Below the pieces are notes generated by a model. It was not told the origin of the DNA and made no database searches. It saw only the letters and a list, made by a program, of their open reading frames with translations. This document shows, piece by piece, positions 1-64,000 of a stretch of 64,000 nt of DNA. The stretch is from Stegostoma tigrinum (Eukaryota): assembly GCF_030684315.1 (NCBI RefSeq), contig NC_081367.1, positions 62,249,414-62,313,413 on the forward strand, read 5' to 3'. The first letter of the stretch is position 1; every line of letters begins with the position of its first letter. The position numbers were made by a program, and so were the translations under genes.

Positions 1-483
1 AGGGGCTGTTCCTGTTCTGTACTATGCTCTATGTTCTATATTCTCTGATAACCCTGGAACCATTTACTTTATATACATGGAACAAAGCCTATGTGTTATA
101 ATGAGGCGAGGAATCCTTTGTCTATCTGTTCCATCTTTTCATCACACCTCCTTCCATGAATGACACGTTTTCTTCCCGATCACATTTTTCCATCTGTCAA
201 CACTCATTGTCAGTGCATTTGGTGGAGTGTCTGTGAACTGTTCAGCTCCTTTGCTCAGCTACCTCCATCACAATCACCACCTAATGCTGGAAATACCATC
301 ACACACTTCTCTGCTTGTAAATTGCTATCCTGCCAATGAACATAGCACATCATGACTGTGTTCTAACCAGTTGAATAATTAACAGTAACAATTGTGCCAC
401 GAAGGCTGGAATGGTCCAGTCAATATTAGTGAAAACCTTCACTTTTTCATTCTTGATTGATCTGTTTGCTTCTGTGTTTGCCT

Positions 484-797
484 GGCATGGTGGCACAGTG
501 ATTAGCACTACTGCCTCTCAGCATGACAGACCTGGGTTCAATTCCACATTTGGGCAGCTACCTCTGGGATGTTTGCACATTCTCCCTGTGTAGGTTTGCT
601 CTGGGTGCTCTGCTTTCCTCCCACAGTCCAAAAGATATGCAGGCTAGGTGGATTGGCCATGCTAAGTTGCCTGTAGTGTTCAGGAATGTGTAGATTATGT
701 GGGTTACAGGGTGATGGGTTTGGGTGGATGCAGTCAGCGTCAGTGTGCATTTGTTGGGCCGAAGGAACTCTTTTCACACTCGAGGGATCCTATGGTA
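484..797 (+). mobile_element. HE1-like V-SINE
   Basis: tRNA-derived head (ggtggcacagtg..agcactactgcctc, ggttcaattcc), V-domain tggattggccatgctaagttgc, CR1-like tail. Confidence 0.85.
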
Positions 798-799
798 AT

Positions 800-3500
800 C
801 CAGGAGACTTCTGACTTCAAGCAATTCTCCTTCATTTGTAAACCTTTTTCTGAGGCTGATCCTCCAGCAATTCGTTCATTAATGCAAGTGTATCTGTATC
901 TGTGCATTTCAGGGTTCCAGACATCCGGTATCTTATTCCAAACAATGATTTTGAAACCTGCAACCATTTGAAATTCAGTTCTGTTAGCATTGGATAGTTC
1001 CATGTTCTCAACCCTTCTCTTGCTGTCATCTTGGACACCATCTTGAATGCATCGCTTAGTCTAGTGTGATACTTGGCTATCCATTCATTGAACTGAGCAT
1101 CACTAGCAAATGGTATAGGGAACACAAGAAAATGCCCACATAAAAGACCTGGTCTTATCCAAAGAAGAGGTAGTCTGTAGAATAGCCCATGGATTCGTGT
1201 GCAGTGCTCATATAAGTAGCAACAGCTCTGGAAGGTACTCAGATGTGTTTGTTTACTTGCATGAGTCATTCACAACCTCTATTTCCAGATGGGTTTTAAA
1301 TGCTGATACAGTTTTTGTCAATGCCATAGACCTTGCAAGGCTCCTGTAGAATCTTGCTCTTAGCCTTGTGTACCAGCTCACTATGACTCTGACATGGAGC
1401 ACCAAAACAGACAAACTAAACATGCATTAAAAATTTTGTTACAGTTGAGGCCGTTTGCTCGAGAATGGGAGTGACCAGCATTAACTTGAAGAAATCTGTG
1501 CATATGAGAATGTATTTGGTGAAGAGGGATAGCATGTTGGGGGGATGCCACTTTCCAACTTTGGTGAAAGTACACCTCTGACAATTGTGCGAGTGCTCAT
1601 CAATATCAGTAGACACCCCAGGACTGTAACTCTGCTCTCTGATTAGGGTAGTCAACTTTTCTGTTGCTTGATATTCTGCTTGATCTGAAATCCCACTAAG
1701 GCTTTTCACATGAAGCTGTTGGGAAGGACAAGTTACATTTATTTGACATTGATACCATGGGCATTTCTTACTTCACTGTCACTGTGATCAGGTCATGAAC
1801 TGCCAAATGTCTCAGGCAATTCAAAGGGTGATGAAGAACGGACAGGGAGAGCCTGGTGTAGCAAAGCTAGAGAATGCCTGATTCCTTTGAAGCAGACACT
1901 TGAATGAAGGAAGAAACATCAATCATTTTGCGATTCTGAGATTGATACATATTGGAAAGCCTAGTATTGGTTTGCAGATCTGCATGGGTGGCAGTAAGGC
2001 AAAGTGCTTCCACCTTGCATAATTTTGTGCTCATTGCAGAGCAAGACTCAATCACATTCCACAAGACTGGGCCTCTTCTTGAAGAAGCCTTCACAATCCC
2101 AAACACACCCACACCTCCCATTATCAGAATCAATCTGTCTGCCAATCGGTGGCCCAACTAGTTAAACTTATGGTAAGAAAGGAAGACCATGGAATTGGAT
2201 GGGTTTTCTGTCCCTCACTCTTTCTGTTGTGTGATCCTTTAGTCCTCAGTTCCTTGCTGATCTGTTTTAAGGATTTGGTTGATCAACTTCACCAGCTCCA
2301 GGGACACGGGAACCAGATATTTTGTTTAGCCTGCTTGTATTCACAAAACATCTGCTGCTACAATGTCATTTTACTGAAGCTTCCAAAAATCCATGTTCGT
2401 CACTTCACTTGCTCTCTGCATACTTTTGTGAAGGTTTATTCCCAATATTGTCCAACAGATCTTCTGTCGTGAATGCTTGTTCACTTGAATTGTCATTTCT
2501 TTGATAAGCCAGATATATGCTTCATTTAAAGCCTTCATTAGTTGTTTCTGGTCTTCTCACTAATCCGTCTACCTTCTTACTCATTGGCAAATAGGATATC
2601 TGACTAGAGATGCCGCTTCCTTCTTCCATAATGCCAAGGAAACACATATGGGGAGCTGCAGCGTCCATTTGTCCTGATGTTAAAACTCCCTTCAGCAGTA
2701 TATGAGTTGTCAGTGATCCTTCAGCAGCTTTAGCCTCCATCATTGCCTGTTCTAACTCTTTCATCATCTCTCCACTTGTAGTCAAATGTCTTACAGCTAT
2801 GCCAATTATGACTTGATGCTGCTGCTGTGGAACCTGGCTGACTACATCAGAAATGGAACAAGAGATTTGAATACATGGAAGAATGAAAGATCATGTGGCA
2901 TGATTCTCCACTGCATTGACATCAGATAATTACAAATGAGAAGCAAAATTAAGAAAGAACAAGGAACTATCTATAATACTTGCAAGGAGCAAAGCCCATG
3001 CATTTTGTTGGGATGAGCAACCATTTTCTAAATGGTCTCCCTTCACATTCATTGTCTTTTCACCACTTTTCTTCACAGAATAAATTAATTAATTTCTCCA
3101 GCTGCCCTCTGTTACCATTGGCACTTGCTACTGGAGGACCTGATCGACGGCTCATCTTCCTTGTTTGGTATGCTTCATTACCAAGACCATGTGCTGCTGC
3201 ATCTCCCATTACAAAAATGCTATCAGATTGTTCACTTATTATTCTCATACATCAAAATCCAAGCGAAATTTTACAAAGAGCATACTTCTATTACCAGTCC
3301 ATAAATTCAGGTCTCTCATATGGTAATAGTAGTAATCTAATCCTCTTGCCACACCTTTGTAGATTTATGGTAAACGGAAGATAATCCATTCAAGAGAGTC
3401 TTCTTTTCCCTATGGAAGGACAAAGAGAGAATGTTATATATCTGGCCATCAGATCTATTTGACTATCCAGTTGTTGTCAGCTTGTCAGGGATAATATCAT
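800..3500 (-). mobile_element. Highly decayed Ty3/Gypsy LTR retrotransposon internal region (integrase clear; RT/RNase H and gag weak)
   Basis: Minus-strand frames give integrase-like HNCQRC, KYILICTDFFK...EQTASTV, FGAPCQSHSE...CKVYGIDK, YLPELL/STAHESMGYS.YLFFG and EWIAKYHTRLSDAF, broken by many stops and frameshifts. Confidence 0.65.
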
Positions 3501-3689
3501 TGTCCATATGGTGTTTCTACCTCAGATGAGGTAACAGCCATAAATTTGGTCTAGTGGCAAACATAACGACGCACACAAAAGTACAACAATAAATGGTAAT
3601 TTTAATGTGCTGCCAGAACAGAGACAATCTCTTATGTCTTTCAAAATTTAATAAATTATTACAATATGGTAAGTTATATTTTATAAGAA

Positions 3690-4200
3690 CTGGTCCTATG
3701 GCTCATGATGTTGTGCCAATCATAACAATTTAAATTGATCTCTTTTGCCGGCCCTTGGTCGATATCCCTCCATTCTTTGCACATTCATGTGCTTATCTAA
3801 ACATCCCTTAAATAATTCTATTGTATCTGTCTCCTCCACCATGCCTGCAGTGTCTTCCAATCTCCTGCCCCTCTCTCTGCAAAACCAAATCTCCTTTGAA
3901 CTTTCCCACTCTCACCTTCAATGCATGCCCTTAGTGTAAGACATTTTAACACTGAGATTTTTTTTAACAAGATTCTAACTGTCAACCCTTTCTATGTATC
4001 TCGTAATTTTATTGACTTCTATCAAGTCTCCACACAGCCTCCGCCGCTCCAGAGAAAGCAACCCAGTTTTCCTAGCCTCTCCTTATAGTTCATAAGTTGT
4101 AAGCTAGGCAGCATTCTGGTAAACCTCTCCTGTACCCTTTTCAAATCCACCAAATCATTCCTGCACCGTGGCAATCAGAATTGAATGCAATAATCTAAAT
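3690..4200 (-). mobile_element. CR1 LINE 3' fragment
   Basis: Reverse complement of the CR1 ORF2 C-terminus/3' UTR (ggcagcattctggtaaacctctcctgtaccc). Confidence 0.75.
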
Positions 4201-4542
4201 ACATGTTATGAGCCTATATGTGTTTTAAAAACTTCATATCATTTATATAATTTGCTTATTTCCTTTTTATCTTGAAGATAGACATTATTTGAGTCGTGAA
4301 GATTATTTTCTTTCTGTCAATTTTTGGAGGATTAATTGAGCATTTCGTGACAATATTTTGTATCTGTTCTTCTCCAACCAGGAGGGCTCATTTTGTAGAT
4401 CAACAGTAGAGATTAAATACCTGCATTGCACATGATAGTATGTTAGGAAGGAATTCTGATCATCTGTGAACCTGTCTCAATTCACTGGGTTAAAATCAAC
4501 AATATGCTGATGAATGTCATATTCCCAGATCTGTTAGTATTC

Positions 4543-4620
4543 TTGGAGAAGGACCTTACTCTAATGGGAGTTGTGCAAATGTTTCAAAGTTTCAACCATG
4601 GCTGAGGAACAATTAATGTA
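4543..4620 (+). pseudogene. Orphan fragment of a V2R exon 3 3' end
   Basis: ggagaaggaccttactctaatgggagttgtgcaaatgtttcaaagtttcaaccatgg = [19 protein letters not shown], matching the exon 3 ends of genes A and B; splice donor is damaged. Confidence 0.75.
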
Positions 4621-5077
4621 GTCTGAAGACAATGTTTACATATAGATAGACCCTGTTAGAATTCACCTTTGAATATTTAAAATTAACGTATGAACTAGAA
4701 ACCACAGCCATGATTGGCTATTTTTCAGACATTTTTAAATGTGAAAAGGTTTGCTCACCAATTCTAATGTAGCTGGTCTTGATCGACCCAGAATGGAAAT
4801 CCTGCAAAATACTTTATTTGTATGTAGTTCAAGAGCAGAATGACTTTACACATAACTGATGTATTTCAAAAATGACAAAAAGAATGAGCAAAGTTTGAGG
4901 ATGAATTATTAATGTGACAAATTTTAAGTGAATTAATTAATCAATGCTTGAACAAAGTCATACAAATCTATGCATACTGAAAAGTATTGGAATAGGTTTG
5001 ATTTTTGAAAAATTTTCAGAGAGCAATGGATCCATTGATTTGATGTGAAATGACATCATTGTTGATGTTCATCTTGG

Positions 5078-5390
5078 TGGCATGAAGGCACAGTGGTTAA
5101 CATTGCTGCCTCACAGCACCAGGTAGCCAGAATCCATTCCAGCCTCCGGTAACTGTCTGTGTGAAGTTTGCAAATTCTCACAGTGTCTGCATGGGTTTCT
5201 GCCTGATGCTCTGGTTTCATCCCATGGTCCAAACATGTGCAGCTTAGATGGATTGGCCCATGCTAAATTGCCTGTAGTGTTCAGGGAGGTTAGTTGGGTT
5301 GTAGAGAGATGGGTCTCAATGGGATGCTCTAAGGTTCAGTGTGGGCTTGTTGGGCTGAAGGGCATGCTTCCATGCTGTAGGGATTCTATG
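5078..5390 (+). mobile_element. HE1-like V-SINE
   Basis: Same head, V-domain and tail as 484-797. Confidence 0.85.
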
Positions 5391-5639
5391 AAAAAAAACT
5401 TGTGCCACAGAAATGCCAATCAATGGCTATCTCCAAAAAGAGAGGATGTAATCATGCAATCATCCAATCCCTGCCATCTGGGAACAGGCCCTTCGTCTCA
5501 ACAAGTCCACACTGACCCATTCCCCTTGAAACCCCCTAATCTCGACATCCTTTTAACACTATGGGCAATTTGCAACATTTCATGAAAGCTAATTGGGGAT
5601 GGGCAATAAATGCTGACTTGTGCAATGACACCCACATCT

Positions 5640-6800
5640 CTTTCACTTGCATACCAAACAGTCGATATATCATGCAATTGAAAGAACTAAGTAAGCCACA
5701 TTGACTGGATCACACAATGATATTTTGTTTTGCCACATAACCAGTCAATAATTGAACAACTGAAAGGGGGAGGACTCCCCAAGTACTCCCATCCACAATG
5801 ATAGAAGTGTTCAGCACAATACTGCGTAAGAAAGGGAATTTAAAAGCTTCCTCAAACTGCCCAATTGTTGCCTCATCAGTGCAATCCTTAGCATTAGCAA
5901 AAGGAGTGAAAGTCTTATCGAAAGTGTTATCAACTGGAATTTCATCAGAAATAATCTCCTCAGGGATCTTGGGTTTAGGTTTCACCAGAGCCTCTCAACT
6001 CCTGCCTTCATTGCAACCTTGGTATAAACATGGACTCAAGATTTATGCTGCATATGTGAGGTGAATGTGAATACTCTTGATATCAAGGTAAGAACTGTCC
6101 ATGTCTAACAAAATTACAGTCAATGTGAATCAGGAGGGAATGTCTCCTTGGTTGAAGTTTTCTGTAACACAAGTGAAGACAATTGCAATGTTGGGTATCA
6201 ATCTTCCCAATGCTAGGAGATCAGTGCAGAAATCACACAGGGTCGTGACCCAGGCCTTTTTCATTTCCACCAACTTTATCATTCACCATTTCTCCATTGG
6301 AGTCCCGACGTGAGAGTATTCCCTGATGATTCCATAATGTACAGCACCATCCACAACTCATCAGACAGAAACACGTCAAGTTGAAATACAGCAAGAAATC
6401 TGGGCAACATGAAGACTTGCGCTGATAAGTGACAAGTAACATTGATGGCACATCAGTCCAAGAAAACTGCCATCTCTGTCAAGAAGCAATCCAGTCAGTT
6501 TTCTTCCACAGTGCTGAAACTATCCTCCACAATTGATAGCTTGAAGCATACCGTTGACCAAAGACCAAAATGATCTGGACATGTCAGTCATGTGACCACA
6601 CAAGCAGGCCAAAGGCTTGTAGTTGTATTAAAAAACTCACGTCTTCTGGGAAACAGCTGTCCACTAGCTACCAGCCATAAATGTGGAGTGCAATGTCATA
6701 TTTTCAACTTCTCTGGATGATTGCAGCTCCAGGAACAATCAAACATTTTGCTGAGGACCAATGCCAAGACAAAACAGCTTTCTTGAATTCAGTTGACAAG
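5640..6800 (+). mobile_element. Degenerate CR1/L2-clade LINE RT fragment
   Basis: Decayed NYRPISLLSI(S)K, FGF and GVPQGSVLGP-like segments on the + strand. Confidence 0.65.
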
Positions 6801-8043
6801 AATAAACCTGGAAGCAATTTGGAATAATTCCTGGCATGTGAAGTCTCTATTTGTAAGCTGTAACAGAGTTACAATGACTTGTAGTGGGTTGGAAACAGTG
6901 CAGACTTCAGACCTACAGGCGTAAAGCTGAATGATATACCATAGCTGATGAGGTTCCTTTCACCAGCACTGATTGATTGGTCAATAAAGTCAGTTTGACT
7001 GATGTATTGTTACCATTATGGGAACTTTCAAAAAGTGGCAGCACTTGAATATGTTTATTTGCAGGCAGCCCCTACATTTCATCAGGTGAAATCTTTAACA
7101 AGTAGCAATAAGCAATTTTCGATGGCTGTTGGGTGTCATTGAAGTGAGCCTATCCCTGAGCCCAGGAGGCTTTATTTCAAGTCTCATCTACTCTGTATTA
7201 ACATTTCTGCACAGGGTGACTAGAAAATTTCAAAGTCAGCACTCAACTAAAGATCTTAAATTGATCCAGATTCTTCAGCAATTGCTGCCTCATAATCAAG
7301 TCATGGCTTATGGTGAATGGCACTGGCATTCAATGATGATGTTTTGTTGCATCCAGGAGGCAGGTCAGGCCTGAAAGTTGATTCCTGTCGTGAGACATGT
7401 TATTCACAAAACCTTTGCATAATATCTGCTTTAAAAAGCTTGCTAACCTGCCTGCAGATGTTTGAAACCTTTTGTCCTTCTAAGTAAATTGGAATAGGGT
7501 CGGCGGTTTTCAAACCCAGAAGCGGTGGCTTTTGGCACATTTGTGATATGAACAATGGTTTGAACCAAATTAACTTTGCCACACAAAATATGAGGGCAGC
7601 TGAAGAGAGAGGAAGACACTGTTCTCATCGTTAGCAAATGCAGTTTCTTAATCCTGCTGGGGAAAAAGGAAAATCCACTTCCAAGTGTTTGACTGGAAGC
7701 CCACTTTAGAGGATTCATGGACCTGTGCATTTCGGAATTGTGGGAGGGATTCCATGCAGTCTTGGGCAAATATACGAACTCTGCTCAAACCGTGGCCCAA
7801 AGCTGAAATCGAACCTGAGTACCTTGGCGCTGTGGGGCAGCAGAGCTAAACATTATGCCGCCTCAATTGGGTTGAGGGTACACAGGTGATTACGTTTGCA
7901 ATTATTTCCTTCATGGTTCTCAAAATGCCTGAAGTGATGATGTGTTTTCTTAAGTGACTCGCCTAGTAATTTGTTGATGTTCATCAGAGCTTGAAATCGA
8001 TTTGGCACTCATAAAGGACATTTTTAAGGAAATAGCTAGAGCT

Positions 8044-8053
8044 TATATTTTAA
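8044..8053 (+). promoter_or_regulatory. Candidate TATA box of gene A (paralogous TATATA at 30533 for gene B)
   Basis: TATATTTTAA about 50 nt upstream of the ATG; same position in both paralogs. Confidence 0.4.
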
Positions 8054-8095
8054 AAAAATTGCAACCGACTAGCAGATTTTCTTACCCAGTCAAAG

Positions 8096-8310
8096 ATGCA
8101 TTGTTGGTTCTTTTTAGTTGTGAATTTTGCTGTTGCAAAGGCATTGTCCAGTAATGAGCAGGCTTGCAAACTTTTGGGGAGGTTTGAGTTACTGGGCCTG
8201 TCGAAGAATGGCGATGTTATGTTGGGCGGAATTTTTGACATGCATTCTTATCAAGTTGAGCATCGGCAACTCTCGTTCAGCAGTCACCAAGAGGCGGCAA
8301 AATGCGTCAG
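8096..8310 (+). CDS. V2R gene A exon 1 (signal peptide, GDVMLGGIF motif)
   Basis: ATG at 8096; MHCWFFLVVNFAVAKA signal-like start; KNGDVMLGGIFDMH class C motif; donor AG|GTTAGT at 8311; 215 nt, phase 2. Confidence 0.9.
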
Positions 8311-8842
8311 GTTAGTGGGTGCTATTCGATATTTTATTTCATTGAGTAATCAGCTGCTCTCACGCTGAACTAATTTGCGAATTTCAGATTTAATTTTAAA
8401 AATCGTTAAATTCATTTTTGTGGTCCGTCCCAAAGTGCTTTATAATCAATCATATAGTTTTGCAATTTAGTCAATGTTGTAACATTGATAATGCGGTAAT
8501 ATGTGCAGCGCAAGCTCCCACAATCAGTCTGAGCATTTTGAAATGAGGAATAATTATCGGTGAAGGCATTATGAAAGTTCTCCTGCGCTTCTTCGAAATA
8601 CTTCTATTGGATCGAGGAAGGAAGGTCGGGAATCCCCTTCACCTCGTATTTGAAACTAAGCGCATTGTCAAGTCAGTTTAATGTCAGTTAAGATTTTGCA
8701 CTCAGCGACTGCGTTGGAGCAAACATCCACCAATTCCCCGTTCAGAGACTGAATTATAGCTAATAATATAACTTGGATATAACTGTCCTCGTTTTTATTT
8801 CCGATTTTTAAAAAAAATCTTGTCTTTTTACCTTCTCTGCAG

Positions 8843-9134
8843 CTTTCGATTCGGTCATTTCCGTTGGGCACTGGCGATGATTTTTGCAATTGAGGAAATA
8901 AATAACGATACGGCTCTGCTACCCGGTGTCACTCTGGGATACCGCATTTACGATTCTTGCAAGTTGACCCAGTTATCGCTGAAAGCAGCTATGTCGTTTC
9001 TGAACATACCCGAGGAAAGCTCATCCTCTAATAATTGCAAAAGCTCCTCCACTGTTTCTGCGATTGTCGCTGATTCTGGATCCACGAGGTCTTTAGCAAT
9101 AGCACCTTCTATGGGTACCTTCAGGATCCCAATG
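8843..9134 (+). CDS. V2R gene A exon 2
   Basis: Acceptor ctctgcag; FRWALAMIFAIEEINNDTALLPGVTLGYRIYDSC...IPM; donor ATG|GTAAGA; 292 nt. Confidence 0.93.
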
Positions 9135-10131
9135 GTAAGATATGGCTTTTAATAACTCGGTGAGACAATATGAGTAAATTTGGATCAATAGTATACGATA
9201 CGGTGTCATATGCGTCAGTTAAACCATCAACTACGTTATTTTTTGTAATGTCTGTTGTTGATCGAGAGAGATGAAACTCCTCTTCGGAATGTTCACTCGG
9301 GGTGGCGAGACAGTCCAGGAAAATTACTGATTACTCCTTGGTTCTGCATTGCTATAGGTTTGTAAAGTTTTTATTCCTCTTCCTCTAAAGTAGTTTTTCG
9401 AAAGTCTCATTTCAGAAATCTGATGATAAACAGTGGTAAATTATGAGAAAGGAAACGTTCAAAAATGGTTGCAAAAATTGGCTTTTTTCATTTTTATTGT
9501 TTTCTGGGAGTCAGGCTGTGTTGGCAAAACCAATATTTGTTTCCAGTCATCAGTTACCCTTGAGCTCAGTGCTCCCTCGATCATCTGCGAACCAGGTTTA
9601 GAGTGAATCACTCAGATTCTGATTTACAGCATCCACAGATCTTTCCGGTTTTGTTAGAATGAATAACATAACGTGAAATAAAGGCAGAAACTGCCGGAAA
9701 GTCTCACTGTGTATGACGGGATTTGTGGACAGAAATTAGAGTTAATGTTCTGGGTCTAGTGGCCTTTCTTGAGAACATTGCGTGGAATCACATGCAGGAA
9801 AGATATCCGAGAAGAAGACGGAAAGTTTTGATTTCGTACAATCATAGCTAAATGGTTACCGTTACTGAGGCTATCATGATATTTCGAGAGTATTCCTTGA
9901 ATTTAATCGCCACTGGTTGCCATGGTGACAGGCAGCTGGCACATCTACACTGCGCCTTCACCCTTTGTCCGTACGAAGAGACCCTAAATAATTCAACTAA
10001 CGACTTTATCAGAGTTTTACGCAAATTTTAATCAACCTGTCTATTGATGCTATCACACTGTGCGGGCAAGAAGAATGGGCGCCTGGTCCATAGGGCAGGA
10101 TAATACCATTGCACCACAAGAGTCCTGCGTT

Positions 10132-10163
10132 CTGAGGAAGGGTCACTGGACCTGAAACGTTAG
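10132..10163 (+). ncRNA. Minimal hammerhead ribozyme motif (second Penelope family) in gene A intron 2
   Basis: CTGAGGA-A-GGGTCACTGGACCT-GAAAC-GTT-AG: CUGAnGA and GAAA cores, GGUC/GACC stem II. Confidence 0.55.
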
Positions 10164-10932
10164 CTCTGAACTTTTTCTTCACAGATGCTGCCAGACCTGC
10201 TGAACTTTTCCAGCAACTTCTGTTTTTGTTCAAGAGCTCTGCAACATTTTCCTTTCGGACACGTTTGGGTCAAATTTTTGATGTATTCTTATCATGAACC
10301 ACGGTAATTTCATTTACGAGTGATTTAGTTCAACTGTGACGTACCTTCCTTAAACGCAATAGCGCTAGCTTTTCAAAATTTTGTCTGTAACGACATTTGT
10401 CTTTCTCGTGTTTAAACTGAGACTTTAACCCATTTATTGACGAAATGACTCTCGTGATTTCAGGGATTTTTATTTCATCATTTGCTGTTGATTTTACAAC
10501 AGGTCATGTAGAACTAGTCACATGTCCGACGCATTGCTCGTCTTTTGCCTCCATTGATCTCAACGTGAGGGGACAAAGATAGATCAATAATGGATCCTCT
10601 AAACATCATTGCACACTGTTAGAATTCTCATCAGGTCATTTGTAGAGAGAGAGACGGAGTAAGCGAATTTTGGTAGACGTTTTTCATATGCGTGCTTCCA
10701 GGACAAGGTGGATCAAGAAAGTGCAATGCTGAGGATGAACTTTGGGAGTAAATATTTGAATGGGACGCTTAGAATTTATTTATTTAGTTGTATATTCTGC
10801 GTTAAAGAAAGGCCACTCCGGTCAGCACGACGCGAGTTGGAATCTTTGCACTTCTGCACGAATAGTTTTGATTTGATATCATGAACAACCACAGATCATT
10901 ATCGAACACTTTTTTTGCTTTATTTTTGACAG

Positions 10933-11766
10933 GTTAGTTACTTTGCAACGTGTGCCTGCCTGAGCAATAGAAAGGAATATCCGTCATTTTTTCGAACAAT
11001 ACCGAGTGATTACTATCAGGCTAAAGCATTAGCACAGCTCGTGAAACGTTTCGGATGGACTTGGATTGGGACAGTTAAGAGCGATGATGACTATGGGAAT
11101 TTTGGAATGCAAGCGTTTGAAGAGGCAGTCCAACAATTAGGCGTTTGTATAGCCTTTTCCGAGTCATTTCATATGACACACGCTCGAGAGAAGTTACTGA
11201 AAACCATTGACACCATAAAAACCTCTTCTACAAAAGTTGTCGTTGCCTTTGTGGGAAAATTATACATGCGTACTCTACTAAAAGAAATGTTTAAGCAAAA
11301 TGTCAGCGGCATACAATGGATTGGAACCGAATCGTGGGTATCCGCATTGCTTCTTCCTCCAGAGGAAAGTAAAATGATTGCTTCTGGTACAATTGGAGTT
11401 GCAATTCCCAAAGTCGGTATACCAGGGTTGAGGGAGTTCCTCTTGAAAGTTCACCCATCTTTGTATCCAGGAAACCTCTTGGTGAAGGAGTTTTGGGAAA
11501 GTTGTTTCGGCTGCACTCTACGTGGTAGAAACAAAACAGACTCTCGACAAACTGATTCAGATGTTAAGGAATGTACTGGAAAAGAAAGTTTACAGAATAT
11601 CCAGAATGAATTTACAGATGTGTTCCAATACAGAGCCAGTTACAACGTTTACAAAGCAACTTATGCTATCGCTCATGCACTTCACAATTTGGCGTCATGT
11701 AAAACTGGGGAAGGACCTTTTTCCAATGGCAGTTGTGCAAATGTTTCAAATTTTCAATCATGGCAG
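10933..11766 (+). CDS. V2R gene A exon 3 (Venus flytrap core)
   Basis: Acceptor tttgacag; [29 protein letters not shown]...FGWTWIG...DDDYG...WIGTESW...[15 protein letters not shown]...WQ; donor CAG|GTGAGG; 834 nt. Confidence 0.95.
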
Positions 11767-11876
11767 GTGAGGGACACCGCGTAGTTTGATTACTATGTTC
11801 ACATATATATCCAATTTGTTCGCATTCATAATTGAATATTTTCAATTAATGTAAACGTATTCTGACTTTTTTTTAG

Positions 11877-12104
11877 TTACTATATTACATGAGAACAGTG
11901 AACTTCGTAACCAAGATTGGCGAAAAGATTTATTTTGACGAAAACGGGGACCCTGTCCCAATATATGACATTGTCAACTGGCAACCAAATGCCCTCGGTG
12001 GCATTGATATTGTAAATGTTGGGCACTATGATGGGTCAGCTCGTTCTGGAGAAGAATTTTTGATAACAGAAGGCACGATTTTTTGGAGTGGCGATCAGAA
12101 GTCG
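11877..12104 (+). CDS. V2R gene A exon 4
   Basis: Acceptor tttttag; LLYYMRTVNF...FDENGDP..YDIVNWQ; donor TCG|GTAAGA; 228 nt. Confidence 0.93.
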
Positions 12105-12329
12105 GTAAGATTAGCGAAGAACTGTCCTTTTTTAAAAACCGCCTGATTTTTCAATTTCTATTTCCTTTCTCAGAAATGTAAAAGCGAACTCACGGCTGTT
12201 GTGTTAAATCGTTGTTGTACGCGACACTGCCCATTTCCTGATGTGGAGTAACGACGTTGAATGCAGTGCTGAAAGTATGAAAAAAGAAGTAAGATCTAAA
12301 CATTCTGAAAAGTGGTTGCAGAGGTTTGA

Positions 12330-13120
12330 AGGGATAAAGTCAGGGAGCAGTGGATCCATTAGTTTGATGTTGAGAGACATTATGGTTCATATTCTTGTTG
12401 GTCAGAAACACATTTGTGCCATACAAGTACTAAGCAATTACTGCATTCAAAAAGAGAGGATGTAATCACCTCATCTCTCCTTGATATTCAACAGCATCAC
12501 TGAATCCCAGAGTATCAACATCCCACGGGGCCCTTTTTACAAGAAGCTTAACTGGCTCATCATATCGGTTCTGTGGCTACAACAGCAGATCAAATGGTAG
12601 GAAACCTGCACAACATAACTCTCCTCTGCACTCTCCAACAACATAACCAACACCGACAGGTGCACGTCAAGACCGTGATAGAATTCTCCCACATCCCTGG
12701 ATGCGTGTAATTCCAATAACACTGAAGACACTTTTCACCATCTAGAAAAAGGCATTACACTTGATTGGTACCACATCCACACACATTCATTTCCACCACG
12801 ACAGATGCTCAGTAGCAGCACCTGCAAGGTACACTGCAGTGACTCAACAATCCATCTCCGGCAGGACCTTCCCAAAATATTCCTGCTTCCATCTAGGAGA
12901 ACATTGGCAACAAATACAGGGGAACACCACTACATGCAACTCACCATCGCAGCCACTCACCGTATGGAGTTGAAAATATGTCTCAGTTCCTCCCTCATGA
13001 TAATATGGCCATGGCTAAAGCAACTGCCTTTCAGCAGGTCAAGCAAGCAGCTCAAAGGCAACTAGGGATGACGATAAATGTTGGGCTGGCCAACAATGAA
13101 TCCATCATTTGAATGAATTA
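12330..13120 (+). mobile_element. Old LINE (L2/CR1 clade) 3' fragment in intron 4; paralogous copy 35740-36975
   Basis: Decayed ORF2 end and aaggcaactagggatg..ataaatgttgggctggcc tail. Confidence 0.65.
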
Positions 13121-13258
13121 AGAAAAAGTTTTTTTTTTAATTTCTGAATCTGATTTTCCTTTGAGCCGTTGAGATTACATCCAATTTTATTTCATTGTTT
13201 TCCTATTTTTTTCAATAATAAATGAAGATACTCCAAAGTCACATCATGAATATTTTTA

Positions 13259-13374
13259 TATAATAAAATGTGAGGCTGGATGAACACAGCAGGCCAAGCA
13301 GCATCTCAGGAGCACAAAAGCTGACGTTTCGGGCCTAGACCCTTCATCAGAGAGCATCTGCAGTTCCCATTATC
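13259..13374 (-). mobile_element. Short Penelope pLTR-derived insertion with a 15-bp TSD
   Basis: TSD TCATGAATATTTTTA at 13244-13258 and 13375-13389; absent from the gene B intron. Confidence 0.85.
13321..13350 (-). ncRNA. Minimal type I hammerhead ribozyme motif
   Basis: Reverse complement reads CTGATGAAGGGTCTAGGCCCGAAACGTCAG. Confidence 0.7.
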
Positions 13375-13632
13375 TCATGAATATTTTTACAAGAATTTGA
13401 GTTCATCAAAATTATGCTGGTTCCATAACTGCAAACCGATTCCAAAAACTTTAGCGAGGCAGTAAAATTGGACATTATGGGGTCTCAAGCTGAGATATTG
13501 ATTCAAAAAAGGACAGTCCTAACAAAGGTGACAGAAATGGGATTTGCACTGTCCACCAGACATCCTGTTACACATTTGCCAAACGGTATTACTAACATTT
13601 CTCCACCTTATTTGTTTCATTTTAATACTGAG

Positions 13633-13756
13633 GTTCCTAAAGCTGTTTGCTCTGAAAGCTGCCATGAAGGAACAAGGAAAGCAGAAAGAAAAGGACAACC
13701 CATTTGCTGCTTTGACTGCATACAATGTGCACAAGGAGAAATTAGTAACACAACCG
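13633..13756 (+). CDS. V2R gene A exon 5 (cysteine-rich domain)
   Basis: [41 protein letters not shown]; 124 nt; donor G|GTAAGA; the acceptor is GAG. Confidence 0.9.
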
Positions 13757-13862
13757 GTAAGAAACCACCATTGCAAATAGCGTTCCTGCTTAAACGTGAT
13801 ATCTGCGTTGCTCAGGCGTTCAGATTCCTCGTATAATGACAAAGTGTTGTGTTGCTTTTTAG

Positions 13863-14755
13863 ATTCTATTCATTGCATAAAGTGTCCTTTGGAATTCAGA
13901 TCTAATGAAAGACAGGATCAGTGCATCCCAAAGGAAATCGAGTTTCTTTCCTTTTCCGAGGTGATGGGAATCACTTTGGTGAACCTGGCGTTGTTTGGAG
14001 CCTGCACCACTGTCTCTGTATTCGCAATATTCTACATTCATAGACACACTCCAATTGTTAAAGCTAATAACTCTGAGTTAAGCTTCCTTCTTCTCTTTGC
14101 CCTCACTCTTTGCTTTCTATGTTCAATTACATTCATTGGTGAACCTTCAGTTTGGTCATGTATGCTCTGCCACGTGGCATTTGGTATTAGTTTTGTTCTT
14201 TGCATATCTTGTGTATTGAGTAAAACAATAGTGGTGGTGATGGCATTCAAAGCAACGTTTCCTAACAATAATATGATGAGGTGGTTTGGACCAAGACAAC
14301 AACGGCTGATGGTTTACATCCTTACCCTGATACAATGTGCAATATGTACTGCCTGGTTAATTGTAATTCCACCTTATCCTTTGAGGAACACTAGTCACTC
14401 TCAAAAGATAATCGTGTTTGAATGCAATGTTGGATCTTCATTAGCATTCTCTTGTGTTCTTGGTTATATTGGATTTCTTTCCTGTGTGTGTTTTATGCTA
14501 GCTTTTTTAGCTCGACAACTTCCAGATAACTTTAATGAAGCTAAGCACATAACGTTTAGCATGCTTATCTTTTGTGCCGTTTGGATAACTTTCATTCCAG
14601 CTTACATAAGTTCGCCAGGAAAATATGCTGTGGCGCTTGAAGTATTTGCTATTTTGGCCTCCAGTTTTGGTCTGCTTATTTGTATTTTTGCTCCAAAATG
14701 TTATATTATTCTTCTGAATAAAGAAAAGAATACAAAGAGGAACATGATGGGCTAA
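13863..14755 (+). CDS. V2R gene A exon 6 (7TM domain)
   Basis: Acceptor tttttag; [31 protein letters not shown] and FAPKCYIIL motifs; TAA ending at 14755. Confidence 0.95.
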
Positions 14756-15119
14756 GTGTCTTCCAAAAAACAACTTTGGAAATGTTCATAAATGTGTCCC
14801 GGATATTTTCGTAGGTGTTTATATTTTGCCGTAATGGTGGCGAATACTAGTTCCTTGTGAACAGATGTAAAGCTAACTGTTTTCCCAGCATTCATATTAC
14901 ACAATCGAACAAAGCTACAATGACCAGCAGGGAGTGCAATTTGAAGTTCGGCTGTTAATTTTTATTATTTTGACCATCTCCCCGAGCTTTAATCAGAATG
15001 GAAAATCGTGTATGACTTAGATGTATTTAAATACGCATCTAAGTCACTTTTAGTTTCCTTTTCGTGTCTTGAATCTCTTCGTTGCGTGGAATTTCGATTT
15101 GAAACTTGCTTTGTACATC

Positions 15120-15204
15120 AATAAAAAAACCAGTTCTGAAACTTAGCCTGTTCATGTGTACAAAAGGGATTGCTCACATCGTTTTCTCAAAACGCATTAA
15201 TAAA
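15120..15204 (+). promoter_or_regulatory. Candidate polyadenylation signals of gene A
   Basis: AATAAA at 15120 and 15199, both conserved in gene B (39061, 39139). Confidence 0.55.
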
Positions 15205-15719
15205 AATGCCGTCACTGTGCTAAGCTGATACGGGGCATGGGGTTTGGTGGGTCTCAGTGGGATGTTGTCGTGATACTGCTGGTTGAAAGAGAGAAATACT
15301 TGGAATCTTTGAGTTCACCATTTTGGCGGTGCTGACTATTCTGCCCGTTTCAAAGTTAGTTTCATATTCATTCTCCAAAGGAACTCATGAATTTGCTTCC
15401 GCACTGCGAAGCCTCTTCTAAGTTGTTATCTCATGAAATTTCTTCTCCTGCACTTCCCTAGCTGCGTATTTTCTCACTGAAGTGCTGTAATTCACTGGCA
15501 TGTTAGAAGTTGGGCATTTCAAAGACCTAATTTACTAATTCAATCCTGGAAAGTTTGTCTTTGTGCCGACAATCACGTATTGCATGCATAAATTTCCGAC
15601 TTGTTTGAAGCCAAGACAGATTACAAATTGGTGTTTTCAAAACATTTATCCATTGTGGGTGTACTTTATCTATAACACGTCCATGGATGCGAATCCTTTT
15701 CTTTCTAAATAAAGATGCC

Positions 15720-15975
15720 GACCTCATGTATGCACCCTCAAATTTCTGTGACCATATGCATGTCCAGCAGTCTCTTAAATGTCCCCAATGAACTTGGAAT
15801 GCGTTGCCAGCAGCAGTTGTGGAAGCAAAGTCATTGGGGACATTTAAAAGACTGCTGGACATGCATATGGTCTCAGAAATTTGAGGGTGCATACATGAGG
15901 ATCAATGGTCGGCACAACATCGTGGGCTGAAGGGCCTGTTCTGTGCTGTACTGTTCTATGTTCCATGTTCTATGT
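15720..15975 (+). mobile_element. CR1 3' fragment with an inverted 70-bp duplication
   Basis: Arms 15722-15791 and 15831-15900; tail gttctatgttccatgttctatg; absent at the paralogous site ~39990. Confidence 0.8.
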
Positions 15976-16392
15976 CAAAAGTGGTGTTCATCGAGTGCAA
16001 AATTACAGGAACAGTTATTAAACGCAAGACAATTAAATATTTGATGAGCAGTAACATCTTTAATGACCAATGGAGGTCCTGAAGATGGAAATGGTATTTA
16101 TCTAACTTCCTCAGTGTGATTTGAGCTGAATTCTGAGTGTTAGGAGAATCAACAATTCTGGAGAAGGAGATATCTATAGACGTGCGTTATATCACGATAT
16201 TGCGGAAGGTGAGTGGTCCAGGAAGGAGAGTTGAACGGCCCTTGGCAGATTGCAAATTCTGAGATGGAGGGACGTTCCTGTTTGAACTGGGGTTTGGGAA
16301 TTTGACGTTGCTGCATGGAATACTTCCACGTTTTACGATCCATCAGCAGAGACGTAAATTTATCTCTTCCATGTCACTGCCTCCCTTCAGCT

Positions 16393-16600
16393 AACAAGGT
16401 GTAGAGCTGGATGAACACAACAGGTCAAGCATCATCTTCGGAGCAGGAAAGCTGACGTTTCGCGTCTAGACCCTTCATCGTCGGGTCTAGGCCCGAAAAG
16501 TCAGCTTTCCTGCTCCTAAGATTCTGCTTAACCTGCGATGTTCATCCAGCTCTACGTCTTGTTACCTCGGATTCTCCAGTATCTCCGGTTCCTATTATGT
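16393..16600. mobile_element. Palindromic Penelope pLTR-derived element
   Basis: Inverted arms meet at ~16480; TSD ctgcctcccttcagct (16377-16392) / ctacctcccttaagct (16601-16616); absent in unit 2. Confidence 0.8.
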
Positions 16601-16939
16601 CTACCTCCCTTAAGCTGTCAGGTTTCAAGGCAGCAAACGAAATCCTGGTGCGAGAAACGCCTGAGTTGGGAGTCAGGAAACTTACTGCGAGTAAACCTTA
16701 TTTCTATATTTGGATTTCAATCCGTTGCCCGGGTAGTCTGGTATCAAGCCTTTCCAACATTGTGATTTCTCCAGATGTCTTAAAGAATGGAACAAGTGTA
16801 GTATAAAAATTAGGAAATACTTGATGTGTTAAATGTAGATTTCCTGAAATATTACGTAAGATAACGTATAAAAGGTTACTGCAAACATATGAACTCATTT
16901 TGTGTTGAGTTATACGTTAAAACAAGTATTAAATTATGA

Positions 16940-17490
16940 TAGGTGTGTCAATTCCAGGTTAGAAAATTGTAACAAGATGTGGCAGTGATACTCTTACAGC
17001 TGTTGATAACATATATTAACAGTTTGTTTGAGGGGATAGAGTGTATTGCAGACTCACTTCCAGATGATAGGAAGACAAGAAAACATTTTTGAGATGTAAA
17101 ATGATTGAGAAGAATATCTACAAAGAGATATAAGTAGGCGCAGTGAACGGACAAAAAATGTCAAATAGAATCTGTTGTGGAGTCGTTTAGCTTCGGTTCC
17201 TGCAGTAGGATAGATAGAAAAATAAAACTTCGCTCAAAAATATCATATGGTTCCCAGTTTAGGAGAGATGAGGAAGATTTTTTTTTGTCTCAGAGGGTCA
17301 TTATCTTTGGAATTCTCTTTCCCAAAGAGCAGTAGAAGATGACACAACAGATATATTCAAGGGCACCTTTGATATTTTTTCGTCCACAGCTGAAATAAGG
17401 TTGTGAGAACAAGGAAGGGAAGTCTTGTAGAGGTTGCAGTCAGATCCTCATTAACTTACTGAAGGATGGATTAAAATCAAGGTGGCCGAG
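16940..17490 (+). mobile_element. Old CR1 fragment (paralog 40740-41300)
   Basis: Degenerate CR1 ORF2 end and 3' UTR shared by both duplication units. Confidence 0.6.
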
Positions 17491-17944
17491 TTGATGGAAA
17501 GACAACAGTGCTATCAGCGGAGATAGCAAGGCCTATCGCTACTGGAGTCCAAGATAACACAGCGGGGAGCTGGAGGAACACAACAGGGCAAACTGCATCA
17601 GAGGAGCAGGAAAGCTGACGTTTGGTTCCCAATTCGCAACGTCAGCATTTGAAGTATAATGCTTAGAATATGCACAGATCCAGAGTTGCTTTGTGGAAAA
17701 CTTTAATTCTGCTCAATGAAATTGGACGAGTTTTTAATGTCATTTTGTGTTAATTCATTGGTTACTCGGCAGCTATTTAAAAATGGAATTTTTTTGAACG
17801 TATTGTCAGTAAACATGGGGAAGAGAAAGATTAATACTCGTTTTTCACAAGAGGCAATTCACTGCACTGTTGTGTAGGTTGCTACAAGCCACATGTTGGA
17901 GATACAGTAAGACGTTATTAACAGTTGGAACACTGTGCTGTTCA

Positions 17945-18265
17945 TAGAATCCCTAAAGTGTGGAAACACTTGATTGGCCCATTGAGGCTTCCAAACAGCA
18001 CCCCACCGAGACCCACAACCCTAGTCCAGTCTCTGTAACCCTATATCTTCCATGGCTAATCCACCCAGTCTTTCTATCCCTCGCCACAGTTCAATATGGC
18101 CAATGCACCTATCATGCAATCTTCGCACTGTGGGAAGGAATTGAAGCACATGGATGAAATCTATGCAGACTTGGAGAAACTGTGAAAACTACACACAGAC
18201 AGTCACCTGAAGGTAGAATCAAATCTGGGCATCTGGTGCTGTGATGCAGCAATGCTAGGGAGAGA
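17945..18265 (-). mobile_element. HE1-like V-SINE (paralog 43255-43595)
   Basis: Reverse-strand SINE head and V-domain. Confidence 0.75.
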
Positions 18266-19099
18266 GCCAGTATACCACCATCTACAAGGAACACAAGAAG
18301 AACTTCTGATAATTGGTAGTCAACCAAGGGTTGGAGTCAACTTCAGAAGCCTTGGGAAGTTCTAAATTTGAGATAATCACTGGCTGTTTGCTGGGACAGG
18401 CTGAGATGTTAAGAGGTTGGTCATGTCTCTGGGCAATGGTAATTCAGTGCAGCCAAGAAAATGAGGTTGAAAGATTATCAGCAACAGTGTGTGTCTGATG
18501 AAAGTAAGTGGGATAGGAGATGAGGGACTAATCCCAAGCGTAGATCTGGTTCATTAAATGTAATTGTCATTGAATAATTGGAATTATCCTTCCGATTAAG
18601 TACTGGACTACAATCTCAGCAACCAGAATGGCATGAACCCAGTGCTGCAGTATGTACCACCAGAACAGTGCAGTCATTGAGGCAGTCCATATTGCAGCAA
18701 CTAATGATTTGGATTTTGGAGGATGAATCACCAGAACAGAAGAATTATAATCCCTTGTGGATCTTCATTATAATGTATGATGTACCATATAATTTACGTA
18801 CGTGGACAGTTACTGAGAAGTCTATGGGATCTATCTTGACAAATGTCTGTTTGAAGTGCGGCATGATGTGTTTCTATAGTCACTCATGGGACAAGAACGT
18901 TGTTGTCTGGCCAGTATTTATTGACCATGCCTTTTTATTGTTTAGAAACTGGTGTTTAGCTACTTTCCTGAACTGTTGCAGACTATGTATGGTCCTGCCG
19001 ACCAGTATGTGGTCTCGTAATGCCTTTAGAGAGGGTGAATCAGCATTTTGATCACTGCATATATGAAGATCTACCAAATGATAATTATGTTTGTTAAAA

Positions 19100-20397
19100 T
19101 CTCCTCTGCCCCCTCTCTAAAGCTTCCACATCTTTCCCATATGTGGTGACAAAAACAGAACGCAATATTCCAAGGATGGTCTAACTAGAGTTTTGTAGAG
19201 CTGCAGCATACCCTCACAACTCTTAAAGTCAATCCCCCTGACAATGAAAGCAAGCACACCATATGCCTTCTTTACAAACCTATCAACTTGGGTATGAGGT
19301 TTGAGGGATCTCTGGATGCGACATCAGAACCCTCTGTTCCTCCACACTGCTGAGAATTCTGCCATTAACCCTGTATTCTGCATTCATTTTCGACCTTCCA
19401 ATATGAATTGCTTCACATTTTTCTAGATTGAATTCCATCTGCCACTTCTTTGCCAAGCTCTGCATCCTGTCAATGTCTAGTTGCAACCTCCAACAGCCCT
19501 CCATGTTGTCCATAACTGCACCAACCTTCATGTCTTGGCAACTTACTAACCCACCCTTTCACTTCCTCATCCAAGTCATTTTTAAAGATCACAAAAAGGA
19601 GAGGTTCCAGAAAAATTCCTTGCGCAACACTACTGGGCACTGAGCTCCTGGATGAATACTTTCCATCTGCTATTACATTCTGTCTTCTATTGTGCAGCCA
19701 GTTTTGCACCCAGACAGCCAAATTTCCGTGAATCACATGCCTCCTTACTTTCTGAATGAGCCTTCCATGTGGAACCGTATCAAATGCCTTGCAAAAATCC
19801 ATATACACCACGTCCACTGTTCTACCTTCATCAATGTGTTTTATCACATCCTCAAATAATTCAATAGGTCTTGCAAGGCATGACCTGTCACTAAGCCATG
19901 TTGACTATTTCTAATCAATTTTTTTTTCAAATAATCATAAATACTATCTCGCAGAATCCTCTCCACTAATTTGCCCAACACAGAAGAAAGACTGATCTGT
20001 CAGTAATTTTGAGGATTATCTCTCTTCCCTTGTTTGAACAAGGGGATGACATTTGCCACCTTTCAATCTTCTGGTACTACTCCAGTGGACAATGAGGATG
20101 CAAAGATATTTTCCAAAGGGGCAGCAATCTCTTATTCACTTCCCGTAGAAACCTTGGGTAGATCTTTTTTCTGGCGCAGGGGACTTATCTATCCCCATGT
20201 CATTCCAAAATTTCTGGCACATCTTCCTTCCTAACATCAATCTGCTCGAGCATATCTGTCTGTTTCATGCTATCCTCACAAAATTAAAACTCCATCTCAC
20301 AGGTGAATACTGAAGCAAAGTATTTATAAAGGATCCCTTCCACCTCCTCTGACTCTGCACACAAATTTCCTCCACTATCCCTGACTGGCTCTACCCT
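19100..20397 (-). mobile_element. CR1 LINE RT fragment interrupted by the ERV LTR
   Basis: ORF 19470-19847 VDVVYMDFCKAFDTVPHGRL...; WQMEFNLEKC. Confidence 0.9.
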
Positions 20398-21106
20398 TGA
20401 TAGGTTTGTTTTCGGAGATCCTCACGGACTTGCAGCAATAACAAGACACTGACCTGTTTAGAAAAAAAAACAAATCCTTTATGACAAAGCAAGTACAAGC
20501 TGTGGAGGATCATTTTACTCAACCCAGCACAGAGTGCAGAGTCTTGTAAGCGATTCTCTCTGAGGAGTGGACAGTTCCCACTTTTTATACCTTATCGAGT
20601 GCATCGTACATAGAGCAATTTTACATCTCACAATGGCATGATACATGAAACAATCACTACATTGGAGATTGACATGATACCCAATTACTACATCGAAAAC
20701 ATAAAGAAAGCAGGATACAGAATCGATCATTCGTCAAGTGGCTGCTCATGGCAGGAGGCAATTTCAAGTTGCCGAAGTGACAGCATGTAATTTTAAGATG
20801 CCCAAGTGTCTGGCTTGAACAAAAGTCAATGCCCTGGCCCCTTTTAGCAGAAACAGAAGTTACATTCTTTACAGGATCTCAGACGTCTCACACATTTACA
20901 AACGCTGCCCACCTAATCTTGTTTGAGACCGTTTCCACATACCCCTGTGCAGAAAGCTATAGAATTACAAAGTTTTACACCTGATTCTAATCAAGCAGGA
21001 AGTTATAAGGCAGTGTCTGCATACCTCTGTCTATGCAGATAAAAAAACATTAATTTGTGGATAATATAGAAATCAGTGGGATGTTATCCCAAAAAAACAC
21101 ATCTCA
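20398..21106 (-). mobile_element. 3' LTR of the endogenous retrovirus (~709 bp)
   Basis: TG...CA termini; on the minus strand it is preceded by polypurine tract AAAAGGAGGGAA (21107-21118); TATA-like GTATAAAAAG at 20581-20590. Confidence 0.75.
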
Positions 21107-21129
21107 TTCCCTCCTTTTATCATTTCATG

Positions 21130-22430
21130 ATAACCCATATCAGGGACGAGAAGGGAGCTGCTAGCCTGGCAAACACAACTCTGCAGCAAGATTTCAGGCA
21201 TACCATAAATATACAGCAGGCAGTTATGATAACTGTTAGAATAACTAACCTATAGAGCAGCTATGAGCCCCAAGAACCACTCATAAGCTATCCCAACAAG
21301 CCCCCTCCCATTCGGGGTCCCTCTCTGTACTGTTCCAACTGCCCCTGTATGGCTTGTATAGCCTGGGTAATATTATAGGACACATCGGTAACATGAGTAA
21401 TGCACTTGTCTTCTATAATAGAACGTACTCCTCCTTGCTGAGCCAGTTCATAGTCCACTGCATACCGGGTTTGCTGAGCATAAAGCCGAAGTTCGGCTAA
21501 TTCTTGATTGACTGCCTCCAATGCTGTCATTGCGCTGTTTCCCAGGGTAGTGACTACGCATATCAGGTAGTTTCGGGTTTTTTTTGCGGCCACCACCCCT
21601 GGGGAGCCTCTCAAGTTGTCAGTTCCTAGGAAGCCACATCCCAAGGAAGAACCCAAGGCAATTAGGTCCTGGAATGCAGCACAAAACTCCCGGCTCAGGA
21701 AGCATGTGACAATTCGCTGTTGAGTCAGTGCTCGTTCAGGACAAGGGGCCGTGAGAGGCCCAATGGTCTCAATAGCAAACAGCATTGGCAAAGTTGGAGT
21801 GGCAGTTCTGAAGGTCCCGTTAAGAAGGAAAATGAATTCCTTCTTATTCCGGTAGCAGGTGGAGTTAAATGGAAATGTCCAGCCCTGTTTCTACATGGGT
21901 GCAATTACAATCCCCACAAGTCCATTGTATGCCCGGGGTCACAGTTATTGGTTTAGATTCTAAACAGGGGCCGTTCAACAGTCCTCCTTTAGTTGTGCAA
22001 GTTTTGTTTTTATGCACCGGTGGGGCCAGGAAACATTATGGGGGTGATTAGTGACTAGAGCATGCACACAAGTCCCAGTTCTATTAAAGCAAAACGGGTA
22101 GCTGTTGGGATTTGTACAGTTAGCTCCTTCCTTCCCATGCCTCTGTTTAGTGCCTATACAATCCGAAGGGTCATTAACTGCCAATTCCACACACCTACCC
22201 TGCACACCTTTCGTCAAAGTTCCCCTCATTGCTCGGGAAGGCTTACCGGAACACTCGACTTCATAGAGCTGACTAAGGTTCCAGGCTGGTGTTGCCACAA
22301 TTCACGCCTCTACAGACTGTGCTAGCGGGTAACACGCTGTCCGATTCTCGTGCAGCTGGACGTGTGTTCCATAAAACAAATTGTCCTGCCGGCCATGCAC
22401 GGTCAAACTAACGCTCAGTCCAATGATTAA
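21130..22430 (-). pseudogene. env: ERV env remnant (gamma-type TM with immunosuppressive domain)
   Basis: ELAELRLYAQQTRYAVDYELAQQGGVRSIIEDKCITHV is an ISD plus a decayed CX6CC; heptad repeat; downstream hydrophobic TM (LVILTVIITACCIFMVCL); Cys-rich SU fragments; frameshifted. Confidence 0.8.
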
Positions 22431-22699
22431 TTGCAAACTGATGAGGGAAGCCATCGTTTGCAGTCCCTTAGGTGGATCCAGCGATTCTGTCCTTTAACTT
22501 TAAGAGCTGCCCGAGAAGAAACACTTGAAATGGTTCTTTCCACCTTGGTCCACCTTTTTTTGGGGGGGGCTCCAACGCCGCCGATTCTAATGTGGAGGCA
22601 GCATTGACAATCGCGTATCCAGAGAGGGGGTACACCAGGGGGACATGGAGGAACTGCTGCCAACGTACGGGATAAGGCCCGGAGAAGGGAGTGGGACGT

Positions 22700-24113
22700 C
22701 AGTTAAGTTCCAGGCGCGGAGAAGTCAGAAATTGGTTCCTTACTATTGTTGCAATGATAAGTTAAGGCTCTTCTCATCTGGGGATGAGTATTATCCGGCC
22801 AATCAATGTTATTAGTGCGAATAGCTGTCTCCACAGTCTCAGGTAAACACTGCAGCAAGAGAGCATTAAACTGTGTTGAGGGATTCCCTGCAATGCAAGA
22901 AGTATCACCAGCATAGGTGGAGCAAAAATGGCCCCAGAAGTCAGGACCATCCCCGCCGGGTTTGGGTTTGCACTCTGGCACTTTGGTAACGTCTACCGGC
23001 TGCTGTAAGATTCACTTAAGCGCATCTTTAATGGTTTGTAACCGAAGATCGTCAGCCATGAAGCCTGTAAAAGCATTCCAGTCTTGGGGAGCTGGGTCTC
23101 CTCCGTGGCTTTTCCACCTAGTACATTCACTAGGGGTGAAAGCCATGCAGCACAGGATAAACAGGTCTTGGGGTGGGGTTGGTACATTTGAATAGTGCCC
23201 AGGATGTAATGTATAAAGAAGACTTTATAAGACTATAAAGGCGTCTTCTGGTTTTAAAACAATCTTGCCCTCCCTCTTTTTGTCCACGAACAGTCTGTTC
23301 GTATTCAGTTGCATATTTGTCTGCTTAGTTTTAGACCTAGTACGACAGGAGATAGGGTCTGTACAAGCCGCGGGTTTGTCAGGAGACTCATGTGGGCTGA
23401 TTACTGAAGGTCTTGGAGATACTATAGCGGGAGGTCTAGTTTGGTCAGCATACGATGGCAGTGACAGGGCTACGGGCGATTGCTGGGACTGATGTCAATG
23501 TTGGGGTGCCTGCAGATGTAGGTTGGCCAAGGACGGTAGAGTTTGGAGGGGATAGTGGTCCCGACGGGGCAGAGGGGTGCCTTCCCCAGTCCTCCTTGTC
23601 TTGCCCATCTGTATCATTATTTTGGAGCAACATCGGCATGCCAGATATGTCAGGAGGTGCCTCCGATTTTTTTCTAATCCCCAATCTTTGTCTCGTCTTT
23701 ACCTTTCTAGCTTTCATTGTTTAACTCTTTCCCTTTCATTCATCTCACGATCCGTACACTGCAGCGTTAACATCTCCCAACGTTTAGGTTTTCCCTCACT
23801 ACCACAGACACTGATCCCTCTCCTACTTGCATTATCCACCCAACTAGCCAGTTTTGATTTCTCAATCAGCTCCTCAGCTCTCTTTCTCCAGAATGACATT
23901 AACCCTTTCCATTTTCTTCCTGCATTACGTGTCCATAGTGCCTTTTCAGCTTCAGTACATAGATCTATATCCCACGTTCCCCCTAGTGGCCAATTCTCAA
24001 TTTTTTTGCTTAGGCATGCCAACAGACGTCTGTACTGTACTTCATTTTCGGGGTCATCCCGGCATAGCCAATGTAAAGGAGCTCGGACACGACTTATCTA
24101 ACGTTTGTCCCAT
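22700..24113 (-). pseudogene. gag: ERV gag remnant
   Basis: MGQTLDK myristoylation-type start at 24113; matrix-like WPLGGTWD; PSAP late-domain motif in a Pro-rich region; frameshifts and stops. Confidence 0.7.
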
Positions 24114-25749
24114 TTTTAGCACTTTTGCTTTTTACTTATTCCTATATACTACACTAGTGTCCTTAGACTCAACACCCACTTCAGTGTCCTGACCTTCGCG
24201 CGGGGGATCTCCCCTCTTAACAACCGGTCTAAGGCAGGGTGGTTGAGACAGACACTGCAACTGTCCTATGCCTCTGTCTGAGCACCTTTTCCACTTTATT
24301 AACCGCCCCCCGAGCTTACTTTACCAATTTTACCTGGCCTGGAGACTCTAACTCCGGCCACCGGAGGACTCTAACCTCCCGGATTTTTCAGTTACCTGAC
24401 CTGCGGACTCTAAAACCGGCCACCGGGGGACTCTAACCTCCAGGCGTTAGGATTCAGTAGTGTTCAAGACTGTGAGTCGTCTCGTGGTTCCATCAGTACA
24501 GAGCCACACAGGGACGAGCGGCCACACGGGTGGCAGGTTAGTGAGAGGACCAAGGTGAATCGCATCTTGCGGGCCCGTACGCCTCACTCCACCAAAGCTC
24601 GAACTTATTTATTCAGTCCTCCACGTAAGATTGCTGTACATGCTGGAACCCATATTTCCTTTGTAGGTGTTGAGCCGATGGCTCAACATTTCCTTCATTT
24701 GGAATCAATTCCAATTGAAAGAAATCGCAAAATGGTGAACTGAAACTGCATTTAAAGGTTTTTTTGTTGGGAAATTCCAACCGCAGTGACTCTTGTTGAT
24801 AAAAGACGTTTTGGCTTCAGGCCTGTTCACTCTGTTAACACCTGTATGAGTGGATCATCAGCCAGCCTGAAACAGTGGGAGAAATTCGGCTTAGTCAGTT
24901 CATTCAAGGCTGGCGACATTGTTTTAGGAGGAATTTTCAGCCTGCATTCAAACGTAGAATATGGGGATCTGTCATTTTCAACCGAACCCGAAGCGGTATT
25001 GTGTAAAACGTTAGTTGGATTTCGCACGGAACAAAACCTCCAAAAATATTAACGTGATGTTGTGTTTTGTATGGCGGGTGCATATTTGAGCCTCTTTGCA
25101 TACGGAATTATACCTCAAATTGCAGTGAAGATAAAGTTGTCCTTCAGCTGTGAAGACCATTCAGCAAATATGGATTTGAGGAGTTGCAGGAGACGTGTTT
25201 TTTTTTCTGGTGCGCCGGCACGATAACGTTTTCTGTTGCTTTTGACGCTTTCGCGTTGATAACTTGATTTTGAACTACTTTAGAATTCAATTAATCGTAC
25301 CGCCGCATCTATCTAAATCATTTAATTTGTCATATACCAATGTCATTTCTTTCACGTTCTGCTGCCGTTGTATTTTTTTTAAATTAAGGTTTGATTTCAG
25401 AGAATTTCGCTTTGTGCAGGCTATCATGTTAGCAATTGAAAAAATAAACGGAAACCCTATACTGCTCCCGTGCTTAACACTGGGTTCCCAGACTTATGAT
25501 TCTTTTGGCACGCTGTCCTTGTCTACGAAAGCATCCTGAGACATTGTGATTCGGCGAAGGGATGTCGTTTCACAGGATAACTGTTGAAATGTGAATGCTG
25601 TTGCTGCGGATTCTGGATCCTCACAGTCAACGGCAGTTTCAAGGCTATTACTCCCATGGTAAGTAAATGTCGTCAAATATAACGACAGCACATCATCGCG
25701 AAATTGCTGTAACATTGTGTCGTGGAGTTTTTTTTAGCCGCAGACAACG

Positions 25750-26540
25750 ATATATTTCAGTACCTCGTGACCTCACCTGTTATCAAACATCCATCTATTA
25801 CAATCCCATTTTTCAACTTGACTTGTAGACTTGCATGGTTTGGCTTTTCAAGTGCCTTTCTGAATAACGCTGAAATGTCTCAAGAGTTCCGGCCTGTACC
25901 ACCGTCTTAGGCATTGAGTTCGTGATCCCAGAAAATAAACTCCTCAAATTCTCTCTAACGCTCCTGCTCCTGACCTTAAAACTAACCCCCTGGTTAGTGA
26001 ATCCTTCTCTGAGGTGAAAGTTTCTGCCGACTTATACTTCCTGTGCCCCTCAGAACTTTGCACACCTTAACCAAGTCCTTCCTCAGCCTTTTCTGCTCTT
26101 TGGGAAACGACCCTATCCTATCTCAGAGGGAGTAAGAACTGCCGATGCTGGAGTCTGAGATAACACAGCGTGGAGCTGGAGGAACACGGCAAGCCAGGCA
26201 GCATCAGAGGAGCAGGAAAGCTGATGTGTCGGGTCGGGACCCATTTCTCTTCAGAAGGGTCCCGACCCGAAACGTCAGCTTTCCTGCTCCTCTGCCGCTG
26301 CCTGGCTTGTTGTGTTCCTCCAGCTCCACACTGTGTTATCCCTATCCGATCTAATCTCGTTTCTTAGCTGTCTCACTCCTGTGCAGTAGTCATTCTGGTG
26401 AGTCTCTTCTGCACCCGCTCTAATGCAAGTGCATCCTTGTTATATTACGGTGAGCAAAACTATTCACAATACTTCTGCTGCGATGTATCATTATGTACAA
26501 CTCGATCGTAACTTCTTTTATTTTTGTTTTCTATTCCTTG
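25750..26540 (-). mobile_element. CR1 3' fragment carrying a palindromic Penelope insert (~26125-26339); both shared with unit 2 (51240-52010)
   Basis: TSD-like ccctatcctatct / ccctatccgatct; arms meet at ~26250. Confidence 0.75.
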
Positions 26541-27099
26541 ATTTAAAAACTGTAATGAGGTTGACTACATTGATCTAACTTTCATCTCACTTGAGATTCA
26601 CAGTAAAATCACCTCAACTAAACAGTGAAAATGAGAAACGAAAGGCGACTAGATCACAGCAAAGAATGGAAGTTTCACATTACGATTTCATTCATTCACT
26701 TGTCAATGTTATGGTATATAAAATCAAATGAAAACTTACATCAATTACACTTCGTTAACATTAACCGTTGGCAATCGACCTGGTATTTGAAATCGATGTT
26801 TTTTTTGAATACATAAGGCAGATATATATATTTTACGGATCTAGAAATACTTCATTGATCACATGTCTCATTAATATTGTGTAAGGAATTTTTGAGATAG
26901 CATTCGGCGGTAGCTATGAAATATTCACAACAATTGCTTCCAAATTTTGTTTGTACTATTTCTTTCTAGGGTCCATTTGATATTCAGAAGCATCTTAGTG
27001 TATATTTGCAGTTTATTATTAATTGTTAGTGGTTTGGTTACCTTTAATCTTTTTCATAAATCAACAAGTTTTTCCGAATTGCTGTAAGATCGCCTCAAT

Positions 27100-27215
27100 T
27101 ATAGATTAGATTACTTACAGTGTGGAAACAGGCCCTTTGGCCCAACAAGTCCACACTGCTCCTTGAAGCATCCCACCCAGACCCATTCCCCCGTAACCCA
27201 CACACCCCTGAACCC
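27100..27215 (-). mobile_element. SINE/CR1 3' tail fragment
   Basis: tagattagatt...cagtgtggaaacaggcccttt, same family as 53180-53495. Confidence 0.7.
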
Positions 27216-30200
27216 TATGAGAATGTTCCAAATATATTCCATGTAACACAGAAAATGAACACCTTTGAAAAGTTGTTTCTCTTTTGTAGTTCGTGCTATT
27301 TCATTTGTTTCCTCTTAAAGCTTTTGCAGTATTTGAAAACGGTCAATTCCACTGCGAAGATTGCAGAAACTGTGCGCTTCAAAGAAATTGAGGATCCCGG
27401 AGCAAAGGACGGCATTGTAAACTGGCAAAGTGCTGAGTCTGCTGGTGATATAGTTATGGTCAGATATTTTGATGGATCTGCGCCTCCAGGCGAGAAATTC
27501 CCCTTGTCGAAGAAGCAGTTGTTTGGAGTGAGAGGCGAAGGGAGGTAGTCTAAAAAATTATTGTTTGATATCTTTCTTTTTTTTCTTCTTTCAAATCAGA
27601 TTAACTACTTCTCAATAAATTACTATTGATGAGGCAGGGAAGTCTATGCAAATATAGCCCTTTGGCCAATTCATCCTCATGGATGCCCTGTTATAACGGC
27701 TATCCTGTGAGGAAAGGCCAGAATGGAATAAGACAACAGCAATAACTATGAGGGGCCTGATTAAAACGCTTCTGCTAGTAATGCAGAACCTTGAACTACT
27801 CATCTTGAGATTAGTTCAAATGCACTATGGCTGTTGGCAAACTTAAACTGAGTTAACCAGAAACCAGCTCCTTAGGGGGGAACCATGCTGCCTGGCGTGA
27901 CTCCAGATTGACAGAAATGTGTTTGAGTCATAGCGACTCTATGAAATGGCCGAGATCGCCATTTAGTTGCCACCACTAACTTCGCAAAGATAAATTAGAC
28001 AAACTGTCATTGCCAGCAATGCCTATATGTTGTGAATGAATAAAGACCAATGAATTGTTTAAGTTCCCACAAGAATCCTCCAAATATAGGTCAAACAAAT
28101 CAAAATATTGTTGAAGTGTTGGAATTCTAAAATAAACCCATGAAATGCTGGAGACTTTGGACAGACCTGCTGGCGTCTCTGGGAGCAGAAATTCAGTTGA
28201 TAAGATTTTATTTTCAGAAGAAACGTATATTCTTGTCTCTCCTTCCACAGAATCTGCCAGGCATGCTGGATTTTTTCAGTATTTTCTATGTTTGTTTACG
28301 ATTGATGTCAACTGGTAATTCCTTATGTCCATTGGGATGTCATTAAACCACCTTTTCCACGTTTTCGCCTTTTCCAGCCACCCTTTATGGTTAGTACAGC
28401 ACAAACCTTGATGAAACTTCGATCCCACATTCAATTGTGACTTTTCTGACATTAGTCTGTGCTTCTCAACTCGACACCTAGTGTTGGATCTTGCAAGACT
28501 CTAAACATTTATTCATCTCATTTACATAAGGCAATTTCCTATGAAAGTTGTACTGCTGGAACAAGGAAAGCTGCCAGAAAAGGACAAGCTATTTGCTGCT
28601 TTGATTGTGCGGAGTGTGCTGAAGGTGAGATCCGTAATATTACAGGTATGTAAGCATGTAAACACGTACATATTTAACTATTCATACCTTTTTTACCAAT
28701 TTATATAATTTTAATTTCTAGAAGAAACGTTATTTCATGTACTTTTACTTTGAAAAAATAGATTCCTGAACATGTGTACAATGTCCTTTGGATTATTGGC
28801 CAAATGAACAGCAAGACGAATGCATACTGAAAATAACAGATTTTTTCTCCTTTGAGAAGATCATGGGAATTGTTTTGGTGACACTGGCATTAGCTGGAAC
28901 CAGCTTCGCAGTAAGTGTAATCACAATTTTCCGCATGCACATCGACACACCCCTTGGTAACGTCAACAATGCAGAATTAAGCTTTCTGCTTCTTTTTGCT
29001 TTAGTGTTATACTTTCTCCGCTCAGTGATGTTCACTGGAAAACTTTCGGACTGGTTTGGCATGCTACGTCATGTAGTATTTGGTATTACTTTTGTCCTCT
29101 GTGTTTCTTGTGTTTTGAGCAAAACCGTGGTTGTAATAATGGCCTTTAATGCAACCCTCCCTAATAATAACATGATGAAGTGGTTTGGGCCAGTACAATA
29201 ATAACTGGCCATTTTCATCCTTATATTTGTACAACGTCTAATATGCACGGCCTGGCTAATTGCACCACCACCCTATTCTTTGAAAAATGTTAATTATTTT
29301 AAAGATATTATTATCTTAGAATGTGATGTTGGGTCTGTGAAAGCCTTTTCCTTGGTTCTTGGTTACATTGGGTTTTTGTCCTGTGTTTGTTTTGTGGGTT
29401 TATTTTTGTAATTCGCAGATTGTCAAACAATGTCAAAGAGGCCAAATTTATTACTTTTAGCATGTTTATATTCTGTGCAGTTTGGATAATATTATACCTT
29501 CTGATGTGAGTTCTCCTGGCAAACACATGGTGGCTGGAGAAGCTTTTGACATTCTGGCATCCAGCTTCGGCCTACTTGTCTACATTTTTGATCCTAAATG
29601 TTTCATTATCCTGTTAAAACCGGAAAAGAATACAAAGAAATATTTGATGCAAGAAGTCACTTGATATAAAAGATGCTCCTCATTTTCCCTTGATTTAGCA
29701 CCTTTGTAGCACTATATCAGCTCAACTAAAGATCTTAAATTGAACGAGATTGTTCAGCAATTGCTGCCTAATAACCAATTCACTGCTTCCGGTCACCGTT
29801 ACTTATCACCATTGGACACTGGCATTCAAAGGTGATACTTTTTTGTTGCATCCAGGAGGCAAGTCAGGCCTGGGTTGATTCCTGTCAGTGACATATTATT
29901 CACAAAGCCATTGCATAGCAGTAACATTGAACAGCTTTCTTCACCTGTGTGCAGATGTTTGAAACCTTTTGCCCTTCTAAGTAATTCTAAATAATGCCGG
30001 CAGATTTCAAACCCAGAAGTGGTGGCCTTTGGCGCAGTTGCGATATGAACAATGATTTGAAACAAATTAACATTGACGCATACGAGGTCAGGTGAAGGGA
30101 GATGACACTATTTTCATCGCGAGCAAATGTAAGTTCTGAATCCCACGGGGGTGGGGGGCGGAATCTAGTTTCAATTGTTCTGCTGGAAGGCTACTTCAAA

Positions 30201-30587
30201 GGATCCATAGACCTGCACATTTCGGGATTGCGGGAGGGATTCCATGCAATCTTGGGCAAATGTACAAACTCCGCACAAGTAGTGGCCCAAAGCTGAAATC
30301 GAAGCCGAGGACCTCGACGGTGTGAGGCAGCAGCGCGGAGTATTGTGCCGCCTCAATTGGATTAAGGGTACACAGGTGAATACGTTTGCAATTATTTCCT
30401 TCATGATTCTCATGATGCCGAAAGTGATGATGTGTTTTCTTAAGGGGGTCGCCTAGTAATTTGTTGACGTTCAACAGGGATTGAAATTGATTTAGCAACA
30501 TAAAGGCGACTCTAAAGGGAATGGCTAGGTCTTATATAGAAAAATCACTCGACTGTAGTTCAAAGACAAATCCTTACTCAGCCAAAG

Positions 30588-30802
30588 ATGCATTATTGGT
30601 TCCTATTCGTTTTGAATTTTGCTGTTGACCAGGCATGGCCCAGTAATGAGCAGGCTTGCAAACTTCGGGGTAGGTTTGATTTACTGGGCCTGTCGAAGAA
30701 TGGAGATATTATTTTGGGTGGAATTTTTGATGTGCACACTTATCAAGTTGAGCATCGGCAACTCTCGTTCAGCAGTCACCCAGAGGCGGCAAAATGCGTC
30801 AG
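30588..30802 (+). CDS. V2R gene B exon 1
   Basis: MHYWFLFVLNFAVDQAW...KNGDIILGGIFDVH; donor AG|GTCAGT; 215 nt. Confidence 0.9.
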
Positions 30803-31351
30803 GTCAGTGGGTGCATTGAGACAGTTATCTGCCCTCATGCTGCTTCACATTTGGAATTGATTTAAGAATTTAAGAATTTTGTTTTTTTTTAATCGTTAAA
30901 CTTATTTTTGTGGTCTGTCCCAAAGTGCTTGACAATCAGTCATGTACTTTTGCTATTTAGTCATTTTTTCACGATTCTTAATACGGCAAAGCATGTAGCC
31001 CAAGCTCCCACAATCAGTCTTGTAATCAAAACTTAGAAACCTCTTCTAGCGTGAGTGACAATTCTTGGTGAAGGCATTGTGAAAGTTCTCGTGTTCTTCG
31101 AAATACTTATTTTGGATCGTGGAAGGAAGGTCGGGAATCCCCTACACGTCGTATTTGAAACTAAGCGCATTGCCAAGTCTTTGTTTAATGTCAGTTAAGA
31201 TTTTGCACTCAGGGTCTGCGTTGGAGCATACATCCATCAATTCCCCGTTCAGAGACTGAATTATAGCTAATGATATGGTCCCCTTGGATATAACTGCCAT
31301 AGTTGTTTCCTATGTTCTCATTTAAATCTTGTCCCCTTGTCTTCTCTGCAG

Positions 31352-31643
31352 TTTTCAGTTCCGTCCATTCCGTTGGGCACTGGCGATGATTTTTGCAATT
31401 GAGGAAATAAATAACGATACGGCTCTGCTACCCGGTGTCACTCTGGGATACCGCATTTACGATTCTTGTAAATTGACCCAGTTATCGCTAAAAGCAGCAA
31501 TGGCGTTTCTGAACAAACCGGAAGCAAACCCGCCCTCTGATAACTGCAAAAGCTCCTCCACTGTTTCTGCGATTGTCGCTGATTCCGGATCCACGAGGTC
31601 TTTAGCAATAGCACCTTCTATGGGTACCTTCAGTATCCCAATG
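31352..31643 (+). CDS. V2R gene B exon 2
   Basis: Acceptor ctctgcag; FQFRPFRWALAMIFAIEEINN...IPM; donor GTAAGA; 292 nt. Confidence 0.93.
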
Positions 31644-34123
31644 GTAAGATAGGCGTTGAATAACTCGGTGAGACAATATGAGTAAATTTGGATCAAAAGT
31701 ATGCGATACGGTGTCATATGCGTCAGTTAAACCAGCATCTACGTTATTTTTTTGTAATGTCTGTTGTTGATCTAGAGAGAGATGAAACTCCCCTTCGGAA
31801 TGTTCACTCAGGATTGTAAGATGGTCCAGTATAATTACTGCTGATTACTCCTTGGTTCTGTATAGCTATAGCTTTATAACGAGGTGTTTTATTCCTCTTT
31901 CTCTGAGGTACTTCTTCGAAAGTCTCATTTCAGTAATCTGATGATAAACAGAAGTAAAGTATGGGCACGAAAACGTTCTAAAGTTATTGCAAAATTTGGC
32001 AGTCTTAGTTCATTTTTTATTGTTTTCTGAGATGCGTGATGTTCTGGCAAAGCATATTCATTTCCAGTCATCAGTTACCCTTGAGCTGAATGCTTCCTAG
32101 ATCATCTGAGAAGCAGGTTGAGAGTGAATCACTCAGATTCTGATTTACAGCATCCACAGATCTTTCATTTTTTGAGTGAATCGCATAACGTGGAACAAAG
32201 GCAGAAACTGCCGTAAAGTCTCAGCAGGGAGGGTGGGGCATGTGAACAGAAATCAGAGTTAACGTTTTGGGTCCAGTGGCCTTTATTCAGAATATTACGT
32301 GGAATCACATGCCGGACAGATATCCGAGAACAAGATGGGAACTTTTGCTTTAGTGCGATCATAACTTGATGGGTCACCGTTGTTGGGGCTTTCTTTGTAT
32401 TCCGAAAGTGTCTTCTTGAATTTAATCGCCATTGGTTGCCATGGTGACAGGCAGATGGCACACGCACACTGCACCTTCACCCTTCGTTCGTACGAAGACA
32501 TCCGAAATAATTAAACTAATTACTTTATCAGAGTTTTACGCAATTTTAATCAACCAGCCTATTGGTGCTATCACACTCTGGTCAAGATAAGATGTCATCT
32601 GGTCCACAGGTCAGGATGCTACCACTGCACCACAAGAGCTCTAAGTTCCGAGGGAGGGTCACGGGACCCGAAACATTAACTCTGAATTATTTCTTTTTAC
32701 TTCACAGATACTGCCAGACCTGCTGGCCTTTACCAGCAACTTCTGTTAGTTCAAGATCTCTGCAGCATTTTCCTTTTGTACGCCTGTTGTCAAACTGTTG
32801 ATGTATTCTTGTCATGAACAATGTTAACTAAATTTACGAGTGTTAAATCCAGCCATGACGGACCTTACTTAAGTGTCATATCGCTAGCTTTTCAAAATTT
32901 TGTCTGTTACGTCATGTGTCTGTCTCGTGTTTAAACTGAGGCCTTAACCCTTTGCTTTTGAAACAGCTCTTTGCCGTAATGAACCCAGTGGAAAGGGATT
33001 TTTTAAATTTATTTAACCACGTGCTGTCGATTTTGAGGCGCAATTTAAAACAAAAAAAGAACTGATAGCGGTTAAAATATTGGAGATGTCAAGCACATCT
33101 GTGAAGACAGAAGCTGTAGCTTCAAAAATGAGCCAATGTCATGCTAGACTACACAAGACAACTTTTCGTCCGGTCAGGCAGGAAAAAAAAAATTCTACGA
33201 GAGGCAAAACTGAGAACAAATAACTTGCACACTTTTAAATACTCTTGTGTTATCAACTCTACTAAAAAGGTCAAGGGGTAAAGTGAAACCCCAGAACCAC
33301 TGTTTCTTGAAATTTTGAAATTAGGGATTTGTAACATTTGAAACGGAAGCAACATAGCATATAAATGTAATGTGTACAAAACTACCCAGCAGCGTGCCTA
33401 ACGATAAACAGAATGCTCAACTACACAAAGCAAACTTTACTTTAGAAGTTGAAATAATTTTAAAGTAAACTAAATGTTTCGATATCTGCTTACTGGGATA
33501 TGCGTAATTCATGCCTGAGTGACAGTGATCTTAACTTTCCTGAGAGAAGCTGGATGAAATTCTTTAAGGTTCTACCTGGCAACCTTGATTTTAAAATAAT
33601 TGAAAATTTAACAAAATGTATAAGGTGTTGGTTGGGGAGTAATTTTGAACTTCGGCAATGGTGTACAACAGGTCATGTAGAATTAGGCACATATCCTACG
33701 CATTGCTTTTCTTTTGCCTCCATTGACCTAAATATGAAGGCACAAATGATGAGATCAACAGTAGATCCTCTTTGCATTATTGTACACAGTTAGAATTCTC
33801 CTCAGGTAACTCGCCAGTGTGAGGGAGCAAGAGACTGTTCGGAGAAGTCCGTGTCAAATTGCGACGGTTGCACAGTGTGTGTGCTGCAAGTTAAGCCAAT
33901 CTGGATCAAGAAGTACAATGCTTGGGATGAACTTGGAGCAAATATTTGAATGGGACGTTCAGAATTTATTCATTTAGCAGTATATTATGCGTTTGAGAAG
34001 GGCCACTCCTGTAAATACGACACGAGCTGGAATCTTTGCACTTCTCCACGAATAGTTTTGACTTGATATCATGAACAACCACTGATCATAATTGAAACAA
34101 TTTTTTTGTTCTTTTTGTGACAG

Positions 34124-34957
34124 GTTAGTTACTTTGCAACGTGTGCGTGCCTGAGCAATAGAAAGGAATATCCGTCATTTTTTCGAACGATACCGAGTGA
34201 TTACTATCAGGCTAAAGCATTAGCACAGCTCGTGAAACATTTCGGATGGACCTGGATTGGGACAGTTAAGAGCGATGATGACTATGGGAATTTTGGAATG
34301 CAAGCATTTGAAGAGGCAGTCCAACAATTGGGAGTTTGTATAGCCTTTTCCGAATCATTTCATATAACACACGCTCGAGAGAAGTTACTGAAAACCATTG
34401 ACACCATAAAAACCTCTTCTACAAATGTTGTAGTCGCCTTTGTGGGAGAATCAAACATGCGCACTCTACTAAAAGAAATGTTTAGACAAAACGTCAGCGG
34501 CATACAATGGATTGGAACCGAATCATGGGTTTCCACGTTGCTTCTTCCTCCGAAGGAAAGTAAAAAGATTGCATCTGGTGCAATTGGGGTTGCAATTCCC
34601 AAAGTCGGTTTACCAGGGCTGAGGGAATTCCTCTTGAAAGTTCATCCATCTGTGTATCCAGGCAACCTCTTGGTAAAAATGTTTTGGGAAAGTTGTTTCC
34701 GCTGCACTCTAAGTGGTAGAAACAAAACAGACCCTCAAAAAACTGATTCAGATCTTAAGGAATGCACTGGAAGCGAAAATTTGCAGAATGTCCAAAATGA
34801 ATTTACAGATGAGTTCCAATACAGAGTCACTTACAACGTGTACAAAGCAACTTATGCTATAGCTCATGCACTTCACAATATGGCGTCATGTAAAACTGGT
34901 GAAGGCCCTTTCCCCAATGGGAGCTGTGCAAATGTTTCAAATTTTCAACCATGGCAG
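34124..34957 (+). CDS. V2R gene B exon 3
   Basis: Acceptor gtgacag; [11 protein letters not shown]...FQPWQ; donor GTGAGG; 834 nt. Confidence 0.95.
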
Positions 34958-35070
34958 GTGAGGAACATTTAACACAGATTGACTGCTGTATTTACAGCAA
35001 TATCTAAAGTGGTCGAAGTCATGTTTGAATATTTGCAATTAATATAAACGTATTCTGACTTTTTTTTAAG

Positions 35071-35298
35071 TTACTATATTACATGAGAACAATGAATTTC
35101 ACAACCAAGATTGGCGAAAAGATTTATTTTGACGAAAATGGAGATCCTGTCGCAACATATGATATTGTAAACTGGCAACCGAATGCCCTCGGTGACATTA
35201 ATGTTGTAAATGTTGGGCACTATGATGGGTCAGCTCGATCTGGAGTAGAATTTTCGATAACAGAAGGGGCAATTGTTTGGCATGGAGGTCAGAAGTCG
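35071..35298 (+). CDS. V2R gene B exon 4
   Basis: Acceptor ttttaag; [10 protein letters not shown]...GGQKS; donor GTAAGA; 228 nt. Confidence 0.93.
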
Positions 35299-36260
35299 GT
35301 AAGATTTGTGGAGACCTATCTCTTTTTAAAAGCTGCCCGGCTTTTAGTTTTTATTTCCTTTCTCTGAAACGGAAAAGCGAACTCGTGGTTGTTGTATCAA
35401 ATAGCTCCGTCTGTGATGTTGCCCATCTCCTGATGTGGAGTAAAATTGCCACTTATTAAACATTTTGAAATGGAAAAGTTCTGCTCACCAATTGAAAGTC
35501 GCTTAGCTTGATTAACCAAGAATATAAAACCTGAGGGATAGTTTATTTCTAAGCATTTTAACAGCAAAATGTATTTGCACATACAGATGGAATTAATAAC
35601 TACAAAAAGTCTGAGTGCAGCTCAAGAGCAAGTTACATATGTAACGTCATCTTAAATGAACAGATGAATGCATGAAGAAAGGACCAAATCTAAACATACT
35701 GAAAAGTGTTTGCAGAGGTTTTAAAGTGTAAATTCAGGAAACGGTGGATCCATTAGTTTGATGTCAAGGGACATTATGGTTCATATCCACCTTGATCGCA
35801 AACACACTTGTGCTATACAAGTACTAAGCAATTACTACGTTCAGGAAGGGATGATCTGATCATCTCCTTATTTCCCCATGATTTTCAATAGCATCAGCAT
35901 CACTGAATCCCAAAGCAACTTCCCAGGAAATACCTTTTACAAGAAACTTAACTGGACGAATCATACAAGTTATGTGGCAAGAGCAGCAGATCAGATGTTA
36001 GGAAACGTGCAATAGGTAACTCACATCAGCACTGTCCAAAGCATAACCATCACCTATGATAGAATCCTCACACTTGCCTGAATGGGTGTAGTTCCAATAG
36101 CTCTGAAGATACTTTTCACCATCTAGGAAAACGTAGCTCATCTGATTGGTACTGCATCCACAAACATTCGCTTCCTCGACCACAGATGTTCAGTAGCAGC
36201 ACTTAAAAGTTATACTGCAGCCATTCAGCAATGCACCTTGGGCAGCATCCTCCAGACATA

Positions 36261-36703
36261 CAATAAAATGTGAGGCTGGATGAACACAGCAGGCTCACAT
36301 TTTACTATCTTGGATTCTCCAGCATCTGCAGTTCCCATTGTCACTGATACAATTTTAACCTCACTGCGAAGCCTCTTCCAGGGATGCCTAACCTGAAGAA
36401 GTTACCCTCCTCCCTCCGGACCAACTTCAGGGAATCACTCTCCCACTGCAACTCTCTTGTAATCTCTTCAGCCTTGAAACTGCTCGACCATGCCCTGAAG
36501 CTTCTTTTCTCTCCATCTTCGGTCCGCCTCCCCCTCTCTCCCTATTTATTCCAGAACCCTCACCCCATTCCCCTCTCTGATGAAGGGTCTAGGCCCGAAA
36601 CGTCAGCTTCTGTGCTCCTGAGATGCTGCTGGGCCTGCTGTGTTCACCCAGCCTCATATTTTATTAAATTGGATTCTCCAGCATCTGCAGTTCCCATTAT
36701 CAC
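36261..36703 (+). mobile_element. Rearranged Penelope-like element in gene B intron 4 with a 13-bp TSD
   Basis: TSD TCCTCCAGACATA at 36248-36260 and 36704-36716; pLTR tail, extra segment, then a second pLTR. Confidence 0.85.
36577..36606 (+). ncRNA. Minimal type I hammerhead ribozyme motif, sense strand of gene B intron 4
   Basis: CTGATGAAGGGTCTAGGCCCGAAACGTCAG. Confidence 0.7.
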
Positions 36704-37350
36704 TCCTCCAGACATATGCTCGTTTCCATCTGGAAGAACACTGGCATCAAATCCATGGGAACATCATCACATGCAACCACCGCCCCACCCCCCCCCCACG
36801 CCCCCAGCAGCCACGCACCACTTCGACTTCAAAATGTGTGACAGTACCTGACTTATAATAATACGGTCCTATCTATAGCAAATGAATCTCAGCAGTTCAG
36901 GCAGGCAGGTCAAAGACAACTAGGGAAGCAAAAATTGTTGGGTTGACCAGCAATGAACCCGTCATGTTAATAAATTCAGAAAAAAAGACATTTTTTATTT
37001 CTGAATCTGATTTTCATTTTTGCCATTAAACAGTAGGAGTGCAAATTATATCCAATATTATTTCGTTGCTTCCCTTTTTTTCAATAATTAATGAAGCTAC
37101 TCCAACGACGCGACATGAATGTTATTGCAAAAATATACTGGTTCGGTAACATCAAAACTATTCCAAACACTTTGCATCAGCTATAAACTTGGACATTACG
37201 AGGTCATAAACCGAAATAATGTTTCAAAAAGGACAGTCTGATCAAAGCTGACAGAAATAGATTTTGTACTGTACACCAGACATAATGTTGTACGTTTGCC
37301 AAACGGAACAGCTAATATTTCTCCGCTTTTGTATTCATTTTAATAATGAG

Positions 37351-37474
37351 GTTCCTAAAGCTGTTTGCTCTGAAAGTTGCCATGAAGGAACAAGGAAAGC
37401 AGAAAGAAAAGGACACCCCATTTGCTGCTTTGATTGCATTCCATGTGCACAAGGAGAAATTAGCAACACAACTG
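37351..37474 (+). CDS. V2R gene B exon 5
   Basis: [41 protein letters not shown]; 124 nt; GAG acceptor, GTAAGA donor. Confidence 0.9.
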
Positions 37475-37580
37475 GTAAGAAACCGCCGTTGCAAATACCA
37501 TTTCTGCTTAAACTTGATGTTTGCGTGGCTCAGGCGTTAAGATTCCTCGTAGAATGACAAAGTGTTCTGTTGCTTTTTAG

Positions 37581-38509
37581 ATTCCATTCATTGCATAAAG
37601 TGCCCATTGGAATTCAAATCTAATGAAAGACAGGATCAGTGCATCCCAAAGGAAATCGAGTTTCTTTCCTTTTCCGAGGTGATGGGAATCGTTTTGGTGA
37701 CACTGGCGTTGTTTGGAGCCTGCACCACTGTCTCTGTATTCGCAATATTCTACATTCATAGACACACTCCAATTGTTAAAGCTAATAACTCTGAGTTAAG
37801 CTTCCTTCTTCTCTTTGCCCTCATTCTTTGCTTCCTGTGTTCAATCACATTCATTGGTGAACCTTCAGTTTGGTCATGTATGCTCAGCCACGTGGCGTTT
37901 GGTATTGGTTTTGTGCTTTGCATCTCATGTGTATTGAGTAAAACAATAGTGGTGGTGATGGCATTCAAAGCAACGTTTCCTAACAATAATATGATGAAGT
38001 GGTTTGGACCAAGACAACAACGGCTGGTGGTTTACATCCTTACCCTGGTACAATGTGCAATATGTACTGCCTGGTTAATTGTAATTCCACCTCATCCTTT
38101 GAGGAACACTAGCCACTCTAATGAGATAATCGTGTTTGAATGCAATGTAGGATCTTCGTTCGCCTTCTATTGTGTTCTTGGTTATATTGGATTTCTTTCC
38201 TCCGTGTGTTTCGTGGTAGCCTTTTTAGCTCGACAACTTCCAGATAACTTCAATGAAGCTAAGCACATAACGTTTAGTATGCTTATCTTTTGTGCCGTTT
38301 GGATAACTTTCATTCCAGCTTACATAAGTTCGCCAGGGAAATATGCTGTGGCTGTTGAAGTATTTGCTATTTTGGCCTCCAGTTTTGGTCTGCTTATTTG
38401 CATTTTTGCTCCAAAATGTTATATTTTTCTTCTGAATAAAGAAAAGAATACAAAGAGGAACATGATGGGCTCAGAGGCTTCCAAAAAAATGCTTTGGAAA
38501 TGTTCATAA
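37581..38509 (+). CDS. V2R gene B exon 6 (7TM)
   Basis: Acceptor tttttag; complete 7TM ending ...[15 protein letters not shown]. Confidence 0.95.
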
Positions 38510-38535
38510 ATGAAACCCGGCTATTTTCAGAGATA

Positions 38536-38741
38536 GGAGATAATGGGAACTGCAGATGCTGGAGAAAGCAAGATAACAAAGTGTGGAGCTGGATAAACAC
38601 AGCAGGCCCAGCAGCATCTCAGGAGCACAAAAGCTGACGTTTCGGTCTCTGATGAAGGTTCTAGGCCAGAAACGTCAGCTTTTGTGCTCCTGAGATGCCG
38701 CTTGCCCTCCTGTGTTCATCCAGCTTCACACTTTGTTATCT
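38536..38741. mobile_element. Palindromic Penelope pLTR-derived element in the gene B 3' UTR
   Basis: TSD tattttcagagata (38522-38535) / tattttcggagata (38742-38755); variant hammerhead at 38649-38678; absent in gene A. Confidence 0.85.
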
Positions 38742-39504
38742 TATTTTCGGAGATAATTGTTTTTTTTTATCGTAAAGGTAGCGAATGACTATTCCTTGCG
38801 GACAGCCGCAAAGCTGAATGTTTTACTATCACCCATTTTACACGATCGAACGAAGCTACAATGACCAGCGGGAAGTGCAATTTGAATTTTGGTTCTTAAT
38901 TTTTGCGATGTTATACGTCTGTCGGAGTTTTATTTAACCAGAATGAGAAATCGTGCATGACCTGTATGTATTTAAAGATGCTACAAAGTCACTTTTAGTT
39001 TCCTCGTCGTGCCTAGAACTTTTTCATTGCGCAGAATTTTGATTTGAAACTTGCTTTATCAATAAAAATAATCAGTTCTGAAACTTTCTGTTCATGCTTA
39101 CAAAATGGATTGCTCACAACGTTTTCTCAAAACATATTAATAAAAATGCTGCCACTGTGCTAAGCTGATGTGGGTGGTCGCTGGGGGAAGAGTATGGTGA
39201 AGGTGGTGGGAAGAGGGAAATATTTGTAAACTTTGAGAGCACCATTTTGGGGGTACTGAATATTTAGCCTGTTTCAGAATTAGATTTCTATTCATTCCCC
39301 ATAGCAACTCGCTAATTTGCTTCTACTGTTCTCCTGCTGCGTATTTTCTCCCCGAAGTGCTGTAATTCACTGGTACGTTATAAGTTGTGCATTCAAAGAC
39401 TTACTTTTCCAAGCCAGTCCTGGAAAGCCTGTTCTTCATGCAGACTATCACGTATTGCATGCATAGTTTTGCACCTTGTTTGAAATCAACAACGCTTACA
39501 AATT

Positions 39505-39896
39505 AAAACCGAAAGAACTGCGGATGCTGTAAATCAAGAACAAAAACAAAGTTGCTGAAAAAGCTCAGCAGGCCTGGCAGCATCTGTAAAGGCAAGAAAA
39601 GAGTTAACATTTCCGATCCGGTGACCCTTCTTCAGAACTGATGGTGGCTGGGAAAACTTAAGTTTAGATGCAGAAAATAGAGAGTTTGGTGGGGTAGGGT
39701 GTAAAGGATAGGATAGAGACCAAAGAGCGAGAAAGATGGTTGGACATTCGAAGGTGTTGCTAACGATCAGGCTGGGAGGGTGAATATTTGTTAATGGGGA
39801 CTGTTAGTGACTAGCAGCAGGGGGTGTGTAATAGTAGGCTATGTAGTACCAAGGCCCAGTGTGTGGGGTAATGGACTGGGACATGGGAGAGTTGAG
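39505..39896 (-). mobile_element. Penelope (second family) 3' terminus
   Basis: Degenerate hammerhead CTGAAGAAGGGTCACCGGATCGGAAATGTT on the minus strand; TSD-like cttacaaatt / ctcacaaatt. Confidence 0.7.
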
Positions 39897-41329
39897 CTCA
39901 CAAATTGGTGATTTCAACACATTTATCCATTATGGGTGCACTTTATCTACAATATGTCCATTGATATGAATCCTTTTCTTTCTAAGTAAATATGTCAGAA
40001 ATGTTGGTATTTATTCAGTGCAAAATTACAGAAACCGTTACGAAACACAAGATGATTAATTTAGAATTTGATGAGCATTAACATCTTTAATGACGAATGG
40101 AGGTGCTTAATATGGAACTCGTATTTATCTAACATCCTTAGTGTGATTTGAACTGAATTCTGAGTGTGAGGGAGATGGGGAGATACCTGTAGAGTTGTGT
40201 TATATCATGATATTGAGGAAGGTGAGTGGTCCAGGAAAATAGTTGAACGGTCCTTGGCAAATTGCAAATCCTGAGATGGAGGGATGTTACCATGAGAGCT
40301 GGCTTGTGGAATTCTGATGTTGTTACAGGGGATGCTCACACATTTTGTGATCCAGCAGCAGAGAAATAAATTTATCTCTTCCAAGTAGCAGTCACTGCCT
40401 CACTTTGGAGGTCAGGTTTCTCGGCAGCAGAAAAAAAGCCTGACGGCCATGGCTGGAACTGGCAGACAGAAAAATTGCAGCGACTAAACGTTATTTCTAT
40501 ATTTGAATTTCAATCCGTTTTCCGGGTTGTCTGGTATCAAGCCTTTCCAACTTTGATGAATTTATTAGATGCCTTGAAGAATGGAACGAGTGTAGTAAAA
40601 AAATTGGGAAATATTTGATGTGTTAAATGTAGATTTCCATAAACATTACATAAGATAACGTATAAAAGGTTCCTGCACAAGATATGAACTCATTTTGGGA
40701 GTAGCCATTTATTAAAACAAGTATAAAAATGTGATAGGTATGTCATTTCCAGGTTAGAAAATTGGAACTTGATATAGCAGTGATGCTCTTATGGCTATTT
40801 ATAATATATAAATAGTTTGTTTGAAGGGATAGAGTGCGTTGCAGGCTTATTTGTCGATGATGGGAAGACAGGAAAACATTTTTGAGGTGTAAAATGAATG
40901 GGAAGAATATCTACGAAGGGAAATAAGTCAGTTCAGTGAATAGACAAAAATGTTGAATAGTGTCGGTTGTGGAGTTGTTTAACCTCCATCCCTTCAGTAC
41001 GATAAACAGAAAAATAAAACTTGATTTTAAAAAAATGTTTCCCACTTTAGGCAAAGATTAGGAAGAATTCCTTTTCTCAGAGGGCCATGATCTTTGGAAT
41101 TCTCTTTCCAAGAGAATTCTTTCCAAACAGCCCTAGAAGATGAGTCATCAAATATATTCAAGGGCAAGTTTGATTGCTTTTCAGTCCACAATTGAGTTAA
41201 CGCTGTGAGAACAGAGAAGTGTTGTAGAGGCTTCAATCAGATAACCCATTAACTTACTGAGTGATGGAGGAAGATCAACACGGCCTAGTTGAGGGGAAGA
41301 TAATATGCTTTCAGCAGAGTTGAAGGGAA

Positions 41330-42540
41330 GATAGCCATCAATGAGTGGTATAGGACTTCCTGAAATGGAGACTCTGCTGAAGAGTCTGCAGATGGGTGTT
41401 GTACCTTCCACATCCAATTCAGTGCCTAGATGCAGATCATGGGAAAACCATACCACGATAGTTGCTTTCAGATTGGCCATCCGTCAAATCAAGATTGATT
41501 TTCATGTGAAAGTTGACAGTGAGCTTTATGAAGGACATTTTTATTTTGTTGAGCAGAGGTGACCTGTGTGACGATGTACTTGTGAAATTGATATACAACC
41601 AGTTGCGACTTAACAATTTATCACAGCTAACTTCTCCTTTTCACATACTTCTTACCATTTTTGGATCCAGCAAATTTAATGTATCTTTGTCTTCTGTCTG
41701 GACTTGAAACAAGCACTCATTGTTACTTTATTCCAAAGACCCCCAAAATATTTGGAATCTAGAAATGAGTTAGGATTACCACCCCTTGAGGGAAGCAGCA
41801 TTTAATAGAGTGCACTGTTAAGCAACCCAAATAAAATTGAAACCATGGAAAACTTCACAATAGCTATGCTCAACACAAAGTTATTGAAGGAAAAACATAT
41901 TATCACTTGTTCATCAGAAAATCAGACATGGAGTGATAGCCCTGTGGACAGTACCATTTTCAACTACTCAGGCAATGGACCAGTTCATGCCCATATGCAG
42001 ATAAGTTGTGGATATTTTTCAGCTTTAGGAATGTTAAGTGGCAATTAACTTAACTTGGAAGTCACACAAGTACCAAATACTGACATTCTTCCACAAAACA
42101 GGACTCAATCATCACCTCTTGCCTTTAATTTATGTTACTGTTGCTAAATTATCCAGTTTCAACATCCTACATGATATCATTGGCCTGGGAGAAGCCAGAG
42201 AAATATTGTGCTTGTGGATGCTGGAATTTCTGAGTGGAAGAACTCACTCTCTGTTTCATCAGCCAAGGGATACAATTCAGGCTGCTGACGGCAGTGCAAC
42301 TCCCACAGCACCTCAACAAGGACCAAACCAGCTTGGTCATCAAAATGTGAGAAACGTTAAACGTACACTTCAATTTCAGTGCCAGCATTGGGCACCATCT
42401 ATAAGATGCTCTAGAGAAGCATGCAAAGATGCCTCTTTCCAAATCCAGAACTACAACCATCTAGCAGAATAACCATAGCAGGTGCTTGTGAATACCACTA
42501 TCTGAAAGCTCCCCTCTCAACTTCAAACCATCTTAACAGA
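41330..42540 (+). mobile_element. Highly decayed LINE remnants (endonuclease-like and RT/3' end)
   Basis: Weak APE-like and L2/CR1 3' motifs (caccatctataagatgc); absent from unit 1. Confidence 0.45.
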
Positions 42541-44794
42541 GAACAGTTACTTTTCAAAAGAAGACCATTCAACCAGCTGAATCTGAGCCAACCCACGACA
42601 GGAGCAAAAACAACTTTCCTATATATTCACCCATTCTGTCCAACATACGCAAATTAATTTTGAGGTGCTTATCTAATTTCCTTTGGAGGCTACAAATGCA
42701 TTTGCCACTATGACCATATTAACAACAGCATTCTACATTCAAACCAATCCCCCAGCAAGGCATATAATTTCCTGATGTACCATTCAGTATTTTGGAAATA
42801 TATTATTCCTCCTTTACTGTTGATAGTTCATAAATTTAGAGGTTTGTCTGATATTGCAGGCTGTCTGTGTCTACACCAGCAGGAGCAAAGCACCTTAGGA
42901 GAATGATTCACCATCGACTTCTCAAGTATTATTTTGCATGGTGCAAGTCAACTTTCCCTTTGAAATGTAATATTTAGAACATGCTCAGATCCACAGTTGC
43001 TTTGTGGAAAAATTCAATTTTGCTTAGTAAAAGTGGAAGAGTTTGTAATGTCATTTTGCGCTTGTTCATTGATTACTGCACAGCCATTTAAAGCATAAAA
43101 AGACTTGAGTGGATTGCCAGTAAATATGGGAAAAAGTAAGAATAATACTCATTTTTTAAATGAGAGGCAATTAGCTGCACTGCCAAGTATGTTGCTACAA
43201 AACATACATTGGAGACACAGTGAGATGTCAATAACAGTCGGAAGATGGTGCTGTTCACAGAATCCCTCAAGTGCCAAAGCAAGCATTTTGGCCCATTGAG
43301 CCCTCCAAACAGCATCCCACACAGACCCAGATCCACACTCCTTATCCAGTCTATGTAACCCTACATTTTCCATGGCTAATCCACCTAGTTTGCACATCCC
43401 TGGCCACTGCTTGACAGTTCAGTATGGCCAATCCAACTAGCATGCAAATTTTGTACTGTGGGATGGAAATTGGAGCACATGGAGGAAACCCATGCAGACA
43501 TGGGGAGAATATAAAAACTTCACACAGACAGTCTTCTGAGGGTAGAATCAAATCGTGGTTTCTGTTGCTGCAGGGCAGCGATGCTAGGCACTGAGACAGT
43601 GTGTCACCATCTACAAGGAACATAAGAAGAACTTATCGTAATTAGTAGTCAACTAAGGGTTGGAGTCAAAACTCAGAAGTCTTGGGGAGTTCCAAATTTG
43701 GGATAACCACTGGCTGCTTGATGAGGGAAGCTGTGATGTTAGGCAGTTGGATCATGCCTCTGGGCAATGATACTTCAGTGCAGCTGAGAAAATGAGCTTG
43801 AAAGTTTATCAGCAACAGTGTGTGAGTGATGAAACTAAGTGCGGTAGGAGATGGGAGTTAATCTCAAGAGTAGATCTGAATCAGTGAAACTTGCTGTCAT
43901 TAAAGAATGGGAATTATCCTTCTGAATACGTAGTAGAATACAGTCTCTGCAAATAGAAGTATGTGAATCCAGGGGAGCAGTCTGGACCACCAGAACAGTG
44001 CAGTCATTGAGGCAGTCCATGTTGCAGATACTCATAACATAGGGTTTTTTGGTTGGATCACCAGAACTGAAGAATTATAATCCCTTGTAGATCTGCATTA
44101 GAATCTATGACCTACCATGTCATTTATGTATGTGGGCAGTTACTGAGAAATCTATGGGATCTATCTTGCTTGAAATATCCATTTGATGCGTGATATGATT
44201 TGATTCTTTGTTCACTCATTGGACATGAACGTTGCTGTCTGGCCAGTATTTATATCTCATCCCTATTTGTTGTTTAGAATCTGGTGTTTAGCTGTTTTTC
44301 TGTCTGCTGCAGACCATGTATGATCCTGCAGACCAGTCTGTGGTCCCATAATGCCTTCAGAGAGAGTGTATCAGCATTTTGATCACTGTATATATGAAAA
44401 TTTACCAAATGTTAACTCTGTTTATTAAAAGCAAGATGTGCAAATGTTAGATATTGTGTTAACATTTTTGTACAGTAGTCTCATTGTTCCTTCAAAGCCA
44501 CGGCTTCGTTATCTTATAAGTCGCAGGAAATTTTCGCTCAGGCAAAAATATAAACATTACTGATTTCGGAACAGTTCATGGCATGGTTTGATGGTCTCGT
44601 GGTGATAGAGTAGTTTTTTTTGGCAATTCGTGAATATAAAAACCACGAAGACGTTAAGTTGATTCTTTTATGGTTATGTAGCCTGACTGCTGTGCCGTTG
44701 CTTGAAGCTCAGTACAATTGTCATTGGTAAGCCAGACCATTGAATTTCATAATAATTGTTGCTGAAACACATCAATTTGAACTGATGTATAGCA

Positions 44795-45030
44795 TCACAA
44801 AGAGCTGCAGATGCTGGAGATCTGAAACAAACAAAAAAGATGATTTGCTGGAAAGCCTCAGCAAGTCTGGTAGTATCTGAGGAGAAAAAGCAGCGTTAAC
44901 ATTTCGACTCCAGCGACTTCTTTAAGATGGTCAGTTCAGTTCTGAAGATGCCACTGGAGTCGGAACATTTTTTTTTTCTCTTCAAAAATGATTGCAGGCC
45001 TATTGAGTTTCACTCGCACTTTCTGTTTTA
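44795..45030. mobile_element. Degenerate palindromic Penelope-derived element (second family)
   Basis: gctgcagatgctggagatctg... arm and inverted ctgaagatgccactggagtcggaac arm. Confidence 0.6.
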
Positions 45031-45479
45031 ACTTGCGCTGATATTTCTGCTGCAAATCATACGTGAAACACATATCCGTGAATTCCTCAAAGTAATCCTT
45101 CTCAGCGACCCTTCAATGAAAAAGTGTTTCATTTTATAACAGTCTTAGCAGGTACGAGAGCACTTTAGGGCCAATGAAGTGGTTTTGTTTTTGGCCTGCA
45201 GTGACTGTTACAAAATGTCTACGAAAATATTGAATCTGTTAACTGCTAAATCGCAGGAAAAGGGTCATAAAGTTCCCTCTGTTCTTTTCTGCATTGATAA
45301 AAGAATGGTGCAGAGGGCGAGAATTTAGTCTATAGTGCCTGAGACGGCCGTGGGTCCATAGTCCAGCATGAGATCTCACTTCATGACCATGATTTTTTTT
45401 CCCCTTTAAGTACATCAAGAATTCGCTCTGAATAAATCGTAGTGATCTCCATGTTTCTCGAGAGCTCAGGATATGTCAT

Positions 45480-46435
45480 GACATTAAAAGTAATATTAGC
45501 AAATTTGCTGATGGCACAAAGTTGGGTGGCAATGTGAAATATGAGGAGGATGTTATGAGAATATAGGGTGACTTGGACAGGCTAGGTGAGTGGACGGATG
45601 CATGGCAGATGCAGTTTAATGTGAATAAATGTGCGGTTATCCACTTTGGTGGCAAGAACAGGAAGGCAGATTACGATTTCAATGGAGTCAAGTTAGGTAA
45701 AGTGGAAATACAACGAGATCTAGGTGTTCTTGTACATCAGTCAATGAAAGCAAGCATGCAGGTACAGCAGGCAGTGAAGAAAGCTAATAGCATGCTGGCC
45801 TTCATAACAAGAGGAATTGAGTATAGGAGCAAAGAAGTCCTTCTGTAGCTGTACGGGGCCCTGGTGAGACAGGACCTGGAGTATTGTGTGCAGTTTTGGT
45901 CTTCAAATTTGAGGAAGGATATTCTTGCTATTGAGAGAGTGCAGCGTAGGTTCACGAGGTCAATTACCAGAATGGCAGGACTATCATGTGTTGAAAGATT
46001 GGAGCGGCTGGGCTTGCATACACTTGAGTTTAGAAGGATGAGAGGGGATCTGATTGAGGCATATAAGATTAATAAGGGATTGGACACTGTGGAGGCAGGA
46101 AGCATATTTCCGCTGATGGGTGAGTCCAGAACCGGAGGACACAGTTTAAAAATAAGGGGTAGGCCATTTAGAACAGAGTTGAGGAAAAACTTCTTCACCC
46201 AGAGAGTTGTGGATATATGGAATGCTCTGCCCCAGAAGGCAGTGGAGGCCAACTCTCTGGATACTTTCAAGAAAGAGATAGATAGAGGTCTTGAAGATAG
46301 TGGAATCAAGGGTTATGGGGATAAGGCAGGAACAGGATGCTGATTGTGGATGATCAGCCATGATCATAATGAATGGTGATGCTGGCTTGAAGGGCCGAAT
46401 GGCCTACTCCAGCAACTATTATCTATTGTCTATTG
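45480..46435 (+). mobile_element. CR1 LINE 3' portion
   Basis: ISKFADG.KLGG, WQMQFNVNKC, LEYCVQFWS, RRMRGDLIE; tail attatctattgtctattg. Confidence 0.92.
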
Positions 46436-47254
46436 ACTTGCCCGTGTGATAGTTCCGTTGTGGGTTTTGGGGAGGTTGCCCAACCTTTCCAACAATTGGA
46501 ATCAATTCCTATTGAAAGAATTCGGAAAATAGGAAGCTCCAATCGCAGTGACTCTTGCTAATAAAAGATTTTTTTGGCTTTGGGGTCTGTTCACTCTGTT
46601 AACACCTGTATGGCTGGACCATCAGCCAGCCTGGAAATAGTGGGAGAAATTGAACATACTCAGTTTATTCAAGGCTGGAATAATTATTTTAGGAGGAGTT
46701 TTCAGCCTGCACTCCAACTGTCATTTGCTACCGAACCCGAAGCGGTATTGTGTAAAACGTTAGCTGGCAGGAAGTGCTACACTTGCCCCCACAACTCCTC
46801 TCTCACCCCCATCCCAGGCCCCAAGATGACTTTCCATAATAAGCAGAGGTTCACCTGCACATCTGCCAATGTGGTATACTGTATCCATTGTACCCAGTGA
46901 GGCTTCCTCTACATTGGGAAAACCAAGCGAAGGCTTGAGGACCACTTTGCAGAACACCTCCGCTCAGTTCACAATAAACAACTGCACCTCCCAGTCGCGA
47001 ACCATTTCAACTCCCCCTCCCATTCTTTAGATGACATGTCCTCATAGGCCTCCTGCAGTGCCACAATGCTGCCACCCGGAGGTTGCAGGAGCAGCAACTC
47101 ATATTCCACTTGGGAACCCTGCAGCCCAATGGTATCATAGAACATAGAACATAGAACATAACAGCACAGTACAGGCCCTTTGGCCCTCAATGTTGTGCCG
47201 ACCTGTCATACCGATCTCAAGCCCATCTAACTTACACTATTCCATGTATGTCCA

Positions 47255-48590
47255 GAGATAATGGGAACTGCAGATGCTGGAGAATCCAAATGCGAGGCTG
47301 GATGAACACAGCAGGCCAAGCAGCATCACAGGAGCACAAAAGCTGACGTTTCGGGCCTAGACCCTTCATCAGAGAGGGGGATGGGGTGAGGGTTCTGGAA
47401 TAAATAGGGAGAGAGGGGGAGGCGGACCGAAGATGGAGAGAAATAAAGATAGGTGGAGAGAGTATAGGTGGGGAGTTAGGGAGGGGATAGGTCAGTCCAG
47501 GGAAGACGGACAGGTCAAGGAGATGGATGAGGTTAGTAGGTAGATGGGGGTGCGGCTTGGGGTGGGAGGAAGGGATGGGTGAGAGGAAGAACAGGTTAGG
47601 GAGGCAGAGACAGGTTGGACTGGTTTTGGGATGCAGTGGGTGGAGGGGAAGAGCTGGGCTGGTTGTGTGGTGCAGTGGGGGGAGGGGACGAACTGGGCTG
47701 GTTTAGGGATGCAGTAGGGGAAGGGGAGATTTTGAAACTGGTGAAGTCCACATTGATACCATTTGGCTGCAGGGTTCCCAGGCGGAATATGAGTTGCTGT
47801 TCCTGCAGCGTTCGGGTGGCATCATCGTGGCACTGCAGGAGGCTCATGACGGACATGTCATCTAAAGAATGGGAGGGGGAGTGGAAATGGTTTGCGACTG
47901 GGAGGTGCAGTAGTTGGTTGCGAACCGAGCGGAGGTGTTCTGCAAAGCGGTCTCCAAGCCTCCGCTTGGTTTCCCCAATGTAGAGGAAGCCACACCGGGT
48001 ACAGTGGATGCAGTATACCACATTGGCAGATGTGCAGGTGAACCTCTTCTTAATGTGGAATGTCGTCTTGGGGCCTGGGATAGGGGTGAGGGGGGAGGTG
48101 TGGGGGCAAGTGTAGCATTTCCTGCGGTTGCAGGGGATGGTGCCGGGTGTGGTGGGGTTGGAGGGCAGTGTGGAGCAAACAAGGGAGTCACGGAGAGAGT
48201 GGTCTCTCCGGAAAGCAGACAGGGGTGGGGATGGAAAAATGTCTTGCGTGGTGGGGTCGGATTGTAGATGGCGGAAGTGTCGGAGGATGATGCGTTGTAT
48301 CCGGAGGTTGGTGGGGTGGTGTGTGAGAACGAGGCGGATCCTCTTGGGGCGGTTGTGGCAGGGGCGGGGTGTGAGGGACGTGTTGCGGGAAATACGGGAG
48401 ACGCGGTCGAGGGCGTTCTCGATCACTGTGGGGGGAAAGTTGCGGTCCTTGAAGAACTTGGACATCTGGGATGTGCGGGAGTGGAATGTCTTGTCGTGGG
48501 AGCAGATGCGGCGGAGGCGGAGGAATTGGGAATAGGGGATGGAATTTTTGCAGGAGAGTCGGTGGGAGGAGGTGTATTCTAGGTAGAAGG
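47255..48590 (-). mobile_element. Inner Penelope-like element (RT C-terminus + GIY-YIG endonuclease ORF 47596-48465)
   Basis: VVYCIHCTRCGFLYIGETKRRLGDRFAEH...HF...EQQLIFRLGTLQPNGIN; TSD tccatgta(t/c)gtcca at 47241-47254 and 48615-48628. Confidence 0.9.
47343..47372 (-). ncRNA. Minimal type I hammerhead ribozyme motif in the Penelope pLTR
   Basis: Perfect 30-mer about 220 nt downstream of the GIY-YIG ORF stop. Confidence 0.72.
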
Positions 48591-51500
48591 GAAGGGATAT
48601 GGACGTACATGTTGTCCATGTACGTCCATATGCTTATCCAATGATGCCTTAAATGTGCCCAAAGTTGGCGAATCTACTACCGTTTCAGGCAAAGCATTCC
48701 ATACCCTTACTACTCTCTGAGTAAAGAAACTACCTCTGACATCTGTCCTATATCATTCACCCCTCAATTTAAAGCTATGCTCTCTCATGCTCGCCGTCAT
48801 CCATCTAGGAAAAAGGCTCTCCCTATCCACCCTATCTAACCCTCTGATTATTTTATATGTTTGAATTAAGTCACCTCTCAACCTTCTTCTCACTAATGAA
48901 AACAGCCTCAAGTCCCTCAGCCTTTTCTCGTAAGACCTTCCCACCATACCAGGCAACATTCTAGTAAATCTCCTCTTCACCCTTTCCAAAGCTTCCACAT
49001 TCTTCTTATAATACGGTGAACAGAACTGTACACAATACTCCAAGTGCGGCTGCACCAGAGTTTTGTACAGCTTCACCATAACCTCTTGGTTCCGGAACTC
49101 GATCCCTCTATTAATAAAAGCTAAAACACTGTATGCCTTCTTAACAGCCCTGTTAACCTGGGTGGCAACTTTCAAGGATCTGTGTACATGGACACCAAGA
49201 TCTCTCTGCTCATCTACACTACTAAGAATCTTACCATTGGCCCTGTATTTTGCCTTCTGGTTACTCCTACCAAAGTGCATCACCTCACACTTGTCCGCAT
49301 TAAACTCCATTTGCCACCTCTCAGCCCAGCTCTGCAGCTTATCTATGTCTCTCTGCAACCTATAGCATCCTTCGTCGCTATCCACAACTCCACCGACCTT
49401 AGTGTCGTCTGCAAATTTACTGACCCATCCTTCTACGCCTTCATCCAGGTCATTTATAAAAATGACAAATAGCAGTGGACCCAACACCGACCCTTGTGGT
49501 CCACCACTAGTAACTGCTCTCCAGGATGAACATTTCCCATCAACGACCACCCTCTGTCTTCTTTCAGCAAGCCAATTTCCGATCCAAACTGCTATATCTC
49601 CCACAATTCCATTCCTCCACATTTTGTACAATAGCCTATTGTGGGGAAGCTTATCAAACGCCTTGCTGAAATCCATGTACACCACATCAACCGGTTTACT
49701 CTTATCTACCTGTTTGGTCACCTTCTCAAAGAACTCAATAAGGTTTGTGAGGCACGACCTTCCCTTCACAAAACCATGCTGACTATCCCTAATCAATTTA
49801 TTCTTTTCTAGTTGATTATAAATCCTATCCCTTATAACGTTTTCCAACACTTTACCAACAACTGAGGTAAGGCTCACTGGTCATAATTACCAGGGTTGTC
49901 TCTACTCCCCTTCTTGAACAGGGGAACCACATTTGCTATCCTCCAGTCATCTGGCACTATTCCTGTAGACAATGATGAGTTAAAGATCAATGCCAAAGGC
50001 TCGGCAATCTCCTCCTTGGCTTCCCAGAGGATCTGAGGTTAAATCCCATCCGGCCCAGAGTACTTATCTAACTACACACTCTGTAGGATTTCTAATACCT
50101 CTTCCTTGTGAAAATCAATGTGGACTTCACCAGCTTCAAAATCTCCCCTTCCCCCACCACATCCCAAAACCAGCCCAGCTCATCTCCTCCCCCCACTGCA
50201 TCCCAAAACCAGCCCAGCCTGTCTCTGCCTCCCTAAACTGTTCTTCCTCTCACCCATCCCTTCCTCCCACCCCAAGCCGCACCTCCATTTCCCTACTAAC
50301 CTCATCCCACCTCCTTGACTTGTCCATCTTCCCTGGACTGACCTATCCCCTCCCTACCTCCCCACCTATACTCTCCTCTCCACCTATCTTCTTTTCTCTC
50401 CATCTTCGGTCCACCTCCCCCTCTCTCCCGATTTATTCCAGAACCCTCTCCCCATCCCCCTCTCTGATGTAGGGTCTAGGCCCGAAACGTCAGCTTTTGT
50501 GCTCCTGAGATGCTGCTTGGCCTGCTGTGTTCATCCAGCTTCACACTTTATTAGCTGGATTTTACGTGGTGTTCCAAATGCCTTTGTTAGCACTTGGAAT
50601 TATATCTCAAATTGCAGTGAAATAAAAAGACGCCCTTCAACTATGAAGACCATTATGCAAATCTGGGTTTGAGGAGTTGAGGAAGTGTTTTTATGGTGCG
50701 CCGGCACAAAGTCGTTTGCTGTTGCTTTTGACGCTTTCGCATTGACCTTTTTTTTACGAACTACTGAGGACTCAGTTAATCGTACCGCCGCATCTATCTA
50801 AATCATTTAATTCGTCAAATACCAATGTCATTTCTTTCCCTTTCTGCTGTCGTTGTATTTTTTTAGGTTTGATTTCAGAGAATTTCTCTTTGGGCAGGCT
50901 ATCATGTTCGCAATTGAAGAAATAAACAGGAATCCTACACTGCTCCAGCACCTTACGCTGGGTTACCAGATTTATGATTCTTGTGGCATGCTGTCCTTGT
51001 CTCTTCAAGCAGCCTTAGACATTTTGAATCGGCGAAGGGATGCAGTTTCAGAGGATAACTATCGGAATGTGAATGCTATTGCTGCGGATTCTGGATCCAC
51101 ACAGTTCACCGCAGTATTAAACCTTTTCAAAATTCCCATGGTATGTTAACAACGTCATATATTACGACAGCACAGCATCGCGAAATTGCTCTCGCATTGA
51201 CCCGTGGAGCTTTTTTTTATTTTACCGCAGAGAAAGATATCTTTCAGTTCCTCGGTGACCGCATCTGTGATCAAACATGAATCTATTCCAAACCCATTTT
51301 CCAACACTTGGCTTGTAGCTTTGCATGGTTTAGCTTTCAAGAGTCTTTCCAAATAGTCATTAAATGTCTCAAGAGTTCCTGCCTCTTTCACCCTTTTAGG
51401 CATTGAGTTTCTGATACCAAAAAATGGAATCCTCAAATTCCCTCTAACGCTCCTGCTAGACCCCTGGTTAGTGAGTCCTTCTCTACGAGGAATGTTTCTG

Positions 51501-52759
51501 CCGACCTACACTTCCGGTGCCCCTCGGAACTTTGCGCACCTTTACCAGTTCCTTTTCCAGCCTTTTCTGCTCTGTCGGAAACAACCCTGTCTGATCTCAG
51601 AGATAGGAAGAACTGCCGATGCTGGAGTCTGACATAACATAATGTGGAGATGGAGGAGCACAGCAGGCCAGGGAGCATCACAGAAGCAGGAAAGCTGACG
51701 TTTCGGGTTGGGCCCCATTTCTCTTAGGAAGGATCACGACCCGAAACTTCAGCTTTCCTGCTCCTCTGATGCCGCCGGCCCCATTGTGTTCCTCCAGCTC
51801 CGCATTATGTTATCCCTATCCGATCTAATCTCCCTCCATAGCTGTATGACTCCTGCCATTTTTGTGAGTCATTTTTGTGAGTTTCATCTGCATCCGCTCT
51901 AATGCAAATGCATCCTTGTTATAGTGTGGTGAGCAAAGCTGTTAACAATACTTTTGCTGTGGTGTATCATTACGTACAACTCTATCATAATTATTTCTAT
52001 ACCTTGACTAATAAACTGCAGTTTGACAAAACTGATGTAACTTTCATCTCATTTTAAATTCACAGTAAATCAACCCAGATGAACAGTGAAAATGAGAAAT
52101 GAAATGTGACTAGATCACTGCAAAGAATGGGAGTTTCACATTACGATTTCATTCATTCACTTGACATTGTTATGGTATATAAAATAAAATGAATACCTAT
52201 GTCAATTTCTACTCGTTAACATTAACCATTGACAGTCGGCCTCCGATTTGAAATTGATGCGTTTTTGAATAAGAAAGGCAGATTTTTTTTCACTGATTTA
52301 AAAATAATTCATTGTTCACATGTCGCACTAAAGCTGTATAGTGAAGTTTTGAGGCAACTTTCAGCTGTTCTAGCTATGAAATATTCACAATAATTGCTTC
52401 CAAGTTTTGTTTTTTCCATTTTGTTCTCGTGTCCATTTGATATAGAAGCATCTTAGTGTGTATTTGAAGTTTATTATTAATTGTTAATGGTTTGCTTACC
52501 TTTGATCTTTTTCATAAATCTTCACTGTCAACAAATTTTGCCCAAAATGCTGTAAAATTGCTTCAATTATGTCATGGGTTCTTACGATTATTTTCCATGT
52601 TGATAGCTCAATTCTATACACACTCACCACCAAGCACCATATATGTTTGGATGAACGATAAGTTTTGCGGCAAAAGTGCAGCCCAGCTGATTTTTTTTAA
52701 ACCAAGATTAATTACCTATTACAGGTCCCACTACCCGAGCATCAATTGTGTTGCAAATA

Positions 52760-53175
52760 GATTGGCTTCTTGGATGGCAGGACTGACATTTGAAGAAGAC
52801 AAGATTGGCAAGTAATATGGTCACTGGTGTCGCAAAGGATGATGGGTATCTCATAGAAACCTGTAAAATTCTAACAGGATTAGACAGGGCAAATGCATAA
52901 AGATATCTCCAATGGCTGGAGAATCCAGAATGATGGCTGCGAAAGGGCAGGTCATTTGGGACTGAGATGAGGAAACATTTTTCCACCTACAGAGTGGTGA
53001 CCCGATGCGACTCTTTGCTGCAGAAAGCAGTCGAAGGCAAAAAATGAATATTCCCACGAAACAGCTAGATAAGTTCTTAAGGCCGAAGAGATGAAAGGAT
53101 AGGTGGAGAAAGGAGGAACGGGGAACTGACTTGAATGGTCAGGATGATCATACTGAATGGCAAAGCAGGCTTGAA
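52760..53175 (+). mobile_element. CR1 3' fragment
   Basis: gatggcaggactgacatttgaagaag...ggatgatgggtatctcatagaaac, CR1 3' UTR. Confidence 0.7.
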
Positions 53176-53179
53176 GGAT

Positions 53180-53495
53180 TAGATTTAGATTAGATTCCCT
53201 ACAGTGTGGAAACAGGCCCTTCGGCCCAACACGTCCACACCGCCCCTTGAAGCATCCCACCCAAACCCATCCCCCTATACCCCACACACCCCTGAACACT
53301 ACGGGCAATTTAGCATGGCCAATCCACTTAGCCTGCACATCTTTGGACTGTGAGAGGAAACGGAGCAGACGGAGGAAACCCACGCAGACACGGGGAGAAT
53401 GTGCAAAATCCGCACAGTCACCCGAGGTTGGAATTGAACCTGGGTCGCTGGCGCTGTGAGGCTGCAGTGCTAACCACTGAGCCACCGTGCCGCCC
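53180..53495 (-). mobile_element. Young full-length HE1-like V-SINE
   Basis: Reverse complement starts ggggcggcacggtggctcagtggttagcactgc (A box) with ggttcaattcc B box, V-domain and (aatct)n tail. Confidence 0.9.
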
Positions 53496-53751
53496 CTCAA
53501 CTAGTCTATTCTTGCATTTTTCCCCCTATGTTTCTAACTTACATGCTCGCTGTTACATTCGCATGTAGAGACGTTCAAACTCTCGACTACTTTTTAAGAT
53601 CTGAGAGACTTTAAGGATTTTAGTCCATGCAAGGAGGACTAATAATAACATGAATATTTGTGGACTTGCACAAGTGAATTGCACCATGATTATGACTTGA
53701 AATCAGTCTTTTACACCGCTACTATGTAGAAAAAACTACTCAAAACCGTTA

Positions 53752-53881
53752 GAGATAATGGGAACTGCAGATGCTGGAGATTCAAAGATAATAAAATGTG
53801 AGGCTGGATGAACACAGCAGGCCAAGCAGCATCTCAGGAGCACAAAAGCTGACGTTTCGGGCCTAGACCCTTCATCAGAGG
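53752..53881 (-). mobile_element. Short Penelope pLTR with a perfect hammerhead motif (53849-53878)
   Basis: Complete ~130-nt terminal unit ending right after the CTGATGA core. Confidence 0.85.
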
Positions 53882-54939
53882 GTACCACAACATGCAGAAG
53901 ATAACAGAATTTCCTTCTGAGGAGATCATGGGAATTATTTTAGTGAGACTGGCATTAACTGGAACTCGCTTCACAGTAACGGTAATCATAATTTTATGCA
54001 TTCACATCAGCAATCCCCTTTTTAAAGTCAACAATGCAGAATTAAGCTTTCCACTTCTTTTTGCTTTAGTGTTGTGTTTTCTCTGCTCAATAATGTTCAT
54101 TGGAAAAATTTCAGACTGGTCTTGCACGCTACGCCATGTAGTGTTTGGTACTACTTTTGTTCTCTGTGTTTCTTGCGGTTTGACCAAACCGTGGTTGCAA
54201 TGGTGGCCTTTAGTGCAACCCTTCCTTATAATAACATGATGAAGTGGTTTGGGCCAGTACAATAACACCTGGCCATTTTCATCCTTACATTTGTACAACG
54301 TTGAGTATGCATGGCCTGGCTAATTACATCACCATGCTATTCGTTGAAAAATGCTAATTATTTTAAAGATATTATTATCTTAGAATGTGATGTTGAGTCT
54401 GTGACAGCCTTTCCCTTGGTTCTTGGTTCTTTTGGATTTTTGTCCTGTATTTGCTTTGTGGTTGCTTTTTTAGCCCGCAGATTGCCAACCAATTTCAATG
54501 AGGCCAAATTTATTACTTTTAGCATGTTTATATTCTGTGCAGTTTGGATAACATTCATTCCTGCTTGTATGAGTTCCCCTGGCAAATACGCGGTGGCTGT
54601 TGAAGAGTTTGCCATTCTGGCATCCAGCTTTGGACTACATGTCTGCATTTTTTTTCCTAAATGTTACATTATCCTGTTAAAACCAGAAAAGAATACAAAG
54701 AAACATTTGATGCACAAAGTCATTTGAAATAAAACATGCTCCTCATTTTTCCTCTATTTAACACCTTTGTAGGCATTTTCTGTATTTTATCAGAACAACA
54801 ACAGAATTAAATTGATTGAATAGTCATATCTGGTTTCATGTCATTTGCTTATATCTCACCTTTACCAGAACCTTAACATAGTTGCATAGAATTTTGAAGC
54901 AGAATTAAGGCATTCGTCCTTTCTGGTCTGTTTATTCAT

Positions 54940-56390
54940 TCAGGCCTGAAATGTCAGCCTCCCTGCTCCTCTGATACTGCTTTGCCTGCTGTGTTCATCC
55001 AGCTCTTCACCTTATTATCTCAGATTCTCCAGCATCAAGGTGTAGAGCTAGATGAATACAGCAGGCCAAGCAGCATCAGAAGGCTTGGTGTGTGCAGTAT
55101 AGTGCTGGGACATGTGAGAGTTCAGGTCCTAAAATGATTGAACTTGATATTGAGTCCGGACGGTTGCAGGGTCCCCAAGTGAAAATAAAGTGTTGCTCTT
55201 CCAGCTTGCATCAAGCTTCACTGGAACACTGCAGCAAGCCAGCGACAGAGATGATGGCCAGGGAACAGGGTGGTGTGTTAAAGTGGCAGACAATAGGTAG
55301 CTCAGGGTCTTTTTTGTGAGCAGAATGTGGATGTTCTGCAAAGCAGTCACCCAGTCTATGCTTTGTTTCCCCAGTGTAGAGGAGACCACATTGTGAGCAG
55401 TGAATTCAGTAGACTAGACTCTGGGAAGTGCAGGTGAAGTGTTGCTTGGAAGGTATGTTTGGGCCCTTGGATAGTGGGAAGAGAGGAGGGAAATGGGCAG
55501 GTGCTGTGCCATCACCGGTTGCAGGAGAAGGAGCTGTCAGGTTGTGGGGGTGTGACTGGGGTGAAGGATAAGTAGCCAAAGTGTCCCGGAGAGAATGGTG
55601 TCTGTGGAAGGTGGACAAGGGAGGGGAGGGGAATGTGTGTTTGATGGTGGTATCTCATTGGAGGTGGCCGAAATTGTGTCTGATGATGTTCTGGATGTGG
55701 ATGCTGGTGGGAGGTTAGGCATTTGCTGCTCACAATACCTTCTCCTCTACATTGGGGAAACAAAGCTTAGACTGGGTATCCGTTTTGCAGAACATCTATG
55801 TTCTTCTCGCAAAAAAGACACTGAGCTCCCTATTGGCTGCCACTTTAATGTTCCACCTTGTTCCCTGGCCAATACCTCTGCCTCTGGCTTGGTGTAGTGT
55901 TCCAGCGAAGCTCAATGCAAGCTGGAAAAACAACACCTTATTTTCCACTTAGGGACCATGCAGCCCTCCGAACTCAGTATCGAATCCAATAGGTTTAGGG
56001 TCCAACTCTCCCATGTCCTGGTTCCCCCCACCCTACCCACCAGGCCTTCTTATCACATAGCCTGCTATTACACACTACCTATTGTTAGTCACTAACATTC
56101 ACTGTTAACAACTATTCACCCTCCTAGCCAGATCATTATTAACTCCTTCGTCTATCCAAATGCTTTTCTCTGCCTTTGGGCTCTATCCAGTCATTTACTC
56201 CCTACCCTACCCCCCTCCCTATTTTCAGCATATAAATGTACTTTTTGCTTCTACCATCAGTTCTGAGGAAGGTCACTGGACCCCAAATATTAACTTTGAT
56301 TTTTTTTTCGCAGATGCTGCTGGACCTGCTGAGCTTTTCAAACAAATTCTGTTTATTTCCTGATTTACAGCATCCACAGTTTTTTGGTTT
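54940..56390. mobile_element. Penelope-like elements with an internal inversion (minus 55080-55715, plus 55716-56390)
   Basis: GIY-YIG segment (LLYIGETK...RFAEH) on both strands; degenerate hammerhead at ~56263. Confidence 0.75.
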
Positions 56391-56399
56391 TATTTAGCT

Positions 56400-58800
56400 T
56401 AACATTTGTGATTGGTAAGTTAGTTGAGAAGATTCTGATGAATAAGATATATATGCAGATAGAATGACGGGGTTTGATTATGTATAGTCAGCATGGTTTC
56501 GTGTATGAGAGATCATGCCTCACAAATTTGTTAGAGTTCTTTAATGAAGTGACCAGAATGTTTGATGAGGGCAGGGCAGTTGACGTAGACTATGGGTTTC
56601 ATTGAGGCCTTTGATAAGGTTCTACATGGTAGGCTGTTCTGGAAGGTTAGATTGCATGGAATCCAGGGAGAGCAGGCAAATTGGATACACAAGTGGTTAG
56701 ATGGTAGGAAACAGACAGTAATAGTGGAAGGATGTCTGTTGTACTGGAGGCCTGTGACTAGTGGGTGTGCCTCAGGGGTCAGTGCTGGGCACATTGCTAT
56801 TTGTTATCTATATTAATGATTTGGATGAGAATGTACAAGGCATGATTCGTAAGTTTGTAGCTGACACTAAAATAGGCTGTGTCATGGAGAGTGAGGAAGA
56901 TTATCAGAAATCCAACAGGATCATAATCATTTGCATAAGTGGGCTGAGAAAGGGCAAAATAAGTGTGAAATGTTCCAGTTTGGAAAGTGAAGTCAATGTA
57001 GAAGTTTCTTGGTGAATGGTGGGCCCTTAAGGAGTGTAGTGGAACAAAGAGACATAAGAGTTCAGATGCACAGTTCTCTGAAGTTGGAGTCATAGGTACA
57101 AAGGGTAATGAAGAAAGTTTTGGCACACTGGTCTTCTTCGGTCAGGGTATTGAGTACAGAAGTTGGGAAGCTATGTTGCAGTTGTGTGGGACATTGGTGA
57201 GGCTGCACTTGATGTATTGTGTTCAGTTTTAGTCATCTTCCTATCGAAAGGCTGTTATTAAGCTTTAACAGTTCAGAAGAAATTTACAAGGATGTTGGAA
57301 GTACTCAAGGGGGTAAGTTAGAGAAAGAGGTTGGACAAGCTAGGGCATTTTTCTTTCAAGCATAGCAAGACTGTGGGGTAATCCTATAGAAGTGTATAAG
57401 ATCTTGAGCGACATGGATAGGGTGAATGCACTCAGACTTTTTCTCAGGGTTGGAGAATCGAGAACAAGATGACATCAGTTTAAGGTAAGAGGGGGAAAAA
57501 TACATGGGAACGTGAAGGCCAACATTTTAGCATTTAGGGTGGTGTGCATATGGAATGAATGGATGTTGGTGAGGTGGGTTCAAAAAAACATTTAAAAGGC
57601 ATTTAGATGAAAACTTGGATAGGGAAGGCTTCAAAAGATACGGGCCAAGTGAAGGGAAACAAGGTTAGTGAAAATGGACATTTTGTTGGCATGGATCAGT
57701 TTGGGCCACGTCATGGAGAATGACCAGGAGACGTGGAGAGTTCCTCAAGAAAGTAAACCTTTATTTGCAAACAAAGGCTGTGGCAATCAGAAAGTGATTT
57801 TTCTGATCGCCCCTGAATCCTGGGGCCCGTCATTCTTTATACTTTTTAGTTATCATACTTTCTTCAAAGATTATCAGCATAACCAGTTGTGTTAGCTCAT
57901 GTTATCTCTCCAAAGCTATGCAGCACACTAATTATGTTAGCTCATGTTATCTCTCTAAAGCTACTAGTCTTCTGAATCACTTTCTGCTACAACAGTTCTC
58001 TACTTTCTGCCACAGTGGTTTTCTGCTTTCTAGGCTTAACCTATTCCATCCTGATTATCTCCTGCCACTATGGTCTTTTATTTTAAACTTAACCTATTAC
58101 ATTATGATTATTTTCTGCCACAATGGTCTTCTACTTTGTACCTAATCTATAAGACAGTTACTAAGTCCAATGATATTAACTGATAAACAACTTATGTCAC
58201 GACACTTAAATCTATTTTTATGTTACGACAGAGAGCTACTGCAACTGCATTTGAAGATCAGTTAGAGCGGTTAGTACTCCTCTATCTTATCAGGTTACTG
58301 CTGTATTCTGAAAGGTGCATTGTCTACTATCTTCCTTTGCAGCAGTCTGAGGGTTAGTGATTTATGTAGCTCTAGCAGAATTAATAAAGTTCGCAGCCTA
58401 GAAGCCATTTTGTTGCTAACTTGCATCGAGAAGCCATCTTGTGCCTGTATCCAAGTTTCTTATTTATTACTACATCTGCCAAAATGGTCCTTCACCTCGG
58501 GTTGACCCTATTACATCATGCTAGTCCTTACTTCTATGTTACATGCTTTAATTAACCCAATTAAGCTGCCATTAATAGCTAAACTAGGTGTCCTCCCATT
58601 GATTTACTCTCCTTGATCCATGCTCAAGCACTTCATTCTGTTAAGGTACAGCATTCTATTGATTATTGTAACACTCCATAAATCAGTCCATCATCCTGCT
58701 GAGCATTGCCAGATTTAAACTTTTGTCTGCCCCTATAATTTTAATTTCCATCAGCCGAAGGGCCTATGTCTCCATGCACTAGGACATGATGATTCTATGA
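56400..58800 (+). mobile_element. Degenerate CR1 LINE whose 3' tail is split by a solo LTR
   Basis: QHGF, KAFDKV, GVPQGSVLG, KFVAD; tail ttgggcc|...|gccgaagggcct. Confidence 0.85.
57709..58753 (-). mobile_element. Solo LTR (~1045 bp), ERV1-like
   Basis: Plus-strand termini (C/T)GTCA...ATCA; 4-bp TSD GCCA/GCCG; minus-strand AATAAA at 57760-57765 and a TATA-like box at ~57836-57842; internal direct repeat gttagctcatgttatctctc. Confidence 0.7.
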
Positions 58801-58909
58801 GAGAGTGTCTCAATGTGGTGAATGACTTCAACCTGTTTCTGTGATTTCATGTGAATTCTTTCAATGTTATATTTGTGATTGCATGAAATACAACTTCAAT
58901 TTCTTTGAT

Positions 58910-60415
58910 AAAGATAACAAGGTGTAGAGCTGGATGAACACAGCAGACCAGGCAACACCAGAGGAGCAGGAAAGCTGATGTTTTGGGTCTGGACTCTTCT
59001 TCAGAAATGGGGGAGGGGAAGGCGACACTGGAATAAATAGAGAGAGGTGGAGAGGTAATGATGGAAGGTGGATAAGAGAGCAGAAAGGTGGAGAGAAGAT
59101 GTGTAGGTCAAGGAGGCAAGGATGGAGCCAGTAAAGATTGGTGCCTCCGGAAGGCAGATAAGGGTGGGAAGGGAAAAATGTCCTTGGTAGTGGGGTCAGA
59201 TTGCATAGGGGCAGGTAGAGAGTTGGGATGGAGGTTGGTCAATTGAGGGAAGACGTAGAGGCCAAGGAAGCGGGGATGAGGTTGGTAGGTAGGAGGTGGG
59301 AGAGGTGGTAGGTCAGTGATGTGGGAGGAGTGGATAGGAGAAAAGATAGACAGGTCAAAGAGGCAGGGATGAGCTGGCCTGGTTTTGGGATGAGGTCAGG
59401 GGTGGGGAGATTTTGAAGCATGTGAAGTCCACATTGAGATCATTGAGCTGCAGGGTTCCCAAGTGAAATGGGAGGTGCTGTTCCTGCAGTCTTCGGGTGG
59501 CATTGTTGCGGCACTGGAGGAGGCCTAGGATGGACATGTCATCCGAGGAGTGGGAGGGGGAGTCGAAATGGTTCACGACTGGGAGGTGCAGTTGTTTGTC
59601 ACAAAACTAGCATAGGGGTTCCACAAAGCAGTTTCCAAGCCTCCGCTTGGTTTCCCCGAAGTAGAGGTCACCACATCAGGAATAACAGATACAATATACC
59701 ACATTAGCAGCTGTGCAGGTGATTATCTGTTTAATGTGGAAGGTTTTGTTGGGGCCTGGGATGGGGGTGAGGGGGGGAGGCATAGGGGCAGGTGTAGCAC
59801 TTCCTGCAGTTCCAGGGAGAAGCGCCAGAAGCAATGGGGCCAGTGGGGAGCATGGAGCAGACGAGGGAGTTATGGAGAGATTGGTGCCTCCGGAAGGCAG
59901 ATAAGGGTGGGAAGGGAAAAATGTCCTTGGTAGTGGGGTCAGATTGCATGTGGCAGAAGTGGCAGAGGATGATACATTGAATTTGGAGGTTGGTGGGGTA
60001 GTATATGAGGATGAGGGGGATTCTATCTTTGTTGCTTTTGCAGGGAGGATATGTGTGGGATGAATTGCAGAAAACATCAGAGATGCGGTTGATGGTGTTT
60101 TCGACCACTGTGGAGGGGAAATTGTGGTCCTTGAAAAACAAGGACATCTGGGATGTCTGGAATTGGAATGCCTCATCTTGGGAGCAGATGCAGCAGAGGA
60201 ATTGGGAATAGTGGTGGCATTCTTGCTGGAAGGTGGATGAGAAGAGGTGAATTCTAGGTAGCTGTGGGAGTCAGTAGACTTGAAAGAGATACCAGTTTCC
60301 AGGTGGTTGCCAGCGATGGAAACAGAGAGATCCACGGAGGAGAGAGAGGCATCAGAGATGATCCAGGTGAACTTGAGGCTGGGGTGGAAGGTGTTAGTAA
60401 TGTGAATGAACTGTT
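58910..60415 (-). mobile_element. Degenerate Penelope-like element (RT end + GIY-YIG + pLTR)
   Basis: MDLSVSI..NHLET..KSTDSHSYL, NVVYCIC, HFDSPSHSSDDMSILGLLQC. Confidence 0.85.
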
Positions 60416-61399
60416 CTTTGGTTTCTTTTCACTTTCTTTGGTTTTCTTTGTAAAATATGTGTGTAAATAATGAACATTCAATAATCCCAACATTGATAAT
60501 ATCTATTACCTGATTTAGGTAATGCGTGCCAATGATCCAGCATTGCATTATTGTATCTTTTCTGGTGTACCTTTGATGTTATACAATCTAACATTCATAA
60601 GAACAGATGTGTGAAAAATCAAATTCTAACCTGCGGTTTGACTGTAAATTATCTGGATGATAATTATTTTACAAATGTTTAATGTGAAAAATCAAATTTC
60701 TTTTTACTGTGACATTAATTTGTTTGAAATTTGCACTTTCGCTGTGCACAAACGCTTCTCTTCTTAAATGTGCCAGTGGAAAATTGGGATGGTTTGGTAA
60801 AGCGTAACAGTCCTCGTGATTAATTCACCAAATGCAACTCATACTCCACATCTTATGCCTCTTAGATTTTTAGAAGTCGATTTGCTTTTATGAATGATAA
60901 TCTACAGTCTCTTTTAGTGTCTACCTCTCTAATAGCTGTAGACCGATGAGGAAAGATATCAGGAAAATGAGAATATGTGATCATTATTATGATTAATTTA
61001 TGTTTAATGTGAACTGACAAAGGTGGATTTATAAAACTTATAATAAATGGAGAAGCAATATGTAACATCACAAATAATAAAATAGTAATTTAGATCCATT
61101 GAGAAATATGGAATTGGAAATAACAACAGAAAATGTAATGCGTAGCAATGGTTAACTTGGATGTTTCAATAATGTCTGAAAATCATGATACATTTCATCA
61201 GTTAAGATGAGCTAGATATGAGGAACAACCAAACTGTATCATGAGATTTAAGCAAATATATAGCCAAAAGATCAAGAAGTGATTTGATTTATTCCACTGG
61301 TATCAGGCCATTACAAATAGGAAGGGAAACTAAAGATAAACAAGGAACTATTTGTAGCATGTACACGGAAAAAGCAAATAAATTACATTGAGCTCAGGA

Positions 61400-62050
61400 A
61401 ACTTTTGTCTATCTGTTCCCTCTTTCCATCAACCTTCCTTCTACCAGTGTTTCTTTTTTCCCCCAGGTGGAGACCAATAAATTGTTCCAGCTATTATCAC
61501 TCACTATCATCACATTTGGTAGAGGACCTGTGAACTGTTCAGCTTCCTTGCTCAGTTCCCTCCATCAAAATTGCCACCTGCTGTTGGAGATCCCATTATA
61601 CGATTCCCTGCTTGAAACTTGCCATCATGCTGATTACACACAGCACGTAGTAACTGTGTTCTAAACAGATGCATAATTAACAGGTTCAATTATGCCACGA
61701 TAGTTAGATTATTCCAGCCCATATTAGTGGCAGTATTCTCTTGTTATCGCTGGTTTGATCAAATTGTAAAGGATGGAGTGAAATGTTGTCAGCCTCTTAT
61801 CTGCACTGGAATGTTCCATGGGTTTGAGCTGCTTTGGTGCATTATCCACACAGGGGTCCAGGTCAGTTAGTATTCCAGGAGTCACATGATCAGATGCATT
61901 TCTTCCCTTGGGTTCAGCTTTCTGTAAAGCCCTTCCTGCACCATTTTCTGGGCGGTGGGTAGGCTTCCAATGCATCCATTGGATTCACAACTCACTGGTT
62001 AGCCCATGATTCCTTCACTGCAACCTCTACGCATAACAATCGTGATGATG
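61400..62050 (-). mobile_element. Highly decayed LINE endonuclease-region remnant
   Basis: Weak resemblance of the minus-strand translation to the APE C-terminus. Confidence 0.4.
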
Positions 62051-62089
62051 CTGTGGGCAGAGGTGAAAACTACTGAAGATTAGTCCACC

Positions 62090-64000
62090 TTGGGAAAAAA
62101 ATTCATAATCTCCACTCTATAAGTGATCTTCACAATTTTATAAACTTCTATCAGGTTGTCCCTCAATCTCTAACATTATTGTGAAAACAAACCCAGATTA
62201 TCCAATCTTTCTTCATAGCTAAAATCCACCATACCAGGCGACATCATGGTAAACCTCTTCTGTACCCTTTCCAATGCATCCACATCCTTCTGATAGTGTT
62301 CTGACCAGAACTGTATGCGATATTCCAAGTGTGGTCAAACTAAATTTCTATAATGCTGCTGCATTATAATTTGTGTCTCCTTGTACTCAGTGCCACTTTC
62401 AATGAAGGCAAGCATGCCATAGGCCTTTTTTACTGCCTTACCTACCTGCACTACAATCTTCAGTGATCTGTGGACTCACACACGCAGATCCCTCTGCAAA
62501 TCAATGCTCTAAAGGTTTCTGCCAAACACTGTATAATTTCCACCTTCCAAAGTGTACAACTCATTTTTGTCTGGACTAAGCTCTAAATGCCATTTTTGTT
62601 TCCCAAACCTGCAATTTAGCTATATCCTGGTGTATCATCCGACAACCTCCTCACTGTCCACAACCATTGTATCATCCTTAAACTTACTAATTATACCAGC
62701 GCTGCTTTCCTCCAAATTACTTATGTAGACCATGAACAGCAAAGGCCCAGCACTGATCCCTGTGGAATACCATCAGTCACAGTTTTCCATTCTGATAAGC
62801 ATCCTTCCACTGCTACCCTCTGTTTCCTATGACAAAGCCAGTTCTGTATCTATCTTACCAGCTCACCCCTGATACCATGTGACTTCACCTTTTGTACCAG
62901 TGTGCCATGAGGGACCTTGTCAAAGGATTTACTGAAGTCCATGTAGACAACATCAACCACTTTTTCTTTCATCAATCATTTTCATCACATCCACAAAAAA
63001 CTCAATCAAGTTAGTGAGGCATGACCTCACCCACACGAAACCATGCTGGTTATCGCTAATCAATCCATTCACTTCTAAATGCATATACATCTTGTCTCTG
63101 AGAATCTTTTCCAATAATTTCCCTACCATCAGCATGAGGCTCACAGGACTATAATTTCCAGGATTATCCCCTCTACCATTCTTAAACAATGGGAAAACAT
63201 TGGCTATTCTCCAGTCCTCTGGGACCTCACCTGTAGCCAAAGAGGATACAAAGATGTCTGTCAATGCCCCAGCAATTTGTTCTCCTTCTTTCCTCAATAC
63301 TCTAGGCTAGATCTCATCAGGACCCAGGGACCTACTTACTTTAGTACTTCTTAAAACACATGCCACCGCTTCCTTTTTCACAGCAACTCAGCCCAGAAAT
63401 TCAACACTCCCTTCCCAAGATCATCCTCCACAAATTCCATCTCTTTGGTGAATATTGACACAAAATATTCATTTGGAACCACTTCTGGATGCAGACATAA
63501 GATTTCTTCCTTTGTCCTTGAGTGGGCCAACACTTTCCCTGGTTACCCTCTTGCTTTATAGATTGGTATAAAAAGCCTTGCCATTCTCCTTTATGCTGTT
63601 TTCTAATGACTTCTTATGACCACTTTTAACCTTTCTAATTCCTTGTTTACGTTCTTTCCTACTTTCATTATATACATCAAGGTCTTCATTAGTTCCTATC
63701 CTCCTGAACCTTATGAATGCTTCCTTTTACTTTTTGGCCAAAGTCATAACATCCCTAGTCATCCAAGGTTTATGTAACTTAACATACCTATCCTTCATTC
63801 TCTCAGGATCTCTTATCAACTGCTGCTTGTAATACTTCCATTTGTCTGATGTGGATTTGCCCTCAAACAGCCACTCCAGTCAACATTCTCCAGTTTGTGC
63901 CTAACATTGTTGTAGTTTGCCTTACCCTAATTTAACACTTTCACATGAGGACTGCTATCAACCCTATCCATGAGTATCTTAAAACTCACAGTATTCTGGT
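62090..64000 (-). mobile_element. CR1 LINE ORF2 remnant running off the window end
   Basis: EVPEDWRIANVFPLFK..PGNYSPVSL, QHGFVWVRSCLTNLIEFF. Confidence 0.9.

Follow-up and report, generated by a model that had tools for sequence, protein, structure and literature searches.

Copy ends of an abundant shark Penelope-like element suggest an RNA that begins just before its minimal hammerhead and is only occasionally cut by it

The ribozyme class considered here, the minimal type I hammerhead, and its location in Penelope-like elements (PLEs) are already known, both having been published in 2014 by Cervera and De la Pena (PMC4209133). The published PLE hammerhead shows low activity in vitro, the 2014 study gave no in vivo evidence of its cleavage, and dimer cleavage is also attributed to Lunse et al. 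in the passage of PMC6765202 that cites them. For the anole Poseidon element PAc, the part of Frangieh et al. 2024 (PMC11167929) drawn on here reports no RNA-seq reads ending at the cut and finds cleavage dispensable for insertion in vitro. Elements of the Neptune clade combine a reverse transcriptase (RT), a CX2-5CxxC linker, and, at the C terminus, a GIY-YIG domain in one ORF (PMC8557442).

We analysed a 64,000-nucleotide stretch of the Stegostoma tigrinum genome (NC_081367.1, positions 62,249,414 to 62,313,413; hereafter the window), for which an original prediction had proposed a dispersed family of minimal hammerheads at the termini of a shark PLE. Taken together, the evidence leads us to favor an account in which a PLE hammerhead lies just downstream of a transcription start at -4/-5, most templates are copied uncut, and a minority are cleaved.

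A minimal hammerhead in a Neptune-type element

The predicted identical 30-mer is present at 13321-13350(-), 36577-36606(+), 47343-47372(-), and 53849-53878(-). It matches exactly 90,316 times in the whole 3.2-Gb genome and a reversed control 0 times, which places it far beyond chance; coelacanth and Xenopus are reported to have far fewer motifs, 4,000-9,000 (PMC4209133). In a 680-kb sample of random genome a hammerhead descriptor matched 53 times, vs 2, 0, and 1 times in three Markov-1 controls, and the 152 related pseudo-LTR (pLTR) copies in that sample extrapolate to roughly 700,000 genome-wide. With the PLE hammerheads of PMC4209133 the shark motif shares the CUGANGA core with an extra nucleotide, the G10.1-C11.1 pair, GAAA, the loop-less palindromic 15.2-16.2 pair, and a short helix I, as well as its pLTR position, a preponderance of single truncated copies, and opposite-strand pairs. 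The S. mansoni type has longer helices, whereas shark helix II is 4 bp and family 1 helix I is 2 bp. The portion of the PMC4209133 supplement consulted names no shark. The Rfam scan suggested along with the prediction returned nothing at gathering level across the whole window and no hammerhead at E<=10 around 47343; the short variants here lie outside the Rfam hammerhead models. Unconstrained energy folding of monomer and dimer yields folds other than the active hammerhead.

An intact natural copy, L095, shows the architecture of the element: hammerheads at 5541 and 9211, 3,670 nt apart, flank the ORF, so that each pLTR of an RT-endonuclease (RT-EN) element holds one, and the copy carries a seamless partial tandem. 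By eye, its 1,089-aa ORF contains an RT with YIDD, a CX4CxxC linker, and, at the C terminus, GIY-YIG; Pfam finds RVT_1 at E 5e-5 and GIY-YIG at E 0.004, both below curated cut-offs, and a PDB sequence search with this ORF gave no match at E<=1. Its hammerhead is located 166 nt upstream of the ATG; in anole Poseidon the hammerhead overlaps the start codon. In the window, the hammerhead at 47343 does sit in a pLTR downstream of a GIY-YIG ORF, as predicted; the ORF end at 48585-47614(-), with CX4CxxC linker and GIY-YIG, is 94% identical to L095 residues 761-1084. The insertion structure of EN+ PLEs is also present: a partial tandem, inverted 5'-truncated copies (head-to-head pairs include 51/95 of the short copies of family 1), and two 3'-end clusters ~36 nt apart, at +89..94 (36/98) and +124..132 (22/98). 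EN+ PLEs of the Neptune clade (Craig et al. 2021, PMC8557442) have in common with this element the RT, linker, and C-terminal GIY-YIG, the partial tandems and inverted 5'-truncated copies, and a tail of 30-40 bp that is optional, and judged by motif alone the shark element probably belongs to that clade. Anatomy and covariation (below) uphold the predicted identity, in line with PMC4209133, and leave us with little doubt that the motif is a minimal (dimer-type) type I hammerhead in the pLTR of a Neptune-type Penelope-like retroelement that is very abundant and was active recently.

Copies in the window and covariation of the fold

Table 1. Hammerheads, element copies, and associated features in the window. 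Hammerhead numbering takes 0 as the C of CUGA, with the predicted cut between +27 and +28.
Feature	Positions	Strand	Description
Family 2 short copy from -3	10129..10231	+	hammerhead 10132-10161, GUU triplet
Short insertion	13260..13376	-	copy -4 to +90 (hammerhead 13321-13350) and inverted tail piece; 15-bp AT-rich direct repeat on flanks
Older head-to-head pair	16406..16602	.	joint within hammerhead
Older head-to-head pair	26123..26340	.	+ arm from -3
Complex insertion	36262..36704	+	inverted bit; tail, 5' UTR, and first 39 codons (36384-36500); then copy -76..+127, hammerhead 36577-36606
Head-to-head pair	38537..38742	.	arm +18..+126 (-), arm -3..+93 (+); damaged hammerhead at 38649
Family 2 long copy	39501..39896	-	decayed hammerhead from 39635
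5'-truncated Neptune-type element	47253..48585	-	ORF end 48585-47614, then 3' UTR, hammerhead, 3' end with tail at 47253
Family 1 minimal hammerhead	47343..47372	-	core, extra A, 4-bp stem II, GAAA, loop-less ACGU stem III, GUC, AG; predicted cut between 47345 and 47344
Putative core promoter (function inferred)	47373..47406	-	TATTTAT from -34 (47406); pyrimidine initiator, 5' wall at -4/-5 (47376/47377)
Family 1 copy -317..+92	50144..50556	+	hammerhead 50464-50493, A9>U
Older head-to-head pair	51597..51814	.	+ arm from -3
Short copy -2..+127	53751..53880	-	hammerhead 53849-53878; abuts start of decayed class C GPCR 7TM exon
Family 2 element end	55721..56399	+	GIY-YIG remnant 55721-56011, TATAAA box, TCAGTT initiator-like motif, decayed hammerhead from 56263
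Older relative of family 1	58911..60425	-	broken ORF, decayed hammerhead, core start 59004

The variant copies claimed alongside the 30-mer exist, but most lack an essential feature, and only the one at 10132 still passes the descriptor. The hammerhead at 50464 carries A9>U, the stem II end pair G10.1-C11.1 is broken at 38649, G12 of GAAA is lost at 56263(+) and 59004(-), and stem II is damaged at 39635(-). Further pieces had been overlooked, among them the head-to-head arms at 16406-16602, 26123-26340, 38537-38645, and 51597-51814 and the pieces at 17545-17623, 54942-55077, 32644, and 44799; 32644-32740 is a paralog, in a duplicated segment, of the family 2 copy at 10129..10231. The GIY-YIG remnant 55721-56011(+) is 46% identical to family 1 and is adjoined by an inverted ORF remnant (55711-55128). 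Individually, the window copies are dead-on-arrival fossils. The notion of a dispersed family of working ribozymes is not borne out; nearly all copies are dead-on-arrival retrocopies of a template probably uncut at the hammerhead.

Families 1 and 2 had been described as differing in stem II, which is instead near-identical, with chiefly the loop differing, and the family 2 triplet is GUU, not GUC. The caution that family 1 has a stem I of only 2 bp was justified: it is weaker than stem I of families 2-4, with 4 bp (AGUU/AACU) in family 2. Selection on the fold, as argued from these two families, does not follow, given the near-identical stem II and neutral decay within a family, but it does emerge from covariation across four more distant families. 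In 11 copies of these, 90% of cells are paired (score 0.798); 0/500 shuffles reach 0.798, and slid controls are 23-37% paired. The core-proximal pair of stem I, which the descriptor does not demand, is paired in 11/11 copies with three pair types, and the second pair in 10/11. Helix II is 100% paired and 3/4 of its pairs change on both sides, a partly circular result in that the descriptor demanded helix II. The core CUGANGA with extra nucleotide, GAAA, and NUH are invariant in the 11 copies, and helix III is loop-less and palindromic throughout (ACGU in families 1-3, AGCU in family 4). On this comparison of sequences, selection on the hammerhead fold is real. Per-position conservation among copies was rejected as a test of selection, since it reflects CpG decay: within a family the most mutated core positions are G12 and the stem III CG (13-25%), and what dead copies conserve does not amount to selection.

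Copy starts upstream of the core and at the predicted cut

The copy number of this element is high enough for cDNA ends to be counted base by base. In both families a hard 5' wall precedes the core by 4-5 nt and follows a TATA-like box (at -34/-33) by ~30 nt. Among 152 random family 1 copies, 44 have their start within -6..+1, with 2 each in -35..-9 and at -8/-7; the corresponding family 2 starts are 29/51, 2, and 1. Genome-wide there are 22,585 matches, and a tally by eye of the first 100 gave ~80 true junctions, with 0 at -7/-8. The family 1 box, TATTTAT, is non-canonical; on the strength of consensus motifs we take it to be TATA-like and the pyrimidine stretch to be an initiator. The wall is probably a transcription start, and hence most templates were uncut. 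A spliced 5' exon is an unlikely source of the wall, as the short copies have no common upstream sequence. An extra G precedes -4 in 71/100 cases, but we reject it as specific evidence of a cap: many of these Gs belong to the AG of the inverted arm, and a G often precedes +28 as well.

A sharp peak of starts, smaller than the wall, lies exactly at the predicted cut. Genome-wide, 2,687 copies start at +28, whereas the four control positions give 631 (+27), 469 (+30), 249 (+23, ACGT), and 136 (+55, GGCC). The last two controls are palindromes and are as palindromic as +28, and the five search words have similar totals in 680 kb (33, 32, 37, 28, and 27). Self-palindromic joins make up 63 of the first 100 +28 matches, and the non-palindromic excess over +30 is only ~2-fold. 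When 20 non-palindromic +28 loci were inspected, 16 were true junctions exactly at +28 and 4 were internal mutations or deletions; 2-3 of the 20 could be fold-back via the 2-nt stem I complementarity. No alignment of >=85% identity starts at +28 in the 680-kb sample (0/98). Joints at +28 and at -1..-4 are also seen in short-read contigs, which do not report RNA starts. In family 2, a blunt join at the cut has the same sequence as a join at the GTTAAC palindrome.

We also considered that both signals are RT pauses on an uncut, longer read-through RNA, at the hammerhead base (+28) and at a C-rich run (-4/-5), with no physical RNA ends. For an RT moving 3' to 5' the structured motif does begin at +28, a long C/U tract lies just upstream in family 1, and about a third of copies (55/152) read through -5. 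Family 3 shows no clear peak at its own cut site, with 10/100 starts vs 4-8 at neighboring positions. However, family 2 has its wall at the same offset despite a different upstream sequence, the TATA distance is kept in both families, and pausing should leave a tail of stops beyond the pause where -35..-9 is nearly empty. In addition, a G occupies either of the two bases before 29/37 non-palindromic +28 starts vs 14/56 at +23 (counted by eye, with patterns that exclude different letters), an excess that fits untemplated additions at a run-off end. We therefore regard pausing as unlikely, if a serious contender.

A second alternative is that the family 1 hammerhead is vestigial and never cuts, the +28 peak being a product of end-joining, or of subsequent inverted-repeat collapse, at the AGCT palindrome. 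The majority of +28 joins are indeed palindromic, and the 2-bp stem I is weak. Against this, palindromic arms number roughly 1,690 at +28 vs roughly 110 and 64 at two other 4-nt palindromes, the sole subfamily-level change in positions 0..29 is at the free N7 (17/82 copies), and the D. virilis helix I is also 2 bp (PMC4209133), which leaves a vestigial hammerhead very improbable. The +28 peak may instead be a fossil of cleavage in vivo, and the copy starts suggest that the element RNA begins just before the ribozyme and is cut by it only occasionally.

Proposed template and comparison with other elements

According to the account we favor, a partial copy lying upstream would supply a TATA-type promoter from its 3' UTR, and transcription would start, as we think rather probable, at -4/-5. 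The first nucleotides of the RNA would form the 5' strand of stem I, which would account for a stem I of only 2-4 bp; an RNA that starts only 4-5 nt before the core best explains the short stem I of family 1. RT would have two internal priming sites, near +92 and +128, and when primed in the 5' pLTR would run off the RNA 5' end after about 95-135 nt, giving the short and head-to-head copies. The monomer ribozyme, with its loop-less stem III, would be unable to fold and would be mostly uncut when copied. We lean slightly toward a minority of RNAs being cut, probably as a dimer or with the assistance of a protein, to leave copies that begin exactly at +28. More tentatively, the genome may record both RNA 5' ends, the transcription start (its cap-proximal 4-5 nt being stem I) and a minority scissile-bond end, of a terminally redundant RNA (-4 to about +130), in which case strand transfer, not circles, would give rise to the tandems, and the short copies would represent strong-stop-like cDNAs.

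A circular RNA, as proposed in PMC4209133, would require efficient cutting by both hammerheads, ligation of the unit-length RNA, and more-than-unit copying of the circles. It accounts for the seamless partial tandem of L095 and for intact hammerheads in copies, and the +28 peak suggests some cutting. A circle has no end at -4/-5, yet we estimate the -4/-5 class to be ~10x the +28 class, and the wall would need a separate cause; we consider this route quite improbable. The linear template that we prefer makes two exact predictions, a cap at -4/-5 and a 5'-OH at +28 in a ratio of about 10 to 1, and L095 provides an intact young element for testing them. If the more tentative reading is true, the +28 copies would be fossil evidence of germ-line cutting by a metazoan PLE minimal hammerhead, and cutting would strip the cap and first 32 nt. 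Strand transfer across the terminal repeat, as in retroviruses, would then produce the seamless partial tandems, which restore the promoter. A literature search that covered few subscription papers found no published analysis of this kind for PLE copy ends.

Several parts of this proposal have counterparts elsewhere. Within the part of PMC11167929 drawn on here, the tail of anole PAc is defined by a pair of internal RT start sites, which the two shark 3'-end clusters resemble; PAc also has AT-rich targets, as here, and uncut RNA as the main template, as we propose here. That study maps RT starts, not cDNA ends, and the terms "TATA", "transcription start", "template jump", and "strong stop" are absent from the main text. 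Non-LTR retrozymes, with a type I hammerhead derived from PLE pLTRs and one chondrichthyan reported (bioRxiv 10.64898/2026.07.22.740005), are defined as tandem arrays, whereas the shark copies are dispersed element ends, with no retrozyme-like array bearing a hammerhead per unit within the 64-kb window. In D. virilis Penelope (PMC2377424) and in A. vaga Pen2a (PMC3846280) the promoter lies in the pLTR of an upstream partial copy, as we propose for the shark; that of D. virilis is internal and TATA-less (PMC2377424), unlike the shark box. A. vaga Pen2a, like the shark element, has TATA and Inr-like motifs and head-to-head palindromes (PMC3846280). The A. vaga palindromes are ascribed to self-priming on an antisense template, whereas those of the shark fit run-off at the 5' end of a sense RNA.

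The hammerhead and its carrier element

The motif is real and ordinary in kind, and the mechanistic side-result is testable. The ribozyme belongs to an already known kind: it agrees with the minimal hammerhead consensus in the available part of PMC4209133, and related retrozymes are described from one chondrichthyan in the accessible portion of preprint 10.64898/2026.07.22.740005. The four identical 30-mers lie where the original prediction had placed them, and 90,316 exact copies are found genome-wide, a reversed-sequence control returning 0. A relaxed hammerhead descriptor gave 53 matches in 68 random 10-kb stretches versus 0-2 in each of three controls. Of six predicted variants, only that at 10132, from a second family whose hammerhead has a 4-bp stem I and the triplet GUU, fits this descriptor; in the other five, A9, G12 or some of the stem II pairs are lost. 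Rfam, which had been suggested as a check, did not recognize the motif. In a covariation analysis of eleven copies, chosen by hand from four families, whose rows are related and hence not independent events, 90% of cells were paired (score 0.798; 0/500 shuffles as high), with 23-37% paired in slid controls. Because the descriptor demands helix II and the A15.1-U16.1 pair, covariation there is circular; stem I, free of that requirement, keeps its first pair in 11/11 copies, with three pair types. Internal variation in family 1, to which the identical 30-mers belong, is neutral decay. Among the core sites, mutation is heaviest at the CpG positions of G12 and stem III (13-25%), and the sole subfamily change across positions 0 to 29 (the C of CUGA being 0) falls at the free N7.

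The GIY-YIG ORF expected upstream of the 47343 motif is present as a 5'-truncated ORF end ~240 nt away, 94% identical to L095, an intact natural copy of the element. L095 carries two hammerheads spaced 3,670 nt apart and a 1,089-aa ORF with YIDD, a CX4CxxC linker and GIY-YIG, whose domains match Pfam weakly, under both cut-offs; a 5'-truncated tandem copy lies upstream, followed farther out by an inverted copy. This architecture is Neptune-type as in the accessible part of PMC8557442, a likeness of architecture. The family 2 motif likewise lies downstream of a GIY-YIG remnant (55721-56011). Among copies at least 85% identical, 3' ends cluster at +89 to +94 (36/98) and +124 to +132 (22/98), matching the two internal RT starts and tail of the PMC11167929 element as its available text presents them.

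In a third hammerhead family (L120:8475, L106:626, L091:6817, L129:8342), stem II is longer and stem I has 3 bp; most of the copies are long, and the few short ones begin near -10 to -21. In a fourth (L122:8059), which sits 3' of RT and GIY-YIG remnants, stem III is AGCU (C-G to G-C) and stem I is CAC/GUG. Short direct tandems of pseudo-LTR (pLTR) and ORF start at L101:6750-8440 (~440 bp) and L119:4982-6190 (~300 bp) hold an intact hammerhead in every unit, a retrozyme-like arrangement, and a nine-unit, 208-bp tandem array (G000:C2:58043051-58044747) derives from an inverted junction of family 1.

The 5' wall of genomic copies

Among 152 family 1 starts in 680 kb of random genome, 55 lie upstream of -35, 2 at -35 to -9, 2 at -8/-7, 44 at -6 to +1, 29 at +2 to +27 and 20 at +28 to +60; the corresponding counts for 51 family 2 starts, from copies retained at at least 74% identity that may include a few family 1 cross-hits, are 5, 2, 1, 29, 13 and 1. 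The native 8 upstream bases are kept in 54,839 of the 90,316 genome-wide copies, and a junction pattern has 22,585 matches. Junctions were tallied by eye on the first 100 matches listed per search, all from the first contigs; here ~80 were true, none of these at -7/-8, and the -6 junctions among the matches listed show microhomology with the inverted arm. By extrapolation the class starting at this wall comprises ~32,000 copies, roughly a fifth.

Of the 95 short copies in family 1, 51 belong to head-to-head pairs, some with a blunt joint at -4/-4. Because short-read contigs show joints and loose ends at -1 to -4, the wall is no assembly artefact. Both arms of the pair at L098:2700-2950 carry an identical rare loop II variant, which points to one source RNA or to arm copied from arm.

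Long family 1 copies have TATTTAT at -34, long family 2 copies TATAAA at -33, and long copies carry initiator-like motifs whose +1 would be at -4, as judged by the TATA, Inr and TCT consensuses. The wall probably marks the transcription start of the element RNA. In the available part of PMC3846280, pLTRs with TATA and Inr motifs and head-to-head palindromes are explained otherwise. Anatomy, covariation and end distributions are shown by the data; we infer the following steps. Transcription would begin at -4/-5, and the short cDNAs would be run-off products from the 5' pLTR, on templates presumably uncut for the most part. Cleavage would be occasional, in a dimer (a requirement of the hammerhead in the accessible text of PMC4209133 and PMC6765202) or with help of protein (as in that of PMC11167929). 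As the TATA would lie outside the RNA, activity is expected solely from copies preceded by a partial tandem, L095 among them, in agreement with the partial-tandem promoter in the available part of PMC2377424. Rivals to this mechanism are pausing of RT, circular templates, and a vestigial ribozyme whose joins are driven by palindromes.

Starts at the predicted cut site

With two non-element bases demanded ahead of the tested position, start patterns gave 2,687 genome-wide matches at +28, immediately after the predicted cut, 631 at +27 (a count that includes +28 ends preceded by a C by chance), 469 at +30, 249 at +23 and 136 at +55, where the front pattern is stricter; the words used have similar totals. 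A 4-nt palindrome begins at +28, and palindromic joins make up 63 of the 100 matches listed. Such palindromes also begin at +23 and +55, with ~110 and ~64 palindromic arms versus ~1,690 at +28. The non-palindromic excess at +28 is only ~2-fold, which counts against a cut-site peak.

A joint search over +23 to +36 placed 33 of the 100 junctions listed at +28, of which 22 were palindromic arms (from 15 loci) and 11 were not; each other position had 0-7, except +35 with ~13. Inspection of 20 of the 37 non-palindromic +28 loci listed gave 16 true junctions exactly at +28, joined to unrelated DNA, direct pieces or inverted arms, and 4 internal changes; fold-back via stem I complementarity could explain 2-3 of the 16. 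Short-read contigs contain head-to-tail joints, tail to +28, possibly from few loci. Two further results count against the peak. Of the 98 alignments of high identity from the random genome sample, none starts at +28 itself. In family 3, whose cut is without a palindrome, 10 of 100 listed fall at the cut site versus 4-8 at neighbouring positions. Genomic copies beginning at the cut site are unreported in the literature searched, a scope without the possibly relevant Lunse et al. The +28 class represents ~2% of copies, one tenth of the wall class.

Host region and neighbours

Features neighbouring the hammerhead copies in the window
Feature	Position	Strand	Pfam
Tandem class C GPCR copy	8772-14755	+	
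Tandem class C GPCR copy	25390-29649	+	
Tandem class C GPCR copy	31326-38509	+	
Tandem class C GPCR copy	50814-54727	+	
ORF remnant	21288-21890	-	
ORF remnant	23714-24097	-	
LINE RT fragment	48753-49880	-	RVT_1
LINE RT fragment	45849-46343	+	
LINE RT fragment	19470-19904	-	

The host region is a class C GPCR gene cluster (ANF_receptor and 7tm_3 exons). Its four copies are presumably V2R/OlfC-like; two are apparently intact in the exons checked and two decayed. The segments 9800-10400 and 32318-32919 are paralogous, and the family 2 insertion is therefore older than that duplication. A Pfam search of the two ORF remnants gave no match; we take them to be similar to the transmembrane part of a retroviral envelope and to the N-terminus of gag. 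The LINE RT fragments are presumably CR1-like, and the one with RVT_1 directly adjoins the truncated Penelope copy.
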